Shown here in pieces: positions 1 to 64,000 of a stretch of DNA of 64,000 nucleotides. Both the position numbers and the translations under genes were made by a program. This stretch comes from Paraphysomonas bandaiensis (taxonomy: Eukaryota; Protista; Chrysophyceae), in contig CBFFRP010000150.1 of assembly GCA_965644295.1 (NCBI GenBank), positions 248,001 through 312,000 on the forward strand, in the 5' to 3' direction. The notes beneath the pieces were generated by a model. That model saw only the letters and a program-made list of their open reading frames with translations. It searched no databases and was not told the DNA's origin. Numbering within the stretch: the stretch's first letter is position 1; each line of letters begins with the position of its first letter.

Positions 1-138
1 GACACATCACCATGTCCATGTACCTGTCTACCTGTACTGTTGGACACATCACCATGTCCATGTACCTGTCTACCTGTACTGTTGGACACATCACCATGTC
101 CATGTACCTGTCTACCTGTACTGTTGGACACATCACCA
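1..138. repeat. 42-bp minisatellite, about 3.3 perfect copies (truncated by window start)
   Basis: Unit GACACATCACCATGTCCATGTACCTGTCTACCTGTACTGTTG starts at 1, 43, 85 and 127 (partial). Confidence 0.95.
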
Positions 139-1097
139 GCTCTCTCTCTCTGTCCAACACACTCATAACACCACTGCAGTGTCATACACACACACAGTAC
201 ACTCTACCTCCTCCTAGAAAACCCCCAGACAAACCATCTCCCCTCCCTTCGTCTCTGATACCTTGCCGTCATCTTCCTTACACACACTCTCTATGCCTCA
301 GTCTGTACCCCCCTGCACCAACACAGACACTAACAAGAGCAGCTGAGGACGTCCGAGTGTCTCCTCCAGACCATCATCATCATCACGATCATCTCGTGCA
401 TAGGTCTATCAGAGTACTCGACCTCAGTGACTCTTGTTCTGTTGCGCAGTCTCACTCTCCTCAATCAGATGTTGCCTCTCTTGCACCATCACACTCCCTC
501 TCGACTCCCTGTAGCTGGACACACCGGATGACCCTCACATCCCACCCCTGTACAGCTATACACCCTCTTGCATGTGTTCTCTACCGCTGGCTAAGACAGC
601 AAAAGAGCCGATTTCGACGCTTCTTCACAGTAGGCCATAACCTTTTGCAAGACCTTCATCCACATACCTCCGAGCCACTTGGAACAATGCCTAAAGGAAG
701 GCCACCAGATCGCCAATCTCAGAAGGGCATATTACTGTTTCCCCTAACTGCCATAAGGCTAATAAGTCAGTCCCCGTGAGGTACATAAGGCTATCTATCA
801 TATAGCGAGTGGAGTCTCATCCCAAGAGGAGACCTCCAGATCACACGCGCCGGTGAGTCCCAGGACACACGATCATGGCGAGCCTCATAACACACACTAA
901 GAACGGAAGTGGTTGCACCTTGGTGCTTGCGGCGACGCACAAGCAGCTTCTGTAGCGTTAAATAGTAGGATAAAAGAGTTTGTATTGATTAGTTACGGGT
1001 AGTAGTCTAACTAGTATGACTAGCATTCTTCTAGCCACTAATTGGTGCAGGCTTTCAACGCCTATTGCTAAATAATCAGACATTCAATATATATATG
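139..1097 (+). mobile_element. Retroelement-like 3' fragment (family 1, 'xRPPD' ORF end plus shared ~200-nt tail ending in (TA)n)
   Basis: 818-856 reads HPKRRPPDHTRR*, homologous to YPKGRPPDNTRQ* at the end of ORF 9098-9772. Tail 899-1097 is closely similar to 9813-10008 and ends ...AATAATCAGACATTCAATATATAT. 5' limit uncertain; no RT domain visible. Confidence 0.6.
903..953 (+). ncRNA. Structured RNA motif (three-way junction), copy A
   Basis: P1 ACGGAAG/CTTCTGT, P2 GCAC-CTTG-GTGC, P3 TGCG-GCGA-CGCA. Covariation with 7 other copies in the window. Confidence 0.6.
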
Positions 1098-1479
1098 ACT
1101 AAAGTACATTGTCATTGAATATACATTTATTTCCTTATTTACTTGTAAAGTGCTATGCTATTTGCTACTTCACCCCTCGTAAAGAAATTAAGGTTTCATA
1201 ATTTACGTTATTTTCCTGCTTCTCAGATTTTTGTGAAGAGCGGTATGCTTAATTTGTCAAAGAGAGAGCCAACTATCGAAAGCAAGTTAATAGTGTAAGC
1301 GTGTAAGCTATAGTGAAGGGAAAGGGGAGAGTTTATTGTTTTCTTCAGCTGCCGTTATATCGTTGAACTGAGAATTTTGTCTATCTTCGTTCAGAGTAGG
1401 AAGTAGTATGTGGTATGTGGCAGCTTGATGTTTCGATAAAAGTATATACAGTGATGTAGATCTTCTTATTAATTTTTAG

Positions 1480-1530
1480 TTCTGACTCTTACACGCCTAT
1501 TGCTAATAATCAGACATCGTAATATATACA
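1480..1530 (+). mobile_element. Severely 5'-truncated copy of the shared 3' tail
   Basis: TTCTGACTCTTACACGCCTATTGCTAATAATCAGACAT matches the tail end at 41002-41045 and 1057-1088. Confidence 0.65.
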
Positions 1531-1886
1531 ACACTTCTGCAATACCTTTTGTATGATGACTCTATCCTCTATCCTAAATGAACTGGGTTGAATGGTCTGA
1601 TTAGGTGAAATTTCGATACTAATATGGTGTGATAATATAGCTGGTGTGGTAATATAAGTGTATATTGTAATCCAGGTAAGTTCGACTGGTAAATGTAATA
1701 AAAGACTGTGGAGTTATAACAGATATGACAATTAAATATATTTACTTTTTAGTGCGACATCAACGTAACAGATGGCCACGCAATCACTGTAAACATACAC
1801 CAGGGTCACGAATGCTAACGCATAGATATATACTATGGTGTGCAAGAACCATACGTGTCATTCTGATTGAAGTAGCCTGAAGTTGC

Positions 1887-3236
1887 TTACGGACTAGAAC
1901 TAGCGGCGGCCTTAACGTGTTTAGGTTTCTGTCCCTTCTTCAAGGCCTCCATATCTTCCTTAAACTTCGAAGTGCCCATCAGAGCTTGCTCAATAGATGC
2001 AGAGCACGCCTCCATATTATGCTCGTCGCAATTATTTTGAGTAGGGTCAGTTGGAACTTCCAAAGCATTTCCCTTAGCGAGAAGAGCAAGGGTGCGCAGA
2101 ATAGGGGTATCCAATATAAAGCGCCCAACCGGCTTGTCCTGGTAGAAAGATCTGCTAAAGGTGAAAGGATTTCCAAAGAGGTCAACCAAAAAGTAAGCGA
2201 ATGGGTTGTTCACAATCATGGACTGGGGAAACATGAGACGATTGGCAGCACCAAGACTCCAGCCCTCAAAGTTACGCACTTCGTGCCACATGTACGAGGG
2301 GTTGAACATGACATCACCGGGGCCAAGTACCACTTCTGCCTTTGGAACATAACTAGGTAGGCGACGGGCAAAACCAGCAGGGACGTGCTTAGAGAATACA
2401 CCAAGTACGTAGGGAGACCACTTCGGCTCAACAAACCACCACTGCTTCCGACCACTGTACTGGAAGAATAGGTTTGCTGGCATTGCGCAGTGAAGACTAG
2501 TTCCAGTGGTGTCATCCGAGAGCTGAGGGTTACCCTTCCCAAAACCCATAAACCAATTTACAACTAAAGGATTGAATGGTTTGCCACCTTTCCAGTTTTT
2601 GAAAATTCGAGACACCTCCATGTGCTCCATAATTTCAGGATTGCGGCGAACAAATTCATCAACGTTTTGGAGATACACGTCTTTCCCGGCCAACATATCA
2701 TAGATAGCATCACCAAGCTTTACTTCCTTGGCAGAAAAAGTTCCCGTGTCATCAGTGGCGCCATACTGGCTGGCTCGCTGTGCTGCTTCTCTTTGCTTGC
2801 TCACTAGGGGGTTACGAACGGATAGGAGAGAGGTATTCCCATAACGTTCGGCAAAGTACTCAGGGTGAGACCAGGCTTCCAAACGAGAAATATTCTTTCC
2901 CATTCCACGGAAAATTACAGGATACAAAAAGTTTTTGCTCAGGACCTGCAACTTTTCGTAGCTAAAGTCATCAGGAGTCCAATCCTCTACGATCGTTAAA
3001 TCCCAAGTTAGGGGCTCAGGAATAAGCTGTGTAGCAGCCCAATCCACATAATTCACATAATTTGTAAATAATTCACTTCCTGGTTGTGATTGTGTGATGA
3101 AAACTGCTCCCAGATATAACCAAGCTGGAATAGATATGATACCGTTCCAACCCATCCATGCACACCATGGGATGATCAGTAACGTTGCAATCAGTAAGAA
3201 TTTCTTACACGCTCCCCCACTAGTATTCTTTCCCAT
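1887..3236 (-). CDS. JmjC/cupin-like (Cupin_8) 2-oxoglutarate oxygenase with N-terminal hydrophobic anchor, 449 aa, single exon
   Basis: TGTSLHC, NLFFQYSGRKQWWFV, LGPGDVMFNPSYMWHEVRN match the JmjC pattern. Confidence 0.85.
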   Translation of the reverse strand: MGKNTSGGACKKFLLIATLLIIPWCAWMGWNGIISIPAWLYLGAVFITQSQPGSELFTNYVNYVDWAATQLIPEPLTWDLTIVEDWTPDDFSYEKLQVLSKNFLYPVIFRGMGKNISRLEAWSHPEYFAERYGNTSLLSVRNPLVSKQREAAQRASQYGATDDTGTFSAKEVKLGDAIYDMLAGKDVYLQNVDEFVRRNPEIMEHMEVSRIFKNWKGGKPFNPLVVNWFMGFGKGNPQLSDDTTGTSLHCAMPANLFFQYSGRKQWWFVEPKWSPYVLGVFSKHVPAGFARRLPSYVPKAEVVLGPGDVMFNPSYMWHEVRNFEGWSLGAANRLMFPQSMIVNNPFAYFLVDLFGNPFTFSRSFYQDKPVGRFILDTPILRTLALLAKGNALEVPTDPTQNNCDEHNMEACSASIEQALMGTSKFKEDMEALKKGQKPKHVKAAASSSP

Positions 3237-3945
3237 TCTATGAATTTGTTATAAAACAATTGCTAAGGATATATACACTTATCCTAATAGATATATATGT
3301 CTATATATATGTATATCCATCGCAATGGTGTGTATATCCATATGGTGTATTGCAGTTATCTTCAACTGCCATCTGCGAACCATCCATATCCATATCGCAC
3401 TTTCCGGTACCCATCTATTGTATTCTCCTGTATATATATGTATTCCATGTAATACCCATCTAGATTCCATACTTTAGATATGGGACATATACACGTGTGT
3501 AGATACAAGACCTTCTAGATGTATTGATGTACATGTACGCCAAGCGTACAGCTATACACATACGATCCTATATACCTCATACGCATTCATCATCACATCA
3601 AGCTCTCTCATTGGCTAAAACATCTGGACACTGCCCCATACATACACATACACATACACATACAGCGTGATCTCATGCATAGAGCACACACACACTGACT
3701 CTAGATGTCTATATATATACCCATAACCACAATCTGATTAATATAAACAACTGTCTTATTGTGAAGTTCGACAGGATTACGACTAACTTTTTTATTTGAT
3801 AGTCTGTATAATTAGTTTGCGTTGTTATTATTAATTTACCCAGTTAGAACTCGTTCACTCCATCCTATTCGTGTGATTGGCTGATACATACAACATCGGT
3901 GCTATCGTGTGATAATAACACCTGTGCTGTATATAACAATCGAAT

Positions 3946-4434
3946 ATGACGGATTCAAACGGTACTGTATGTCCGAAATTGGATAATGCAGTCTTTAACT
4001 CGTATTGCCACACCGCTGACCTTTGTATGGGATGATTTTGGGGGCCGGACGCCGAGTTCTCAGCAATGATCGGCGTCATTGACGTGGTAGTGGGGTACAC
4101 AGGTGGTAAAGCTGCAGATCCTGTATATAAATCAATGAAAGACCACTCGGAAGCTGTACGAGTGTCTTTTGATCCTGGAGTTGTCGATTATGAAGAAATT
4201 CTCGAGGCGTACTTTGAGCAGCTTGGCAGCAAAATATATAGACCCTCCGCTCGTAGGCAATATAGAAGTGCTATTATGGTTCACACAATAGATCAGCGCT
4301 ACATGGCTGAAAATTTTTTGAGAGATCTGAAGTTGTTATCCGGTCGTGAAATATATGTGGATATTGAAAACGCCACAGATTTCTATCGCGCAGAGGAGTA
4401 TCATCAGAAATATTTCGCCAAGCAGTCGCGTTAG
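3946..4434 (+). CDS. msrA: Selenocysteine-containing peptide methionine sulfoxide reductase A (Sec at TGA 4033-4035), 162 aa
   Basis: Open frame from ATG 3946: MTDSNGTVCPKLDNAVFNSYCHTADLCMG-U-FWGPDAEF..GYTGG..HSEAV..QYRSAI..FYRAEEYHQKY. TGA falls exactly on the Cys of the MsrA GCFWG motif; SECIS lies ~30 nt after the TAG stop. Confidence 0.92.
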
Positions 4435-4462
4435 TCTACATAAGAATTATTGGCCAGCAGGT

Positions 4463-4520
4463 TTTATACTGAATGACGGTCATGTGCTTCATTCGAAGTG
4501 TATGACCCGAGAAGTATGAA
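4463..4520 (+). promoter_or_regulatory. Eukaryotic SECIS element in the msrA 3' UTR
   Basis: Helix I TTTATACT(4463-70)/AGTATGAA(4513-20); core ATGAC(4473-77)/CGAG(4508-11); 13-bp helix II GGTCATGTGCTTC/GAAGTGTATGACC; loop ATTC. Confidence 0.85.
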
Positions 4521-4847
4521 TCGTGTTGCCGAAATCCTGTGTACCTGGTGTTAACTATTGTATAAACTTACAAGTTTATTAAGTATGTGCGGATTAATAA
4601 ATTATAGAACTTTTTATCTTTTTAAGACTAGAAATAAATTTACGTCAATCGACAATTCGGCCAGGACATAATCACTTGAATGTATCACTAACAGGAAAGC
4701 AACAGGTTCCCTCTTCCGAGTGCATTTTCTATTACGATGTTTGAAAGTATATAGCTTACTATGAATTACAGGTACAGTTACAATATTGAGTCGGAGGTTT
4801 CAAGAAGGCAATCTCTTACCCAACTTAAAATATGTTTAAATATATTA

Positions 4848-6326
4848 TTATAATCTCGTCAATACCATGCACACTGTATAGAAAGTAAAGAAGGCAACCA
4901 TAAGCATAATAGGTTCTGCTATCATTCTGGAGCGTCTAAATTCATAGGATACTCTGATCTCCTTGTTATGTTCCTCGATAATGTTTTTCGCTTTTATAAT
5001 AAGCACTGGACGACCTCCGTTCAATTCTGAATCCAGAAACGTATATCTGGAAGATCGTTAAAAACATGCATCAACTATCTCAATAGTCAGTACCTTATGC
5101 TGGTCGACTGCTCAATGGGGTACGGTGAATCAACTCTAATATCGAAGCTACCCTCCGGCAGAATGATTTTTGTTTCCATATCCTCTGCCCACGCCCCTTC
5201 AAACCCTGCGAAGAAGCTAAAACGTAGGATATACCGACCATTTGCATCAATTGCGAGGATGCTTTCAGTCGGCAAAGAGTATCCGATGTAGAACTCGGTC
5301 TGCCAGCCTCCAAACATTGGGAAGCGCGTCTCGATGTCAAGCGCAATACTTGATTTAAGAGTTTGGATGCTTGAGCTTGAGATGTTACCTATCTGATCCC
5401 TACGCAGTGCTTAAACGAGGGGTTGGCAGCAACTGGTGTTCTCACCTATAGTATATACTGTGCGCCTCGCGCGGAAGCTTCGTACGCAATGACCGGAAGG
5501 ATGGAGAGACAGATGACGCATGTTGATAATCAAACCGAGAGAAGCCTCCACTGAGCTTAGCTCCTGCATGTGTGAGGTCATATGTCTCCTCCACAGCAAC
5601 GTTCCCCCAGTGCGACACTTCGATCTCTCGACCCACTTCTGTTAGCTTCATAAAAGGCTTGTTGTTCATATAGTGAACTGTAAGAGGAAAATTCTACGCA
5701 AATACTATGAATAATAGTATCGTCTGCTTTAGACACAATACCTGTAAGGGTCCAATTTCCTGAAAGGGACCATATACGAGACTTGATCCTCTGTGCGAAT
5801 AGGGTTCAGCTTTGGTAAACGACTCGACCGACGCACTCGCAAGCTTCACGATAGTTTTTTGTTTCTCCGTATGATAAGGAGATGTAAAATAAACATTTTC
5901 CTTGAACAAAACCTTTTGATTATCATTCTGGGAAATTTCTCTGGGGTACTGTTCGAGAATGTCAGTAAATATAGCCACAAATTTAAATATAGCTTCAGTC
6001 TCATTTAGTGTCAGAGTAAAGAACGTGTAGTGCCCATCCCTAACAACTTGTAAGATTAAACATTAATATATTATCAAAGATTACGTTTGTGGTTCAGATA
6101 GAGGAATTTCCTGGCCTTTCATGGACGCTGTCAACATACTTAAGCGGTATGCAAGACGATCAGGAAAACATATCTTATATTCATCTTTAATATTCTTTGC
6201 TTTAATATCTACAGTCATTTTAAGCATTGCATTTGAAACATCTAGATGTCTTTGAACATCACTATTAATAGATGCTCTAGCAGCTACTAATATAATAGAG
6301 ATGTACAACAAATACAAGAATATCAT
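4848..6326 (-). CDS. RPN1: Ribophorin I / oligosaccharyltransferase subunit 1, 5 exons (6326-6085, 6039-5742, 5693-5446, 5399-5094, 5046-4848)
   Basis: REIEVSHWGNVAVEE, GFSRFDYQ, YYRDQIGNISSS, RFPMFGGWQTEF, YTFLD..GRPV, signal peptide and C-terminal TM. GT-AG introns of 45-48 nt join the frames. Confidence 0.93.
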
Positions 6327-6572
6327 ATGAATACAGTAGTAACTGATATTAAAATAAGTTAATTTCTGTTCTATATATGAACTATGATGTCTTGGGAAAA
6401 TGTATAGTTATGGGGATGACAGTTCAGTAGAGTTATCTTAGTTATGGATGCAGCAAGATGAGATCTAAAGCAAGAGCGGGATTGAATAATGAACCACACT
6501 GCTGCCGTATGAACAATAGAGGCAGACACATGTACTGGTCGATAATGTACTTCTGTACCTACATAGATACTG

Positions 6573-6776
6573 TACATACATACATACATACATACATACA
6601 TACATACATACATACATACATACATACATACATACATACATACATACATACATACATACATACATACATACATACATACATACATACATACATACATACA
6701 TACATACATACATACATACATACATACATACATACATACATACATACTGTACATACATACATACATACATACATAC
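6573..6776. repeat. (TACA)n microsatellite between divergent RPN1 and permease genes
   Basis: About 50 near-perfect tetramer units. Confidence 0.97.
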
Positions 6777-6848
6777 GTATCTTGGGGGTTCTTCGTATCA
6801 TGGTGTGTATCTCTGCTATCTATCTGTATATTCTTCCACAATCATACC

Positions 6849-8418
6849 ATGACTCTAATAGACCACAATACATCTACCACTTCAGTATCTGGCAATCAAC
6901 TTAAACGTACCCTTGGATTCTATGATGGTTTATGTGTTATAGTAAGTGTTATTATCGGTAGCGGTATATTTGCATCACCAGGAGCAGCTCTTGATAGAAG
7001 TGGTTCACCTGCATCAGCTATTATTGTATGGGCTATATCTGGTAGGGAAGATATGTATTCTCTGTATATTAGATTGATTTTTATATATAGGAGTGTTATC
7101 TATAGCTGCAGCATTATGTTATGCTGAATTGGGTGCAATGCTACCAACAACTGGAGGAGATTTTGTTTATTTACGTCGTGCTTATGGGAAAACAGCTGCT
7201 TTTTCTTTTGTATGGTTTAATTTTTGGGTTGCTCAACCGGGTTCACAGGCTATTATCGCCACAGTGTTTGGTAATTATATTGTAACACTCTTCACTGGAT
7301 TGGATCAGACAACATCGAATTCGACTCCAAGTAAGGCTGCTGCTGTGCTAATTATTGCAGTTCTTGTTGGAGTTAACTGTGGCGGTGTGCGGGAATCGTC
7401 AATGCTTAACAAAACCCTTACCGCTGCCAAGGTAGTTATGCTCTTGTGTGTAATTGCCGCGGGTGTTGTGTATGGATGTAGCCATGGATCTACAGCAAGG
7501 TATGTGTATGCGATTATGTTACAACTCTTCCAATATTTATATGAAAGGAATAATTTGTCGCCATCAACGTCGTTTGATGATACTGATGCTTCCGGATTTG
7601 GTCCCGCTATGAATGCATGCCTCTGGGCTTATAGTGGGTGGCAGTCGCTCAACTTTTTAGCGGAAGAGGTGATTGACTTTGAGCGACGCTTATCTCGAAT
7701 AATTATATTTGGTATGGCGATCGTCACCTCACTTTATGTCATGGCAAACATTGCTTTTCTTTCGGTTCTAGATTCTGAATCCATGACGGACTCCGACGCT
7801 ATAGCGATAGATTTCGGTAAGATGATATCGGGAAGTGCATTTGGTGGTTTCTTTGCTTTAGGCGTAGCGCTGTCCACCGCAGGCACTCTCCATGGATCGA
7901 TACTTGTAGGATCTCGAGCTCTATTTGCAGCTGCAAGGGCTGGGCAGCTTCATAGTGCTCTCGCTGAACTCAACTCTTTTGGGTCTCCGTGGGTTGCTCT
8001 CTTAATCCAAGGCATCTGGTCAATTGTTCTTGTGTTGCTACCGGGCTCTGACTTTTCCTCGCTCATAGATTATACTGGCCCCGCTACTTGGTTGTATTAC
8101 GCCTTTACAGGTAGTACCATATTTTACTTCCGGCTCTATGAAAAAGACTTGCACCGCCCTTACTCACTTCCCTGGTTTCCTTTCCCACCTGTCCTTCTGA
8201 TTGTGCTCTCCGCTTTCGTAGTCATCAGTAGCCTCATTAGAGAACCTTTGTATTGTGGCCTTGCATTTGTTTTTGTTGCTACATCTGTTCCCGTCTGGTG
8301 GTTACTTTCGAGATATGATGTCAAGGGATTAACAGCTGACAAGATTGAAGCTCCCATTACATGTGAGCATGAAGCACCAGTTGCCAATGCTTTGAGACCC
8401 CCTGATGTAGAACTGTAG
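6849..8418 (+). CDS. APC-superfamily amino acid permease (LAT/SLC7-like), 3 exons (introns 7042-7090, 7500-7547)
   Basis: LKRTLG..IIGSGIFASP, ALCYAELGAMLPTTGGDFVYLRRAYG, WAYSGW, RPYSLP; multiple TM helices. Confidence 0.92.
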
Positions 8419-8730
8419 AGGATACTACAGCTCTTCTATGCTCGAAAATTTTAGCATCAGATAAAGTATTGTTGTCCTGGTATTTGTTGAGTAGAAGTGC
8501 GTTATCATCGCTATATATGTTACCACATATATAATACGCTCTATATGCAAATTCTGTCATTGTTGATATGTATGTAACGGTAGTTGCTTGTGCTATTGCA
8601 ATGAAACATTATACGAAGAAATAATGTGTATATTTATATCTGCATGTATTGTCGTGTGACATGTACCATGGGTTGTATTGCGTTTTAATAGTGAAGTTCA
8701 GGAATTTTGAATAATAATTGATATGATATT

Positions 8731-10140
8731 GAATGTCTTATTATTTGCAATAGGCGTTAAAAACCTGCACCAACTTAGTAGCTAGATGAATGCTAGACAA
8801 AAACTAGCTAGACCTCTACCTGTAACTAATCAGTACACACTTTTTTATCCTACTATTTAACGCTGCGGTAGCTGCTTGTGCGTCGCCGCAAGCACCAAGG
8901 TGCGACCACTTCCGCTCTGAGTCCTTAAGGTGAACATCCCGGATGCTTGACTTCAGCAGGCAGCCCAATACCCCTTGAGGTGGGCCCATTCCCGGATGCC
9001 TGTTTATTCGTCAGGGCCCAAAGACGTCTACACAAGTGACACTTATTGGTGCTAGGGGTCTGCATTTCACAGCCACAAAAACGCGCTCCTAGAAGAAATG
9101 AGAAATCCGGAACTACCCCAATGGACCACCACTGTACTCCAGCGACTCTCCAGCAGGGCCTGGAACCCTTCCGTGCCACAGGTGGAGAGATTCTGGACGG
9201 GTACCATCACAATGACACAGCTTGAAATGGTTTTTGGAGATCACATCCATGAATCACTGACGTCCCAAGGACTGCGCAGCATCGAATCAGCGATCATCAA
9301 ATTACTGCTACCGCTTTTCGCTGCAGCAAAGCTCATGATCCAAGATCGCGGAAGAAGATACGTGACCCTACGGAAAGGCCCCCCAAGGCTACTACCGCGG
9401 CCGAGTCCAAAACACAGACAGAAACGGAAACGCCCAAGGGTGCTAAGATTACTAGGAATCCACAGACGAACCGAGACTGGAACACCGCCCACCGCATCTA
9501 TGAACCCTACCAACTATACACAAAGGACCATAGCACCGGACCGTATGAAACCAACAAGCCCTAGACAAAGGCGACGACGTCTCCGGCAACCCCTCCTCTG
9601 CCCAACGCCCAAACGGTACATGGCGACACCGCCACATTCCACCACACCATCAACCTCTCAGTCCACGCATCTAGTGCTCGGTACACTCAGGACCTTAATA
9701 CAGAACCCGGTACCTCAGAGCCAGGCGGAACCGTATCCCAAGGGGAGACCCCCGGACAACACGCGCCAGTGAGTCCTCAGATACACGAGCAGGGCGAACT
9801 CACACACAACATCAAGAACGGAAGTGGTTGCACCTTGGTGCTTGCGGCGACGCACAAGCAGCTTCTGTAGCGTTAAATAGTAGGATAATAGAATTTGTGC
9901 TGATTAGTTATGGGTAGAGGCTTACTAGTAGACTAGTATTCAACTAGCCGCTATATCGGAACGAGTTTTTAACGCCTATTGCTAAATAAAAAGACATTCA
10001 ATATATATGTACCACACAAGCATTCGGTTATGAGTGGACAGAAGAATATCTGCTGACTATGTTTGCGGCTCACGTTAGTTTCCCAGAGAGAATCTCTCCG
10101 GTACTTATCCCCCAGAACACCACGACAAGGTGCGAGTCCG
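8731..10140 (-). mobile_element. Family-2 repeat with the shared 3' tail (8731-~9052 plus 10009-~10140), split by a nested family-1 insertion
   Basis: 8731-8925 is the reverse complement of the shared tail. 8925-9045 matches 11194-11312 and the reverse complement of 40777-40900. 10009-10135 matches the reverse complement of 40650-40776. Confidence 0.65.
9053..10008 (+). mobile_element. Family-1 retroelement-like 3' fragment (ORF 9098-9772 ending PKGRPPDNTRQ, then shared tail and (TA)n)
   Basis: The 224-aa ORF end and tail are homologous to 818-1097. It sits in opposite orientation inside the family-2 copy. Confidence 0.65.
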
Positions 10141-10693
10141 ACTTTGTTGAGGGTATGATATGATGTGATATGATAATATGATATAAAAAGAGTGATATAT
10201 CATAGCTCTTATTAGCTACTCTTTACTGTACTATCGAAGCATCCCACCACGCATTCTACTATATTTCTTGTTCTCGATGTACTCACTGCTTCCCCCTCCT
10301 CCCTTGCTGCACGTTGTTGTGTGCGTACCCCAGAGAAAAACACTTCAGCCAGCATGTGGTACGTGGACAGCACGACAGCACTCATGACTCGTCAGCGCCT
10401 ATAGGTGACTCTTATACAACAATAATTACCGAAAAAAACCCTCGTATTCTACTGGTGTTCAATTATGTTTCCTCTTTCATGTTTGTTCTGCTACTGGCTA
10501 AGACGGTAAAACAACCAATTCCGTCGCTTCCCCACAGCAACTTGAGGCCACCATATTTTTCAAACTCAGAAGGGTATATTGCTATATTTCTGCATGTATG
10601 TACCCAGATTGTAGTAGTAGATTTATATCACTGCCTTTACTGCTGTACTGCTGTGCATCGTACCCTACGTGTATCTATTATGAATAATTTTGA

Positions 10694-10733
10694 GAGAATT
10701 GTACCTTGGTGCTTACGGCGACGCACAATTCTC
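10694..10733 (+). ncRNA. Diverged copy D of the three-way-junction motif
   Basis: GAGAATTG..CAATTCTC closing stem replaces GGAAG/CTTC; CTTG and GCGA loops are retained. Confidence 0.55.
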
Positions 10734-11030
10734 GTAACTTTAAACGGGATTTATTATTCAACCTAATAAATTTAGTGTAAAATCCTAGTCAATTGGTTAA
10801 AAAACCTAGTCATTTATTTATTAATATTTCATATTTTCAAATTGAAATGAGTAGGTTGATTAGTAGTGTAACTATAGAAGTTGACTCTAGTAGGTGTTTA
10901 TGGTATTGACCCTTATAATAGTCACAAACTCAAACATGGGAGCATGCTCTAGCCATCAATTAATAAAAGCAGATATTGTGTACATGCTATACATCACACT
11001 TCAGCTTTACATTCCATTGAGAATTAGTAG

Positions 11031-11335
11031 TGAAAGTCTTATTAGTTTCAATATAGGCGTGTAAGAGAGAGTCAATACTTAACTCTGATATCCTACTACT
11101 TAACGATACGAAACTTGCTTTGTGCGTCACCACAAGCACCAAGGTTCAACCACTTTCGCTTTCTATCACTCAAAGCAAACGCTAGTGAGCAAGAAGACAT
11201 CTGCTGAAGGCGAACAGCCCAGATGCTTGACTTCAGGAGGCAGCCCAATACCCCGGATGCTTGTTTATTTTGTCATGCATGGCCCAAAGACGTCTATACA
11301 AGTGGCACTTATCTGTGTCCCTTGTACCACACAAG
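11031..11335 (-). mobile_element. Family-2 repeat copy with shared tail (motif copy E at 11109-11158)
   Basis: Homologous to 8731-9050; continues to GTACCACACAAG as at 10009. Confidence 0.65.
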
Positions 11336-11608
11336 ATAATGAGAATTAGACAGTTTCTCAGGGCCAAGTCCGATGCAGTTCCATAGCTTCCTTAAAGGGC
11401 CATCATGACACACATCTCATGTTACTGATGTTCTGCTGTAGTCACTTCAATGCTTTGACTAGGTTAAGACTTCAGTCATTTATTTCTTTGACTGGGTGAT
11501 TATACCAAAAATAGTGTGACTAGGTAATTTCACAATTTGAGTAGGTTGAATAATACTTCCCGCGTTGAAAAAGAGGATGCTGGCATCAATGCTGGACTTC
11601 TTTTTGTA

Positions 11609-11642
11609 GGCTATTGCTAATAATAAGACATTCTATATATAT
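11609..11642 (+). mobile_element. Terminal ~30 nt of the shared tail
   Basis: GCTATTGCTAAATAATAAGACATTCTATATAT. Confidence 0.5.
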
Positions 11643-11955
11643 CGAAGCATATCACGTCCGGTTCCACTAAAAAGGGAACGTGGTTGTGTAGATGCCACGC
11701 ATGCTGGAACTAATAACTCATTAGGAAAATGTGACAAAAGAACACCGCTTTGCAAGAAACAAATGAAACCAAACAATCTTCTATATTCCATGATATCTTT
11801 TTTAAGAGAGCAAGGTAGTATCCGTTGTACGACTGCAACCTACGCTCAAAAAATATTCACAGCTTCTTTAGTATCACAGTTATTCGTCAACAGTTTACAT
11901 AAATCGCAGCATTAAAAAATACTTCACAACAACTAAATATGAGGTAATTAATGCA

Positions 11956-14900
11956 TCAATATCCCGTTCCACTACGTTGGCTACCATGAAAAGAGTCTAA
12001 TTTGCTCGCTAGACTTTGTAAGTCAGTACCAAGCTTAGCTAAACGCAAAGCAGACTCTCTAGCAACACTTTTCGGTGCCATACTCTCCGGCTTGCTACTT
12101 TCTGACACTGGCATATCAAGTCGCATTGGAGGAGATGACGAGACGGATAGTTTTGTGGTAGTGTTGCTGTGGCGATATCCACTATAATGATGAGTCGGAT
12201 ACGTAGGGGTAAACTTCGCCCGCTGCTGCATCTGATATGCTCTACCATGAGCGTAAGGAGTGGCTCCCGAGGTGCTAGTGTTGTACGACTCAACCCGTCG
12301 CTCCGCTACTGGTGTACTATCTCGCCATCCCCGCATGTACTCAGCGTCGCGTGAAGGGGTGTCTCCTCGGTACGAGTTAAAATCAATATCAGGGGACGAC
12401 GGGCGCCAAGAGCGTTCGTCGCCCACATGCGTGTCAGTGTCGGGATGGTCTATACTCCTACTGTGATACGGTGTTTGTTTTCTGTGATGTGTGGTCTTCG
12501 TTGAGGCCTTCCACGGAGAAGGAGATGTGAAATGTACATGTGATCTTTGTTTGTTTCGATCATCCGGTCTGTGAGAACGCAGTCCTTCCCTGTCATGAGG
12601 TGTATCATGCATGCTCACGCTACGCCGAACCCCGTTACCCTCTATTCCACTGTCGGAGTGAGGAGGAGTGAGAGGAGCCACATCACTTGCAGCATCTAGC
12701 ATATCTAGTGAGAACTTTGGCTGTTGGGGAGTTTCGCGGGCACTGACTTCAACTTGGCTACGAGCTAACGACGTATTGCTTTTATCGTGTTGTTCGTAAG
12801 TGCTCTCTAAGCTGCGCAGCGAGGCAGTCCTCTTGGAATCAGCGACAAGGCTCTGCAATCGAAGAGAAAGCTTCGAGTTAGCATGAAGCAAATCAGATAT
12901 GCTTTGTTCCACTGACACGGATTTTAGACCGCCATTCAGTCCCATATCGAAAGGAGATGTGCGTTTTTCAGCCTCATAGGAATGCAGCATATTTCGGGTA
13001 TCATTAACAAGACTTCCAATATCTACTAATAGGTCAGATGCACGATCAACCACAACTTTTAAGGTAGATACATCAGCAGACGTTGAGGTGGTGTCGTGCT
13101 GCAGCAAAGAGCTTCGAAGGATACCCTCCGACTCTCTTATAGACTTCTCGAGGTCGGGGTTGATTTGCCTCTGTCGCAGTTTCTTTACTTCGGACTTCAG
13201 ATCTCCGATTTGTGATTCCTGTTCGTTCAATAGATTATCACGCATACTGATGTTATCATTAAGTTTAGAAATAGTTTCAGAAAGTGAACTATTTTCCTCT
13301 TCCAGCCGCTTGATGTCGCCGCGAAGTGTATTAATTCGCTCCCCCCTGTCATCCAACTCATAAGACATTAGTTTGTTGGATTCCGCGACGTCATTAAATT
13401 GTGATGAAAGTTTTGCCACAGCGTCCTCAGCTTCTGCCATTTGGTCGACCTGGGAGGTAAGAATTGCGACTTCTTCTTTTAGGACAGCAACTTCGTGCTC
13501 AAGTGTTTGCGTCCGCTGCTTCTCTAGTGTGAGGGCCTTATTCGTTTCAGTGTATCTGTCTTCAATTTCCCGAACTTGTTGAGCATGTCGATTTAAAATA
13601 TCTTGTTGAAACGAACGCATCTCCCTAGAGCTTTCTTCGCGTGCCTTTCGATCGTTCGTGATGTGATTTTGTGCTTTCGAGAGCGATGAGCTCAGATCTG
13701 CGACTTTGTGGGTGAGTAAAGATGCGCGGTCTTGAACGGTCTGCAACTGCGTTTGAACAGCTGTAACCATCGTTTGACTCCGCACCTCAAATAACTTTCT
13801 AATCTTTACTAACCGCTCCATTTTGACCTGAATACGCTCCACAATGGCGATAGATGATTGTAGCAGATCGTCCGGTCGTTCAAGCATGCCTTCCACCAAC
13901 GAGACCATATCATTACTAGAGTACGTGTACCCGTCGGTCCAAAGGACAGACAACGAGTTGTTGCGTGAGCCACCCATGAGTTGCAGTCTACGAGAGTGCT
14001 CACTATCATGGCTATCAAAGGATTCCATCGCCAGTACCAGCACCTGGTCCCACTTCAAAAGTGCATGAAGCACAACTGAACACGTCTTTCCGAAATCAGA
14101 TCGAGCTGACACTAATTTCTTCCCTTCTTCAGAGAGACGCTTCTCCTCAATAGCTCGTTCCTCCCTGAAGGAGTCAAGCTCAGCACGCAGTGCGGATGAA
14201 ACTGATCGTTGTTCTGTCAGCGCCGCCTCAACTGCTGCAGACCTCGCCTTCTCCTCACTGATGTCGATTCGTAGATTCTCCATTTCATCAACCATAGAAT
14301 CTATCTTGTCTTGTCTCTCTACAGCTTCTCGTCGTAGAGCAGCTACCTCATCGACTCGCCGCGAGAGCTCGGATGATTGTGACTGATTGGTCACGGTGAG
14401 ATTCTCATACTTTACCTTGAGATTCTCTAGCTCGGCGGAGTAAGTGGATAGCTGTGCCCTTTGTTTTTCGTTCTCCCTGTAGGTGCTCTCGGCACCAGCT
14501 GAAAGAGACTTCAGAGAATTATTTTCTTCCTTGTACCGATTCAATTCCGACTGCAGTGTCGATAACTGAGTCCCTCTCTCCCGTAATTCCTCTCTCAACT
14601 CATCAACTGCACCCTTATCACGCTGTGCCTCATATTTGAGAGATGTAGTCTCTTCGCGTTGAGCATGCAGAGCAGTCACTGTGTCGTCAAGCGTCTTCGT
14701 AGTTGTCAGCAGGCGTGATTCCACATCGGCACACTTTTGTTTCAAGCTATCGCACATGGCATCTCGTGTTCGAATTTCTACTTTGAGAGCCTCCACCTCC
14801 CGTACTAAACCTTCTACCTTAGAACGCTCTAGTTCAATCCCTCCCTTAAGCGACATCACTTCCTCCGATTTCTCATGAACTCTGTCGCAATTAGGTTTGA

Positions 14901-16000
14901 CTATATCGAACGTTAAGCACACAGAAAATTAACTAACCGTTGCATGAGCTCTTCTTTCACTTTGTAGATGTCACCGTGTTCTTGGGACCGCAGCTCGCGC
15001 ACCTCTTCAGAATGGCTATCGCGTAAGGTCTCTAACTCATTACGAAAGCTCTCTCTTGTCTGAGTGAGGGCCTCGCTGTGCTGACTATGAATTCGTTCCA
15101 CCTCCTATATGAAAGCTATTATTCACAAGTTGAGATATAGGTATTACCGACCTTTTCACTGCTGTACTTTATCTCCTCCACCTTTGCTTCATAGTGATCA
15201 GTCAGCGCAGCTAATCTCTCCTCGGCCTCCTCCTCCAACCGAGCTTTTGCTGCTTCCGCCCTATGCAGGCGCTCCTATCAAGTAAAACAAAGTAAATTTG
15301 AGTCCGCACGCCGTTCAACTTCTGAATTTACCCTGAGGTTTTCCACTTCAGATGAATGTTCCGCAGCCTCGATCTTAAGCATATCATTTTCAGTCCGCAC
15401 ACGAACAATTTCGTCATCGAGCTCGGAAGATCGCATGCCTGACAGTCGTTGTTTATCCAGCATTGCATCGCGCTCCACTGATAGCTTCTCTATATCTTCT
15501 CTTGCTGAATCTAAAGACATCCTGCATTCATTCTAAATACAATCATATAAAAAGTATTGAAGTCCAATTATTCATACCAAATCTTGTTTCAAGTGATATA
15601 TCTCGTCATTCTTAGAAGAAATAGTTCTATGTAGTGCAGATGTATCTTGTTCAGTGTGTAATTGAGAGTCTAGTTTTGCCTTGACATTATCCAGTTCGCC
15701 TTTAAGAGCCTCAATGGCCCCTTTAGCTTTTACAAGAAGAGAATTTCTTTGTTCTAAATCAGCATAACTATCTTCTAATTGAATTCTAAGCATTGAATTC
15801 TCAGATCTTAAATCATCAACCTCAGAGACAGGTACACCATCAGTGATCTGTCGTATATTATTCTCTAAATAATACACTTTCATTTTAAGATCAAAATTTT
15901 CTTTTTCAAGTTGTTGTTTTTCTTCAATTTCAGTTTTAAGATTTCCAGATAGTGTTTTATTACTATGATAAGTATGAAGAGTTTCATCTTGTTTCTCCAT
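11956..16000 (-). CDS. Centrosomin/CDK5RAP2/Mto1-like coiled-coil protein with N-terminal CM1 (Cnn_1N) motif, 5 exons (16000-15578, 15532-15332, 15274-15152, 15104-14938, 14881-11956)
   Basis: QQLEKENFDLKMKVYYLE is the gamma-tubulin-complex-binding CM1 consensus; long heptad-rich region; disordered C-terminus. Confidence 0.8.
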
Positions 16001-17856
16001 TATGTGTATGTTGTTAGCTAAGGTGTGTGTATGTATGTATGTATGTATGTATGGAGGGGCTAATGCACTCCTATTGAATGACTATTGCTATGGCTTGTGG
16101 TAGGTAGTAGAGTGTAGAAGAAAGGATTGGAATAGATAATAACTTGATGAATTTGTTGGATGGAATATGCTATAGTCTATCTCAGCATACCATACATACA
16201 TATGCATCTATACTCCACTGCACTCGACTCAGATATTTAAACATACATACATATCCATATATACATACATACCTATACATACATACATGTGTACAGTGTG
16301 TACAGCAGTATGTATATATTTGAATATCTGAGATGGATAGAATACAGAGGTATACGGCAGTATGTTTAGAGTTTACATATAGAAGTTAATATATGAAAGC
16401 TACGTACATGTGCCTGTATACGGAGTGTATACACTGTAGTTCATGTTGCAAGTTTCAAGTGGACAGACAGATCTGAAGTTGTGTCCATTAACATGTTGAC
16501 TATCTACTGGCATAACTAATCAGAGAAATAACGGTGTGCAATACGGAGTAATGAAGTTGCACTTGATTGACTAATAGTCTCACCTCCACGTATCTTCATT
16601 TAATAATCGTCTCATACTGCATACCGCCACTAATCTGTGTAACATCAAGTGGCAAAATACCGTCACACAAGAAAAAATGCCACATACCGTATATGAGCTG
16701 CAAGATAAGGTTTAAGAGATTAAGGTTGTCAATACTACATAGATTCTGTGCGTATACACATACAGGGCAAATGATATTATGTACCACTTTCTAAACTGCA
16801 TTGAGTCTAAGAACAAATTACAGATAGGCATGTAATTGTAGAAATCATTAATCTTAGCTGCACAAAACTTTGAATACATTGTCACAGTGACACTAGAGAA
16901 ACGTAATCTGTGCAAAAGATTGGTCAGAAACCGAAAAATAACTTTTTCAGAGGCGTGCCCATACTTATAGGCTCCTGCTCCAGTGACTTCGAATTAAGGG
17001 CTTGAAGAATTCCTGCTAAATACAAAAAGTAATTTTACGAGGCAACTTCATTTGAGATGTATGAATTGATAATGTTTTGCAAGTAAGCATCAGCCGTTGC
17101 ATCTTTCTAGAACTGGTGCTACTTCAGAGAATAGAGAGTTTATTTAAGACACGCTCTTTGATAAAGGTAATATAGAATATAGAACACACTACATAAACAA
17201 AGGATCTACTATTGGACGTAGTCAAGGGGTTATTATTTTAAAATTTAAAATGACTATGTTGACTAGGATGACTAGATACATATGGTATTCACCTAGTCAT
17301 CAATTAATATAAGCTGATATTGAGTTATTTATTATTTTGACTAGGTTGAATTATTGCAATAATTGAAATTGAGACAGTTATAATTGCAATTATAATTGAC
17401 TGCAACTTGCGTCAATTAATTGATGCGCAGGCCCCGGTTGAATAATAAAAGCTTAATATTTAATGTATTATAAGATTCTTTAACTGGTCCGACGAAACAT
17501 TGCGAAATTTTAAAATACCATACTACGATACCACATCAGAGATCTTGTTGCAATAGTGGTTTATAGTTTAATTGTCTCTAATTTCTATTGAGGTGAAAAT
17601 TTCACTGCCTTGTCGTAAATTATCTATCAAATGAGGACCCAAACCAATTCTATTTTAGCTCCGTCAATGGTCATACTTTTCCATTGAGCTATAATATATT
17701 TGCATCAAATCAGCGGGTATTTAGAGCTCAACATTTTCAATTAAGTAATGCAGTAGTGGCTCAAGGTATATGTGAACGAATAATTATAGGATCATCGTTA
17801 ACAAAAATTTTACTTAAATCCATCGCTATATTGCAATCTAGATGTAAGTCACATGT

Positions 17857-18334
17857 TTAAGAACGGAACTTTCCCCAGATGTGAAGGATCACGACTAAGC
17901 CAATGAAAATAAGGGAGCAAGCAAGGACTGTCGTAGGTCCACTGTAATACATAGGGTCAGTACACAGCGGTTTACAACACAAATATATCCTTACATTTTG
18001 AATCCAGGTGCATCGTCCGTATAAAAACGAAGTATTCCTATTATACAATATGAACACGACATTGACATCACTTCTGTCAATATTATTACCTTGAGAACTC
18101 TGCTGAGCAGCACGGGACGAAGTATTCTCAGTGTCCGCTCTAGCAGCAGGGCTAATATATACGTCAACTAGTTCACACACCATATCATATTGGTACATAC
18201 CGTCGTCGAAGAGCAGACTGTGCAGCAGGTCCCTTGGCGGGAGCACCAGGGCGCGCAGATGAGGGGTCTGATCCAGCTAATTTTGGCTACAATTAACATT
18301 AGCAGTGAAATAGATAACTTAATAAAATTACCAT
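17857..18334 (-). CDS. SEC61B: Protein translocon subunit Sec61-beta, 5 exons (first coding exon is ATG only)
   Basis: Spliced product [68 protein letters not shown]. Confidence 0.93.
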
Positions 18335-18928
18335 AATATTAGTAGGTGATGCGTAGCAAAATTGCTGTACTTTAAATAAGCCCACTCTTGAGACGCTAGT
18401 TGTGGTTGTATATGCAGAGGAGATATGCTTATATATGTATACATGTATATATGGGCTGTGCTCCCTGTATATACCACACACATACACATACACATACATA
18501 CACATATACATATACATATACATATACACACACACACCTACCGGTACACACACACATCTAGACGACATACATACTCACCGGCTCACACAACAACTCCACT
18601 GTATTGTATACTACTGTGGTATACCGCTAGACTACTGCAGTGTATAGAATATATACTACCGCTGTATTGAAACTGCTCTCATATCTTATTTCCTGTATAC
18701 CTCGGTCTGAATACACTGTATGTATGTATACATGTATGTATACTGCTGTATATAGGAGATGTGTGTATAGGTACATGTACGTATACTGCTGTATGCTATG
18801 TGTGTGTATCCTCATCTACACACTCTCTTAACAACATCCTTCTCATAACTCCCATATATACAACATGACGATTGATCTACCCTCTTAATGATCTGCTATT
18901 ACTAACAGTTAGTTTATCTATTAATAGA

Positions 18929-20557
18929 ATGGGTGATCCCATACGTCAAAGACTCGTCAGACCATCTAGAAATCTTAAAGGTGGCATAATCGGTTTAGCT
19001 AATGCTGGAAAAACATCCATATTTAATCTATTAAGTGGATCATGTGCTCCAACTGATATCAATGTATTTTGTACTATAGGTATGTGTGTTAAACTCTTTA
19101 TACAGTCACCATACAGTATAATATGAACGCTTATTGTTACATGTGATTCAGATCCTAATTACGCAACTTCAGTGTTTTTTGATGAGTCATTAGATACTGT
19201 TGCTAGAATATATAATTCGAAGAAAACTGTTCACTCGTATGTGTCTCTGTTGGATACAAGCGGTCTCGTTCGAGGCGCTCATATGGTATGTATAAGATCA
19301 CTTCTGAATCCCCCTCTTTGACTAATAGTAAGATAGGACGAGGGAATTGGCAATGATTTTTTAAGCTTGCATCAACCTATGGATATTCTCATTCATGTAG
19401 TACGGGCCTTTGTAGACGGTGGCATAACACATGTAAGTGCAACGGTTCATTAATCACCTAAACTGATTTCACACGTGGTAGGTGGAGGAGACTGTGGATC
19501 CCGCTCGAGATATTGAGCTTGTAAATGACGAGTTAATTGCAAAGGTGGCAGCCTGGTATCTATAACATGGAATGTGTCACTAGTATCTCTACGTAGGATA
19601 TTGAAATTGTTAACTTTGCTTTGAGTACAATGGAGTACAATGTGGTATCAGGAGACAGTGGACGAGAACTACTGTACGAGTTCGAGACACTTTCTAAAGT
19701 GTACGCTGTTCTCAGTGGGAAAGAATATGTTCCAAAAAAGACAGGCCCAGGGTTTAGGCGAAAAGGGAACAAACCAGTGAAGCCGGGTACAGTGCCAGAG
19801 GAAGCCCCTGAGCCAGTACCTGGTGCATACCTCAAATTATGACGTGATACATATTGATGTGAGCTCTGCAGGGAGGCCAGTTAGGTTGCATGAGTGGGAT
19901 AAAAACCAGCGAGCAATTATATCTAAATATGATGTAAGTAGGTTTACTGAAATGCTGCAATCAGTTCATGAGTGCGCAGCTGCTTACGGCGAAAGAGATG
20001 GTGTACATAGTGAACATATCTATGCGGGACTACTTACGCGGTGAGAGCCCATGGATGGAATCAGTACAGGAAGTTACAGAGAGATATGGTGGTGGGAGGG
20101 TTATACCGCTCAGTGTACAGTTCGAGAGGCATTACAGAGAGCAGATGCAGCAGGAAGGAAATCATTTCGAAGTTTATCTCCGTGCTAACCCGACGCACAA
20201 ATCTGCTCTGGGCCCTATATTCGGTTCTTTGTACCGTCAGCTGGACCTGATACGCTTTTACACGGCGAGTTCAGAAGAGGCGAAGGTGTGGTATATTCCA
20301 CAGGGCTCTACCGCACCTGAGGCGGGCGCACTCATTCATACCAGCATCGAACGGTCTGTTATGTCGAATGTATTACGATTAATATTGACTTCATTGTATT
20401 ATCCAGAGATTTCATATGTGCGAGCGCTATGACGTATGATGACCTAGTAGAGCTAGGTAGCGAAGAAAAGGTGAGACGAGTGGGCAAATTACTGCAGCAG
20501 GGAAAGAAATACGTTGTCAATGATGGCGATATATTATCTTTTCAGTATAACAAATAG
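18929..20557 (+). CDS. Divergent Obg-family YchF/OLA1-like ATPase/GTPase, multi-exon
   Basis: GIIGLANAGKTSIFNLL, FCTIDPN, DTSGLVRGA, VDPARDIELVNDEL, LLTAK, TAPEAGALIHT, GKKYVVNDGDI. Confidence 0.85.
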
Positions 20558-21216
20558 ATATCTATTGATTTCTTTAGTGGGTGTATTATATTGTACTTAT
20601 TATCAGGCTTGCGTAACAAGTAATTGGTTTAAAAAATGATAATTGCAATTAGTATTGGTAAATGTTGCCATCTGATTTCAATTAAATGGCTGGCTTAATT
20701 ATAAAGCATCTCAAAATGGATAGCTAATAGCTACTGATCTGGGTACTAGCGTACACACCCATTATCTGTATATACAAGCTCGGATGTATGTGCTACGTGC
20801 ACAGTCAAGTTATCATTTTATTAATCATGTCAAAGATCGTTGGCAAAGCACCTTCCCAGCGATCGTTGTGATACATAGAATAAGCTGATTGCAGATATTC
20901 AGCTGCTTTGACATATTTAAGATTAAGTATAGTAGTGTAAATTGTAAATGACGTTGTGTATCCGTTGGGGGCCACGGACCACTATCAGTATCAAAATATT
21001 AAAATTGTTGAACTCTATAACTAGTGTATATTTTCCCCAATATTTCCATGTATATAATTATTAAAAACAAACGACTGATGCAATTACGTCACAATATTAT
21101 AGTACTATTATAGTAAATGAAAAAAAGATTGCCTAGGTTAACACATACCGCTAAATATAGCCAGTACACTGAAAAATGGAAAACTTAGGTACCAGACAAT
21201 GTACGCTACTGCCACA

Positions 21217-24200
21217 CTATGACACCATTTCAGTTTCTGGGTCATCGTTCGCATCTTGTCTGTCTTCATCTGCATATCGTAAAATTCTATCGCCAGCAGA
21301 CTGGATTTGATAATCCAAATCTCTCTCAAGCTTTCGAACTAAACTTTCAATAATGTTATCACTCATTTCTGCAGAGTAATCGAGAGGCGTCTTTCCGTGA
21401 GAGTCAACTGCATCAACGTTCGCATTGGACTGACAGAGTAATTCCACCCCCAAAACATGTCCCTAATACATATTTAGCTGATGTGATGCACAATATAGCT
21501 CTCACATACCCCGTGGCATGCAACGTGAAGTGGACTCTTAAAATCATCCTGTTCGTTTCGCCAGTTGACATTAGCACCGTATGCTATCGCTCTCATCATA
21601 TCCACAAGGTCACCAATGAGAGAGGCCTAAATTTTATACCACATGTTAACCATAGTACATCATTAGTTATGAGCCTTCAGAAACCTGGAATAGCATTTCA
21701 TTTGCAGTTTCCTGAGGAGGTTTCTCCGATATATATCTCCGTTCCACGTACTGACGACACACATATTACACCACTCTTGCTTCTGTTGCAATAAACATAC
21801 CTTAGCGTATATGAACTTTTCTTTTTCTTGTCGGCTAGAGTTTGGTACTATTTTGCTTGGATGCATTTTATGCGGATCCCCTTGGGCTGTCGCAGCAGGA
21901 GGGTGTCAAAAAAATACTTCGTGTAAAAACAAACACAACCTTTTTCGTCGCTCTGTTTCTGGATCATTTCCTCCCATATCAAGTTAGAACGAATATTTCC
22001 TGGTTGCAAGTCATGACCCAAAAATATATCCCATATAAGCAACTCACCGACACGGAGAAGCAACTGCTTATTGTTCGGCGACCATTTGTCCAAAGAGATT
22101 GATCGCACCTTGGAAATATGCGTCCCAAGACTTCGATGAATACCAGAACACTCAATGCAAATCATTATGCACAAGTTGAGACTTGCCCTAAACGACATAT
22201 AAATTTCCGCACAAGCACAATATTACATAACGTACCAAGATGGAAACTGTGCTCCACAATCGGCACATCGCTGGTTCACCTGAGAACAGACACCAAAAAC
22301 TGTAAGCGAAATCCTACGGACTGGCCTCCTACCTTGTGGAGTTCATCTATTTCGTTTGTCTTCATATTCATATCGTCGTCATCGTCGTCTTTGGAAACAT
22401 CCCTCGAAGACCCGGGTGCTATCTGTAGCGCTAGCTGCTTCTCGATTTGCTCCCGAATTGCCTGTACCCATTCATTCGTATCTTTCTCGCTCTCGCCCTG
22501 AAGAATGTATATCCTCTGACCCGGACTGATAACCTCGAAAGTAAAGCGCATGTCGCTTGAACAATTCTCCCTCACTAAATTCAAAAATATAGTAAGAATG
22601 CACCAGAACAGAAAGTATGCCTTCCATACCTGTCGAAATGAGCAAATCGCACACTAATGTAGGAGGTGAATCTGAAAGGTTGTCTGTGCGAGCGTAGTAC
22701 AGCTTCCCGTTCTGTATTATATGTTATCTAGTAACAGCAACATAGCCTCACTACAATCTCTCGCACAGACCTGGATAAAGAACCACCTACGCTTCCACTC
22801 TTTCATCATATTGCTGGTCTTCTTCCACAGGAAACCAGCCTTTCCCTAGGACATACATCACCCACACACCCACACAACCATCTACACCTCACCACTTCAT
22901 CATCTCTTGCCATTTCGGATTCCAGATCTTCGCCAATAGTGGAGAGAGTAGACGTAGGCGCCTGATGTGACTTTCCCAGCTCTCTTGTGAACACGGCTGC
23001 CTGTACAACTTGTTACGAACAATCCCTACTCCTACATCAGCAACAACATCATCTCACCATGTTAAGTGAATTTCGCACTTTAACTTTGCTCTTCGAGGCA
23101 GCTGCTGCAATAAGACTCCTATTTTTGGTGTCCTTCTTTTTATCCTTCTCGAGGTCATTTTTTAGCTGAATCCTACATTGCACGTGATTAGTTGTCAATT
23201 CACTCTTCACATTAAGTTGAATACCTTTTGGCTTCTCTTAAAATCGCTTCACGGCGGAAGTCCTGTGCAAAATGTTAATCAAACAGATAAGCAAAGATAG
23301 GGCGTGTACATCTCGAGCCCTAGACATTTCGCTCGTGAGTTGCCTCATGGCTGGTTCCATCGTCGCCACCATAGTATGACACTGGTGGAAGAATCCCAAA
23401 TATATGTACAATGCAGAGCATGTGCGCTCACATAGCTGGAACTTTTTCTTCGTCTCCAATGAGTTCAATTCTGTTACCTAAGACATAATAAATCAGCATG
23501 CAGTCGGAAATATCATATTGCCTATCCAACCAGATCATATCGAGACAATTCAAGCTCCTTCCGCATGGTGGCAAGTTCAGCCTCCCTAAGTCAGAAGATT
23601 GTAAAGTGATGTACAAAATACTAACATGCTACCCACTTTCTGTGAACAACCTCATCATCCACACTAGTCTTGAGCGATAGAAACTTCGCTAAGGCTGACT
23701 CATACACCTCAGAATTCTGACTGACAGCCTAAACAGGAAGCTAAGAGAGTTGTATATAGCAATGTCGAGATAACCCTACATTCTTCAGCTTCCTGACAGA
23801 TTTAGCCTCTAGTTTAACGAATTCCTCCATTGGGGCAGAGAAAGTAGTCTCCAGCGATACGATGACCGCCTCACGATAAGATTCAATCTACACAAACACA
23901 TCATACTAAAAATAATGCAGTAATACTATATAGTACCATTTCAAACGCATTCCCAAATTTGGCCAGAAACTCCGATAGCCCCTCCCCGAGTCTTCCAGCC
24001 CACACCGGTTCCTGTAGCTGGGACATCAGCGACGCAAAATCTTTACCCGAATCCACAAATGCATTCCCATTTTTACAATATGAGCGACATTTATCAACGA
24101 GAAGTTGCAGGTGGCTGCGAAGATCTTCAACGTTCTTGTCCTGTAAAAGAAGGCCCTGGTTAATATTTGCGTATATTGCAGTGCAAAACATACCATAGAC

Positions 24201-24708
24201 TCAATTTTTTTCCGAAAAGCAGGTGAATCGGCTTCATATTGCAACACAACTGACTTCTTGAATAAGTTTCTGTAGTCCGATACATCTGGTGCTTTGAATG
24301 CGCCTTCGCCTCTTTGCAATGCCAAATAATCTCTTTGAACAGCATCAGTATCCGTTTTACATCGCTCATACACCGCAATATCAGACGTGTTTCCTACACT
24401 GTATACCCAATTCGATAACACTTCAGAATTATTATTATAGAGATCAGTAAAGTGTCTCACCTGTCATCAGCAGCTTTCAAAAACATAACACTAGAGGAAC
24501 CATATGATCCAAACTCTAATTTATTTGCTGATATATTCGAATCAATTGTTCGACGATTTATTTCTTTACGTTGATTTAATAATTCTTTATATTTTTGATT
24601 TTCTTGTGTGAGTTGAATGCATATATTGACGAGTTCACTATGAGATAAATGATCAAATGATGTATGATATTCTCTTGTTTCTTGTTGGAGTTCAGGGGCG
24701 ATATTCAT
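21217..24708 (-). CDS. ArfGAP with BAR, PH, ArfGAP and ankyrin domains (ACAP/centaurin-beta-like), many exons; 3' end uncertain
   Basis: DSPAFRKK (BAR start), WKRRWFFI and [23 protein letters not shown] (PH), CADC and [27 protein letters not shown] (ArfGAP), [14 protein letters not shown] (ankyrin). Confidence 0.88.
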
Positions 24709-24957
24709 ATGTTGATATGAGTGATTGAATAAAGATGTTTGTTTTACATATAGATTAGAATGATGGGGTTAGTTAGATGGGGTTATCTAGAGCTTTACTG
24801 TGATGTATATATATATATATATATATACGTGATAATCTAGTTGTTAGTTCGTTCCATCATTCCATATGTTCATTTCACAGTAGTATACTACGTACTGTAC
24901 CGGATACATGACTATCCATATATCCGGTACAGGACTGAATACAGCAGTAGTATATGC

Positions 24958-25069
24958 TATCGGCAGCCCAGCATCATATTTTCGGAAATAAGTTGAAGCA
25001 AATATCGACTATATTACTAAATACACAACTACGGCTGGAATACAGATAATTGTTGTCTCAATATTAGAG
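24958..25069 (+). repeat. Dispersed ~110-bp repeat, homologous to 35890-36000
   Basis: Both begin TATCGGCAG and share CAACTACGGCTG and TTGTTGTCTCAATATTAGAG. Confidence 0.8.
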
Positions 25070-25203
25070 CTGTATAGTCGTACTCTTGGACTTATAGATC
25101 CAGCTACATACAGTATATGGCAGCATGTCGAGTGTGCAGTATCGACTTAAACAGACACCTCCATCTTCTCTCCTACATACACACCCAAACACATATTAAC
25201 ATA

Positions 25204-27220
25204 ATGAATCAATCACATACTTTAATAACCCTTATCATAACCCTCATATCTCTCTTTCCCTCTATCTCCAGCACCCCTCATAGCCCCCATACAGCCTCTG
25301 GATTTATAACGGGTGATATAGATGGATATAATACAACTCTACGAGTGATTAGTTATATTAATACTCCCACTAATATACAATCAATACGTTTTTCAAATTT
25401 TCCTCATGAGATTGGAATACATAGTCCTGATTTTATATTATTACATGGAAAAACAGTTAATGGAAGGAGCGTATGGCATAACAATCAATACTATTTGTTC
25501 TTCTTAACTAATCCCACTGACCCCAAGTCATCATTTGGGACATGGTTAATTGGTAATGAATTAGGCAAAGATAGTGGAATTGCATTTTTGAAACCGAAGC
25601 GTCATACGATTGTTCCTCTGGAAGCGGAGTCCGCTAACTCCAAATGGCACTTCCTTCAAAACAAAGATTGGATATCTGATAACGACGCTCGCATGGTGTC
25701 GTTGAGTGAGGACGTAGATCGCGTTAGCTACAATGTGGTAGAGTATCTTTCCTCTAACGGTGCGCTGGAGACATCTATACTTCTCATGTCGTCCTGTTCT
25801 GCATCTGTTGCCTCGTACTTTTCAGACATCCTCCAGAAAGAAGTCCTTCCCCCTAAAAAATTCTCTGGGAAACCGTTGCTATGGAATTCTAATATGAGAG
25901 CGTGGCAGATGTTTACGATTAGGGTAGCTATTCCGCAGGGTGAAGCTGTGGTGCTTCGCCAGCAGCAGCAGGAGAGCGTTGTACACTTAATCAACAGTGA
26001 GTTTCTGTATGATGGCTGGCGCTTGAGTCTGCGAGCCACGGATGCTGGAGATGAGCAGGAAATACTTTTGAGTCTCTCCAGCAAGGGGCTTCCTCAGGGT
26101 GTTGAGATGCTACCAATGCAGCAGGAAGCAGCTAAATCTTATAGGAAAGATCTCCTATCAAGACTCGGCAGTGTGAAACCCGGGGATTTTGTTTGGATAT
26201 GGTATCAGTCAGAAACGCCACTAGGATCTTCCTGTAGCGGTACAGTGTGTGATGATAATGCAATACTACGCTGCCTGGCGTCCACACCTTCTTCAGCTGT
26301 GTTTGAATACTTTGATAGTGACCGTCGTGACGCTATGGGACGTAGTGTCCTGTCCCACGCTACTAGCTTTGTTACAACAACCTGGAACCGAACCAGTAAT
26401 ATCTTTGAATTATCTCGCGACGGTACTCAATTATCTATTCATTCCGCGTTCTTTATTGGATCCCGACCTCTGGACTGGATAAGAGATCATATTGTTGCCC
26501 ACGAAAACATGCTGGCGCCGTCATTGTCGAGCTGTTTTATGTATCACGCGGGAACCACATTACCACAGCAGTTTATATACGCTGCAGAGATACTCTGCGT
26601 AATGATGGGCGCCAAACCGATGACTATGGTAAGTGGCGGCATGCTGTTGTTTCTACTCTTTAGTATGTTACGTGTGTTTATAGATTCAGTACTCGTCTTC
26701 ATCGGACCACCAGTGGAAGTTCCCACTAGTGGCACAGCTGACTCGAGCTATTGTTGCTGGTCAGCACCTTGTTCCTGAGTTGCGATCCCTTAAGCATACG
26801 ATAAATACGTATGGTAGTGACGAGACACTCATTGTTTATCGGGACGAGCGATCTCACCTTGTAGACTTACTGCGCCCGCGGGGAGCGGCCCAAGCGCTGC
26901 ATATCGCCCCCTATCCGTCTGAGGTTACTGATGGGGATACAGGGAAACTCCACCAGTTGTATTTGGACCAAATTTTCAACTCGTGGTGGAATGGGTACGT
27001 GCTAGGATACCCCGAACAATTCATAGATTCGTACTGTAGAAATTTTCACTCTGAACTTGGCGAGTCTGAGAAAGTATCTCAGAGTCGACTAGCTAAGATG
27101 AAAGCGCAGGACTACTTTCGACTGCACAACTTCTCGACACCTATTGTTGCACTGGGAAGTGATTCTAGCATACTGAGTACAAAAGTTCTTGATTTTTTTG
27201 CAACAATGACTGCTGAGTAA
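25204..27220 (+). CDS. Uncharacterised secreted protein, 2 exons (intron 26629-26683)
   Basis: Signal-peptide-like MNQSHTLITLIITLISLFPSISS; two long ORFs joined by a GTAAGT..TAG intron; no family recognised. Confidence 0.75.
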
Positions 27221-27896
27221 TTAAACTGAAGTTGTGTGTGCTGAGAATATTTAGCTTGAGTGATGAAACAGTGGTATGCTGTAAGCCCATGTAGGTTAGC
27301 GTATATTGACGTATTGACCAACGGTTGTAAACCTACATTCTACCCTGTGCTACTACCTACAAAATTCTCTTTAAGATGAATACAATATACCCCTCCTATT
27401 TTCTACAATGACCATTTCTTTGGAGTAAGGAGATCGTTAAGAAAAGTTTATACTAAAACTGGATAGCTGGATAGACTCTTTATTATAGTTGCATACACAA
27501 TTGTTTGTGTAGTCATGCAGGATGTAAGACATGTCAACAACATGATAATTTATTTTGTTCATATCAACCACTGCTCAACTTCCATACCTTGAATCGTCAT
27601 GATACAATACTTCAGTTTCACAGTTATAGCTATATATATAGTATCTTTGACTACGTATTACTGCGTTCAAATTGTATTTAACGTATTCTACAGTACTATC
27701 TTAGAGAACCATACGTATTCCAACAACAGATTCTACAACATAGCCTCAATCCACTATCAATATCTTCACATTGTAGTGACAGTATTCCTCAGCCAAATTG
27801 AATAACGTATAGTGGCTCAGATCATTGTTCATTACAAAAGCTACCTACTTTCAATACTTCATCTGCAAAAACAAGGGTATAACATATGATATGATA

Positions 27897-30291
27897 TTAA
27901 CGGTATGCTTTGGCTTTGGTAAATGAACCAGAAACTCCAAGGGAATCTTTCTTTCCTTTCTTGGGGTTGAATTTTCCTTTCTTATGAGCCATTTTCCATT
28001 TTTGTCTACCCGATGTACTATATCCAAGAGTCTCGCTGTTCGAGAAAACTCTACTTTGTCCGGCCGGCGAGGGTTGTGAAGCCGCAGCACTACTACTTTC
28101 TGCGCTCGCACTACCGCCTTCATCTGAGCCAGCAAACAGTGGGTCCTTAGATTTACTAATTTGTCTGCGTTTCTCCTGTGTTTGACCATCCGCCCCAGCC
28201 TGTGCTCGCCTCCTTTTCTTTTTGTTGCTTTTATTGCGATTACCTGCAACACTACGCATGCTCACGGGAACCAAGTAGTCTGGTACATGTCGCAAATGCT
28301 CTTTGACACGGATTGGGTGCATCACAGCCTTATCGTGACGAAGAACCTGAAAATATATTAAAGTATGTTCACATCGCTGACTTAACTTGTACCTTCAAAT
28401 CTGTAGGGTTCGCAGCAAAGAAAGATTTCAGCTGAGATGAATTGAGAATTTCTCTCTTGAGCTCAGCAGCTCTCATTTCCTTCACAGCAGCTGAAGTGAC
28501 CGAACGAATGGTGTCCTCAACCCTGTAGCGAAAGCTCTCGAGTTCGCGCATGTTAAAAACAAGAGGTGATGGCTGACGCATCCGCTCGTCCTCGTCGTCA
28601 AGAAACTCACCACCCTGGGCCCCGAGTGCAGCGAGGACGTTATTTCCTCCTTGTGAAGTGTCCCCAAGGCGAGGCTGTTGCGCTTGTACCGCTCTAAGGA
28701 CAGCCTCATCCCGCTCTGCAATGGACAAAGCTTTCGCGTGTGAAGACGTTGTAGCAGATGTAGCGGAGAGGGCAGGTGGAGTAGAAACAAATGATAGGGA
28801 GGTACCGGAGGCACCACCTCGAGCAGTGCGACCTATTCGGTGCGTATAGGCAGCTACGGAGGCAGGAAAATCAAAGTTGATAACAAATGACACACCCTTG
28901 AAATCTATTCCTCTCGATACACCATACTCATCTCTTTCTACAGAATCATCCTTATTTCGCTGTTTCTTTACAGTTGATTTAGGTACTTCTGCCACCTTTT
29001 CAGGTTCATCCACCTCGTCCTCACTCTCGTCGTCGCTACCCACATCACTTTCACCTACCTCGCTGCCACTATTTTCCTCATCCTCTATGTCATCGTCATT
29101 CTCGCTGCCTTCTTCATCCTGTACGTCTTCGTCACTGTCGCTATCTTCACCCTCCTCATCGATTGTCTCCATCTCGCCTGTTTCACCACGAGACATCTCT
29201 TCTTCCTCATCACTGCCCTCGTCATCTTCCTCGCCATGGTCTACCACTGCATCTGTAGCAATAAGATAATCGAACACACCACGATTGAACTCCTAGATAA
29301 AATGTCATACATTGCATTAAATCGAGATCACTCTCCCTACCTCTAGAATGTGGGTGCGAGAATTGGCGGGTAATTCAGCATTAAGGACAGCTGCAGATAT
29401 AAAAAACTGCTGGAGAAATAACTTTAACTTGTAACATTTGTTAACATCATTCACAAAAATTAGGCCTTTTCCCTGCGTGAAAAACGTTAGCATCGCATTT
29501 AGCAATACCAGAGGTGACACCTGTAGGAGGCCAAGCTTAATGAACACATAGAGTACGAGAAATTTGTCAGCCTCTGAGGTTCGGAGATACATCTGAAGAA
29601 GATGACCACTATTAGCAGACTCCTCGAGCTTTAGAACGGCAGGATTGTGAAGAACTACTCTTTTAAATTTCTCGAGTTCAGGAGATAAGGTGGCCGACAT
29701 TAGCAGACCTTGATATATCTTGGGCATGGAGGAAGTAATTGACTGTACATCATCAGCATGTCCGAATGATAAGATGAGATCAGCCTCATCAATCACAAGG
29801 GTATTCACTCGAGACAAGCTGATATTTCCAGATTTCAATGAATTGACAAGTCGTGCAGGAGTGGAGATAACGATATCTGGCATGGCTTGTAGACGATACA
29901 ACTGAACAGTTGTACTATCATCACTGAGAGAACAAATAGATATATTATCTCTACAATAATACATCAATTCTGACATATGATTTTCAATTTGTTTGCATAG
30001 CTCTTTTGTAGGGGCTAAGATTATAGCTTTAATACACGGTTTCGACTGATGTTCTGTACTTTTCATAGCTAACAATTTATGTAGTATAGGTAGAGCAAAT
30101 GCATATGTTTTTCCTGAACCTGTACGTGCACGAACTAATACATCTTTTCCTTGTAAAACAATAGGAATACATTTTGCTTGTACGATAGTTGGGTATATAA
30201 ACCCTAACTTCGATATAGCTTTCGTTAACTTCTTATCTAAACCAAAATCTCTTTGAATCCATGTCTTTTCTTCATCTAATAGAAATGACAT
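27897..30291 (-). CDS. DDX56: DEAD-box RNA helicase DDX56/Dbp9, 4 exons
   Basis: [61 protein letters not shown]. Confidence 0.93.
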
Positions 30292-31283
30292 TGTTTATAA
30301 TAGAAAGGAAGTTCTTCTTCCTATACTAAGAATGTGATCTATATTGATTTCTTATGTGGTTGTTAATTATGTGAACTCTCAATGGCTCTGATGGGAAAAC
30401 CATTCATTATAGAGACTGTATTTCATTGTATTCTATAGTACTACAATGGTTAGTTGTGTATGGTTTGTTGTGGATGAGATATAATACAGTAGAAATACAG
30501 GATAGGAAACTATGTTTTTTTAAGAATATATAGCTTTTTATAGTGTCAAAATCAGGTTTTTTCAATGGGTATGTTGTTTTGCTCTCTCTGCTGCTGTATA
30601 GCATACAATAGTTGAACCTGTGGAACAGCAGTATGTCTCTAATATATGTGTGGTCTCATGGATATGGTCAGTGAGGGGTTTGTAGTTATGTGGGATGTTG
30701 TATTCATCTGGTAAGATGATTGCTTGAGGAATATAATGCAGTATATCTTCCATGATATTTGATTCATCTTCTGGTCAAGGACACAATATCATATGAGGAT
30801 ATATCTATCTGTATATACAGTACATGTATATGCCTGTAGATCCACAGCTCTGATTGTCCTGTATAACAGTGCCGTATACAGAACTATACAACAACATACA
30901 GTCAACTGAAAAAAAAAATACAACAAAAATTTTAAAAAAAATCGATTTCATATGAAGATTCTGCTGTATATTTTTCTAGATTACAATTTTGTAGAGTATC
31001 CAAAATCTGAGGTGCAGAATCCACACAAAAAAAAAACAAAGAAGCCGAAAAAGAACAATCCAAATATTCTTTTTTCATATATATGAAGTGCCACATATTC
31101 TACATACGTTTAGAGTATGAAGAGTATCTATTGCTTATGTATGTATGTTGTGATGTGTGGGGTGATGTAGGTGTGATGCATTATACGTGTGTTTCTATAT
31201 ATAAACCACATATCTATATACTAATCCATCTTAATAGTATTGCATTCATTATATATATATAAAGACATTTAATTCATTCAACA

Positions 31284-33008
31284 ATGATTCGTTCAGTTAA
31301 GAGTATTAAACCTTTCGCATCTCGTTCTCTGTCTAATGCCAGATACACTCTCCCACCATTTGCTGGTGAACCCTTTAAGACATATGCACCAGGGACCCCT
31401 GAACGTCCTCTATTAGAGGCTGCATTAAAGGAAACAAAATCAGAAGTGGTGGAAATACCATGTATTGTAAATGGAAAAGAGATTTTTACTGGAGATACAC
31501 AGGAGCAAGTCATGCCTAGTGATCATGGGCATGTCCTTGCAAGGTTTCATAAGGCTACTCCAGATATTATTCAGGATGCTATTCGTGTCTCTAATGAAGC
31601 ACGACAGGAATGGGCTTCAATTCCATTCGAACATCGTGCAATGGTATTCAAGAAGGCTGGAGATCTTGTTGCTGGAAAATATCGCCCGAAGATCATGGCA
31701 GCTACCATGCTCGGTATGTTTGTTATTGATGTCTTGCATATTGTATTTTAAATGCTATTATGTATAGGGACTGGTAAAACCGTATGGCAGGCAGAAATTG
31801 ACGCTGCTGTAGAAGTTGTTGATTTCCTCAGAATTAATAATAAATTCGCGGAAGGCATCTACGAGGGGCAGCCTCCACTAAATAGCGCCAACACTTGGAA
31901 CCGTTTGCGCTACCGCGAACTGGAAGGACATGTTCTTGCTATCTCCCCATTTAACTTCTGTGCTATTGGAGCCAACTTGTGTGCTGCTCCTGCTCTAATG
32001 GGAAATACTGTACTTTGGAAACCTGCATCTGCGTCTGTGCTTTCCAACTATGTTACATACAAGATATATCAGGAGGCTGGTCTTCCCCCCGGAGTTATAT
32101 CCTTCCTTCCTGCAGCTGGTAAAGTTGCTGGGGAGGCTATCAATCACCCTGATTTCGCCGGCCTACACTTCACTGGTAGTACTGCTGTATTCAACTCTCT
32201 TTGGCAGCAGGTGGGCAATAACCTCAGCACATACAAAAGTTATCCACGCATAGTTGGCGAGACTGGCGGCAAGAACTTCCACGTGCTGCATCCATCTGCG
32301 GATGTTGATCACGCCGTTTTCAACACTGTACGAGCTGCATTCGAATATCAGGGACAAAAGTGCAGCGCCTGCAGCCGTATGTATGTTCCCAAGAGCCTCT
32401 GGTCTGAGGTGAAGAGCAAGTTGGTCGATACTATTGCTACACTCAAGGTTGGACAGCCTGACGATTTCAAGAGTTTCATGACCGCTGTGATCGATGGCGC
32501 AGCATTCAAAGACCACTCCGGTTTTATTGATAGAGCTAAGCAGAGCTCAGAGTGCGAAATCATTGCGGGTGGATCCTACGACAACTCTAAAGGGTACTTC
32601 GTTGAGCCAACGGTTATAGTGACCAGCAACCCGAAGTACGAAACTATGCAGGAGGAAATATTTGGACCTGTGCTGACTGTGTACGTATACGATGATGCTG
32701 AGTGGGATGCTACTCTTAAACTTGTCGATTCTACTTCCCCCTATGGACTTACTGGCGGAATATTTGCGAGAGACAGGCGTGCTCTTGTGCAGGCAGAGAG
32801 AGAGTTGCGCAACAGCTGCGGCAACATGTACTTGAATGACAAGAGCACCGGTGCTGTCGTAGGAGAGCAACCCTTCGGTGGCGGGCGAGCATCAGGTACC
32901 AACGACAAGGCAGGTAGCCATCTGAATCTGCTTCGATGGGTCAATGCTCAGACCATCAAGGAGAACACCGTGCCCATTACTGGAGTTTCGTACCCCCACA
33001 TGGATTAA
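31284..33008 (+). CDS. ALDH4A1: Mitochondrial delta-1-pyrroline-5-carboxylate dehydrogenase, 2 exons (intron 31714-31767)
   Basis: GKTVWQAEIDAA, ISPFNF, GETGGKNFH, AFEYQGQKCSACSR, EEIFGPV, QPFGGGRASGTNDKAG. Confidence 0.96.
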
Positions 33009-33825
33009 ACGCAACGTGTTTCATTGGATATATTCACGCGGCTAGGAGTGAACATCGTGTAATTGCATTTGACTCTTCTAACACGAGTTCATTATTTTCT
33101 CTTGTTGTTAAGAAAAGTGTAGTGCGTGGTAACTTTTTGGTAATTATCAAGTAGAGTTCTAATATCATTGATGAAGACTTAGCAGAGCTATCTTAACGCT
33201 GTCGCCTCTCTACAAATTGATATTTTTTTACCAGTTACAGCAGATATTAGCTTAACTTGATTTAGTTGAATTATGGCCTCGTTTCTCCGTTCCAGGAATA
33301 ACGAATTATACAGTAGTTGTAAACAGCATAACAAGAATTTAGTATGAATGATGTTAACGAAAATAGCTGAAATAATACGTTGACTGGCCTGTATGAGATT
33401 GTGACTATCTAAGATCTGGTAATAGATAATATTGGTTGGTAGTAGTAATGATATAGATTTAGTGAAAGATAGAGATGCTGATCACTGATCACAATTAATT
33501 GAGGGTCTGCTGTCTGCTGTATTTCACGTTCAGTTACCACGTGACTACTATAAATGTTACATTCTGTTCTTTTTAATATTCAGTGAGGTGTTGTTGTTTG
33601 AAGCAATTTCTAGTCAATTTGTGATGCGCTATAGGAAACAATATAGCAGTCACAATATACCATACTTAAAAGTGAGTGTACACCAGAGTAATGAATTACT
33701 CTAAACAAATATAGTTTTCATGCTCATAAAATTGGAACGAAGGATATAATAAATATCCGAATCAACACTATTAATATATATTTTCTATCGCTTGTAGGAG
33801 TAGTAAATTTATGTGGTGCAAGAAA

Positions 33826-35574
33826 CTATACATTGGATTCAAGGAGTTGGCTAATAAAACGGCGCTCAACATGAGGAACACTAATACGGGTCAGATCGTC
33901 AAGTACTAACGAGGCATTCAAATCAAATTTTAATCTGCTTCTGTACAGACACGAAAGAGGAAAATCTGAGAGTGGAATAGGAATTGTTGCACCGTATACA
34001 CTGCCTGACACCTCATTCGCAATCTTGTAGTGTATTGTAGCTCCTTGCTCGTAAGAAAGTTGTAGAGGGTTCCTCTGCCATGGACCCTTCTCTCTAAGAG
34101 TGATATAGTGCGTATAAAACATGCCAATAGCAGCAGTTCGCATGATTAATTTGCCTTCCCAGGCAGGACAGAAACGCCCCTTGTTCCACTTACCAAGGCG
34201 AGGTAGCACGGCGGACCCATGTAAGAAAGCTAAATCCTTCGCCTCCGACACACCATTACAGTCATCAACGCAAAGGGGTTTAAAGTAAACCGCATTTAGC
34301 TTGGAATCACGACCAGACAGGATCTCAACAAGATGAACAAGATCATTCACTCTACGCCCAGAAAACTTAGACCTAGGACTAAAACTCTGTCATTATATAT
34401 ATTAATAATAAATTAACATGGATGAATTTTCACATACCAGAAACTCATCGTCGTCAATATGCGCCATCCACTTACTTGAACTCTTGTACCTGGAGTAGCA
34501 AGATGCCAGAGCGGCAGTCTGTGATATTGCTCGAGGTGGGCGAAAAAATAAATTGTCGATACCTCCTGGCTTGTTGTCATTCTGAGCTATATAATTCACC
34601 CACCTCCCACTGCCCATGTTCTTAACGCAGTTCTCATACGGCCAGCGTACAACGGTAACCACACCGGCGCTCACGTAGTCTGAAAGTATATAAGCCAGCT
34701 CGTTCTCTTTTGTCGTGCCCCACGGGCTCGTATCATACATAAAAAAGTGCTCAACACCAACCAATCGATGGTATTCCAACCACTCCACCAGCTCCATTCT
34801 TGAGGCCCTTGATGTTGCCGTGCAGACGGAGAGTTTGTAGTCATACAAACTCCCTTTACCAGTACCATAACGCTGTTGCACATTTTCAGATGCACTCGTA
34901 GTACAGACTTCAAATGGCTCAGTGGAATTGTTCGAAACCCCATCTTCAGGAGAAAGATATCTTTCGAGCCGGATGCGATTCCAGTAGACAGAGTCGTCAG
35001 GAAGAGGGCAGCGAATTTGTAACGTCGACAGCTCGGCTATCTCAACATCATTTATTCGAACAGAACGAAGAGTTGCAACTACAACGTCATTTCTGAGATA
35101 AACGCACAAAACGAACTGGCCCTGGAGACCTTTACCAATTTCACCTCCAAGGTGAGAGTTCGGTCGTGCGTAATCAAAATCTTTATCAACTGGGACGTAT
35201 ATGTTTTCGACTAAACCGCCACCTAACTGGCTTGCGTATTGTGGGTACGAACTAATAACCTGCTTCCACATCTTGTGGTCGAATTTGCAGGCATTTCGCG
35301 ATATTACAGTCACCTCTACACGCTTCTCTCTTTGCAACAAAACAGCATCCCATACCCACCTATACCAGATAGATATCAGCACAGTTGAGACGAAAAGAAC
35401 AATGACAACTCACGGAATATGACGATCTGGTGGATCTAAAGGAAATCTTCTTTTAGAATCATCAGAGTGTAAGGAACACATGCCTCCATCTCTGTTTATA
35501 TCACTAGTGACAATGCTTATAACAATGCCAGTAAACACAAGAACTAACAACTCAATAATTATCATCTTAATCAT
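33826..35574 (-). CDS. Glycosyltransferase family 92 (DUF23)-like type II membrane protein, 3 exons
   Basis: LSVCT..EWLEYHRLVGVEHFFMYD, WMAHIDDDEFL (DxD), N-terminal TM; introns 35413-35360 and 34437-34387. Confidence 0.82.
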
Positions 35575-35889
35575 GTTTGATAATCTTATCGAACAACTAT
35601 GATGATATTTTATGATATCATACACACTATAGTTGAGTTTATATATATAATCATACAGTCAATCCTTATAAGATCGTATGCATATCTAGCATCATATGGA
35701 TCACTTCATTATCATCTACAATGCTCATTGATGTATGATAGATTTATAATCTTTTCATTATTAGTATCTATTAGAATGAGAATATGATGGATATCTTCAC
35801 AGGAATCTGTAATCAAGTATACATTACTGCTCTATATAAGCATCTCTACTTAAAATCTCATACATAGAGCACACCATAACATGCATAGG

Positions 35890-36035
35890 TATCGGCAGTC
35901 AGCATCTTATTTTTCGGTAATTAATTGAAGTAAAATTATTCTATATTACGTACATACAACTACGGCTGTATTACACATATTTGTTGTCTCAATATTAGAG
36001 GCATATGTGAACAAAAATATACACAGGATGCCGAT
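35890..36035. mobile_element. Putative MITE with TATCGGCA/TGCCGATA termini
   Basis: 8-bp terminal inverted repeat; a second partial copy lies at 24958. Confidence 0.5.
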
Positions 36036-37131
36036 ACGGCGAGTAGTACTCATCATCACCAGATTCATATTGTAGCTCTATGTAGATATCTACAAGCAGA
36101 AAGAGTTGAGTGGCAGACGCAAAAATCCCTTCTTTTTAGGTGTGACCTGTATAATAAAAACTATAATACATCGATTTTCGCAGTCCAAAGTTGCATAAAA
36201 TGTGGATTTCAGAAGAAAAATTAGAACATTCTTGAACTCCAACATTTCTTTATTCTTTGGGACATAGTTAACTCTCTGGTCCACCAGATCTCATTGAAAT
36301 TATTGCATATGGAATGGTTAGAATTCAGACAAGACTCAGTGATTTAGAGGGTGTGACATCCTGGAGATATATTTAAGGCTTCAGAGCAATTAATGCAGAG
36401 TAGCCAAGGTGTAGGTTACCAAATTTGGAAAGAATATATGGTATGAGCCATACCACCCACCTGTGCCCCATGAAGACAAGTGATTTTCAATCCGGTAGTT
36501 GCGTTCTTCATATGTATCAGGAGAGAGAACTCCATTCGATTGAGAGGGCGTTTTGAGTTCCACTGTACGATATGATAGATATGCAATAGGTGAAACAATT
36601 CTATACAATAGATAAAACAAACTCACGGTAGAGATGGATAAATTTATTACCACGCAGGTTGTTTTACAGATTTATGCCTATATACGTATTATGAATGGGG
36701 ATTACCTCGTGGACATATGTGAAAGTGAGCAGATGCTTACTGGATGTGACATGAATATTTGTGTCAAATGCTGAGATATCCTTGTTTTATCAAAAATTAA
36801 GCAATAGGCGTAACAAAGCAATTTTAAATTTTATCGCAATGCCAAATACAGAATAATGGTGACACAAGTTGAGCAAAAACACTAAATTTATCAGTATAGT
36901 AGTAACTTTTTACCTCGTGTTAATCCCAACTAGTACTTTTTATACATGCAGCAGAACAGATACTTTTAAGAAGCCAATACTTTAATACTTACTACTAAAG
37001 CATGCATAATATATATAATTTAGTTCTGTCTCAATTATTATGTATTATCAATGAATATCAGGTAAATATTACAACATCTTGCTTATCAAAATCGATGTCA
37101 AGCACAAAATTCTTTTGCGCTAGAATATTCT

Positions 37132-37803
37132 TCAGCTAGTAGAATATATTATTTTCGAATTACGAGAGCAGAACATTAAAATATCACGCATTGTGTCTTT
37201 GGGCAATTTGGCCAAAGGACATGAGGTATGTGATTCTTTTGCCATTGCAAGAAGTAGAAGCCGTTTTTTATCCCATGACAACGAAACTGCAGGCAAAATA
37301 GTAGCATACTCCTCAATATTATTTAGGTCACTATAATTCGCAATTCCAATTCTAATTATTTCAAGCTCTGGGGCTTCCTGGGTAATGGATAGTAGAGAGG
37401 ACAGTTCTACTGACTGAAACGGAGAAGTAGAGGGGTGTAATATCGTTAAGCTTTTAAGTTTGGGTGTAATCCACCCGAATTTTTGTAGGGACATCGTATA
37501 CTTTATCGCATTCCATGGCATTGTCAACTCTGTCAGAACTGAAAATACTACTCGGCCACAACGATTCCCTTGGAAATATAACGGACGAACCATTACCCCC
37601 CCTTTAGTTGAGCGGGGATAATACAAAAACACTTCCAAAGTGTCTCTTGATTGATAAACTAATTCCGAGACACGATCTTCTCCACAATTTGCGATAACTC
37701 CACCCCATACAGACATACGAGTTAAGTGGTTAGCAGTGTCACCTGTATAGATTCTGTTTTGTGGATTGACCACAAAAAGTTCAGTACTTTTTGCATTCTC
37801 CAT
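37132..37803 (-). CDS. Hypothetical 223-aa intronless protein with C-terminal F-box-like motif
   Basis: Intact ATG-to-stop ORF; ends RLLLLAMAK..CPLAKLPKDTMRDILMFC. Confidence 0.6.
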   Translation of the reverse strand: MENAKSTELFVVNPQNRIYTGDTANHLTRMSVWGGVIANCGEDRVSELVYQSRDTLEVFLYYPRSTKGGVMVRPLYFQGNRCGRVVFSVLTELTMPWNAIKYTMSLQKFGWITPKLKSLTILHPSTSPFQSVELSSLLSITQEAPELEIIRIGIANYSDLNNIEEYATILPAVSLSWDKKRLLLLAMAKESHTSCPLAKLPKDTMRDILMFCSRNSKIIYSTS

Positions 37804-38409
37804 AGAATAAGAGAATGTTCTATTTATAATAGTGTAACTTGTGTAAGTTAAGGTGAATGTGGGTGTCTTCTAGCATCTGGAGGTGGCAGCTTTATATATC
37901 CACATCAAGGAAAGCAATTTCCACGAAGAAACAAACAAAGAGTCAGAAAATTCCAATATTATTTTCAGGAAAAAACTGGAAACATCCGGTTTTGTATTTT
38001 ATGAACATCAAATATACATGTATGTACTGCTGTATGATGTCAAAAGTCATGAAAATGTAAAGATTTATAGCTAATCCGCATATCCAAAACCCAGTTTTTT
38101 ACAACCCACACAATAGCTGTTGATATGCTGATGGTGATGTCTATCAATCGTAGTGTGGTGTGTGGGTGTGGGTGTGAGTGTGGTGATGATGATGTATTTT
38201 TGTAATATTATATTTTTGTTGGTGTGGTTGTGGGTAGACAGACGTATGGATGCATAGCAACCTCCTGCTGTACGGTGTATGTATGAGTAGATGGTATACA
38301 ATGCAATGCAATGCAGCATCTCCACAACACATACATACATATACAATCCATACATGCTCTCAATTGTGGTTGAAACCCAGCATATTTGCTCCTGTCATTA
38401 ATTGATACC

Positions 38410-40043
38410 ATGTTATCGAATATATCCTCGAAAATTCAGTATATGCGACCAGCGTGTCGTCGTATGTTTGCTCTTGATGCCTCTGTGATGGCTCCTGTTA
38501 GTCAAGAGATTCATCCTACTGTACCTCCTCAACCAAAGATCGAGGAAAAATTGTTATCAAATGGAACCAAAGTGGTGACTCGTGATGCTAGAGTGGAGGT
38601 ATGACTGTATATATATTATGATATGATAGGTTTATATATATATATATGTGTATAGAATGTTACCATTAAAGTTGCTGTCAACTGTGGTAGCAGACATGAG
38701 CTCGCACATGAGAAGGGAGCTGCACATTTATTATCTGTAGCTGCATTTGCTGGAACACAAAATAAACATGGCCTGAGCCTTATGAGAGAAATAGAAAATC
38801 ATGGATTTTCTGTCGGTGTGTCCGCAGACCGCGAGAAGGTTTTGTTGTCGATTACCAAAAATGTACCCTATTGATTGTATTCTTGCTTCTAGACTGTGTA
38901 CAGTATTAAGTCTGTACCTGAGTTTGCCTCTGATGCCGCTGCTATCCTCACAGAAGTTATTACATCCCCTCCTAAACATACGTACCATGTATAAGTTATA
39001 GATGTAGGTCGGACTTTCCTAATGTTTTCTCACAGATCAAGGAGCGCATTCCTACTGCTCTATATGATTATGAGCTCAGAAAGTCCTCACCTCGAGTAGC
39101 TCTCACCGAGGTATATATTGTTTAGCTATTCATTCCGTTTTTCTCTCTCATATGCCTGTAGATGCTATACGAGGCTGCCTACGGTGAGGGTACCCCGATG
39201 GGCTCCTCATGCTATGCCACCAACATTTCCAGCCTAAGTATGGATGACGTTATGGCTTTCCGAAACCGCCACTTCAACGCTTCCAATATGACAATAACAG
39301 CGGATGGACTCTCATTGCAGGAACTTGAGTTGATCGGATTTTCACTAGGAGTGGAAGGAAGCAAGTCGTCTGCGGACTCGTCGTACGTTGGAGGTGTTGT
39401 ACGTCGCGCTGCAGACTTCAATGGCGAGATTCATGCCTCTTTGGCGTTTCCCGCTGCTACTGGAGCTAAAGGTATTTTCTGTAGCATATATTTTTTTCAT
39501 GTGTGCTTATATTTATCGCAGGCAAGGCTTTTGCTGTTCTTCAAACAATTCTTGAGTCCCGCCTATCTGCAAAAACAGTGGGTCAGGGCAAGGGCTGCTG
39601 GAAATCTTTCCACGTTCAAAACTCCGATAGCGGTCTAGTGGGGTGCTATATGGCGACCACCACAAAACAACATACAGAGGACCTATTGGCGCTTACAATC
39701 AATGAGTTAAAGGAGATTGCCACGAAGGTAGATGCCACTGCCGCGAAAAACAAGGTATGTTATTTATATGTTTAGAACACAGTGTTCACTGATATTGTAT
39801 TGTATTCAGCTGTCTTTGAGAAATGCCTGCGCTTTGGAAGGTGGTGACAGCGCAGCTTCTCTTCTTCTTTCTGCTACGTATCAGGGTATGCCTGTGTCTC
39901 AGTTCATAAACTTCTCATCTGTCACGAACGAAGAAGTGTCTGCAGCGGCAGCGGCGGTTCTTAAATCGACCCCTGCTTACGCTGTGCTTGGGAATACGTT
40001 TGGAGTACAGCCGTACGACGCCGTTCGCAATATGCTTCATTAA
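38410..40043 (+). CDS. Inactive M16 family protein: cytochrome bc1 core protein 2 / MPP-alpha-like, multi-exon
   Basis: Transit peptide, LSNGTKVVT, GSRHE..GAAHLLSVAAF (HxxEH lost), FRNRHFNASNM, SYVGG, SDSGLVG, PAYAVLG..PYD. Confidence 0.82.
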
Positions 40044-40429
40044 ACTATTGGTTGAGTAGTTTAAAATGTATGGGTGCATGGTTCTCCAGTGAACTGCGTT
40101 ATGGTCGTATTAGCCAGCTTTTTTTCTGGGTTTAATCATTAAGGAAACATCAGCAAATCATATTTTAAATTATTTTGTTAACTCTGTATTATAGCACCAA
40201 CACAACACCAGGCCTTGGAAAGTGTTCTTGTTGGTGGACCATGTGAATGGCACTCCGCACTCCATATTGCCATATTGGACACTGAATGCATTATATATAG
40301 AATTTTTCTACTTGCATGGTAAAATTTGTTTAGCAGATAGCTAGGCACTATAGTAGAAATGAAATTACATCGTATGACGAGTGTATAAAAGGGACTAATA
40401 TACATAGCAGCATGTCACTTGATTTCAAT

Positions 40430-40596
40430 AAACAATACACCTCCGAATAGTAGTAATTTACTATATATAGTAATTAGTTGTATATTATTTCAATATATTG
40501 CGAGGCCAAATTTTGCTAGAATATATATTGTAGCAAGCAAATATAAATAATTGCAATATATTGAAATCCAATATATTTTATATTTGTCTGACCCTG
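40430..40596 (-). mobile_element. Partial hAT-like MITE copy related to 41896-42245
   Basis: Ends in GACCCTG (CAGGGTC on the minus strand); shares AATATATTGCGAGGCCAAATTTTG with the reverse complement of 41987-42015. Confidence 0.6.
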
Positions 40597-40639
40597 TGAA
40601 CCAGCATCCAACATAGAACATAGACTTTGTGCTTCTGTA

Positions 40640-41047
40640 CTCTGTACGTTTTCGCACCTCTTCGTTGTGTTCTGAGTATGAGTACCGGATATTTCTCCGG
40701 GAAACTAACGTGAGCCGCATATACAGTCAGCAGAAAACGTTCTGGCCAATCATAAAGCCAAATGCTTGTGTGGCACAAGACGTCTCTGGGTCCTGACGAA
40801 AAAACAAGAATCTGGGAATTGGGAATGGATCCACCTCAAGGGTATCCAAGGTATTAGGATGCCTACTGAAGTCAGTCATCCGGGATGTTTCACCTTAAGG
40901 GCAGAGATAAAAAGTGGTTGCACCTTGGTGCTTGCGGTAACGCACAAGCAGCTTTCTTTTAGCGCAAAATTATAGTTAGTCAAAATGTTTTGCTACAATT
41001 GTTCTGACTCTTACACGCCTATATATTGTCAATAATCAGACATTCAC
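40640..41047 (+). mobile_element. Family-2 repeat copy with shared tail (motif copy F at 40909-40960)
   Basis: Homologous to the reverse complements of 10009-10135 and 8731-9030; ends AATAATCAGACATTCA. Confidence 0.65.
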
Positions 41048-41102
41048 TAAATACTAGACTTTGTAAATTCGGCAGCAAGATTCTAACTACTATAAAAGTT
41101 GT

Positions 41103-41138
41103 GCAGAAGGTAAAAGCAGAAGGTAAAAGCAGAAGGTA
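41103..41138. repeat. 13-bp tandem repeat GCAGAAGGTAAAA, about 2.8 copies
   Basis: Direct inspection. Confidence 0.85.
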
Positions 41139-41294
41139 GTCCTAGCTTGCCAGCGTAGTGAGTTTGGCTTTTTGGGTATCAAGTGATCAAGTACTACGCA
41201 TGTGTAATGAATAATACTTACATATGTCCGGTTTAAATTATTGATGTGACGCTATATCTAACAATCAGGGCAAGGTAAAAATATATTGGAACAA

Positions 41295-41440
41295 GGGATG
41301 GTTGCACCAAGGTGCTTATACAGCAATGCACAAGCAGTCCCGAGACAACCGAGTATTTAGCAACTCTGCTACCACTAGTCTAAAGTCGTCGTAGATAGCT
41401 AAACATAGTAGTTCTCTCATGTAATAATCAGATCTTTATA
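41295..41440 (+). mobile_element. Divergent tail subfamily with motif copy G (41295-41341); inverted end fragment at ~41665-41698
   Basis: GGGA..TCCC stem with CAAG and GCAA loops; ends TCTCATGTAATAATCAGA; reverse-complement end at 41672-41696. Confidence 0.55.
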
Positions 41441-41895
41441 TAAATATATTGGATTGCAATATATATATTGCAATATGAATATTGCAATTACTTCGGTTTG
41501 CTTGCTACAACATATATATATACATTTATTATTACTTTTGTTAGATAACGACATAATTAGTAGTTGAACTTAGTAAGAGAGTTTAGATAAAACTGACTGT
41601 AAGCTGAAAATTATAAATTATATGAGATATCATTCTTCATTCATTATCATTCACTATAACTAATTCTATAGAAATGTCTGACTATTACATGAGAACGGTT
41701 GTATCTAGAATTTGTAATGTAGCTATGGACTTAATAACATGAGTTATAATACGGCTATAAATAACGGTTATAATTCAAATATCTTACAAACTACAGCTTT
41801 AAATTGCTCACAAACAGCAAAACTCAACAATTTTAGCAAAATTTGGCCTTGAAATATTATATTCCAATATATTTATATATAATGCTCATGCTTGT

Positions 41896-42245
41896 CAGGG
41901 CCAGTCAACAATATATTGGCTTGCAATATAATATTGCAATATTGCAGTAATCTATTTTTGCATGCTACAATATGTTGATTACCATTTTAACAAAATTTGG
42001 CCTCGCAATATATTGTATATATATTGCAATAATATATTGATATATATTTACAAACTAGTTACTACCGATCGAGCTCATTTTTTCTTCTCAGTGCCCGATA
42101 TATAATATATATATATTAATATGTTGCAATCTACTATATAATATATTTATCAATATGTTGCAATTGATTGAAACATATTAATTTAATAATTATTATTATT
42201 TTATTTTTTTGCTGGCAACATATTTTTTATTGTTGACTGGCCCTG
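41896..42245. mobile_element. hAT-like MITE, 350 bp
   Basis: Perfect 18-bp TIR CAGGGCCAGTCAACAATA / TATTGTTGACTGGCCCTG; flanks ATGCTTGT and ATGTTTCT (6/8 match, decayed 8-bp TSD); AT-rich interior with TTGCAA repeats. Confidence 0.85.
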
Positions 42246-42555
42246 ATGTTTCTGTGACTTAGAAAATAGATTTGATATGTTGTTCTCTAACCTAAAAGCT
42301 TTTAACTACAGCAATGAATTGTTCGAATTTAGAAAAACTCAAATTGTAAATACAGCAAATAGGTCACAGTAAGAAGCCCCTAATTACACACACAGATAAT
42401 GAATTAAGGATGTGTTAATTAAGAAACTATTTCTTAAGCTAACTAATCATATGATATCCAGAGCACGAATAACACAACACTGATCGAGGTTTACATAAAG
42501 TACACAACATCACAAACACTGTCACAACATAAAAACACACCTACGTAACTTATTT

Positions 42556-44406
42556 TCATCGTTTAGGGTTTGGAAGAACTGTAATGAGTGGCAGAACAGC
42601 ACTTCCATTCTTCCCGTGGCGAGAATCCAACTTAGGTGTCAAAACTATATCATCACTATCAGTTTTCACACTGTGATTTTGGAAAGATCCTGGCCTATGC
42701 GGTCGTCGAGACATGCTATCTACTTGAGAAGCATGCAGGTCATCATCTGTGTTAGTTTTATACTCATCCAGTGGGCGAATACTGGTTAGAACAGCTGACC
42801 GGTCAGTATCAATGTTATCTTTAAGCACAACCTCTCTCCAAGAGTCCCGTGTGGTGGGAATTGGTGATACATGCTCTTTATCTCTAGTAGATGCTAATGG
42901 AGATCGGTGATCGATGTCGTCCATATCTCTAACTCGTCGTACATCCAGACGCCGATTTGGAATCGCGCAGTAATTGCGAATTCTGTGCTGTTGCTCCTTT
43001 TGCGCCTTTTCCCAACGAACCTCCAGCTTCGGGACGACAACGTGTACGACTGATTGCTTCACTGGTCTAGACGTCCGACGGTTGGGTTGCTTCGGCGGGA
43101 GGATCTTGACCCCATCTGGATATTTGTAGCTATTCAGAATATTGTGCGTATTATCAGTTATATAAACTGAAGAAGTAATACTTTCCCTCACAAAGTCATT
43201 TTCCGTACCAGCTGTAGGCGACATCAGAGTAAATGTATTTGCCAGACCGTCGGAGAGTGTATCTTTAGGCACTCCCAAATCTGGATGTATGGAGAGGCTG
43301 TCCGCAACAGATGACTCATCGCATGTGCTAACATGGCAAGGGGCAGGAGCAGGTATCCTCATATCTATCTGCCGACAGAGAGATGAGATGTGTGGCTGAG
43401 AGGTCGACGCACTAAGTTCACCATCAATGGTCACCACCGAATTGTTCTCCACAACAGTAACATTTCTTGGGGGGATGACTGTGTTGTCATACGACGCCTC
43501 GCGAGATAACTTCCTCACGGAATTGCCAACAATTACAAATCCAGTGTCGTCATCTTCCTGAGGCTGATGGCTATTGACAATATCTATAGTACTGGTGTTG
43601 GGCGTTCCTGGCCTGGTCCTGGCTGCTATTGACCCCTGATTTGAGGCAACATTTTCTCTACTATCACTTCTCGACAGGGGAGCACCAGACACACTTTGGG
43701 TAGTCACCGAAGGGTGGATCTTGGGCGCCCGCATCTCGCCAGTGTCCTCGTATATCGCCTCGCCTCCTTCCTGAGTTCCTGCAACAACTCCTGCACGCGG
43801 ACTAAGCGCATAGTCGACTCGACTCCTTGAACCAGTGGAATAATCTGGAGTAGATGCAGGTATACTGAGAAGACTACGATGGGCGTCTAGGTAGCCCTCC
43901 ACTAGGCGCACGGATTCAGCAGATAATGACTCGTCGCTAACATTAGGGAAGCGGATACGATGTGAAGGATCTTCTTCATCCATCTCACTAATACTGTGTA
44001 CACTTACTTGTTGGCTGCGGTTATGTGGTCCACTAAAAGGCCGCTCAGACATGCTTTCGGTACATAGATTTCCATGAGTAAAACTTGAGAATATTGTAGT
44101 TTCATCATCAGCTGCAACTTGTGGCATATATACAGGTGGTGTAGAGATCCTCTTACTATACCCTCGTATCCAACTGCCATCAGACGATACGATATCTCCT
44201 AATAGAGTTGTCTTCACAGATGTACGTGAAGGAGATTTCTCTAATCCTTGTGTTTGAAAGAGTGTTTTAACAGTTAAAGGATCATATGTTTTAGCTTTAG
44301 TGTTGGATGTGATCACCGTATCGGATCTCTGTGCATCATGTGGTTTAATAGGGATCCTCTTCTTACGAGGAACACTTCTCCATTCTCTATCCATGTATTG
44401 AGGCAT
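42556..44406 (-). CDS. Hypothetical 616-aa S/T/D/P-rich, probably disordered protein, single exon
   Basis: Long intact ORF with coding-like composition; no recognisable domain. Confidence 0.7.
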   Translation of the reverse strand: MPQYMDREWRSVPRKKRIPIKPHDAQRSDTVITSNTKAKTYDPLTVKTLFQTQGLEKSPSRTSVKTTLLGDIVSSDGSWIRGYSKRISTPPVYMPQVAADDETTIFSSFTHGNLCTESMSERPFSGPHNRSQQVSVHSISEMDEEDPSHRIRFPNVSDESLSAESVRLVEGYLDAHRSLLSIPASTPDYSTGSRSRVDYALSPRAGVVAGTQEGGEAIYEDTGEMRAPKIHPSVTTQSVSGAPLSRSDSRENVASNQGSIAARTRPGTPNTSTIDIVNSHQPQEDDDTGFVIVGNSVRKLSREASYDNTVIPPRNVTVVENNSVVTIDGELSASTSQPHISSLCRQIDMRIPAPAPCHVSTCDESSVADSLSIHPDLGVPKDTLSDGLANTFTLMSPTAGTENDFVRESITSSVYITDNTHNILNSYKYPDGVKILPPKQPNRRTSRPVKQSVVHVVVPKLEVRWEKAQKEQQHRIRNYCAIPNRRLDVRRVRDMDDIDHRSPLASTRDKEHVSPIPTTRDSWREVVLKDNIDTDRSAVLTSIRPLDEYKTNTDDDLHASQVDSMSRRPHRPGSFQNHSVKTDSDDIVLTPKLDSRHGKNGSAVLPLITVLPNPKR

Positions 44407-46479
44407 GGTAATGAATGATAGATTTATAAAATTGTGTTAGTTAATGAATACATGTGTATATAGTGAGGTTCGAGATAGAATTCTATTTAATGAAGGTGTT
44501 CATAGTGTATATATGTATATATATATATGGACGTATACAGCTACTGTGACTATGGTATATAACGGAGACTGTCCATACGTACACACGTACATACGTACAT
44601 ACGTACATAGCATCTAGTATACATATACGTGGTATGTATGTATTGGGGATACCAGAGTACGCATATGTCACCTGCTGGAGGGGAAGGACCATACTGTCAT
44701 ACGAACACCCACACACGACTACATGTACACACTACATGTACGTAACATATGGATATATGCGTACTACCAGAGTAGTCTGGTATACACTGTTACATGAGTG
44801 TGTCCATTCTTGTGGACATCACACTATCATGCAATGCATGCATAAGATACTGCATACTTACAGTTAAAATTTGTAACATCATGATAGATGACTTGTGTTT
44901 GGTAGTGCAACGATATATTCTAAATTATTCAACGAATGGTGACGTAAATCGCTGTGTAACTCGACCAGAATAATCAGTGATATTAACGGTTTCTGTGTAT
45001 GACCCTTCTTATCGATGAGAGATATTCTCCTAAAGTTAGTTTCATGTAGGGTATTCGTGATGAAAACTATACATAGAGGGACGGTGAAAGGTACAGTAGT
45101 TCGGCTTGAAGCTTTCGTAGTAATACTTGATCATATACTATTTCTTCCCAGCGATCTTGTACATCACTAATTTCATTGCGACCTTAACTGACGGAATAAG
45201 TGGAAGAGCATATTCAATTTATGATTAACGCTTTAAGAGTTATTTCATCAACTTTTATGTGAAAGAAGCATAGATGAATATGCCATGTCATCTGTTTACT
45301 TCGAGCACTAAAAATAGCTGCTATATCTCCTGTGAAAAAAAACCTAATAAAACAGTCTATTAGCAGTATTGGTCTATGCCATAACCGTAGAGCTAAAGAA
45401 TGGATTCATGTATTTCTAAACATTTACATTTGCATGCAGACTTGCATATGACTATGACATATGACACAGCCTTTTCTATACTCATATACTACACCATACC
45501 AAAGCCAATAATCTTGGCATCTGTATCATGGGATAAAAAAATATTGGAAGAGAAGTACCGTCCTTGTCCAAATGTTTGACCACGAGACGAAATATAGACT
45601 TCATGTGACCCGTAATCATGTAATTATATTCATTGGTGGTACACAAAATATAACACCGCTATTTTGCACTGAATCTACGCAGTCACACACCCGCCCAGCT
45701 GTTTACCAACTTAGCTGATCTTATAGATAGAATGCGCGATTTTTATAACTATTCATGACTTAAGTTTAAAGCCGTACATATTTAGCAAAGCCATGTACAC
45801 CTTCCCATTCCCTAACAACTAAGATACAAACATTTTGTCGAGCTTCTCGTGACCATATATGACTCATATAGGTCTAGGATATCATTGACTGAGACCCCTC
45901 ATCCTTTAAAATGTGCGTGGTCACTCATGATTACGTATGAACGATGCAAGTATGGTGTAGAATTCTGAAGCTTGCCTATTGCGACACTCCAAGAATAGCC
46001 GATATTTTATTAAAATCTATGCATACTTAGTTTTTAGTTTAATCAACACTGTCACTTTACGAGGGCATGATAGCATACTCTCGGAATGGAGCATATAGCA
46101 ATTCAGAAATTATATAGTAGCTTTATAGAAAAACAGTTAAGGGTGGAGTGAGCTTTTTCATTAGAAGTGTGAAAGTGTCCTAGAAGTGTGCTGTATATAA
46201 GCGAAGATCTAGCCTTTAAGTCAAAATTTACTTGACAACAACTGAGCAATCAGTCCTATCTTGTTTACTTTAACCTCTCTGAACAAGATCTAATCAACAT
46301 TGCAGCAGTAGTAGTGTTGACAAAGACCTTAGCTAGTACCACAATGTACCACCTAGCTGCGCTGCTATCTAATCAACTTCGAGTTACGTAGATATACGCA
46401 TAGTACTTTAAACCACCATAAATAAATATATATAGTTGACTATGATAGGATTATTAGTTACACAAGGGTGGCTTTGTGA

Positions 46480-46952
46480 TTACGCAACAGAGATTCCTGG
46501 AAGATCCTTGAAATCCATGGCCTCAAGCATATCACGAGTATCACTGTCAATAATAATGACGTCCTGCTCAATAGCGGATTTCTGTATCGATATACACATG
46601 TTAATACAAACAATTTGTATGATTGAACTCAACATGACTCTTACCTCAGGGACAAAGTCGAGACGTCTCTCTCTCTCCTCCTCCTGCAACTTAAGAGAAA
46701 TTCCTCTAACGGGACCTCTCTGAATTCGCTTCATGAGATGAGTGATGAATCCTGCAATCTTATTTCTCATTCTCTTGGAAGGAACGACAGCCACCTCGCC
46801 AACAACTCTCTTATTGACATGGAAATCCAGAGTAAGACGAGAATAGTATTTCTCGATAATAACTCTGGAAGATTTCTTAACTGTCTTTGTACGCACACCC
46901 TACAGATAAAAATAAGCATCATCATGAGGGATATATAAGACATATATACCAT
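46480..46952 (-). CDS. RPS17: 40S ribosomal protein S17 (eS17), 3 exons (ATG only; 46899-46645; 46581-46480)
   Basis: [65 protein letters not shown]. Confidence 0.97.
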
Positions 46953-47158
46953 TATGAAGAACTATGTAAGCCACTTGTGTATGCTAATATGATCTCATAT
47001 GAAATATACATACATAACTATCATCTCAACTCTCTTTCCATCAACAAAAATGTGACTGGTGGAACCGCATGTAATTCGTATCTTGAAACGTTTTCAGTTT
47101 CAGTAATCCTACATATGTATATCCTACGTAGATAACAATACACGACACAAACTGGGGG

Positions 47159-47302
47159 TGGTTGCGCATATGGATTTATTTCATTGAAAAATCATCGTTT
47201 TTTCAGTGAAAAGTGAAAAAAAGTGACTTTTTAATGAAAAAACGATGACTTTTCAATGAAATACATGATGAAACAAATCAATAAAATCGACATGCACAAC
47301 CA
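47159..47302. mobile_element. Foldback/MITE-like palindromic element
   Basis: Outer inverted repeat TGGTTGCGCAT/ATGCACAACCA; inner 29-bp inverted repeat 47177-47205 vs 47235-47263 (28/29 match). Confidence 0.75.
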
Positions 47303-47459
47303 TACCATATACTATACATACGTATAGCAACAGGTTGGGGATGTGCTGTACATAACCATAACTAGCTATTAACCATATCCCACATAACTCATACAAATAA
47401 TTCTATTTATTGAATATATTTAATTAATTCTTGTCTCTAAATCAAACCCTATTCTAATC

Positions 47460-48212
47460 ATGTCTAAATTGGTTCTTATATGTATGAGTAGTTTGATTGT
47501 TCAAGCGGCTGCATTGCTATGTGACAATCTCTCTCTATCTGATGACCTTCCTTGCACTGAAGTCCCTCGTTGTAATGGTCAACAATATGCTCATATTACT
47601 GTTGATCAACTATCTAATGGATACGGTGACTCGAAGTCTTATTCGGATATATCTTTATGTTTTGATGACGATAGATTATATGTGAACCATGTTGCCCACA
47701 AGCAGGTATTCTTAACTCCCACGAGTTACACCCAGTGCAATGATCCTGTCTTCAATTCTAATGTCGGTGAGTTTTTCGTTGCTCCGTATATGGAATCAGA
47801 GCCCCATTGTTACAATGAGCTGGATATCTCTCCATTTAATGTCATGTTTGACGCTGGAATATACAATCCTAACTTGAATCGTTCTGGTATTGTGGGTTCA
47901 GAATTTGAATGCTCATCAAGCGGAATTACTAACTCCGTTGTACAAGACAGTGAGAATGAGACCTGGAGTGCGTCCATGTCGTTCCCTTTTTCTCTATTGA
48001 ATTGTCCCTTCAACTGCCCCTTGAAACAATACTGTGGGCATTCCACTCCAAACAATATCTACAGAGCAAATTTTTTCCGCATCAATGAGCTTGTGGAAAC
48101 AGCTTCCTGCACTTCATCGACATGTGAATATATGGCTTGGAGCCCAACTATGGTCGATCCCCCAGCTTTTCATGAACCCACTAAGTTCGGGTACCTTTTA
48201 TTGCAGCTTTAA
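47460..48212 (+). CDS. Secreted CBM9-like/DOMON-like carbohydrate-binding protein, 250 aa, intronless
   Basis: Signal peptide; GEFFVAP..YNELDISPFN, YRANFFRI, WSPT..PPAFHEPTKFGYLLL. Confidence 0.78.
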   Translation: MSKLVLICMSSLIVQAAALLCDNLSLSDDLPCTEVPRCNGQQYAHITVDQLSNGYGDSKSYSDISLCFDDDRLYVNHVAHKQVFLTPTSYTQCNDPVFNSNVGEFFVAPYMESEPHCYNELDISPFNVMFDAGIYNPNLNRSGIVGSEFECSSSGITNSVVQDSENETWSASMSFPFSLLNCPFNCPLKQYCGHSTPNNIYRANFFRINELVETASCTSSTCEYMAWSPTMVDPPAFHEPTKFGYLLLQL

Positions 48213-48927
48213 GTACATATGTGTTTCAGCTATGAATGGTGTTAAATTGCAATGTATATGGAACCTTTATGTGGATAAGAAATTTAAAGAGCTAATAACT
48301 AATAAAGCCAATATGTGATCTTGTTTATTTACTTGTACCATGTACGCATCCACACCCATTATGAATACATGAATACCATCGTGAACATATACGTAGAGCG
48401 TAGAGGAATATTCCTAGCACTCCTATATATATCGTACTTATCACTCCACTGTCGGCCACACAATATTCTAGTGCAATGTAATAATCAGATATTTCCTAGA
48501 CAATGAAAAATACCTGAAATGCAACTGTCTGTTTACTATTTATTCGTTATCCTTGTTCATCTGAATGTTCCTATGTCTTGTGTCATTTATTATCTCATTA
48601 AGCCCTATTTTACTGTTCACAATTACGCTATTTAAATGATATGAATATGCTATGGCCTATTCTGTTCCTAATGTATATACGTATATAGTATATACCATGA
48701 TACCTGGAGTTCGTGTCCACTGTACTAATTGTAATACCTGACTAAAACGTATGAAAGAATATCTCACACAAAGACGATTTTACTTTGCATTACGTATAAC
48801 CATGCGTAATAGATAATAGAAGTCTGCGATATGCAATATTCACCATATCAATGTACTGTAGAGCAACGAATAATAAGACACAGTTCAATCAACAATAGAA
48901 TTTTGAAATACAAGGGTGAATGTGGGC

Positions 48928-50289
48928 TTATGGATTGGATACTACTTTGCACTGCACAGCTACTACTCTGCAAGTGGTCGCGGCACCATTGGGCATAGCA
49001 TCAGATACAACAACTCGGGTTTTGCCCATACCAAAACGGTGACATATAAGGCCCCATAACGAATTTGTAGTATAGCACAAATAAAGCCAGTCACTGTACC
49101 AATCTTCTCGCACACTCTTCTGTTGCACCAGAAGCATTAGGTTGTAGAAGCCCTGAAAAGCGATGGTTATCACGAAAATAAAAAGGCACTGGCGATTTAC
49201 TACATGCGGAAATAGCTCACCTGCATGCGTAATAGCAGAATCCCTACGGCAATTAGTTCACTAGGCGGGACGGAACTAGTGGAGCAAAATTGCCATACTC
49301 GGGCGATTGTCATAAACAGAAAAGAGAACTGTATTAAAAAATGACCACAATATATGACAAAAAGAAGCGAGACATTCAACAGAGGTGTGATACTGTAGGC
49401 AAAATGTAAACAACGAAATATATACTTATACCATAAGTCTGCCCATACCATATACACCACTGGGTAGTACATTAACTTATTGGCCATGAGGCGTAGACTG
49501 CCACTTCTTGTAGTAAACTCAGTCTCGGTGTGTAGTGAGGGGTCAACAACAGGAAGAGCTGGTTCACTGCAGTCAGTGTCAATAGTTGATGTACTTGGCT
49601 TCATCGGGCCATTTTGGACGTCACTGGCCAATAAAAGTAGCTGCAGGTACATCAATTATTATTAAGTACAAGATATCACAAACTTACTCTGTACCGCACT
49701 ACCAAGTACGAAAGCAGTATGTATACAAACATAACCCACGCAAGGCCGTAATAAAGTGCGAGCCTCTCCACGCTTCCAGATGTTTTCGCATCTGAAATCC
49801 AGCACCACCCCTCATTTACTTTGTCATAGTCCCCTATATCACTATCAATGACATTTTAGAAAGTTAGAGAGTACTAGCACCAGTAAAAAAAGGTATCAAT
49901 CCAGCTGGTACCGATATTGACCACACGAAGAGGTGATATCTGTAAATATCGCCTTCTGGTTTATACTGAGTTATAGACTTATCAGCAATGGACATCCTGA
50001 GTAATATATAGCTTATAACAACAGCCCATAGCAGGCCGGAGGATCCAAAAAATTGAATTGCAAATGCTTGTAGTAAGCAAGACCATTCCTGATGTGCAGG
50101 TAGTGCAACAACACCTAAGCTATCTAGACAAGCACAAGTTGTTTGAATGACAATTAATTGTCGAGACAATGAACGTTGCCAATGTGGATATCGATAATAA
50201 CTTATCAAAACTACAGTACCTGCCAAGCCTCCTATACAAGAGCCCACATAGCTGGCTATGAATACAGCTGTAGGACTTTGTAACGACAT
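48928..50289 (-). CDS. cAMP-receptor-like (CAR/GCR1-type) 7TM GPCR, 5 exons
   Basis: CLLQAFAIQFFG, YHLFVWSI, GWCWIS, LMYYPVVYMFSFLFMTIARVWQF, QGFYN; introns 49880-49834, 49687-49641, 49448-49329 and ~49220-49153. Confidence 0.8.
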
Positions 50290-50989
50290 GACACTATATA
50301 TTAACAAACTCGTGATGTCATCATACTGATTCACAGATCATCAAGATATATTACCACTCAATGTGTGTGGATATAATCTACTAGAGGATGTTAACTTGGA
50401 GCTTAAAGGGACTGCTTGTGGGCTAGAAGACATGCATATGATCGACATCGTCAGGCGGTAGATGGGAGGAGTGTGGGAAAATCATTATACATAACTTTCC
50501 ATGTGAAAAATCACCGATATTTGCTATTTTGAAGACAAAAAACTATAATATACTATAAAAATAAGTAAAATATTGTCAGTCTAGTTCCTACAAAAACGGA
50601 AATTTGAAACCGCACTTCTAGACCTGGAGTTGTTCCATGTCCGTTTTATTCGGTATAGTACGGTATATTACGGTATTCTTTAAAAATGAAATATAGCCAC
50701 ACAGCAACTGTTCTGACGGCTGGCATGGAATAAGAGAATCATAGTGTGAAGGGTATACTGTGTACGTATGTGCTGTATATTAGGCATGATGTACGCATAG
50801 TTGTTATGTATGTATATGTATGTATAGCAGTATACCATATATGTATAGCTGTATGTATATGTATGTACTGTATGTATGTATATGTAAAGCATCACCATCC
50901 CACATATGCTCCATTCCAAACCGACCATATAGATCCAATACCTCTTATAGTAGGATACCATTCATTAGTTTACATAAATCTGCATTAGA

Positions 50990-52517
50990 ATGAGCCTGAT
51001 TGCAAAGACTATCGTCCAGAGATGTGCTCCGTTAAGATCGGTAGAGTGTATATATATACACACATCTCTATAATTAACAGCCACATATATACACAGGTTG
51101 CCACTACTGGAAGTCGAAGATTTCTTAATGTCCATGAATATGCCAGTATGGAAATAATGAGAGGATTTGACATTCCAGTGCCTAAGAGTAAGGTAGCTCA
51201 CTCAGCTGAAGAGGCGGGTGAGGTCTATCGTCAAGTTATTGGAGAGGGGAACGATTGTGTTATTAAGGCAATGGTGCTGACTGGTGGAAGAGGTTTGGGT
51301 CATTTTGATTCCGGGTTAAAGGGTGGTGTACATTTATGCAGTTCACCTGATGAAGTTGTTGATTACTCAAAGAAAATGCTCGGAAGTAATTTGATAACGA
51401 AACAAACGACTGCTGCTGGTCTACCCTGCAACAAGGTCATGCTTGCCGAACGCATGTATCTGCGTCGTGAAATGTATCTTTCAATAATGCTTGATCGTGC
51501 GGCTGGTGGGCCAATCTTTGTGGTGTCTCCTGCGGGTGGAACTTCTATTGAGGATGTTGCAGAGGCTACACCTGAGCTAATATTCAAACAACCCGTTGAC
51601 ATTGCCGCGGGAATTACTAGCGAACAAACTGAGTACATTGCTAACTCTCTGGGATTCAAGAAAGGAACTCCTGGGCATTCAAAGTGCCAGGATGTTGTCA
51701 CTAAGCTGTACCAGCTCTTCCGCGAGAAGGACTGTACTTTACTTGAAATCAATCCCCTTGCAGAGACACCAGATGGGCGTGTGCTTGTCTGTGACGCCAA
51801 AATTAACTTCGATGATAATGCGGAGTTCAGACAGAATGAGGTGTTCTCTTACCGTGACAGAAGCCAGGAAGATTTCAGAGAAGTGGAAGTGAGTGCGTGC
51901 AGTTACTGACCACTCATTGTTTTGACGTTTATATGTAGGCTGCCAAGTATGATCTTAACTACATTGGTCTTACCGGTAATATTGGGTGCATGGTTAACGG
52001 TGCCGGGCTTGCCATGTCTACTATGGATATTATAAAGCTGAAGGGAGGCGACCCGGCTAACTTCTTGGATGTGGGCGGAGGTGCCACTGAAGAACAGGTG
52101 CAGAAAGCATTTGAGCTCCTCAATGCAGACAAGAGCGTCAAGGCGATATTCGTCAATATATTCGGTGGAATCATGAAGTGAGTACCCTTTCGATATCACT
52201 TGGATGACTGTAGCTGATATGTTTCTTATTTAGGTGCGATATTATTGCTCAAGGAGTTCTCAATGCAGCGAGAAACATCGGCTTGAAGAAGCCTGTGATA
52301 ATCCGACTCAAAGGTACAAATGTGGAAGCCGCCAAGAAACTCATTCAGGTTAATATATATTGACTATTGTTATTTTCTAATATAACGTACTCAGAACTCG
52401 GAATTGAAAATGATCGTTTCCGATGACTTCGCTGATGCCGCTGAGAAGGCTGTAAAAGTTGCTGACATTGTCAAGTATGCTGAAGCCGTAAATTTACATG
52501 TAGAGTTTGAGGAATAA
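50990..52517 (+). CDS. Mitochondrial succinyl-CoA ligase beta subunit, 5 exons
   Basis: [74 protein letters not shown]. Confidence 0.96.
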
Positions 52518-53264
52518 GTTGATCGTATTATGGTGCTAAAATGTTTGTGTAATTACATTTAATAAGCATCTAATGTCTAATTGCTAAAGTTACCCTCATC
52601 ACATCTTCAACTGCATTTGCATTCCGCAGGTGTCTATGAAATATTAAAGCGCAAAAACATGAGGGCCTCCAATCGATGAGGTGCCATGGATTCGCCTACA
52701 TCACACATGATTTTGATTTTTGCTCTGCCGAAAAGCCTTTCTACACAATTAGTAATGGAGTAAATATGCTTTAAGCAGCGTACTTAGTTGGTTTCGTCGT
52801 GCGTAGTGCGTAGTCGCTTTTGTTCTTTGTGCGCTTGGTGACTTCTCACTTCTCATCAGTGAGTCGACACCATCATCGTCTTTTTCTTCTTCTTCATCAG
52901 TTTTGCTTGAGCTGCGCCTTCTCAGGTCGAGTGAGAGTGTCCTCCAAACCGCTTTGGACGTTCATACTACTTATACATATCTTAAAACTAGAAGGGTATT
53001 GAACACAACATTTACGCCATGAAGTAAGGTCAAGAGGAAAGAAACGTATTCGACCGTACAAACAAACAGCACCTTTCAGAATGTAATATAATGACCAATA
53101 TATTAAAACAGAGACGATAATATCAGGAGGAAGACCTTGGTTACAGATAGCAGTGGTGTAGCAATGAATAATAATCAGTAATGGTGATTGCTATTAAGGG
53201 CAATAAATGGTTATCGTCCTAAATCTTTCCAAGTTCTAATCCTAATATGTTCTTATACAAAATA

Positions 53265-53389
53265 GCAAATAATTGCCAATTAATTGCAACCTTTCTACGA
53301 GCAATTAATTCGCAATTATTACGTATATTCCATGCAATTTAATTGCAATTACAACTAATTGCAATTCAATTAATTGTTGCGAAGCCCTG
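53265..53389 (-). mobile_element. hAT-like MITE end relic (related end at ~17350-17437)
   Basis: Reverse complement begins CAGGGCTTCGCAACAATTAATTG, followed by AATTGCAA repeats. Confidence 0.5.
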
Positions 53390-54005
53390 GTAGTGTGTAT
53401 TAATATATTCAAAACTGAGTTCAATTTCTCAAATTGAAAAAGCTTTCAATGATAGAGTAAAAAGTGCAGCTTTAATAAACTCTGATAAAAGAACAAAAAA
53501 GTTTGGGAAGAGTAATACATGTAGTGCATACCACTGTCAATTTAGCAGCTACTGTGAGGAATTAAGATTCACTAAGTAGTCAGTGCTCAACCCCTCCAAC
53601 AGCCATACATTAGCTGCCAACATTTCTTGCCCAACTGTCCCTTTATCGAAACGGGTTATTATTATTTACTGTGGTCTTCATTTCTATTATTGCTAAATTG
53701 AAAATCAACAACTAATTGATACGCAATACACAACCATGAAAGTTGCATCCAGCCAGGTGCTTGACAAGTTGCATCGCTATTTACTATTTACAATCTAACT
53801 ATGTACCGTATTACCGTATTGGCAGGAATAATACGTATAGCATCAACTAATTGCTCCATGATAAAGCAATAATATCATTACGAACTAGGAAGCACATTAA
53901 TATTCATTACAGCGATACTCGTTGCCGTAGTAGTAGGGTACAACCCAAATGAGCATAAAACCTATCCCGACAGCACAAATTCAGACAAAACCAGAAGAAT
54001 ATATA

Positions 54006-55001
54006 CTACAAGTCTACTTTGTATATGCACCCGGTCGACCTCTCAGTGATGTATAAATAGTTGCCACTGTATACAGTAATCGTAACTTAGTGTATATACA
54101 TGTGAAAGATACGTACTTAATTGCGAGGCCGCTTAGTTCGGGACCGGCAACAGTTATATTAGACTGAATCTGGCCTGTAGGTGATATGACAAACACTCGG
54201 CCCTCTTGAGCTCCATCTGAAATGCGAATTCACACGATTACATTCAAATATGAGATTAACTGCATGAAAGTCGTCACCTGCAACATCGTACTGTGCAACG
54301 TATAGAGTGCCATTTTTGTCACACACGATTGAACAAGGGCCAACTCCACCACTCAATTGACAAAATACGCTTCCATTATATACACCAGCAGGTTTTTCAA
54401 AGTATCGTAATATACGATTCGTCATCTGCTCCGCTACATAACTGCCGAATACACGAAATTATCATGTTAATAACAGACAATACTAGAATAGTTACATAAA
54501 TTTTCCGTTCGGTGATGTGGCGATTCCTGATGGATATGCAAGGCTTTCAAGTGATATTGGTTTAAGGATTTGTCCAGATGAAGAATTGGTGATAACAAAA
54601 AGACTACCAATGGGGCGGTCCAGCCCAGTTTCACCGAAAGGTCCGCTATCTGTGAAAAATAGATTTCCATGTGCATCGTTAATAATGGTACTCGGGCCTT
54701 TCAATGGCTTATCTTCGTAAACGCCAACAACAATAGATTGACCACCATCATTATGTACCGCAAGAACAGCGCCGTGAGCATAATCAGTAATATAAAGCGT
54801 GCCATCTCTGTCAAACACCGCTCCACTGGGTTGACCATGGGTCATATGTACCCGCTCAACCTTTTCCAATTCATTAACCATCATAACCTCACCAGACGAC
54901 TGGTAGAGAAAATGTAAATTTCTATTGTCGTCAAAGAAAGGACAGCAGATGTCATTGGATAAATTCTGTATAAACGGCTTTGCTCTAACAGAATTCAGCA
55001 T
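54006..55001 (-). CDS. SMP-30/gluconolactonase/LRE (SGL) family six-bladed beta-propeller, 4 exons; start uncertain
   Basis: GQPSGAVFDRDGTLYITD, PLKGP..GNLFFTDSG, LAYPSGIATSPNG, ends NYLYITERSTGCIYKVDL*. Confidence 0.83.
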
Positions 55002-55251
55002 TTCTTCCGTCAAAAGATGACCCTTCAAAGCCAAAAAAAATACTTAAAGGTAGAATATATATTGAGTCTGGTTGTCAACGCTGGTTAGCTCTAATACAGC
55101 ACTATATGATGCAACAGCATCAGCCTTGAATTGCGCTTGTGGAGAAAGATACATACATAGGCGTATATATGCACACCACCACTACAGCCCAAAGAAAAAA
55201 TGAAACGTTTTTTTTTCACAAGCAACAACAGTTATCGTACCTGTATACCAC

Positions 55252-55631
55252 TACATACGTACATACATACATACATACATACATACATACATACATACAT
55301 ACATACATACATACATACATACATACATACATACATACATACATACATACATACATACATACATACATACATACATACATACATACATACATACATACAT
55401 ACATACATTCATACATACATACATACATACATACATACATACATACATACATACATACATACATACATACATACATACATACATACATACATACATACAT
55501 ACATACATACATACATACATACATACATACATACATACATACATACATACATACATACATACATACATACATACATACATACATACATACATACATACAT
55601 ACATACATACATACATACATACATACATACA
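55252..55631. repeat. (TACA)n microsatellite, ~380 bp, between divergent SGL and FG-GAP genes
   Basis: About 95 near-perfect units. Confidence 0.97.
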
Positions 55632-55745
55632 CAGGGCCACAAAGTAGTATGGATGGTATATTAAACATCTTCTTCTCCTGCACACTTCACTATGTACTTC
55701 ATGTAAACTTCATATCTTCTCTACCAATCACATCACATCACAAAT

Positions 55746-57442
55746 ATGATCCATCCATTCCTCGTATATTACCTCTCTGTATTCATACTGTGTATGGTTC
55801 ATATCACACACGCTAATCCTCTTCTACGTCGCTCATTATCATCATATGGATTTATTGCATCCGCTGTACATGAAATACATCCACGAGAGGCTATATCTCA
55901 TCATTGGTTTGGCTCATCTGTCCATCTGTCAGATAAAACAGCCATAGTAGGGGCTCCAGGAGACAGTGACTATAACAAATATGGGGCAGCGTATATATAC
56001 AGAAAAACAAGTGGACACTGGAAGGAGATTAGAAAGTTAACCCCATCTACCCCAGTAGTTGATGATGGATTTGGGTCTGCAGTGTCTATATATGATAATT
56101 ATGCTATTGTAGGAGCCTATAGGTATGTGATTTATATCCACTCCAGAGTGTGTGTATGTATGTATGTATGCATGTATGTATATGTCTGTATGTGTGTGTA
56201 TGTATGTGCATATGTATGTATGTGTGTATGTATGTTCATATGTAAGGGTATATGTGATGTAGAGATGATGCTAATGGTGAAGACTCTGGAAGTGTGTACT
56301 ACTTTTCTGGGGATGAGAACTGGGCTCAGATTCAAAAGATTGTTCCCTCGGATGGTGTGTCATTGGATTACTTCGGCAGTAGTGTTTCACAATATCGCCG
56401 GGAGGAGCTGATCGTAGGTGCATGGGGTGTTGATTATGGTAGCTACACGTCTTGTGGTGCTGCGTATTTCTACCGCTTCGGGAACTCTGTATGGAACCTG
56501 GAGGAGAAGATGTTACCGGCTGATATTCACAGTTATCAGTGGTTCGGCATCAGCGTGGCGATCTACCAAAGTAAGGCTGCTGTAGGTGCATGGGGTGACA
56601 ATGAAGGGGGGTCTGTAAGCGGCGCGGTGTATACCTACGACCACTCTATGGGAAACTGGCACAAGATTCAAAAGTTCTCCACCGGTGTTGCAGGGAACCA
56701 CATGGGGTATGCAGTGAGCATGCACGAGGATGTACTTGCTGTAGGGCTCCCAAACTCATACCGAACAACTATGGGAACCACTAACAACCCAAATGCCTAC
56801 CGGACGGGTATGGTGAAGATATTCCGACTGCGTGACTACAATCATTGGGAGCTCGAGCAGAATGTTGTGTGCTCTGACTGTGAAAACTTGGTCTCATTTG
56901 GACAAAGCGTCTCGGCTTCTTCTGACAAAGTGGTGATCGGTCGTCACGGCGCAGCAACAGTATGGACTTTAGATGCTTCTCAGGCAGTAGGGTACAGGTG
57001 GAGCCAAGAAGTATCACTCACAAGTGGAGATAGTGCAGCTGATGACTCTTATTTCTTTGGTTCCGCAGTTGCTATAGATGGCGGAAATGTGCTCATTGGC
57101 GTCAAAGATAGCGATATGCGCACTCACTCATCTGGAGATGCATACATTCGTGTTGAAGAAGCGGGGGTGGCTGTTTTATTCGAGAGCCCACGCAACAACT
57201 CGTCCAATAGATATTTTTACGAAGAAAACCTGAAACTTTACGTTGGGCTGTACATTATGATCGTGTTAGGAATCGCTGTTGTGTTAGTGGCACCTTTAGT
57301 AATATTTGGATATCATATGTATACTGAAGACAAAGACACAGCGAAGATCTTGGAGATGAAACCATTTATCAAAGCCTCAGCTCAAAGAAGTGATTCTTAC
57401 CAAGGACTTAAAAAGAATTCGATTGAACGGTCGAAGCCTTAA
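55746..57442 (+). CDS. FG-GAP-repeat beta-propeller type I membrane protein (integrin-alpha-like head), 2 exons (intron 56123-56262)
   Basis: Signal peptide; seven FGxSV..xVGA-type repeats; TM LYVGLYIMIVLGIAVVLVAPLVIFGY; short cytoplasmic tail. Confidence 0.87.
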
Positions 57443-57849
57443 TATATGATAGTTAGTATAAATAAAATGACATTGTTGTACGCATCTATAGCCAATATGT
57501 ATTTTACGCAGGAGCTAGGATTACTCTAATAACAAGTAGCTGTATGTGTGTATATTTTCAAGTATGCTATTACTATGTGTGATCCTGTTTGTATTGGCTT
57601 AACAACACATTGCACTTTCGGTCTGGGCACAAGAGAAATAGTAGTACATATAAATATAGGTAGTAACTATCACTAGTGAAATAAGGAAGTCCTGTGAAAA
57701 AGTTCAAAAGGTAGTTCATTAAATAGTTTATAAGGTAGTTCAAAAATGTGAGATTTCTGAAATGTTCAAAATGTAGTTCACAAGGTTGATTCATTGTTGC
57801 TTGATCTACCTTATGAACTACATTTGAAATTGAGCAAACTACCTTGTTA

Positions 57850-58348
57850 ACTTCTTTTAATCTTTCTTTTGAGTTGCTCTATTTCACTAGTGTATGTAAA
57901 TATGACGCAAGAGTCTCACGAAATAAGATATTATTGCTCACGCCCCGCGCCATCTCCAGACATGCTGGAGCCCCAACAATCCACCCTCTCGCGAATGTAT
58001 CCCAGGTTAGGAACACTCGACTTACTACTTCGGAATTCAGAATACTGTGTCTTTTCAAAAGTCCTGCAGAGCAGTACGTCAAGGGACGCCCCTCCTGACT
58101 AAAAATTCACGTGCACTTCAAGGACTCACATCCATAGAGAGCCCCTCCCTCGCATACAAGAACGGAAGTGGTCGCACCCTGGTGCTTGCAGCGACACACA
58201 AGCAGCTTTCTTAGCGTTATGAAGTAGGATGTGAGAATTTGTACTAGTTAGTGACAGGTAGAAGGTAGACGTCTATCTAGCTCGACTAGTTTACATCTAG
58301 CTACTAATCTGGTTCTGATTCTCGACACCTATTGCTAATAATAAGACT
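57850..58348 (+). mobile_element. Decayed family-1-like fragment with shared tail (motif copy H at 58164-58210)
   Basis: AAGGGACGCCCCTCCTGACTAA is KGRPPD* with a 1-nt frameshift; tail 58158-58348 ends CCTATTGCTAATAATAAGAC. 5' limit uncertain. Confidence 0.6.
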
Positions 58349-58970
58349 TGCAACCGTTGAAATACACTAATCTATAACAAAATCACACACCAAGAACTTA
58401 CAGACAACGCAATGCACATAAAACATATAGTTTTGAAACTAAAATTTACTTTTCGTATCACAAGTCTACAGCCACGATATACACCTGTAAACTATAAAAA
58501 TTAACTAACTCTACAAACAGTGTTTGTTGGATAATAGTAATTATTTAACTAGATCTAGATAGATTAATTAATAACGCTTACACGAATGGTGACAAGCAAT
58601 ACAAAGTCCTTTTTGCACTACGCAAATCTCATACATGTGTGAACCTTTCGCTACTAAACATATCTTGAGAGAGCAAACAATTTCAGTGCCTCAATTTTCA
58701 CTGTATTCTCCGTTCTCCGACATTGTCTTCAAGTGCCACAATGAATATACTAGTATTATACATACAATACTGTATGATACCATTCTTAATTCTAGACAAC
58801 TTAATGTCCTACGTGAGTCCATTAAATACTAATACCAAGTGCAACACAATAGAACTAAAGTTCTTGCGTTTTGAAGAAACGAAACAAATTTTAACATAGT
58901 ATTCAGTTTACGTTGATATACGTTTAATATTATTACAGAAAAACACAGTGACACAAACTACTATATAAGC

Positions 58971-61900
58971 CTACAAATTTCCCTGTTTCAACATTTCTAC
59001 TTGGCCCTTCCATCTGTCATTCCAGCTCGCCTCCTGCTGCAAAATCTTACCATAATAGATCTTGTTTTCATCGATTAAAGTAGTCATGTGGCGGGCGTAG
59101 CGCTCAAGTGCTGCATCCCGTTCACTCACGAGTAATCTGTGCGCTGTGCTAACTGCCCCTCGTACAGAACTGTTTTCACGTATAGTGGCAACCCAAGTGT
59201 CCGTAATTAGCTGGGGCCGGGCTGGTGGGGCCTCCTCGACAGGCTGCTCCGCCTTCTTCGCATCCTTCTTCTTTCCCTTTGCTGGCACCTCCTCCTCTAC
59301 TTGCTTTACAGGAGCTGGGGCGTGCTCCTGAAGGTCTTCCACGCGTAGATACGGCTCTGCGCGGCTAATTCCTACAGAAGAAATTAAAACCAAAAGAAGT
59401 ACATTGTTTATATATTCTCACCTTCAAGGAAACTATCAAGGGGCAGGGGAGGCCATACCCTTTCAACTGATAAGTCTTCCCCTCCTTTCTTTGCCGCCTC
59501 TTTAACTCGCTGCGCCTTCCTCAAGCGCTTCATCGTCACTTTCTTCTTCGGAATCTCAGTATCTGGCGGTACTTGAAGCAGGTCAAGTTTTAATGACGTG
59601 TCAAGCAATCTCGTGTATGCAGCTGCGACTACAGCCAAGTCTTCACAAAAAACCTTTGAGTACTTCGCCGTAAACGAGAGTAAACTGCTCTGAAACTTCT
59701 CAACATTCTCTTTTAAATCATTAGAGCGCTCACTTTCCTTAGAATCTAAAGCCAGCAGCTCATCAATTGCATCTGGGGATCCGAGTCGTGGTCGCAACTG
59801 TCGCTCGTGTTTTTCCTTTCCTTTTTCCCATAGACGTACCAGCTTTGCAAACTGTTCAACCTTTCGATCAATCACTTGCGCGGTAAACATCTCATAGCCG
59901 AGGCTCATTGTGCGGAAGCATGCAGCTGGAACTCCTACTTTTGTCTGGGGTTGATCTAACGGTCCTGTCTTCCGCGCCAACAGTACCTCGAAAGTATCCA
60001 CTTGATTCCACAATCGTTTCCACGACTTCTCTCGGTGACCTTTGGGACCTAAAATTTTGTGTCGAGTTTCACGCAGCCAAATGCTGAGTGACTCTGGAAT
60101 TCCCTCCTCAGTCTCTTGTAATATAGATTCCTTTCCCTCTCGCACATACAATTCCTTGGTTTCTTCCTTACATGATCGCTCTACTTCATCTACCACGTCC
60201 TGCAGACATACCATAGGCAGGATAGTTTCAGTAACACGCCTGTCATCTCTGTCATCACTGGACGCAAGTGGGGGCAGTCGACTCTGCACAGGGGGCCACG
60301 TAATATCTGGTACAGACTCATCGTCGGGATTCATAAATACTACGAGATATTTCGCCCTATCGTGTAGTGATTTTCTTACTTTCAGGGTTAGGTTCCACAT
60401 TTCCTCCACTGCCCTCAGCTCATCGTACCCACCTTCGCGAAGTGCTTTCGACAGAGATGCCTCTTTTCCTTGCACCAATGATGATATTAGAGATGGCGTC
60501 ATTTGTGTACTGGCTGCTTCGGACTTCCGCACAGCCTCTGCACATCTGAACTCTAGGTTGGCAATCAGCTCGTCAACCTTTCCAGCAGCCTGGTCGTCTC
60601 GAGCCATTTCCGTACGTAATCTCTCTTGGGCGCGTCTCCTGGGAGCCCCATACTTCTGACCAAGTCCTTGGGAGAGAGCTAATTCATTCGCCACGTCGTC
60701 ATACTTGTTCGTAAAGCTTCCATGCTCTGCTTGAGTGACTGTAAATTTCTGCTCCAAGTCATTAATGATACCCATCCATTCCTGTAGAACATCATCTATC
60801 TCAGCGCACTGCCCCTCTACAAGAGCAGCAATGTCGTTCAATTCATCTGGTGAGTAGCCCCCCTCTTTCCCCTCTTCTTGAGGAGGACAAATCTTACGAA
60901 AGTCTCTGGCATAAATTACTATTCCCGATGCATCCTCTGCAACCATCTGTCGTAGATTACTCAGATGGTTTCCGGAAGCAGCAGTAAAAGATTGCGTCAA
61001 CGCCCTTGCTTTAACTTCCACACCCTGCAAAAAGAGTTATTACGAATGGTTGATTTCTGTTAACTGGCTCCTTACTTGAAGTGCAGCTAGCGTCTTGAAC
61101 TGTATATCCGTTAATTGCTTTACAAGTGCATGAATATTGTCTATATATTCAGAGCAACACTGTTCGGAACTTGACACCTCATCGTCAAACTTTGCATGCA
61201 ATGCGCTCATTTTTTCCTGAATCGATAAAATAAATCGATACGTTTTTTCTTCGTGGTTCAGCAGCTCCACTTCGCGGGGCCGCTTTATTCTGGTTTCCAC
61301 AAGCCCACATCGAGGCCAGTGTGTGCGCAGAAGGTCTTCTAGCTCTTCAGTCAATTCTTCTTTTCTTTTCTTATTCAGAATCTCCGCCTTCTCAATGCGA
61401 TCACTAGAAGTAACTTCCAAGTGATTCACTAGACTTTCTCGCAGATTATAAAGCATCACGTGTACCACATCGTATTCTATTTCTACCATACAGGCAAATG
61501 GGTTACCCTCTGAGTCACAGGGTGGATTCTCCCTAAGATACTTCGGAGTTTGCTCCTGACGTCTCTTGCGTACCCGCTCCGCTATCTGAACTGTTTTCTC
61601 GTACGCAACCTTCTGCTCTTCGGCTGTAATGCGAGGTCTCCTGGGCGAATTTTCTTCATCTTTCTCGTTCCCTTCACCAGTATCATGCTCGCCTGCATCA
61701 TCAAACACATCTTCAAATGGCTCATCTCCATTGCGTGGGACGAAATACTTCTCAACCGACTCTTCGTATGCGCATATCTCATCGAAATCCATTTTCTCTG
61801 CAATTACATCAGTACTACGACAGCCAAACACAGATAGCACAACTAACCTAACGCGTCATCCGGAAGAAGCGTGACCATGGGTGGGTCTTCAACATTAGGA

Positions 61901-64000
61901 TAGCTCTTCATGACAATCCATGGATAGTCCGAATTCACACGATCCGTTACATGTTGAATAGGTGCACTTATTCCATCACCATCAAGATTCTCTTCGCTGA
62001 GACTGGGCTGGATGGTCATTACAACCTCACCATCGTCATCATCCTCTTCCCCTTCAACCGCGACCTCTTCTACGAATGTCACCACAAAGTCCGAAAATGG
62101 CTTCATCAGTCCATACTTACGACCTAGAGAAGGGTCGGGCCTTGCCTCATCCTCATCATACGAGTCTTCCTCATCTTCAGTAGGCTCGGCATCTTGATCA
62201 ACATAAAACGTTTCAGCATAAAACTTGTGCTCCTTTTCAATAGGATCTGGAGTGGTAGGTACATTTCTAGACTCTTTGTCGGCATCTTCTGGGTCTACAT
62301 TCTCAGCAGGTGCACTTTCTCCATTATCGTCACCCGTGTCGGCGGCGTGCTCCTCGTCGTCAGCATTGTCTTCTTTGGTCTCAACAGCGGGTTCTGGTTT
62401 GGGATGCTCGAGATATTTCTTATTGAGTCGTTTATTCTGCTCATGTAATCTGGTTTGTTCATCAAGAATTCTATGTGGTGTAATCGGTTCCATTTCAAAC
62501 ATTTCACAAAGAACACCCATATGGTCTACATAGTCGTCAGCGAGGCTAATCGGATGTTTATCTGCCAGAAAACATGCCTCTCCATGGTATACGCGATAGC
62601 TTTCCAGAATTTCAGCTAGTTTGGCCAGCACCAAGTCAAAATTCTTTTGAAGGTCAGCCATATCGGCACTGCGACGAAGGGCTCGACAAGCCTCTTCAAA
62701 CTCTGCCTCTCGGTCTTCCTTCGCTAGACGGTTCTCCTCCTTGAAGTCCCAGAGCGCATCAAGAGATTGCTCGTCTAAGTCGTTTTGATGCTTCTTGTGA
62801 TCTTCCACGATTTTAGCAATTTTTATGTAGAAGGCAGTAATCTTATTCGAACTAAAAGACAGTGACCCCGTTTGTAGCTCAAGAAATGTGGCTATTGCAT
62901 CAATGAGGCGCTTGTAGCGAGAATCCAACCTATCTAATTCGTAGTCACATTCATCACGAATCACCACGTCAACGTAATCATTGCACGTACGCTGCTGTCG
63001 GACAGCATCAAGGCAACGACAACACTCCTGATATATACAAACATTACCCAGTCTAATATGATATATATATACCGGTTTACCTCTTTGTAATTGTCTGGTA
63101 TGTCTGATCCATAGTACAACATACCAAGTACTTTTGACCATTGCTTAACAAGGAGAGGGTCTGCACATGAATTTTTCTCCATTGCATCTGCTGTTGCCTG
63201 TCGCATCGATCTGGCGGTGCGCCTTGTAGACTTGGCAGTCGATATATCGGCCGGCGACTTTGTACCTAAACCTGTCTCATCATACTCCGCAAGTCGCTGT
63301 AACTCTTTTTCTATTCCCTCCGCGCAGATAGATAGATTGTTCTGAAAAACATAGGGCATCTTCTCAAAGCTACTCATTTCTTTCAAATCAGGTAGAAGGC
63401 TGGCAAGGATGCCCGCAACGTCAGCACGAGGCACAGTCTTGACTTTAGTGAGTAAAGCTCGCACGTTGTCCAGGCGAGGTAGGCGCCCGCGCTCATTTAG
63501 AACTTCCTTTAGAGTAAACCCACACACAACCACCTCCAGACGACTCTGGACACTTGCTACGAGATTCTCGTATACGATATTATCCGAACAAATATCGCTT
63601 GCAATTGAAGCGATTTCGGCCTTAAGCCCCCCTCCAAGACGCCACAGTTCGCTCAGCTCTGGATCTCCTACAGCAGTACGTAGGTTGGCGGCAATTTCAT
63701 GTAATGGTGGTTCGTCGTGTAAAGCTCCATATACGTGCAACTCCTTTCGTAGTTCTTCCATACGAGTCTCAGCAATGCCTCTGAGGTTTGCTCGTAGCTG
63801 AGACAATCCGTTGTAACATTCTTGTGTGGCATTGAGTTCCTCCTCATTGAGAGCAACAAGAGCCTGTTGAACCCGTGCCACTTCTTCGCTCTTGATCGTG
63901 TCCGCATTTAGAGCTGCCAAATCCTCCAGGGCCTTTTCCCGACATGCGTGACGCTCTAATTGATATTGCCGAACTTTGGACATAAATTGCTGTCTATCAG
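58971..64000 (-). CDS. CCDC180/CFAP76-like (DUF4455/DUF4456) ciliary coiled-coil protein, multi-exon, 5' end beyond window
   Basis: Chain of long ORFs joined by short introns; LRTHWPR, PRRRAQERLRTEM, KHERQLRPRLGSP, C-terminal E..W..RW pattern. Confidence 0.75.

Follow-up and report, generated by a model that had tools for sequence, protein, structure and literature searches.

In stringent LINEs, the ORF2 protein binds a stem-loop in the 3' tail of the element, and this stem-loop is common to the partner SINEs (PMC4176376, PMC1636434). The systems UnaL2/UnaSINE1 of the eel and ZfL2-1/ZfL2-2 of zebrafish have the following in common with the elements described here: a 3' UTR tail shared by a LINE encoding APE and RT and by non-coding partners; a defined 3' end without poly(A), with a conserved stem and loop upstream of the terminal nucleotides; and cognate tails that differ between sister LINE families (PMC1636434, PMC4176376, PMC3747384). 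A multi-helix 3' UTR RNA is likewise found in R2, where it is bound by the element protein to start target-primed reverse transcription, and the R2-derived SIDEs are reduced to a module for 5' processing and the 3' end that RT binds (PMC11194090, PMC3414825). In trypanosomes, the autonomous LINE L1Tc is accompanied by the abundant short partner NARTc, with a fixed 5' head that is a Pr77/HDV-like ribozyme (PMC3185411, PMC3383444).

The window analysed here, a 64-kb stretch of the genome of the marine protist Paraphysomonas bandaiensis, contains eight copies of a motif predicted from its letters before any database search; all eight were found at the coordinates and on the strands claimed for them, with none further in the window (Table 1). 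An unfiltered covariance model run on the window returned exactly these eight copies (45-94 bits, E <= 5e-11), although the seed of the model included all of them; a pattern match at 47552 was dismissed as a chance match rather than a ninth copy. The motif makes up the initial ~50 nt of a structured 3' untranslated tail of 130-200 nt, and as the 5' domain of this shared tail it is probably the RT-recognition element of a LINE/SINE partnership of the stringent type. By comparison with UnaL2 and ZfL2, in which the tail bears a single stem-loop, the present tail has a three-way junction and a second long hairpin, and lacks obvious tandem repeats of short units at its terminus. Its setting is also different, a marine protist and a LINE whose single ORF is very large, and the recognition role is predicted from sequence and structure. 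R2 differs in being site-specific, with a restriction-like endonuclease, whereas here the endonuclease is APE and the insertions are dispersed with variable TSDs; nor is there any sequence or Rfam similarity to R2. The hallmark shared by the trypanosome elements is the 5' end, while here the shared part tested was the 3' tail.

Table 1. Copies of the motif and associated features in the 64-kb window
Feature	Position	Strand	Description
Motif copy 1	903..953	+	Canonical; inside 5'-truncated family-1 LINE fragment (~25 to ~1090); upstream LINE homology 879 nt; open frame 3-776; tail ~901-1090, terminus ...GACATTCAATA
Rest of type-I tail	954..1090	+	Long irregular hairpin domain, then single-stranded 3'-terminal box AAATAATCAGACATTCAATA
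Motif copy 2	8865..8915	-	U15C variant, P1 GCGG.../...CCGC; inside full-length non-coding body-B element
Body-B element	8727-10153	-	Full-length; head ~10153, 3' end 8727, TSD TCATATCA; interrupted by nested LINE fragment
Motif copy 3	9818..9868	+	Canonical; 5'-truncated family-1 LINE fragment ~9052-10004, nested in body-B element; upstream LINE homology 764 nt; frame 9098-9772
Body-B 5' head	10040..10153	-	Fixed; starts CCCTCAACAAAGTCGGACTCGCACC...; abuts TSD
Motif copy 4	10694..10733	+	Old, decayed, with internal deletions; other tail type; 45 bits
Motif copy 5	11109..11158	-	GUGA loop, P1 GCGAAAG/CUUUCGU; non-coding B2 element with short type-II tail, 3' end ~11027
Motif copy 6	40909..40960	+	GUAA loop, A-rich P1; diverged body-B-like element with type-II tail, terminus ...CAGACATTCACTA at ~41051
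Motif copy 7	41295-41341 (unit 41291..41441)	+	Lineage 2, slightly decayed; tail-only insertion of ~150 nt; TSD AAATATATTGGA on both flanks; 5' end 4 nt ahead of GGGAU
Motif copy 8	58164..58210	+	Old LINE-type copy; two CpG-type transitions break P3; P2 loop CCUG

The minimum-energy structure of a canonical copy is a three-way junction consisting of P1 (8 bp), P2 (GCAC-CUUG-GUGC) and P3 (UGCG-GCGA-CGCA), and RNAalifold recovered the identical junction from 14 full tails. Copies folded singly are no better than shuffled sequences (z = -0.7 to +1.3, the canonical fold standing at -0.7 and thus not above its shuffles), so that stability alone gives no support to the structure; folded in this way, copy 8 no longer forms the junction. 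It had been claimed that the P2 loop is always CNNG and the P3 loop always GNRA. This is true of 8/8 copies in the window, but the 'always' fails in one decayed copy elsewhere, which has GUGG. The propagated lineages carry CUUG, CAAG or CAUG in P2, and GCGA, GCAA or GUGA as GNRA loops; CCTG and GTAA are confined to one copy each, copies 8 and 6 respectively. Pairing of TTG with CAA at the junction, as implied by the core originally drawn, is disfavoured (-15.2 vs -19.3 kcal/mol; pair probability 0.02-0.08). P2 has a competitor in a UGCU/AGCA helix: the two lie within ~3 kcal/mol of each other and the bases are invariant in both, so neither energy nor covariation separates them, and an alternative fold lacking P2 is predicted for the motif in its full-tail context and for the U15C lineage.

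Compensatory change that keeps the structure, between lineages each of which propagated, is real for P1; for P2 and P3 it is weak, and at the junction silent. Among 49 distinct copies, two-sided changes were found in 8/8 pairs of P1, exceeding every shuffle and slid control; P2 and P3 show a single double-changed pair each, and a P2 pair has gone from C-G to U-A in one copy (L042:5839). Comparison of the two LINE families shows a switch at three neighbouring P1 pairs (G-C to A-U once, A-U to G-C twice) and another at the closing pair of P3 (G-C to A-U), and the core between the changed pairs is identical. Haplotypes counted by exact match gave 4 copies for the GGAGG/CCUCC double change, against 1 for each single change. 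Most of P3, like P2 and the junction, is invariant and can therefore yield no covariation, and shared descent of the copies leaves few independent events. The claim of a covarying closing stem therefore stands for P1, but one of the examples offered for it, GAGAATTG/CAATTCTC, is a single copy, unique in the genome, and represents decay rather than a lineage, since a copy of the same tail type at L020:768-837 has the normal arrangement. The copy in question is copy 4: within 3 mismatches the genome contains just this one, and its downstream tail is similar to that of the L020 locus.

The whole tail is built of three parts: the junction, with its CNNG-capped P2 and GNRA-capped P3; a long irregular hairpin; and the single-stranded 3' box AAATAATCAGACATTCAATA, which is common to all lineages, even lineage 2. 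Compensatory pairs are found in the hairpin domain as well (alifold columns 69-208), at 97-181 (AU9/GC5) and 106-174 (GC6/AU6). The 3' end is fixed as ...TTCAATA(T) or ...TTCACTA(C), with the TSD immediately after it, and no poly(A) was found at the 3' ends of the tails. The distance of ~150 nt originally given between motif and 3' end is true of the type-I tail, but the other tail types are shorter, and downstream of copy 4 no recognisable 3' box was found. Similarly, a position just after the stop codon of an ORF describes the LINE-type copies, with 46 nt between frame and motif in copy 3 and 124 nt in copy 1, but not the others: copies 2, 5 and 6 lie within non-coding elements, and copy 7 is a tail-only insertion.

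The tail terminates the LINEs of two related families, which are very large, have a single ORF and encode APE and RT. On the same strand are found, in order, APE, RT, an open frame of 2.3-2.4 kb, the stop codon and the motif; and the order, strand and spacing of APE, RT and tail are constant at no fewer than 13 loci across the two families. The tail is preceded at 2.3-2.4 kb by RVT_1 matches both in family 1 (C11, C15, C25, C28, C80, C143, C146 and C231) and in family 2 (C566, C644, C661, C505 (twice) and C637), and Exo_endo_phos matches lie ~1.4 kb upstream of the LINE RTs. Intact copies house APE and RT in one open frame of up to 3731 aa. One frame, 481 aa or longer, reaches to ~55 nt before the motif, and its relatives among public proteins are situated downstream of an RT domain; Pfam detected no domain in the last 446-481 aa, and its RNase_H model gave two matches over the genome, neither at an identified LINE locus. 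The points of 5' truncation are spread from 47 to >1493 nt. The two families differ in P1, in the rest of the tail and in RT type, and the core is identical. Of the enzymes proposed for the parent element, it is thus RT (with APE) that is encoded, not RuvC or HUH. An RNA-guided system of the OMEGA RNA or bridge RNA kind was rejected, the linked enzyme domains being APE and RT.

Three non-autonomous kinds of element share the LINE tail: body-B elements of ~500 nt, B2 variants, and bare tails. The body-B elements (483-622 nt) have a fixed 5' head, a LINE-type tail and TSDs of 8-15 nt; the head is present in 1025 copies in the genome, and the tail-bearing non-coding elements number ~1000. RNA-library contigs skip ~9051-10008 in the window, which indicates that other B copies lack the nested LINE fragment. 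No similarity to tRNA, 5S or SRP RNA was found at E <= 1 in three loci with full-length B elements, and identification of body-B as a classical SINE, with a tRNA-, 5S- or 7SL-derived head, was rejected accordingly; 'SINE-like' is used here for body-B to mean only short, non-coding and tail-sharing. The sole Rfam matches on the three loci were chance miRNA-like ones on AT-rich palindromes. Like L1Tc, the LINE here has an abundant, short, non-autonomous partner whose 5' head is fixed. This head can be drawn by hand with P1 (CCCUCA/UGGGGG), a 3-bp P3, an 8-bp P4 and P2 in HDV-like order, P1.1 being ambiguous, but no Rfam model, those of the HDV family included, matched it at E <= 1 in three other copies. 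That tail-only insertions start at the base of P1 is a new point. Together, the LINEs with APE and RT and the TSD-flanked non-coding partners bear out the shared mobile-element 3' tail of the original prediction.

The motif is abundant and transcribed elements carry it. A search of the 62.5-Mb genome with the 34-nt core, allowing <=3 mismatches, gave 1742 matches, to be taken as a minimum for the main core, against 0 for the reversed control; a second lineage of the motif (lineage 2) accounted for 181 and 67 copies in two genome counts. Most copies are near-identical to one another. RNA-library contigs cover the elements, with a summed depth that peaks over the bin containing the motif and is zero over unique spacer. 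A metagenome scan with the first motif pattern returned 0 matches, and a looser pattern returned one (L052), discarded as chance because it lies in a bacterial-looking coding region with P3 unpaired; the metagenome scans therefore provide no outside lineage with which to deepen the covariation. Covariance-model matching against Rfam 15, which includes the self-cleaving ribozymes, gave 0 matches at the gathering score over the window and 0 at E <= 10 over the tail (860-1110), in agreement with the view that the motif matches no known Rfam family. That it belongs to no known family is thus correct of the sequence but not of the kind of element: the sequence is new, the strategy is already known, and the motif does not constitute a new RNA class. 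Three roles had been offered, of which RT recognition fits all the findings, while the ribozyme and the RNA-guide scaffold found no support.

The TSDs, the 5' truncation and the absence of poly(A) are consistent with target-primed reverse transcription. In the mechanism we propose, the LINE protein would bind the junction in any RNA bearing the tail, its own included; it would then nick the target DNA; and reverse transcription would begin at the defined, non-polyadenylated 3' end, in what is termed the stringent LINE/SINE mode. Binding by the protein, and a need of the motif for mobility, are what this mechanism would predict. The strict conservation of the core sequence could have a cause other than RT binding.

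Several other accounts of the junction were weighed against RT recognition. It might chiefly set an RNA boundary, by blocking 5'-to-3' decay, alone or through a bound protein, or by marking a processing site, and so give rise to a discrete tail RNA of ~190 nt that is itself reverse-transcribed. In flaviviruses, the xrRNA, which folds compactly into a three-way junction where the 3' UTR begins, sets the discrete 5' end of a shorter RNA; the parallel is by analogy only, as there is no sequence similarity and no sign here of the ring-forming pseudoknot. In three lineages, a total of six tail-only insertions with TSDs on both flanks start no more than 4 nt from the base of P1; in a small sample (~60 copies, half of them chosen for a perfect core), five family-1 copies start in a single 6-nt bin at the base of P1, against densities per 100 nt of ~1 upstream and ~4 within the tail; otherwise perfect lineage-2 copies vary only in the 1-4 nt ahead of GGGAU; and homology between LINE, B and B2 elements begins at a common AGA(A/G)CGG. 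Such a hotspot of 5' starts could, however, arise from stopping of the RT or from microhomology joining, and we regard boundary-setting as an improbable chief role. It is compatible with RT recognition. A tentative proposal of no greater likelihood combines the two, the junction serving both as a handle for RT and as definer of the RNA 5' end, with the ~190-nt tail as the minimal mobile unit and, via template switching, the building block of SINE-like elements. The same discrete boundary, together with the compact three-way junction and its invariant core, might be ascribed to a new self-cleaving ribozyme cutting at its own 5' edge. This is very unlikely: no Rfam ribozyme family matched at E <= 10, the junction strands lack a hammerhead-type core, and a LINE would be harmed if its coding RNA lost the tail; and since most LINE and B copies are contiguous across the site, cleavage could at best be partial.

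That P2 and the UGCU/AGCA helix extending P3 lie ~3 kcal/mol apart, with both sets of bases invariant, would also suit a conformational switch, in which the two helices are exclusive states with different functions. The balance does flip in the U15C lineage, where the alternative helix stands at 0.6 and P2 at 0.27, and again in the full-tail context. A single fold with sequence-specific protein contacts explains these data equally well, however, and the occurrence of CUUG, CAAG or CAUG as a loop between invariant complementary 4-mers, with one U-A replacement, favours P2 as a real hairpin; a switch is accordingly judged doubtful, more so than a boundary function. Lastly, the motif might have no function of its own and look conserved only through the youth and shared descent of its copies, most of which are near-identical, and related sequences can exceed shuffle controls even in the absence of structure. 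Against this, the core is identical in two LINE families with different P1, remaining tail and RT type, the changes that flank it are compensatory, and the decayed copies 4 and 8 show what neutral drift does to it, so that lack of function is given very little credence. RT recognition remains the preferred reading.

If the motif is indeed an RT-recognition element, the elements of P. bandaiensis may offer a clean, high-copy and non-animal example of a LINE that marks its own RNA, with two sister LINE families carrying cognate junction variants and ~1000 hitch-hiking non-coding elements. The tail-only copies would act as natural 'deletion mutants' outlining the minimal mobile unit. With sister families, partners and tail-only copies all to hand, the specificity of recognition becomes directly testable by swaps of P1, P3 or the loops from one family to the other. 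For annotation of this genome, the elements also amount to several thousand repeats for masking.

The motif examined here, a three-way junction of about 50 nt with an outer stem (P1), a CNNG-capped P2 and a GNRA-capped P3, is genuine, an abundant and structured RNA element. All eight copies in the original prediction are present, correct in position and strand, and a scan of the whole window without filters, using a covariance model of P1, P2 and P3 seeded with 30 distinct copies, all eight window copies among them, returned exactly these (45–94 bits) and no additional ones. The 34-nt core, allowing up to three mismatches, gave 1742 matches in the 62.5-Mb eukaryotic assembly, of which the window is C150:248001-312000, and none in a reversed control, so that the motif is a high-copy interspersed repeat rather than a chance pattern. 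Old copies (window 58164-58210; also, for example, L043:3661-3730, at a locus outside the window) have decayed mostly through CpG-type transitions (CG to TG or CA) in P1 and P3, with which cytosine methylation of the motif repeats would be consistent. The window also houses long (CATA)n microsatellites (6477-6840 and 55140-55680) and, at 1-154, a 42-nt tandem repeat that is a source of spurious ORFs.

Alignment of copies with their flanks showed that the motif makes up the initial ~50 nt of a longer common block, or tail, whose two conserved ends are the motif and a 3'-terminal box (TAATAATCAGAC.TTCA.TA). The middle varies by type, extending ~140 nt beyond the motif in type I and being shorter in type-II (B2) and lineage-2 tails. 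The sequences 5' of the motif fall into mutually unrelated classes: a coding body, body B, a B2 variant, or nothing at all (tail-only). Rfam gave no match at the gathering score in the window, nor at E ≤ 10 for the tail, and two metagenome scans based on the invariant core returned a single match, judged to be due to chance.

In the coding-body class an open frame ≥481 aa long, which extends past the DNA examined, stops ~55 nt 5' of the motif at several loci. A Pfam search of this frame matched no domain; in its public-protein relatives the related region is located downstream of the RT domain, and one of them (P0066) has, in order, a weak APE match, an RT and the region related to the frame. 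The link between LINE and tail was tested through the coordinates of domain matches relative to tails. RVT_1 matches of family 1 (882 nt span) precede canonical tails by 2.35-2.4 kb on the same strand, and a second RT type, that of family 2 (834 nt span), lies ~2.3 kb upstream of lineage-2 tails, with Exo_endo_phos matches ~1.4 kb upstream of both RTs. Intact copies carry Exo_endo_phos and RT within a single open frame, for which values as high as 3021-3731 aa were obtained. In the whole genome Pfam RNase_H is matched only twice (C419:118837-119154 and C89:22430-22819), neither time at an identified LINE locus. The 5' truncation points of copies are scattered over 47 to >1493 nt, insertions are flanked by TSDs of 8-16 nt, and the 3' end is fixed and without poly(A): all further hallmarks of a non-LTR retrotransposon using target-primed reverse transcription. 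Some complete tails are followed at once by further partial tails in tandem or by duplicated 3'-terminal boxes (L004:1484-1800; L026 about 1680-1720; L006 about 2560-2625), which suggests template jumping or RT re-initiation. At L029:1440-1500 a lineage-2 tail end (...TGTAATAATCAGATCTTTAGTAT) adjoins a family-1 tail truncated within P1: a chimera, or else an insertion at another element's end. Inside a contig, a LINE tail is followed after ~70 nt by a short telomere-like (CCCTAA)n run (L001 about 1760-1800).

The body-B class is non-coding, with a sharply fixed 5' head found in 1025 genome copies. Full-length elements (L015, L027, L028, L029, L042) measure 483-622 nt, from CCCTCAACAAAG... through the tail end, with TSDs on either side. 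Since the head, searched in three copies, had no Rfam hit at E ≤ 1, the tRNA, 5S, 7SL and HDV-family models included, the class is 'SINE-like' only loosely; by eye, helices can be drawn in the head in HDV-like order. The nesting of a LINE fragment in a body-B element within the window is confirmed by contigs from other body-B copies, which omit about 9051-10008.

Tail-bearing elements and their loci in the window and elsewhere in the genome (L, genome loci outside the window; C, contigs of the assembly)
Feature	Location	Strand	Remarks
Body-B 5' head (CCCTCAACAAAGTCGG...)	window 10040-10153	(-)	exactly abuts TSD; also L015:1169-1260
Complete body-B element with motif copy at 8865	window 8727-10153	(-)	TSD TCATATCA
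5'-truncated LINE copy with motif copy at 9818	window 9052-10004	(+)	later insertion splitting body-B element 8727-10153
Tail-only, family 1b	L014, L024 (locus centres)		TSDs
Tail-only, family 1c/d	L028, L008 (locus centres), L047:8062-8131		TSDs
Tail-only, lineage 2	window 41291-41441 (motif copy at 41295)		TSD
Family-1 RT + tail	C11, C15, C25, C28, C80, C143, C146, C231	same strand	coordinates
Family-2 RT + tail	C566, C644, C661, C505 (twice), C637		coordinates

Six tail-only insertions of ~150-200 nt with clear TSDs, from three lineages, have their 5' ends no more than 4 nt away from the P1 base. Against a background truncation rate of ~1 per 100 nt 5' of the motif and ~4 per 100 nt within the tail, the clustering of five family-1 ends in a single 6-nt bin is an excess of roughly 20-fold or more, in a small sample of which half was selected for a perfect core. 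Otherwise perfect lineage-2 copies vary only in the 1-4 nt preceding GGGAU, and the homology between LINE, B and B2 likewise starts at the P1 base. The tail-only units, as natural deletion mutants, suggest that the junction and the remaining tail are sufficient for copying, and that a discrete RNA or cDNA end arises at the 5' edge of the junction. Such an end could reflect decay blocked by the structure or by a bound protein, RNA processing, or an RT that stops there.

The canonical copy has a predicted fold of -19.3 kcal/mol that comprises P1 (8 bp; pair probability 0.97), P2 (0.88) and P3 (0.76-0.97), together with a short junction helix; its stability is not greater than that of shuffled sequence. 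RNAalifold on 14 full-length tails gave the same junction and, in addition, a second, long hairpin in which several pairs are compensatory (e.g. AU9/GC5, GC6/AU6). The coupled two-sided change proposed for the closing stem is borne out: among 49 distinct copies all eight P1 pairs have changed on both sides, exceeding all 500 shuffles and all slid registers. Transposon copies share common descent and decay neutrally once inserted, and weight was therefore placed only on propagated variants. Lineage 2 is such a variant (181 copies within three mismatches of a 40-mer, 60 of them exact; for a 52-mer with both P1 strands, 40 exact and 67 within two mismatches). Relative to family 1, in the same register, it has switched three adjacent P1 pairs (G-C to A-U, A-U to G-C, A-U to G-C) and the P3 closing pair (G-C to A-U; one copy carries the intermediate G-U), and its loops have changed from CUUG to CAAG in P2 and from GCGA to GCAA in P3, while the 30-odd core bases between these changes are identical. 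A third lineage has the loops CAUG and GCGA, and within family 1 the double change GGAGG/CCUCC occurs in four copies against one for each single change. One of the stem examples originally offered, GAGAATTG/CAATTCTC, is not supported, coming from the copy at 10694, which is unique in the genome; nor is the proposed TTG/CAA junction pairing (-15.2 kcal/mol; pair probability ≤0.08). In 10 of the 49 copies a U-to-C variant, recurrent across LINE-type and body-B copies, disrupts the third junction pair.

The competing UGCU/AGCA helix is 99% paired, yet invariant; its fold lies only ~3 kcal/mol above the junction fold, and is the dominant one both for the U15C copy and when the full tail is folded. 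P2 may be preferred to this helix on account of its variable loop, flanked by invariant complementary 4-mers, and of a single C-G to U-A replacement within it (L042:5839).

Contigs from two marine metatranscriptome studies and from organism-labelled runs cover repeat parts of the stretch, so the elements are represented in RNA libraries; in these contig-level data, summed depth peaks in the 100-nt bin holding the motif and is zero on the unique spacer 10217-10923.

In the stringent LINE/SINE mode, the LINE's 3' tail contains a stem-loop to which its own ORF2 binds, and SINEs with the same tail are mobilised (PMC4176376, PMC1636434, PMC3747384); for R2 (PMC3414825) and L1Tc/NARTc (PMC3383444), non-autonomous elements have been described that retain a 5' processing head together with an RT-binding 3' end. 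The arrangement of tail, LINE and partners here agrees with the stringent mode, and four of the five features of a stringent-type tail were found: location in a LINE 3' UTR, sharing with TSD-flanked non-autonomous elements, a defined, non-poly(A) 3' end and compensatory structure, chiefly in P1. The arrangement differs in its host, a protist, in the one very large ORF, in the presence of a tail-only class, and in that a three-way junction and second hairpin replace the lone stem-loop. The element is thus best read as of a kind already known, and not as a new RNA class: a putative RT-recognition domain of a tail shared between LINEs and SINE-like partners, which the LINE protein would bind and on which mobility would depend.

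Follow-up and report, generated by a model that had tools for sequence, protein, structure and literature searches.

Selenocysteine-containing forms of the peptide methionine-S-sulfoxide reductase MsrA (Sec-MsrA) were first described in Chlamydomonas and subsequently in Ostreococcus and Thalassiosira pseudonana (PMC2375036), and MSRA has been named as one of the algal selenoproteins with the widest distribution (PMC7539508, PMC9404770). In the algal genes (Chlamydomonas reinhardtii, Ostreococcus, Thalassiosira pseudonana), which we compare by description, a UGA codon specifies selenocysteine (Sec) at the position of the catalytic cysteine and a SECIS element is located in the 3′ untranslated region (3′UTR). 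The gene described here shares this organization, and since Sec-MsrA has already been published for algae, it is an added member of a known family. The initial annotation of the locus had likewise stated that Sec-MsrA occurs in some algae and bacteria, in line with PMC2375036 and PMC7539508 and with the MsrA of Clostridium oremlandii. We analyzed a 64-kb stretch of DNA, hereafter the window, that corresponds to C150:248001-312000 in genome G000 (62.6 Mb, 669 contigs). Our results, which rest on sequence comparison, indicate that positions 3946-4434 of the window (+ strand) most probably constitute a functional Sec-MsrA gene, a reading to which we assign a probability of about 0.92.

The MsrA reading frame and its UGA codon

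The predicted complete coding sequence, 3946..4434 (+), is a single exon without a targeting peptide that encodes 162 residues and ends with the stop codon TAG at 4432-4434. An in-frame stop is found three codons upstream of the ATG at 3946, and the frame that starts there is open except for one TGA at 4033-4035. Everything that the ORF caller lists in the MsrA frame is 4066..4434 (+), 122 aa. The initial annotation had reported that this call starts at 4066 and that the frame extends through the single TGA to the ATG at 3946, and all of its coordinates proved correct. The product reads MTDSNGTVCPKLDNAVFNSYCHTADLCMG, then the residue encoded by TGA, then FWGPDAEF...EEYHQKYFAKQSR, so that the TGA lies between ADLCMG and FWGPD. 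The piece downstream of the TGA matches the Pfam PMSR profile (PF01625) with an E value of 2e-31 and a score of 109.7 bits (cut-off 23.7) over profile positions 9-148 of 153. The first eight positions, absent from this match, are those with G-C-F-W-G; a profile search of the genome that reads through the TGA matched positions 3-149. All invariant MsrA columns are retained in the aligned window protein, and its active-site motif is M-G-U-F-W-G, with the UGA (4033..4035, +), read as Sec at residue 30, on the Cys column. MAFFT alignment thus places the TGA on the catalytic Cys of Cys-type MsrAs, as had been proposed when the codon was first seen to replace the Cys of GCFWG. Upstream of it lies an N-terminal extension of 29 residues with Cys9, Cys21 and Cys27. 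The product is predicted to be a cytosolic peptide methionine-S-sulfoxide reductase.

We compared the window gene, its paralogue on contig C289 and 12 relatives from other assemblies, the DNA of eleven of which was obtained from protein-search matches and that of one distant Sec form (L025) from a metagenome scan. TGA occupies the same codon in all 14 genes, the window gene being 41% to 64% identical to the 12 relatives, and Cys is present at the TGA column in P0040 (AAGCFWG), P0041 (AMGCFWG) and 43 aligned Cys-forms. Within the codons for A-D-L-C-x-G and F-W-G-P-D, third positions vary (GCT/GCA/GCC/GCG, GAC/GAT, TGT/TGC, GGA/GGC/GGG) while the residues remain constant, and the whole peptide upstream of the TGA (CPKL...ADLC-x-G-U) is conserved despite synonymous codon variation. 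This pattern indicates that both sides of the TGA are under protein-level selection and that the upstream part is translated. One relative, P0063, is a named MMETSP transcript whose contig (L019) carries the TGA and the downstream hairpin on one molecule, which argues that the TGA is not spliced out in at least this relative. A sequencing error, an intron or a pseudogene lesion, each of which the initial annotation had named as a way in which its reading could fail, is at odds with the retention of the TGA in the paralogue and 12 relatives and with the protein-level conservation on both of its sides.

These data also bear on the possibility that the locus is a pseudogene or a truncated gene, in which the UGA at 4033 acts as a stop, leaving a 29-residue peptide or a dead 122-residue fragment started at ATG 4066, and in which the downstream hairpin is incidental. 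The ORF call described above is what such a gene would produce. This interpretation is difficult to reconcile with the conservation of the TGA and of both its flanks in 14/14 genes, with the synonymous variation upstream and with the intact state of all invariant MsrA residues. Furthermore, purifying selection clearly acts on the fragment beginning at Met41 together with the upstream part, although such a fragment would be devoid of the catalytic residue.

A word-index protein search with a 132-residue piece returned about 2,000 MsrAs, the closest of which are 55-63% identical; no near-identical protein was found among them. Scanning of metagenome contigs yielded matches that are almost all bacterial-type Cys-MsrAs of 35-44% identity, the sole useful Sec form being the distant L025. 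The latter (metagenome contig Ga0307391_10161331, 39-452) encodes a Sec-MsrA with ..FGMG-U-FWNPE.. that lacks the CPxL extension; behind the gene is a long hairpin whose core reads AUGAAGG. At least one other eukaryotic lineage of that metagenome sample thus has Sec-MsrA.

Rendering of the Sec site in protein databases

The expectation of the initial annotation that automated pipelines would mishandle this gene was borne out by the truncated ORF call in the window and, among database relatives, by three kinds of error. The models of four relatives begin with the Met that directly follows the TGA site (P0002, P0003, P0005, P0008), ten have W at the Sec site (P0004, P0009, P0012, P0014, P0015, P0017, P0019, P0023, P0026, P0042), and two skip the site: P0036, from the chrysophyte Epipyxis, and P0081, from Cyclotella cf. 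meneghiniana. In the site-skipping models, the active site is lost to a spurious intron.

The presence of W at this position in at least nine database relatives could be taken to mean that the UGA is decoded as Trp, or as Cys, owing either to a variant code or to near-cognate read-through. The DNA of every W-bearing relative that we fetched has TGA, and the gene does not translate to the W-bearing protein; the W is thus a code-4 gene call. In addition, of the window's 14 long open frames, 6 end in TGA, hence TGA is a normal stop in this genome, which also possesses tRNA-Sec and SepSecS (see below). Trp, moreover, is no substitute for a catalytic nucleophile. Decoding of the UGA as Trp or Cys is accordingly the most improbable of the readings that we considered, and we retain Sec as the residue at position 30.

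A SECIS hairpin in the 3′UTR

The 3′UTR contains a hairpin at 4463..4520 (+) that is recognized as a SECIS by its folds, by a descriptor scan and by the same architecture in relatives and in Sec-containing glutathione peroxidase (Sec-GPx) genes. On the + strand, the fold comprises a helix I of 7-8 bp (4464-4470 / 4513-4519), a 7-nt 5′ loop GAAUGAC (4471-4477), a helix II of 13 perfect pairs (4478-4490 / 4495-4507), an apical loop AUUC (4491-4494) and a 5-nt 3′ loop CGAGA (4508-4512). AUGA (4473-4476) and GA (4509-4510) are positioned as in a SECIS quartet, flanked by the two helices, with an A before the AUGA. In minimum-free-energy folds, an extended lower stem (4450..4532, +) prolongs helix I. 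The 106-nt hairpin context folds with -34.7 kcal/mol (z = -4.2), and none of 200 shuffles was as good. Both strands of the window (128 kb) were scanned with a descriptor that consists of [AG]UGA-N-helix II (>=10 bp)-N-GA and a flanking helix I (>=6 bp). The hairpin at 4463-4520 is the only match, against an expectation of 0.1 derived from thirty dinucleotide shuffles.

Among the relatives' 3′UTRs, 12 fold to the same plan even though only the core can be aligned. This plan consists of helix I, a 7-nt GAAUGAN loop, a helix II of 5-13 bp, a 5-6-nt NGANN loop and the return strand of helix I. The exact hexamer GAAUGA lies within about 110 nt of the stop codon in 10 of the 14 genes, and variants of the 5′ loop include GGAUGAC in L023 and GAGUGAC in L104. 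Alignment of the hairpins with MAFFT misaligned their 3′ halves because the apical lengths differ, and the descriptor scan with shuffles was for this reason used instead of a covariance model.

In the same genome, four GPx genes carry a TGA for the Sec of the canonical ..AS[LQ]-U-G.. site: C145:93384-93725 (L112), C77:46011-46394 (L114), C352:28083-28208 (L119) and C41:266651-266932 (L115). SECIS candidates with the same core, G(A/G)AUGAC-GG...-UGAU(A/G), are found downstream of three of them, while the fourth, L115, is followed by a very compact candidate (GAAUGAC...UGAAA) with a helix II of about 5 bp. That the relatives and the Sec-GPx genes have this hairpin plan in common indicates that the window element is a SECIS of the type used by this organism.

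An unpaired apical AA(R) is a textbook feature of SECIS elements and is needed by those of animals. The window hairpin has no unpaired AA (or CC) at its apex, where AUUC closes the perfect 13-bp helix II. Of the 'complete SECIS' claimed in the initial annotation, the hairpin, its AUGA/GA core and its coordinates hold, whereas the word 'complete' does not, given the AUUC apex. The Rfam SECIS covariance models gave no match at E <= 10 in the region of the window. None of the 17 comparison loci, Sec-GPx genes with bona fide SECIS-type elements included, is matched by these models either, and the negative outcome is therefore without weight in this lineage. The non-canonical apex and the missing Rfam match are the two features of the hairpin that would suit a truncated gene. 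Against this stand a chance expectation of about 0.1 hairpin per 128 kb and a design that is conserved in relatives. Taken with the selection pattern of the coding sequence, this makes a pseudogene or truncation very unlikely.

A second possibility accepts a genuine Sec-MsrA and supposes that its SECIS is weak or dependent on a lineage-specific SBP2, insertion of Sec being inefficient or regulated, for instance by selenium supply. This scenario finds support in the AUUC apex on a perfect 13-bp helix II without unpaired A on the 5′ side, in the A-rich apical loops of several relatives and of GPx SECIS elements in the same genome, and in the AUGG core of the paralogue (see below). On the other hand, an intact and conserved gene argues that the product is made, a compact element also follows the Sec-GPx gene L115, and the SBP2-binding core of the window hairpin is canonical. 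We regard a weak or conditional element as unlikely, albeit clearly less so than a truncated gene, and favor a functional gene served by the hairpin at 4463-4520. As SECIS features, the apex without AA and the AUGG core of the paralogue are new here to a modest degree.

A second Sec-MsrA gene in the genome

The genome contains four PMSR loci. Two, on C485 and C152, are stop-free, and two, the window gene and a gene on C289, each have exactly one TGA. The C289 gene (L012; 1405-1990) is 53% identical to the window gene (85/161 residues) and reads ..VICPKMD...ETADLCLG, TGA, FWGPDVEFSAM.., the TGA being located at L012:1513-1515. A hairpin at 1945-1990 of L012 has the position and architecture seen in the window gene with the core GAAUGGC, that is, AUGG and not AUGA, and no better SECIS candidate was found in the 1.49 kb downstream of L012. 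Its orthologue L023 has AUGA in the core.

In a maximum-likelihood tree, L104 is the partner of the window gene (94/79) and L023 that of the paralogue L012 (98/87). Both pairs fall inside an 18-row clade, starred in the tree, whose members either retain the TGA or have a gene call that begins with the Met immediately beyond it; the two Cys-type MsrAs of the genome (C485 and C152) lie in the other half. Because the window gene and L012 belong to separate sub-clades, each with an orthologue from outside this genome, they represent an ancient pair of Sec-encoding paralogues, both of which have long been retained.

Selenocysteine machinery of the organism

The initial annotation had supposed that the organism possesses Sec machinery, and the genome search substantiated this with tRNA-Sec, SepSecS, SelD, KTI12/PSTK-family genes and eEFSec; it covered tRNA-Sec, PSTK, SepSecS, SPS and eEFSec. 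The tRNA-Sec gene is located at C339:26360-26445 (69.6 bits, cut-off 47) and is called by ARAGORN as tRNA-SeC(tca), with anticodon TCA. SepSecS was detected with an E value of 1.6e-126, and SelD/SPS through three exon matches at C428:18313-19168. There are two loci of the KTI12/PSTK family, C150:413597-414794 and C141:308085-308645, neither of which is firmly assigned to PSTK; the former is on the window's own contig, about 100 kb past the window end. The selB profile matches many translational GTPases in the genome. For an eEFSec exon of the multi-exon locus on C287 (L127:694-1203, - strand), the PDB matches are confined to human eEFSec (E 3e-23) and archaeal SelB. Three other selB-profile matches were rejected as eEFSec: the first two are BipA and IF-2, and the third is eIF2-gamma.

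Neighboring genes and genome context

Upstream of the MsrA gene and divergent from it is a Cupin_8/JmjC-like gene of 449 aa with an N-terminal hydrophobic segment (1887-3236, - strand). The 709-bp spacer between the two genes is AT- and microsatellite-rich, with (AT)n at 3287-3316 and (ACATAC)4 at 3640-3664. On the other side, a multi-exon ribophorin I gene (OST1; 4848-5669, - strand), which continues upstream, is convergent with the MsrA gene. The end of its last exon is at 4848, and 4435-4847 (about 410 nt) is common to the 3′UTRs of MsrA and ribophorin I. LHC/FCP (PF00504) and PsbO (PF01716) have no match in the 62.6-Mb genome, which contains at least six silicon-transporter loci (PF03842), one of them at C150:402264-403475. 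From these absences and the silicon transporters, the organism appears to be a stramenopile that forms silica and is non-photosynthetic. A colourless chrysophyte would fit these data better than a photosynthetic diatom, and one relative in the gene family, P0036, is from the chrysophyte Epipyxis.

Proposed function and N-terminal cysteines

In the mechanism that we propose, translation would start at ATG 3946 and end at TAG 4432-4434. At the UGA (4033-4035), eEFSec would deliver Sec-tRNA(Sec) for the insertion of Sec, directed by the SECIS at 4463-4520, located 440 nt downstream in the 3′UTR. Sec30 would then act as the nucleophile on Met-S-O sulfoxide and be converted to a selenenic acid, which may be resolved by Cys27 (C-x-G-U) or Cys9 (CPKL), or else by direct reaction with glutaredoxin/glutathione, the route of the Clostridium oremlandii Sec-MsrA. 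We infer Sec insertion itself, how the enzyme is recycled and how well an AA-less apex works.

Both cysteines belong to conserved motifs. From the alignment, the C-P-K-L motif with Cys9 (3970..3981, +) is a candidate for the resolving Cys or for a docking element. Among Sec-form relatives with a sufficiently long N-terminus, only the distant L025 and P0053 lack C-P-x-L, and the 43 Cys-forms of a 72-sequence alignment are all without it. Given that the forms with C-P-x-L make up one clade, this distribution is not independent evidence of coupling between motif and Sec. Cys27 (C-M-G-U; 4024..4026, +), three residues before Sec, is on grounds of conservation a second candidate for the selenenylsulfide partner. 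It is kept in 11 of the 13 genes that cover the position, the window gene included, with L019 and L025 as exceptions. The N-terminus is confidently placed in the AF2 model of a relative (pLDDT 92 for residues 1-10). Mammalian Sec-MsrB1 has an N-terminal recycling Cys (PMC6316033), and by analogy with this enzyme, one of the N-terminal Cys of the window protein may resolve the selenenic acid.

A bolder and rather doubtful proposition is that CPxL...C-x-G-U marks an undescribed ochrophyte subclass of Sec-MsrA in which an N-terminal Cys, and not a C-terminal Cys or external glutaredoxin, would be the resolving residue, like Cys4 of MsrB1, together with SECIS-binding machinery that would accept an apex without AA. 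The CPxL and C-x-G-U motifs go unmentioned in the portions considered of the algal Sec-MsrA papers PMC2375036, PMC7539508 and PMC9404770. The conserved N-terminal Cys motifs, in combination with the absence of a C-terminal helical domain, are a modest novelty of the protein.

What is generally understood about Sec-MsrA in aquatic protists is not altered by this analysis. It adds a predicted selenoprotein gene, verified by comparison, and its paralogue to a genome for which gene callers would give a truncated, catalytically dead MsrA, and it documents three error modes of public Sec-MsrA proteins, namely truncated models, a W in place of Sec and spurious introns. A natural SECIS with a canonical core and without an apical AA could be useful for retraining SECIS predictors on stramenopiles, and the conserved cysteines near the N-terminus point to a recycling route for Sec-MsrA that can be put to the test.

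Comparison with known MsrA systems

Compared with the algal Sec-MsrAs, the window gene differs in its host, which appears non-photosynthetic, and in the absence of AA from its SECIS apex. Classical 2-Cys and 3-Cys MsrAs (E. coli, bovine, poplar) share the fold and the active-site residues (GYxGG, E, QYRS, EEYHQ), but they combine a catalytic Cys with C-terminal resolving cysteines, whereas the window protein has Sec and lacks C-terminal resolving cysteines. Eukaryotic Sec-MsrAs are also found in the fungus Gonapodya prolifera, which we set beside the window gene by description; they are reported to be most similar to the enzymes of A. oremlandii and Chlamydomonas, and each carries an additional Cys at a place other than the canonical resolving position (bioRxiv 10.1101/2021.02.26.433065). 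This fungus represents a different lineage, for which transfer from bacteria has been proposed (bioRxiv 10.1101/2021.02.26.433065).

The best PDB sequence match of the window protein is the selenoprotein MsrA of Clostridium (Alkaliphilus) oremlandii (CoMsrA; PDB 4LWJ-4LWM, 4W8C), with an E value of 3e-25. CoMsrA is also the best fold match (rmsd 1.1-1.2 Å over about 140 columns) of the AF2 model of P0015 (pLDDT 93.7), a relative about 54% identical to the window protein. Foldseek relates this model to MsrA structures with a probability of 1.0 and a TM of 0.8, and the MsrA fold is thus seen in a relative. Like the window protein, CoMsrA has a natural Sec at the catalytic site, and FWGPDA directly follows its Sec16. 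CoMsrA (209 residues) possesses a C-terminal helical domain of about 65 residues (PMC4333827) that the window protein lacks: the match ends at CoMsrA chain residue 142, and the window protein stops 4 residues later. Unlike CoMsrA, the window gene has a eukaryotic SECIS in its 3′UTR, and whereas CoMsrA has no Cys at all (1-Cys type), the window protein has three in its 29-residue N-terminal extension.
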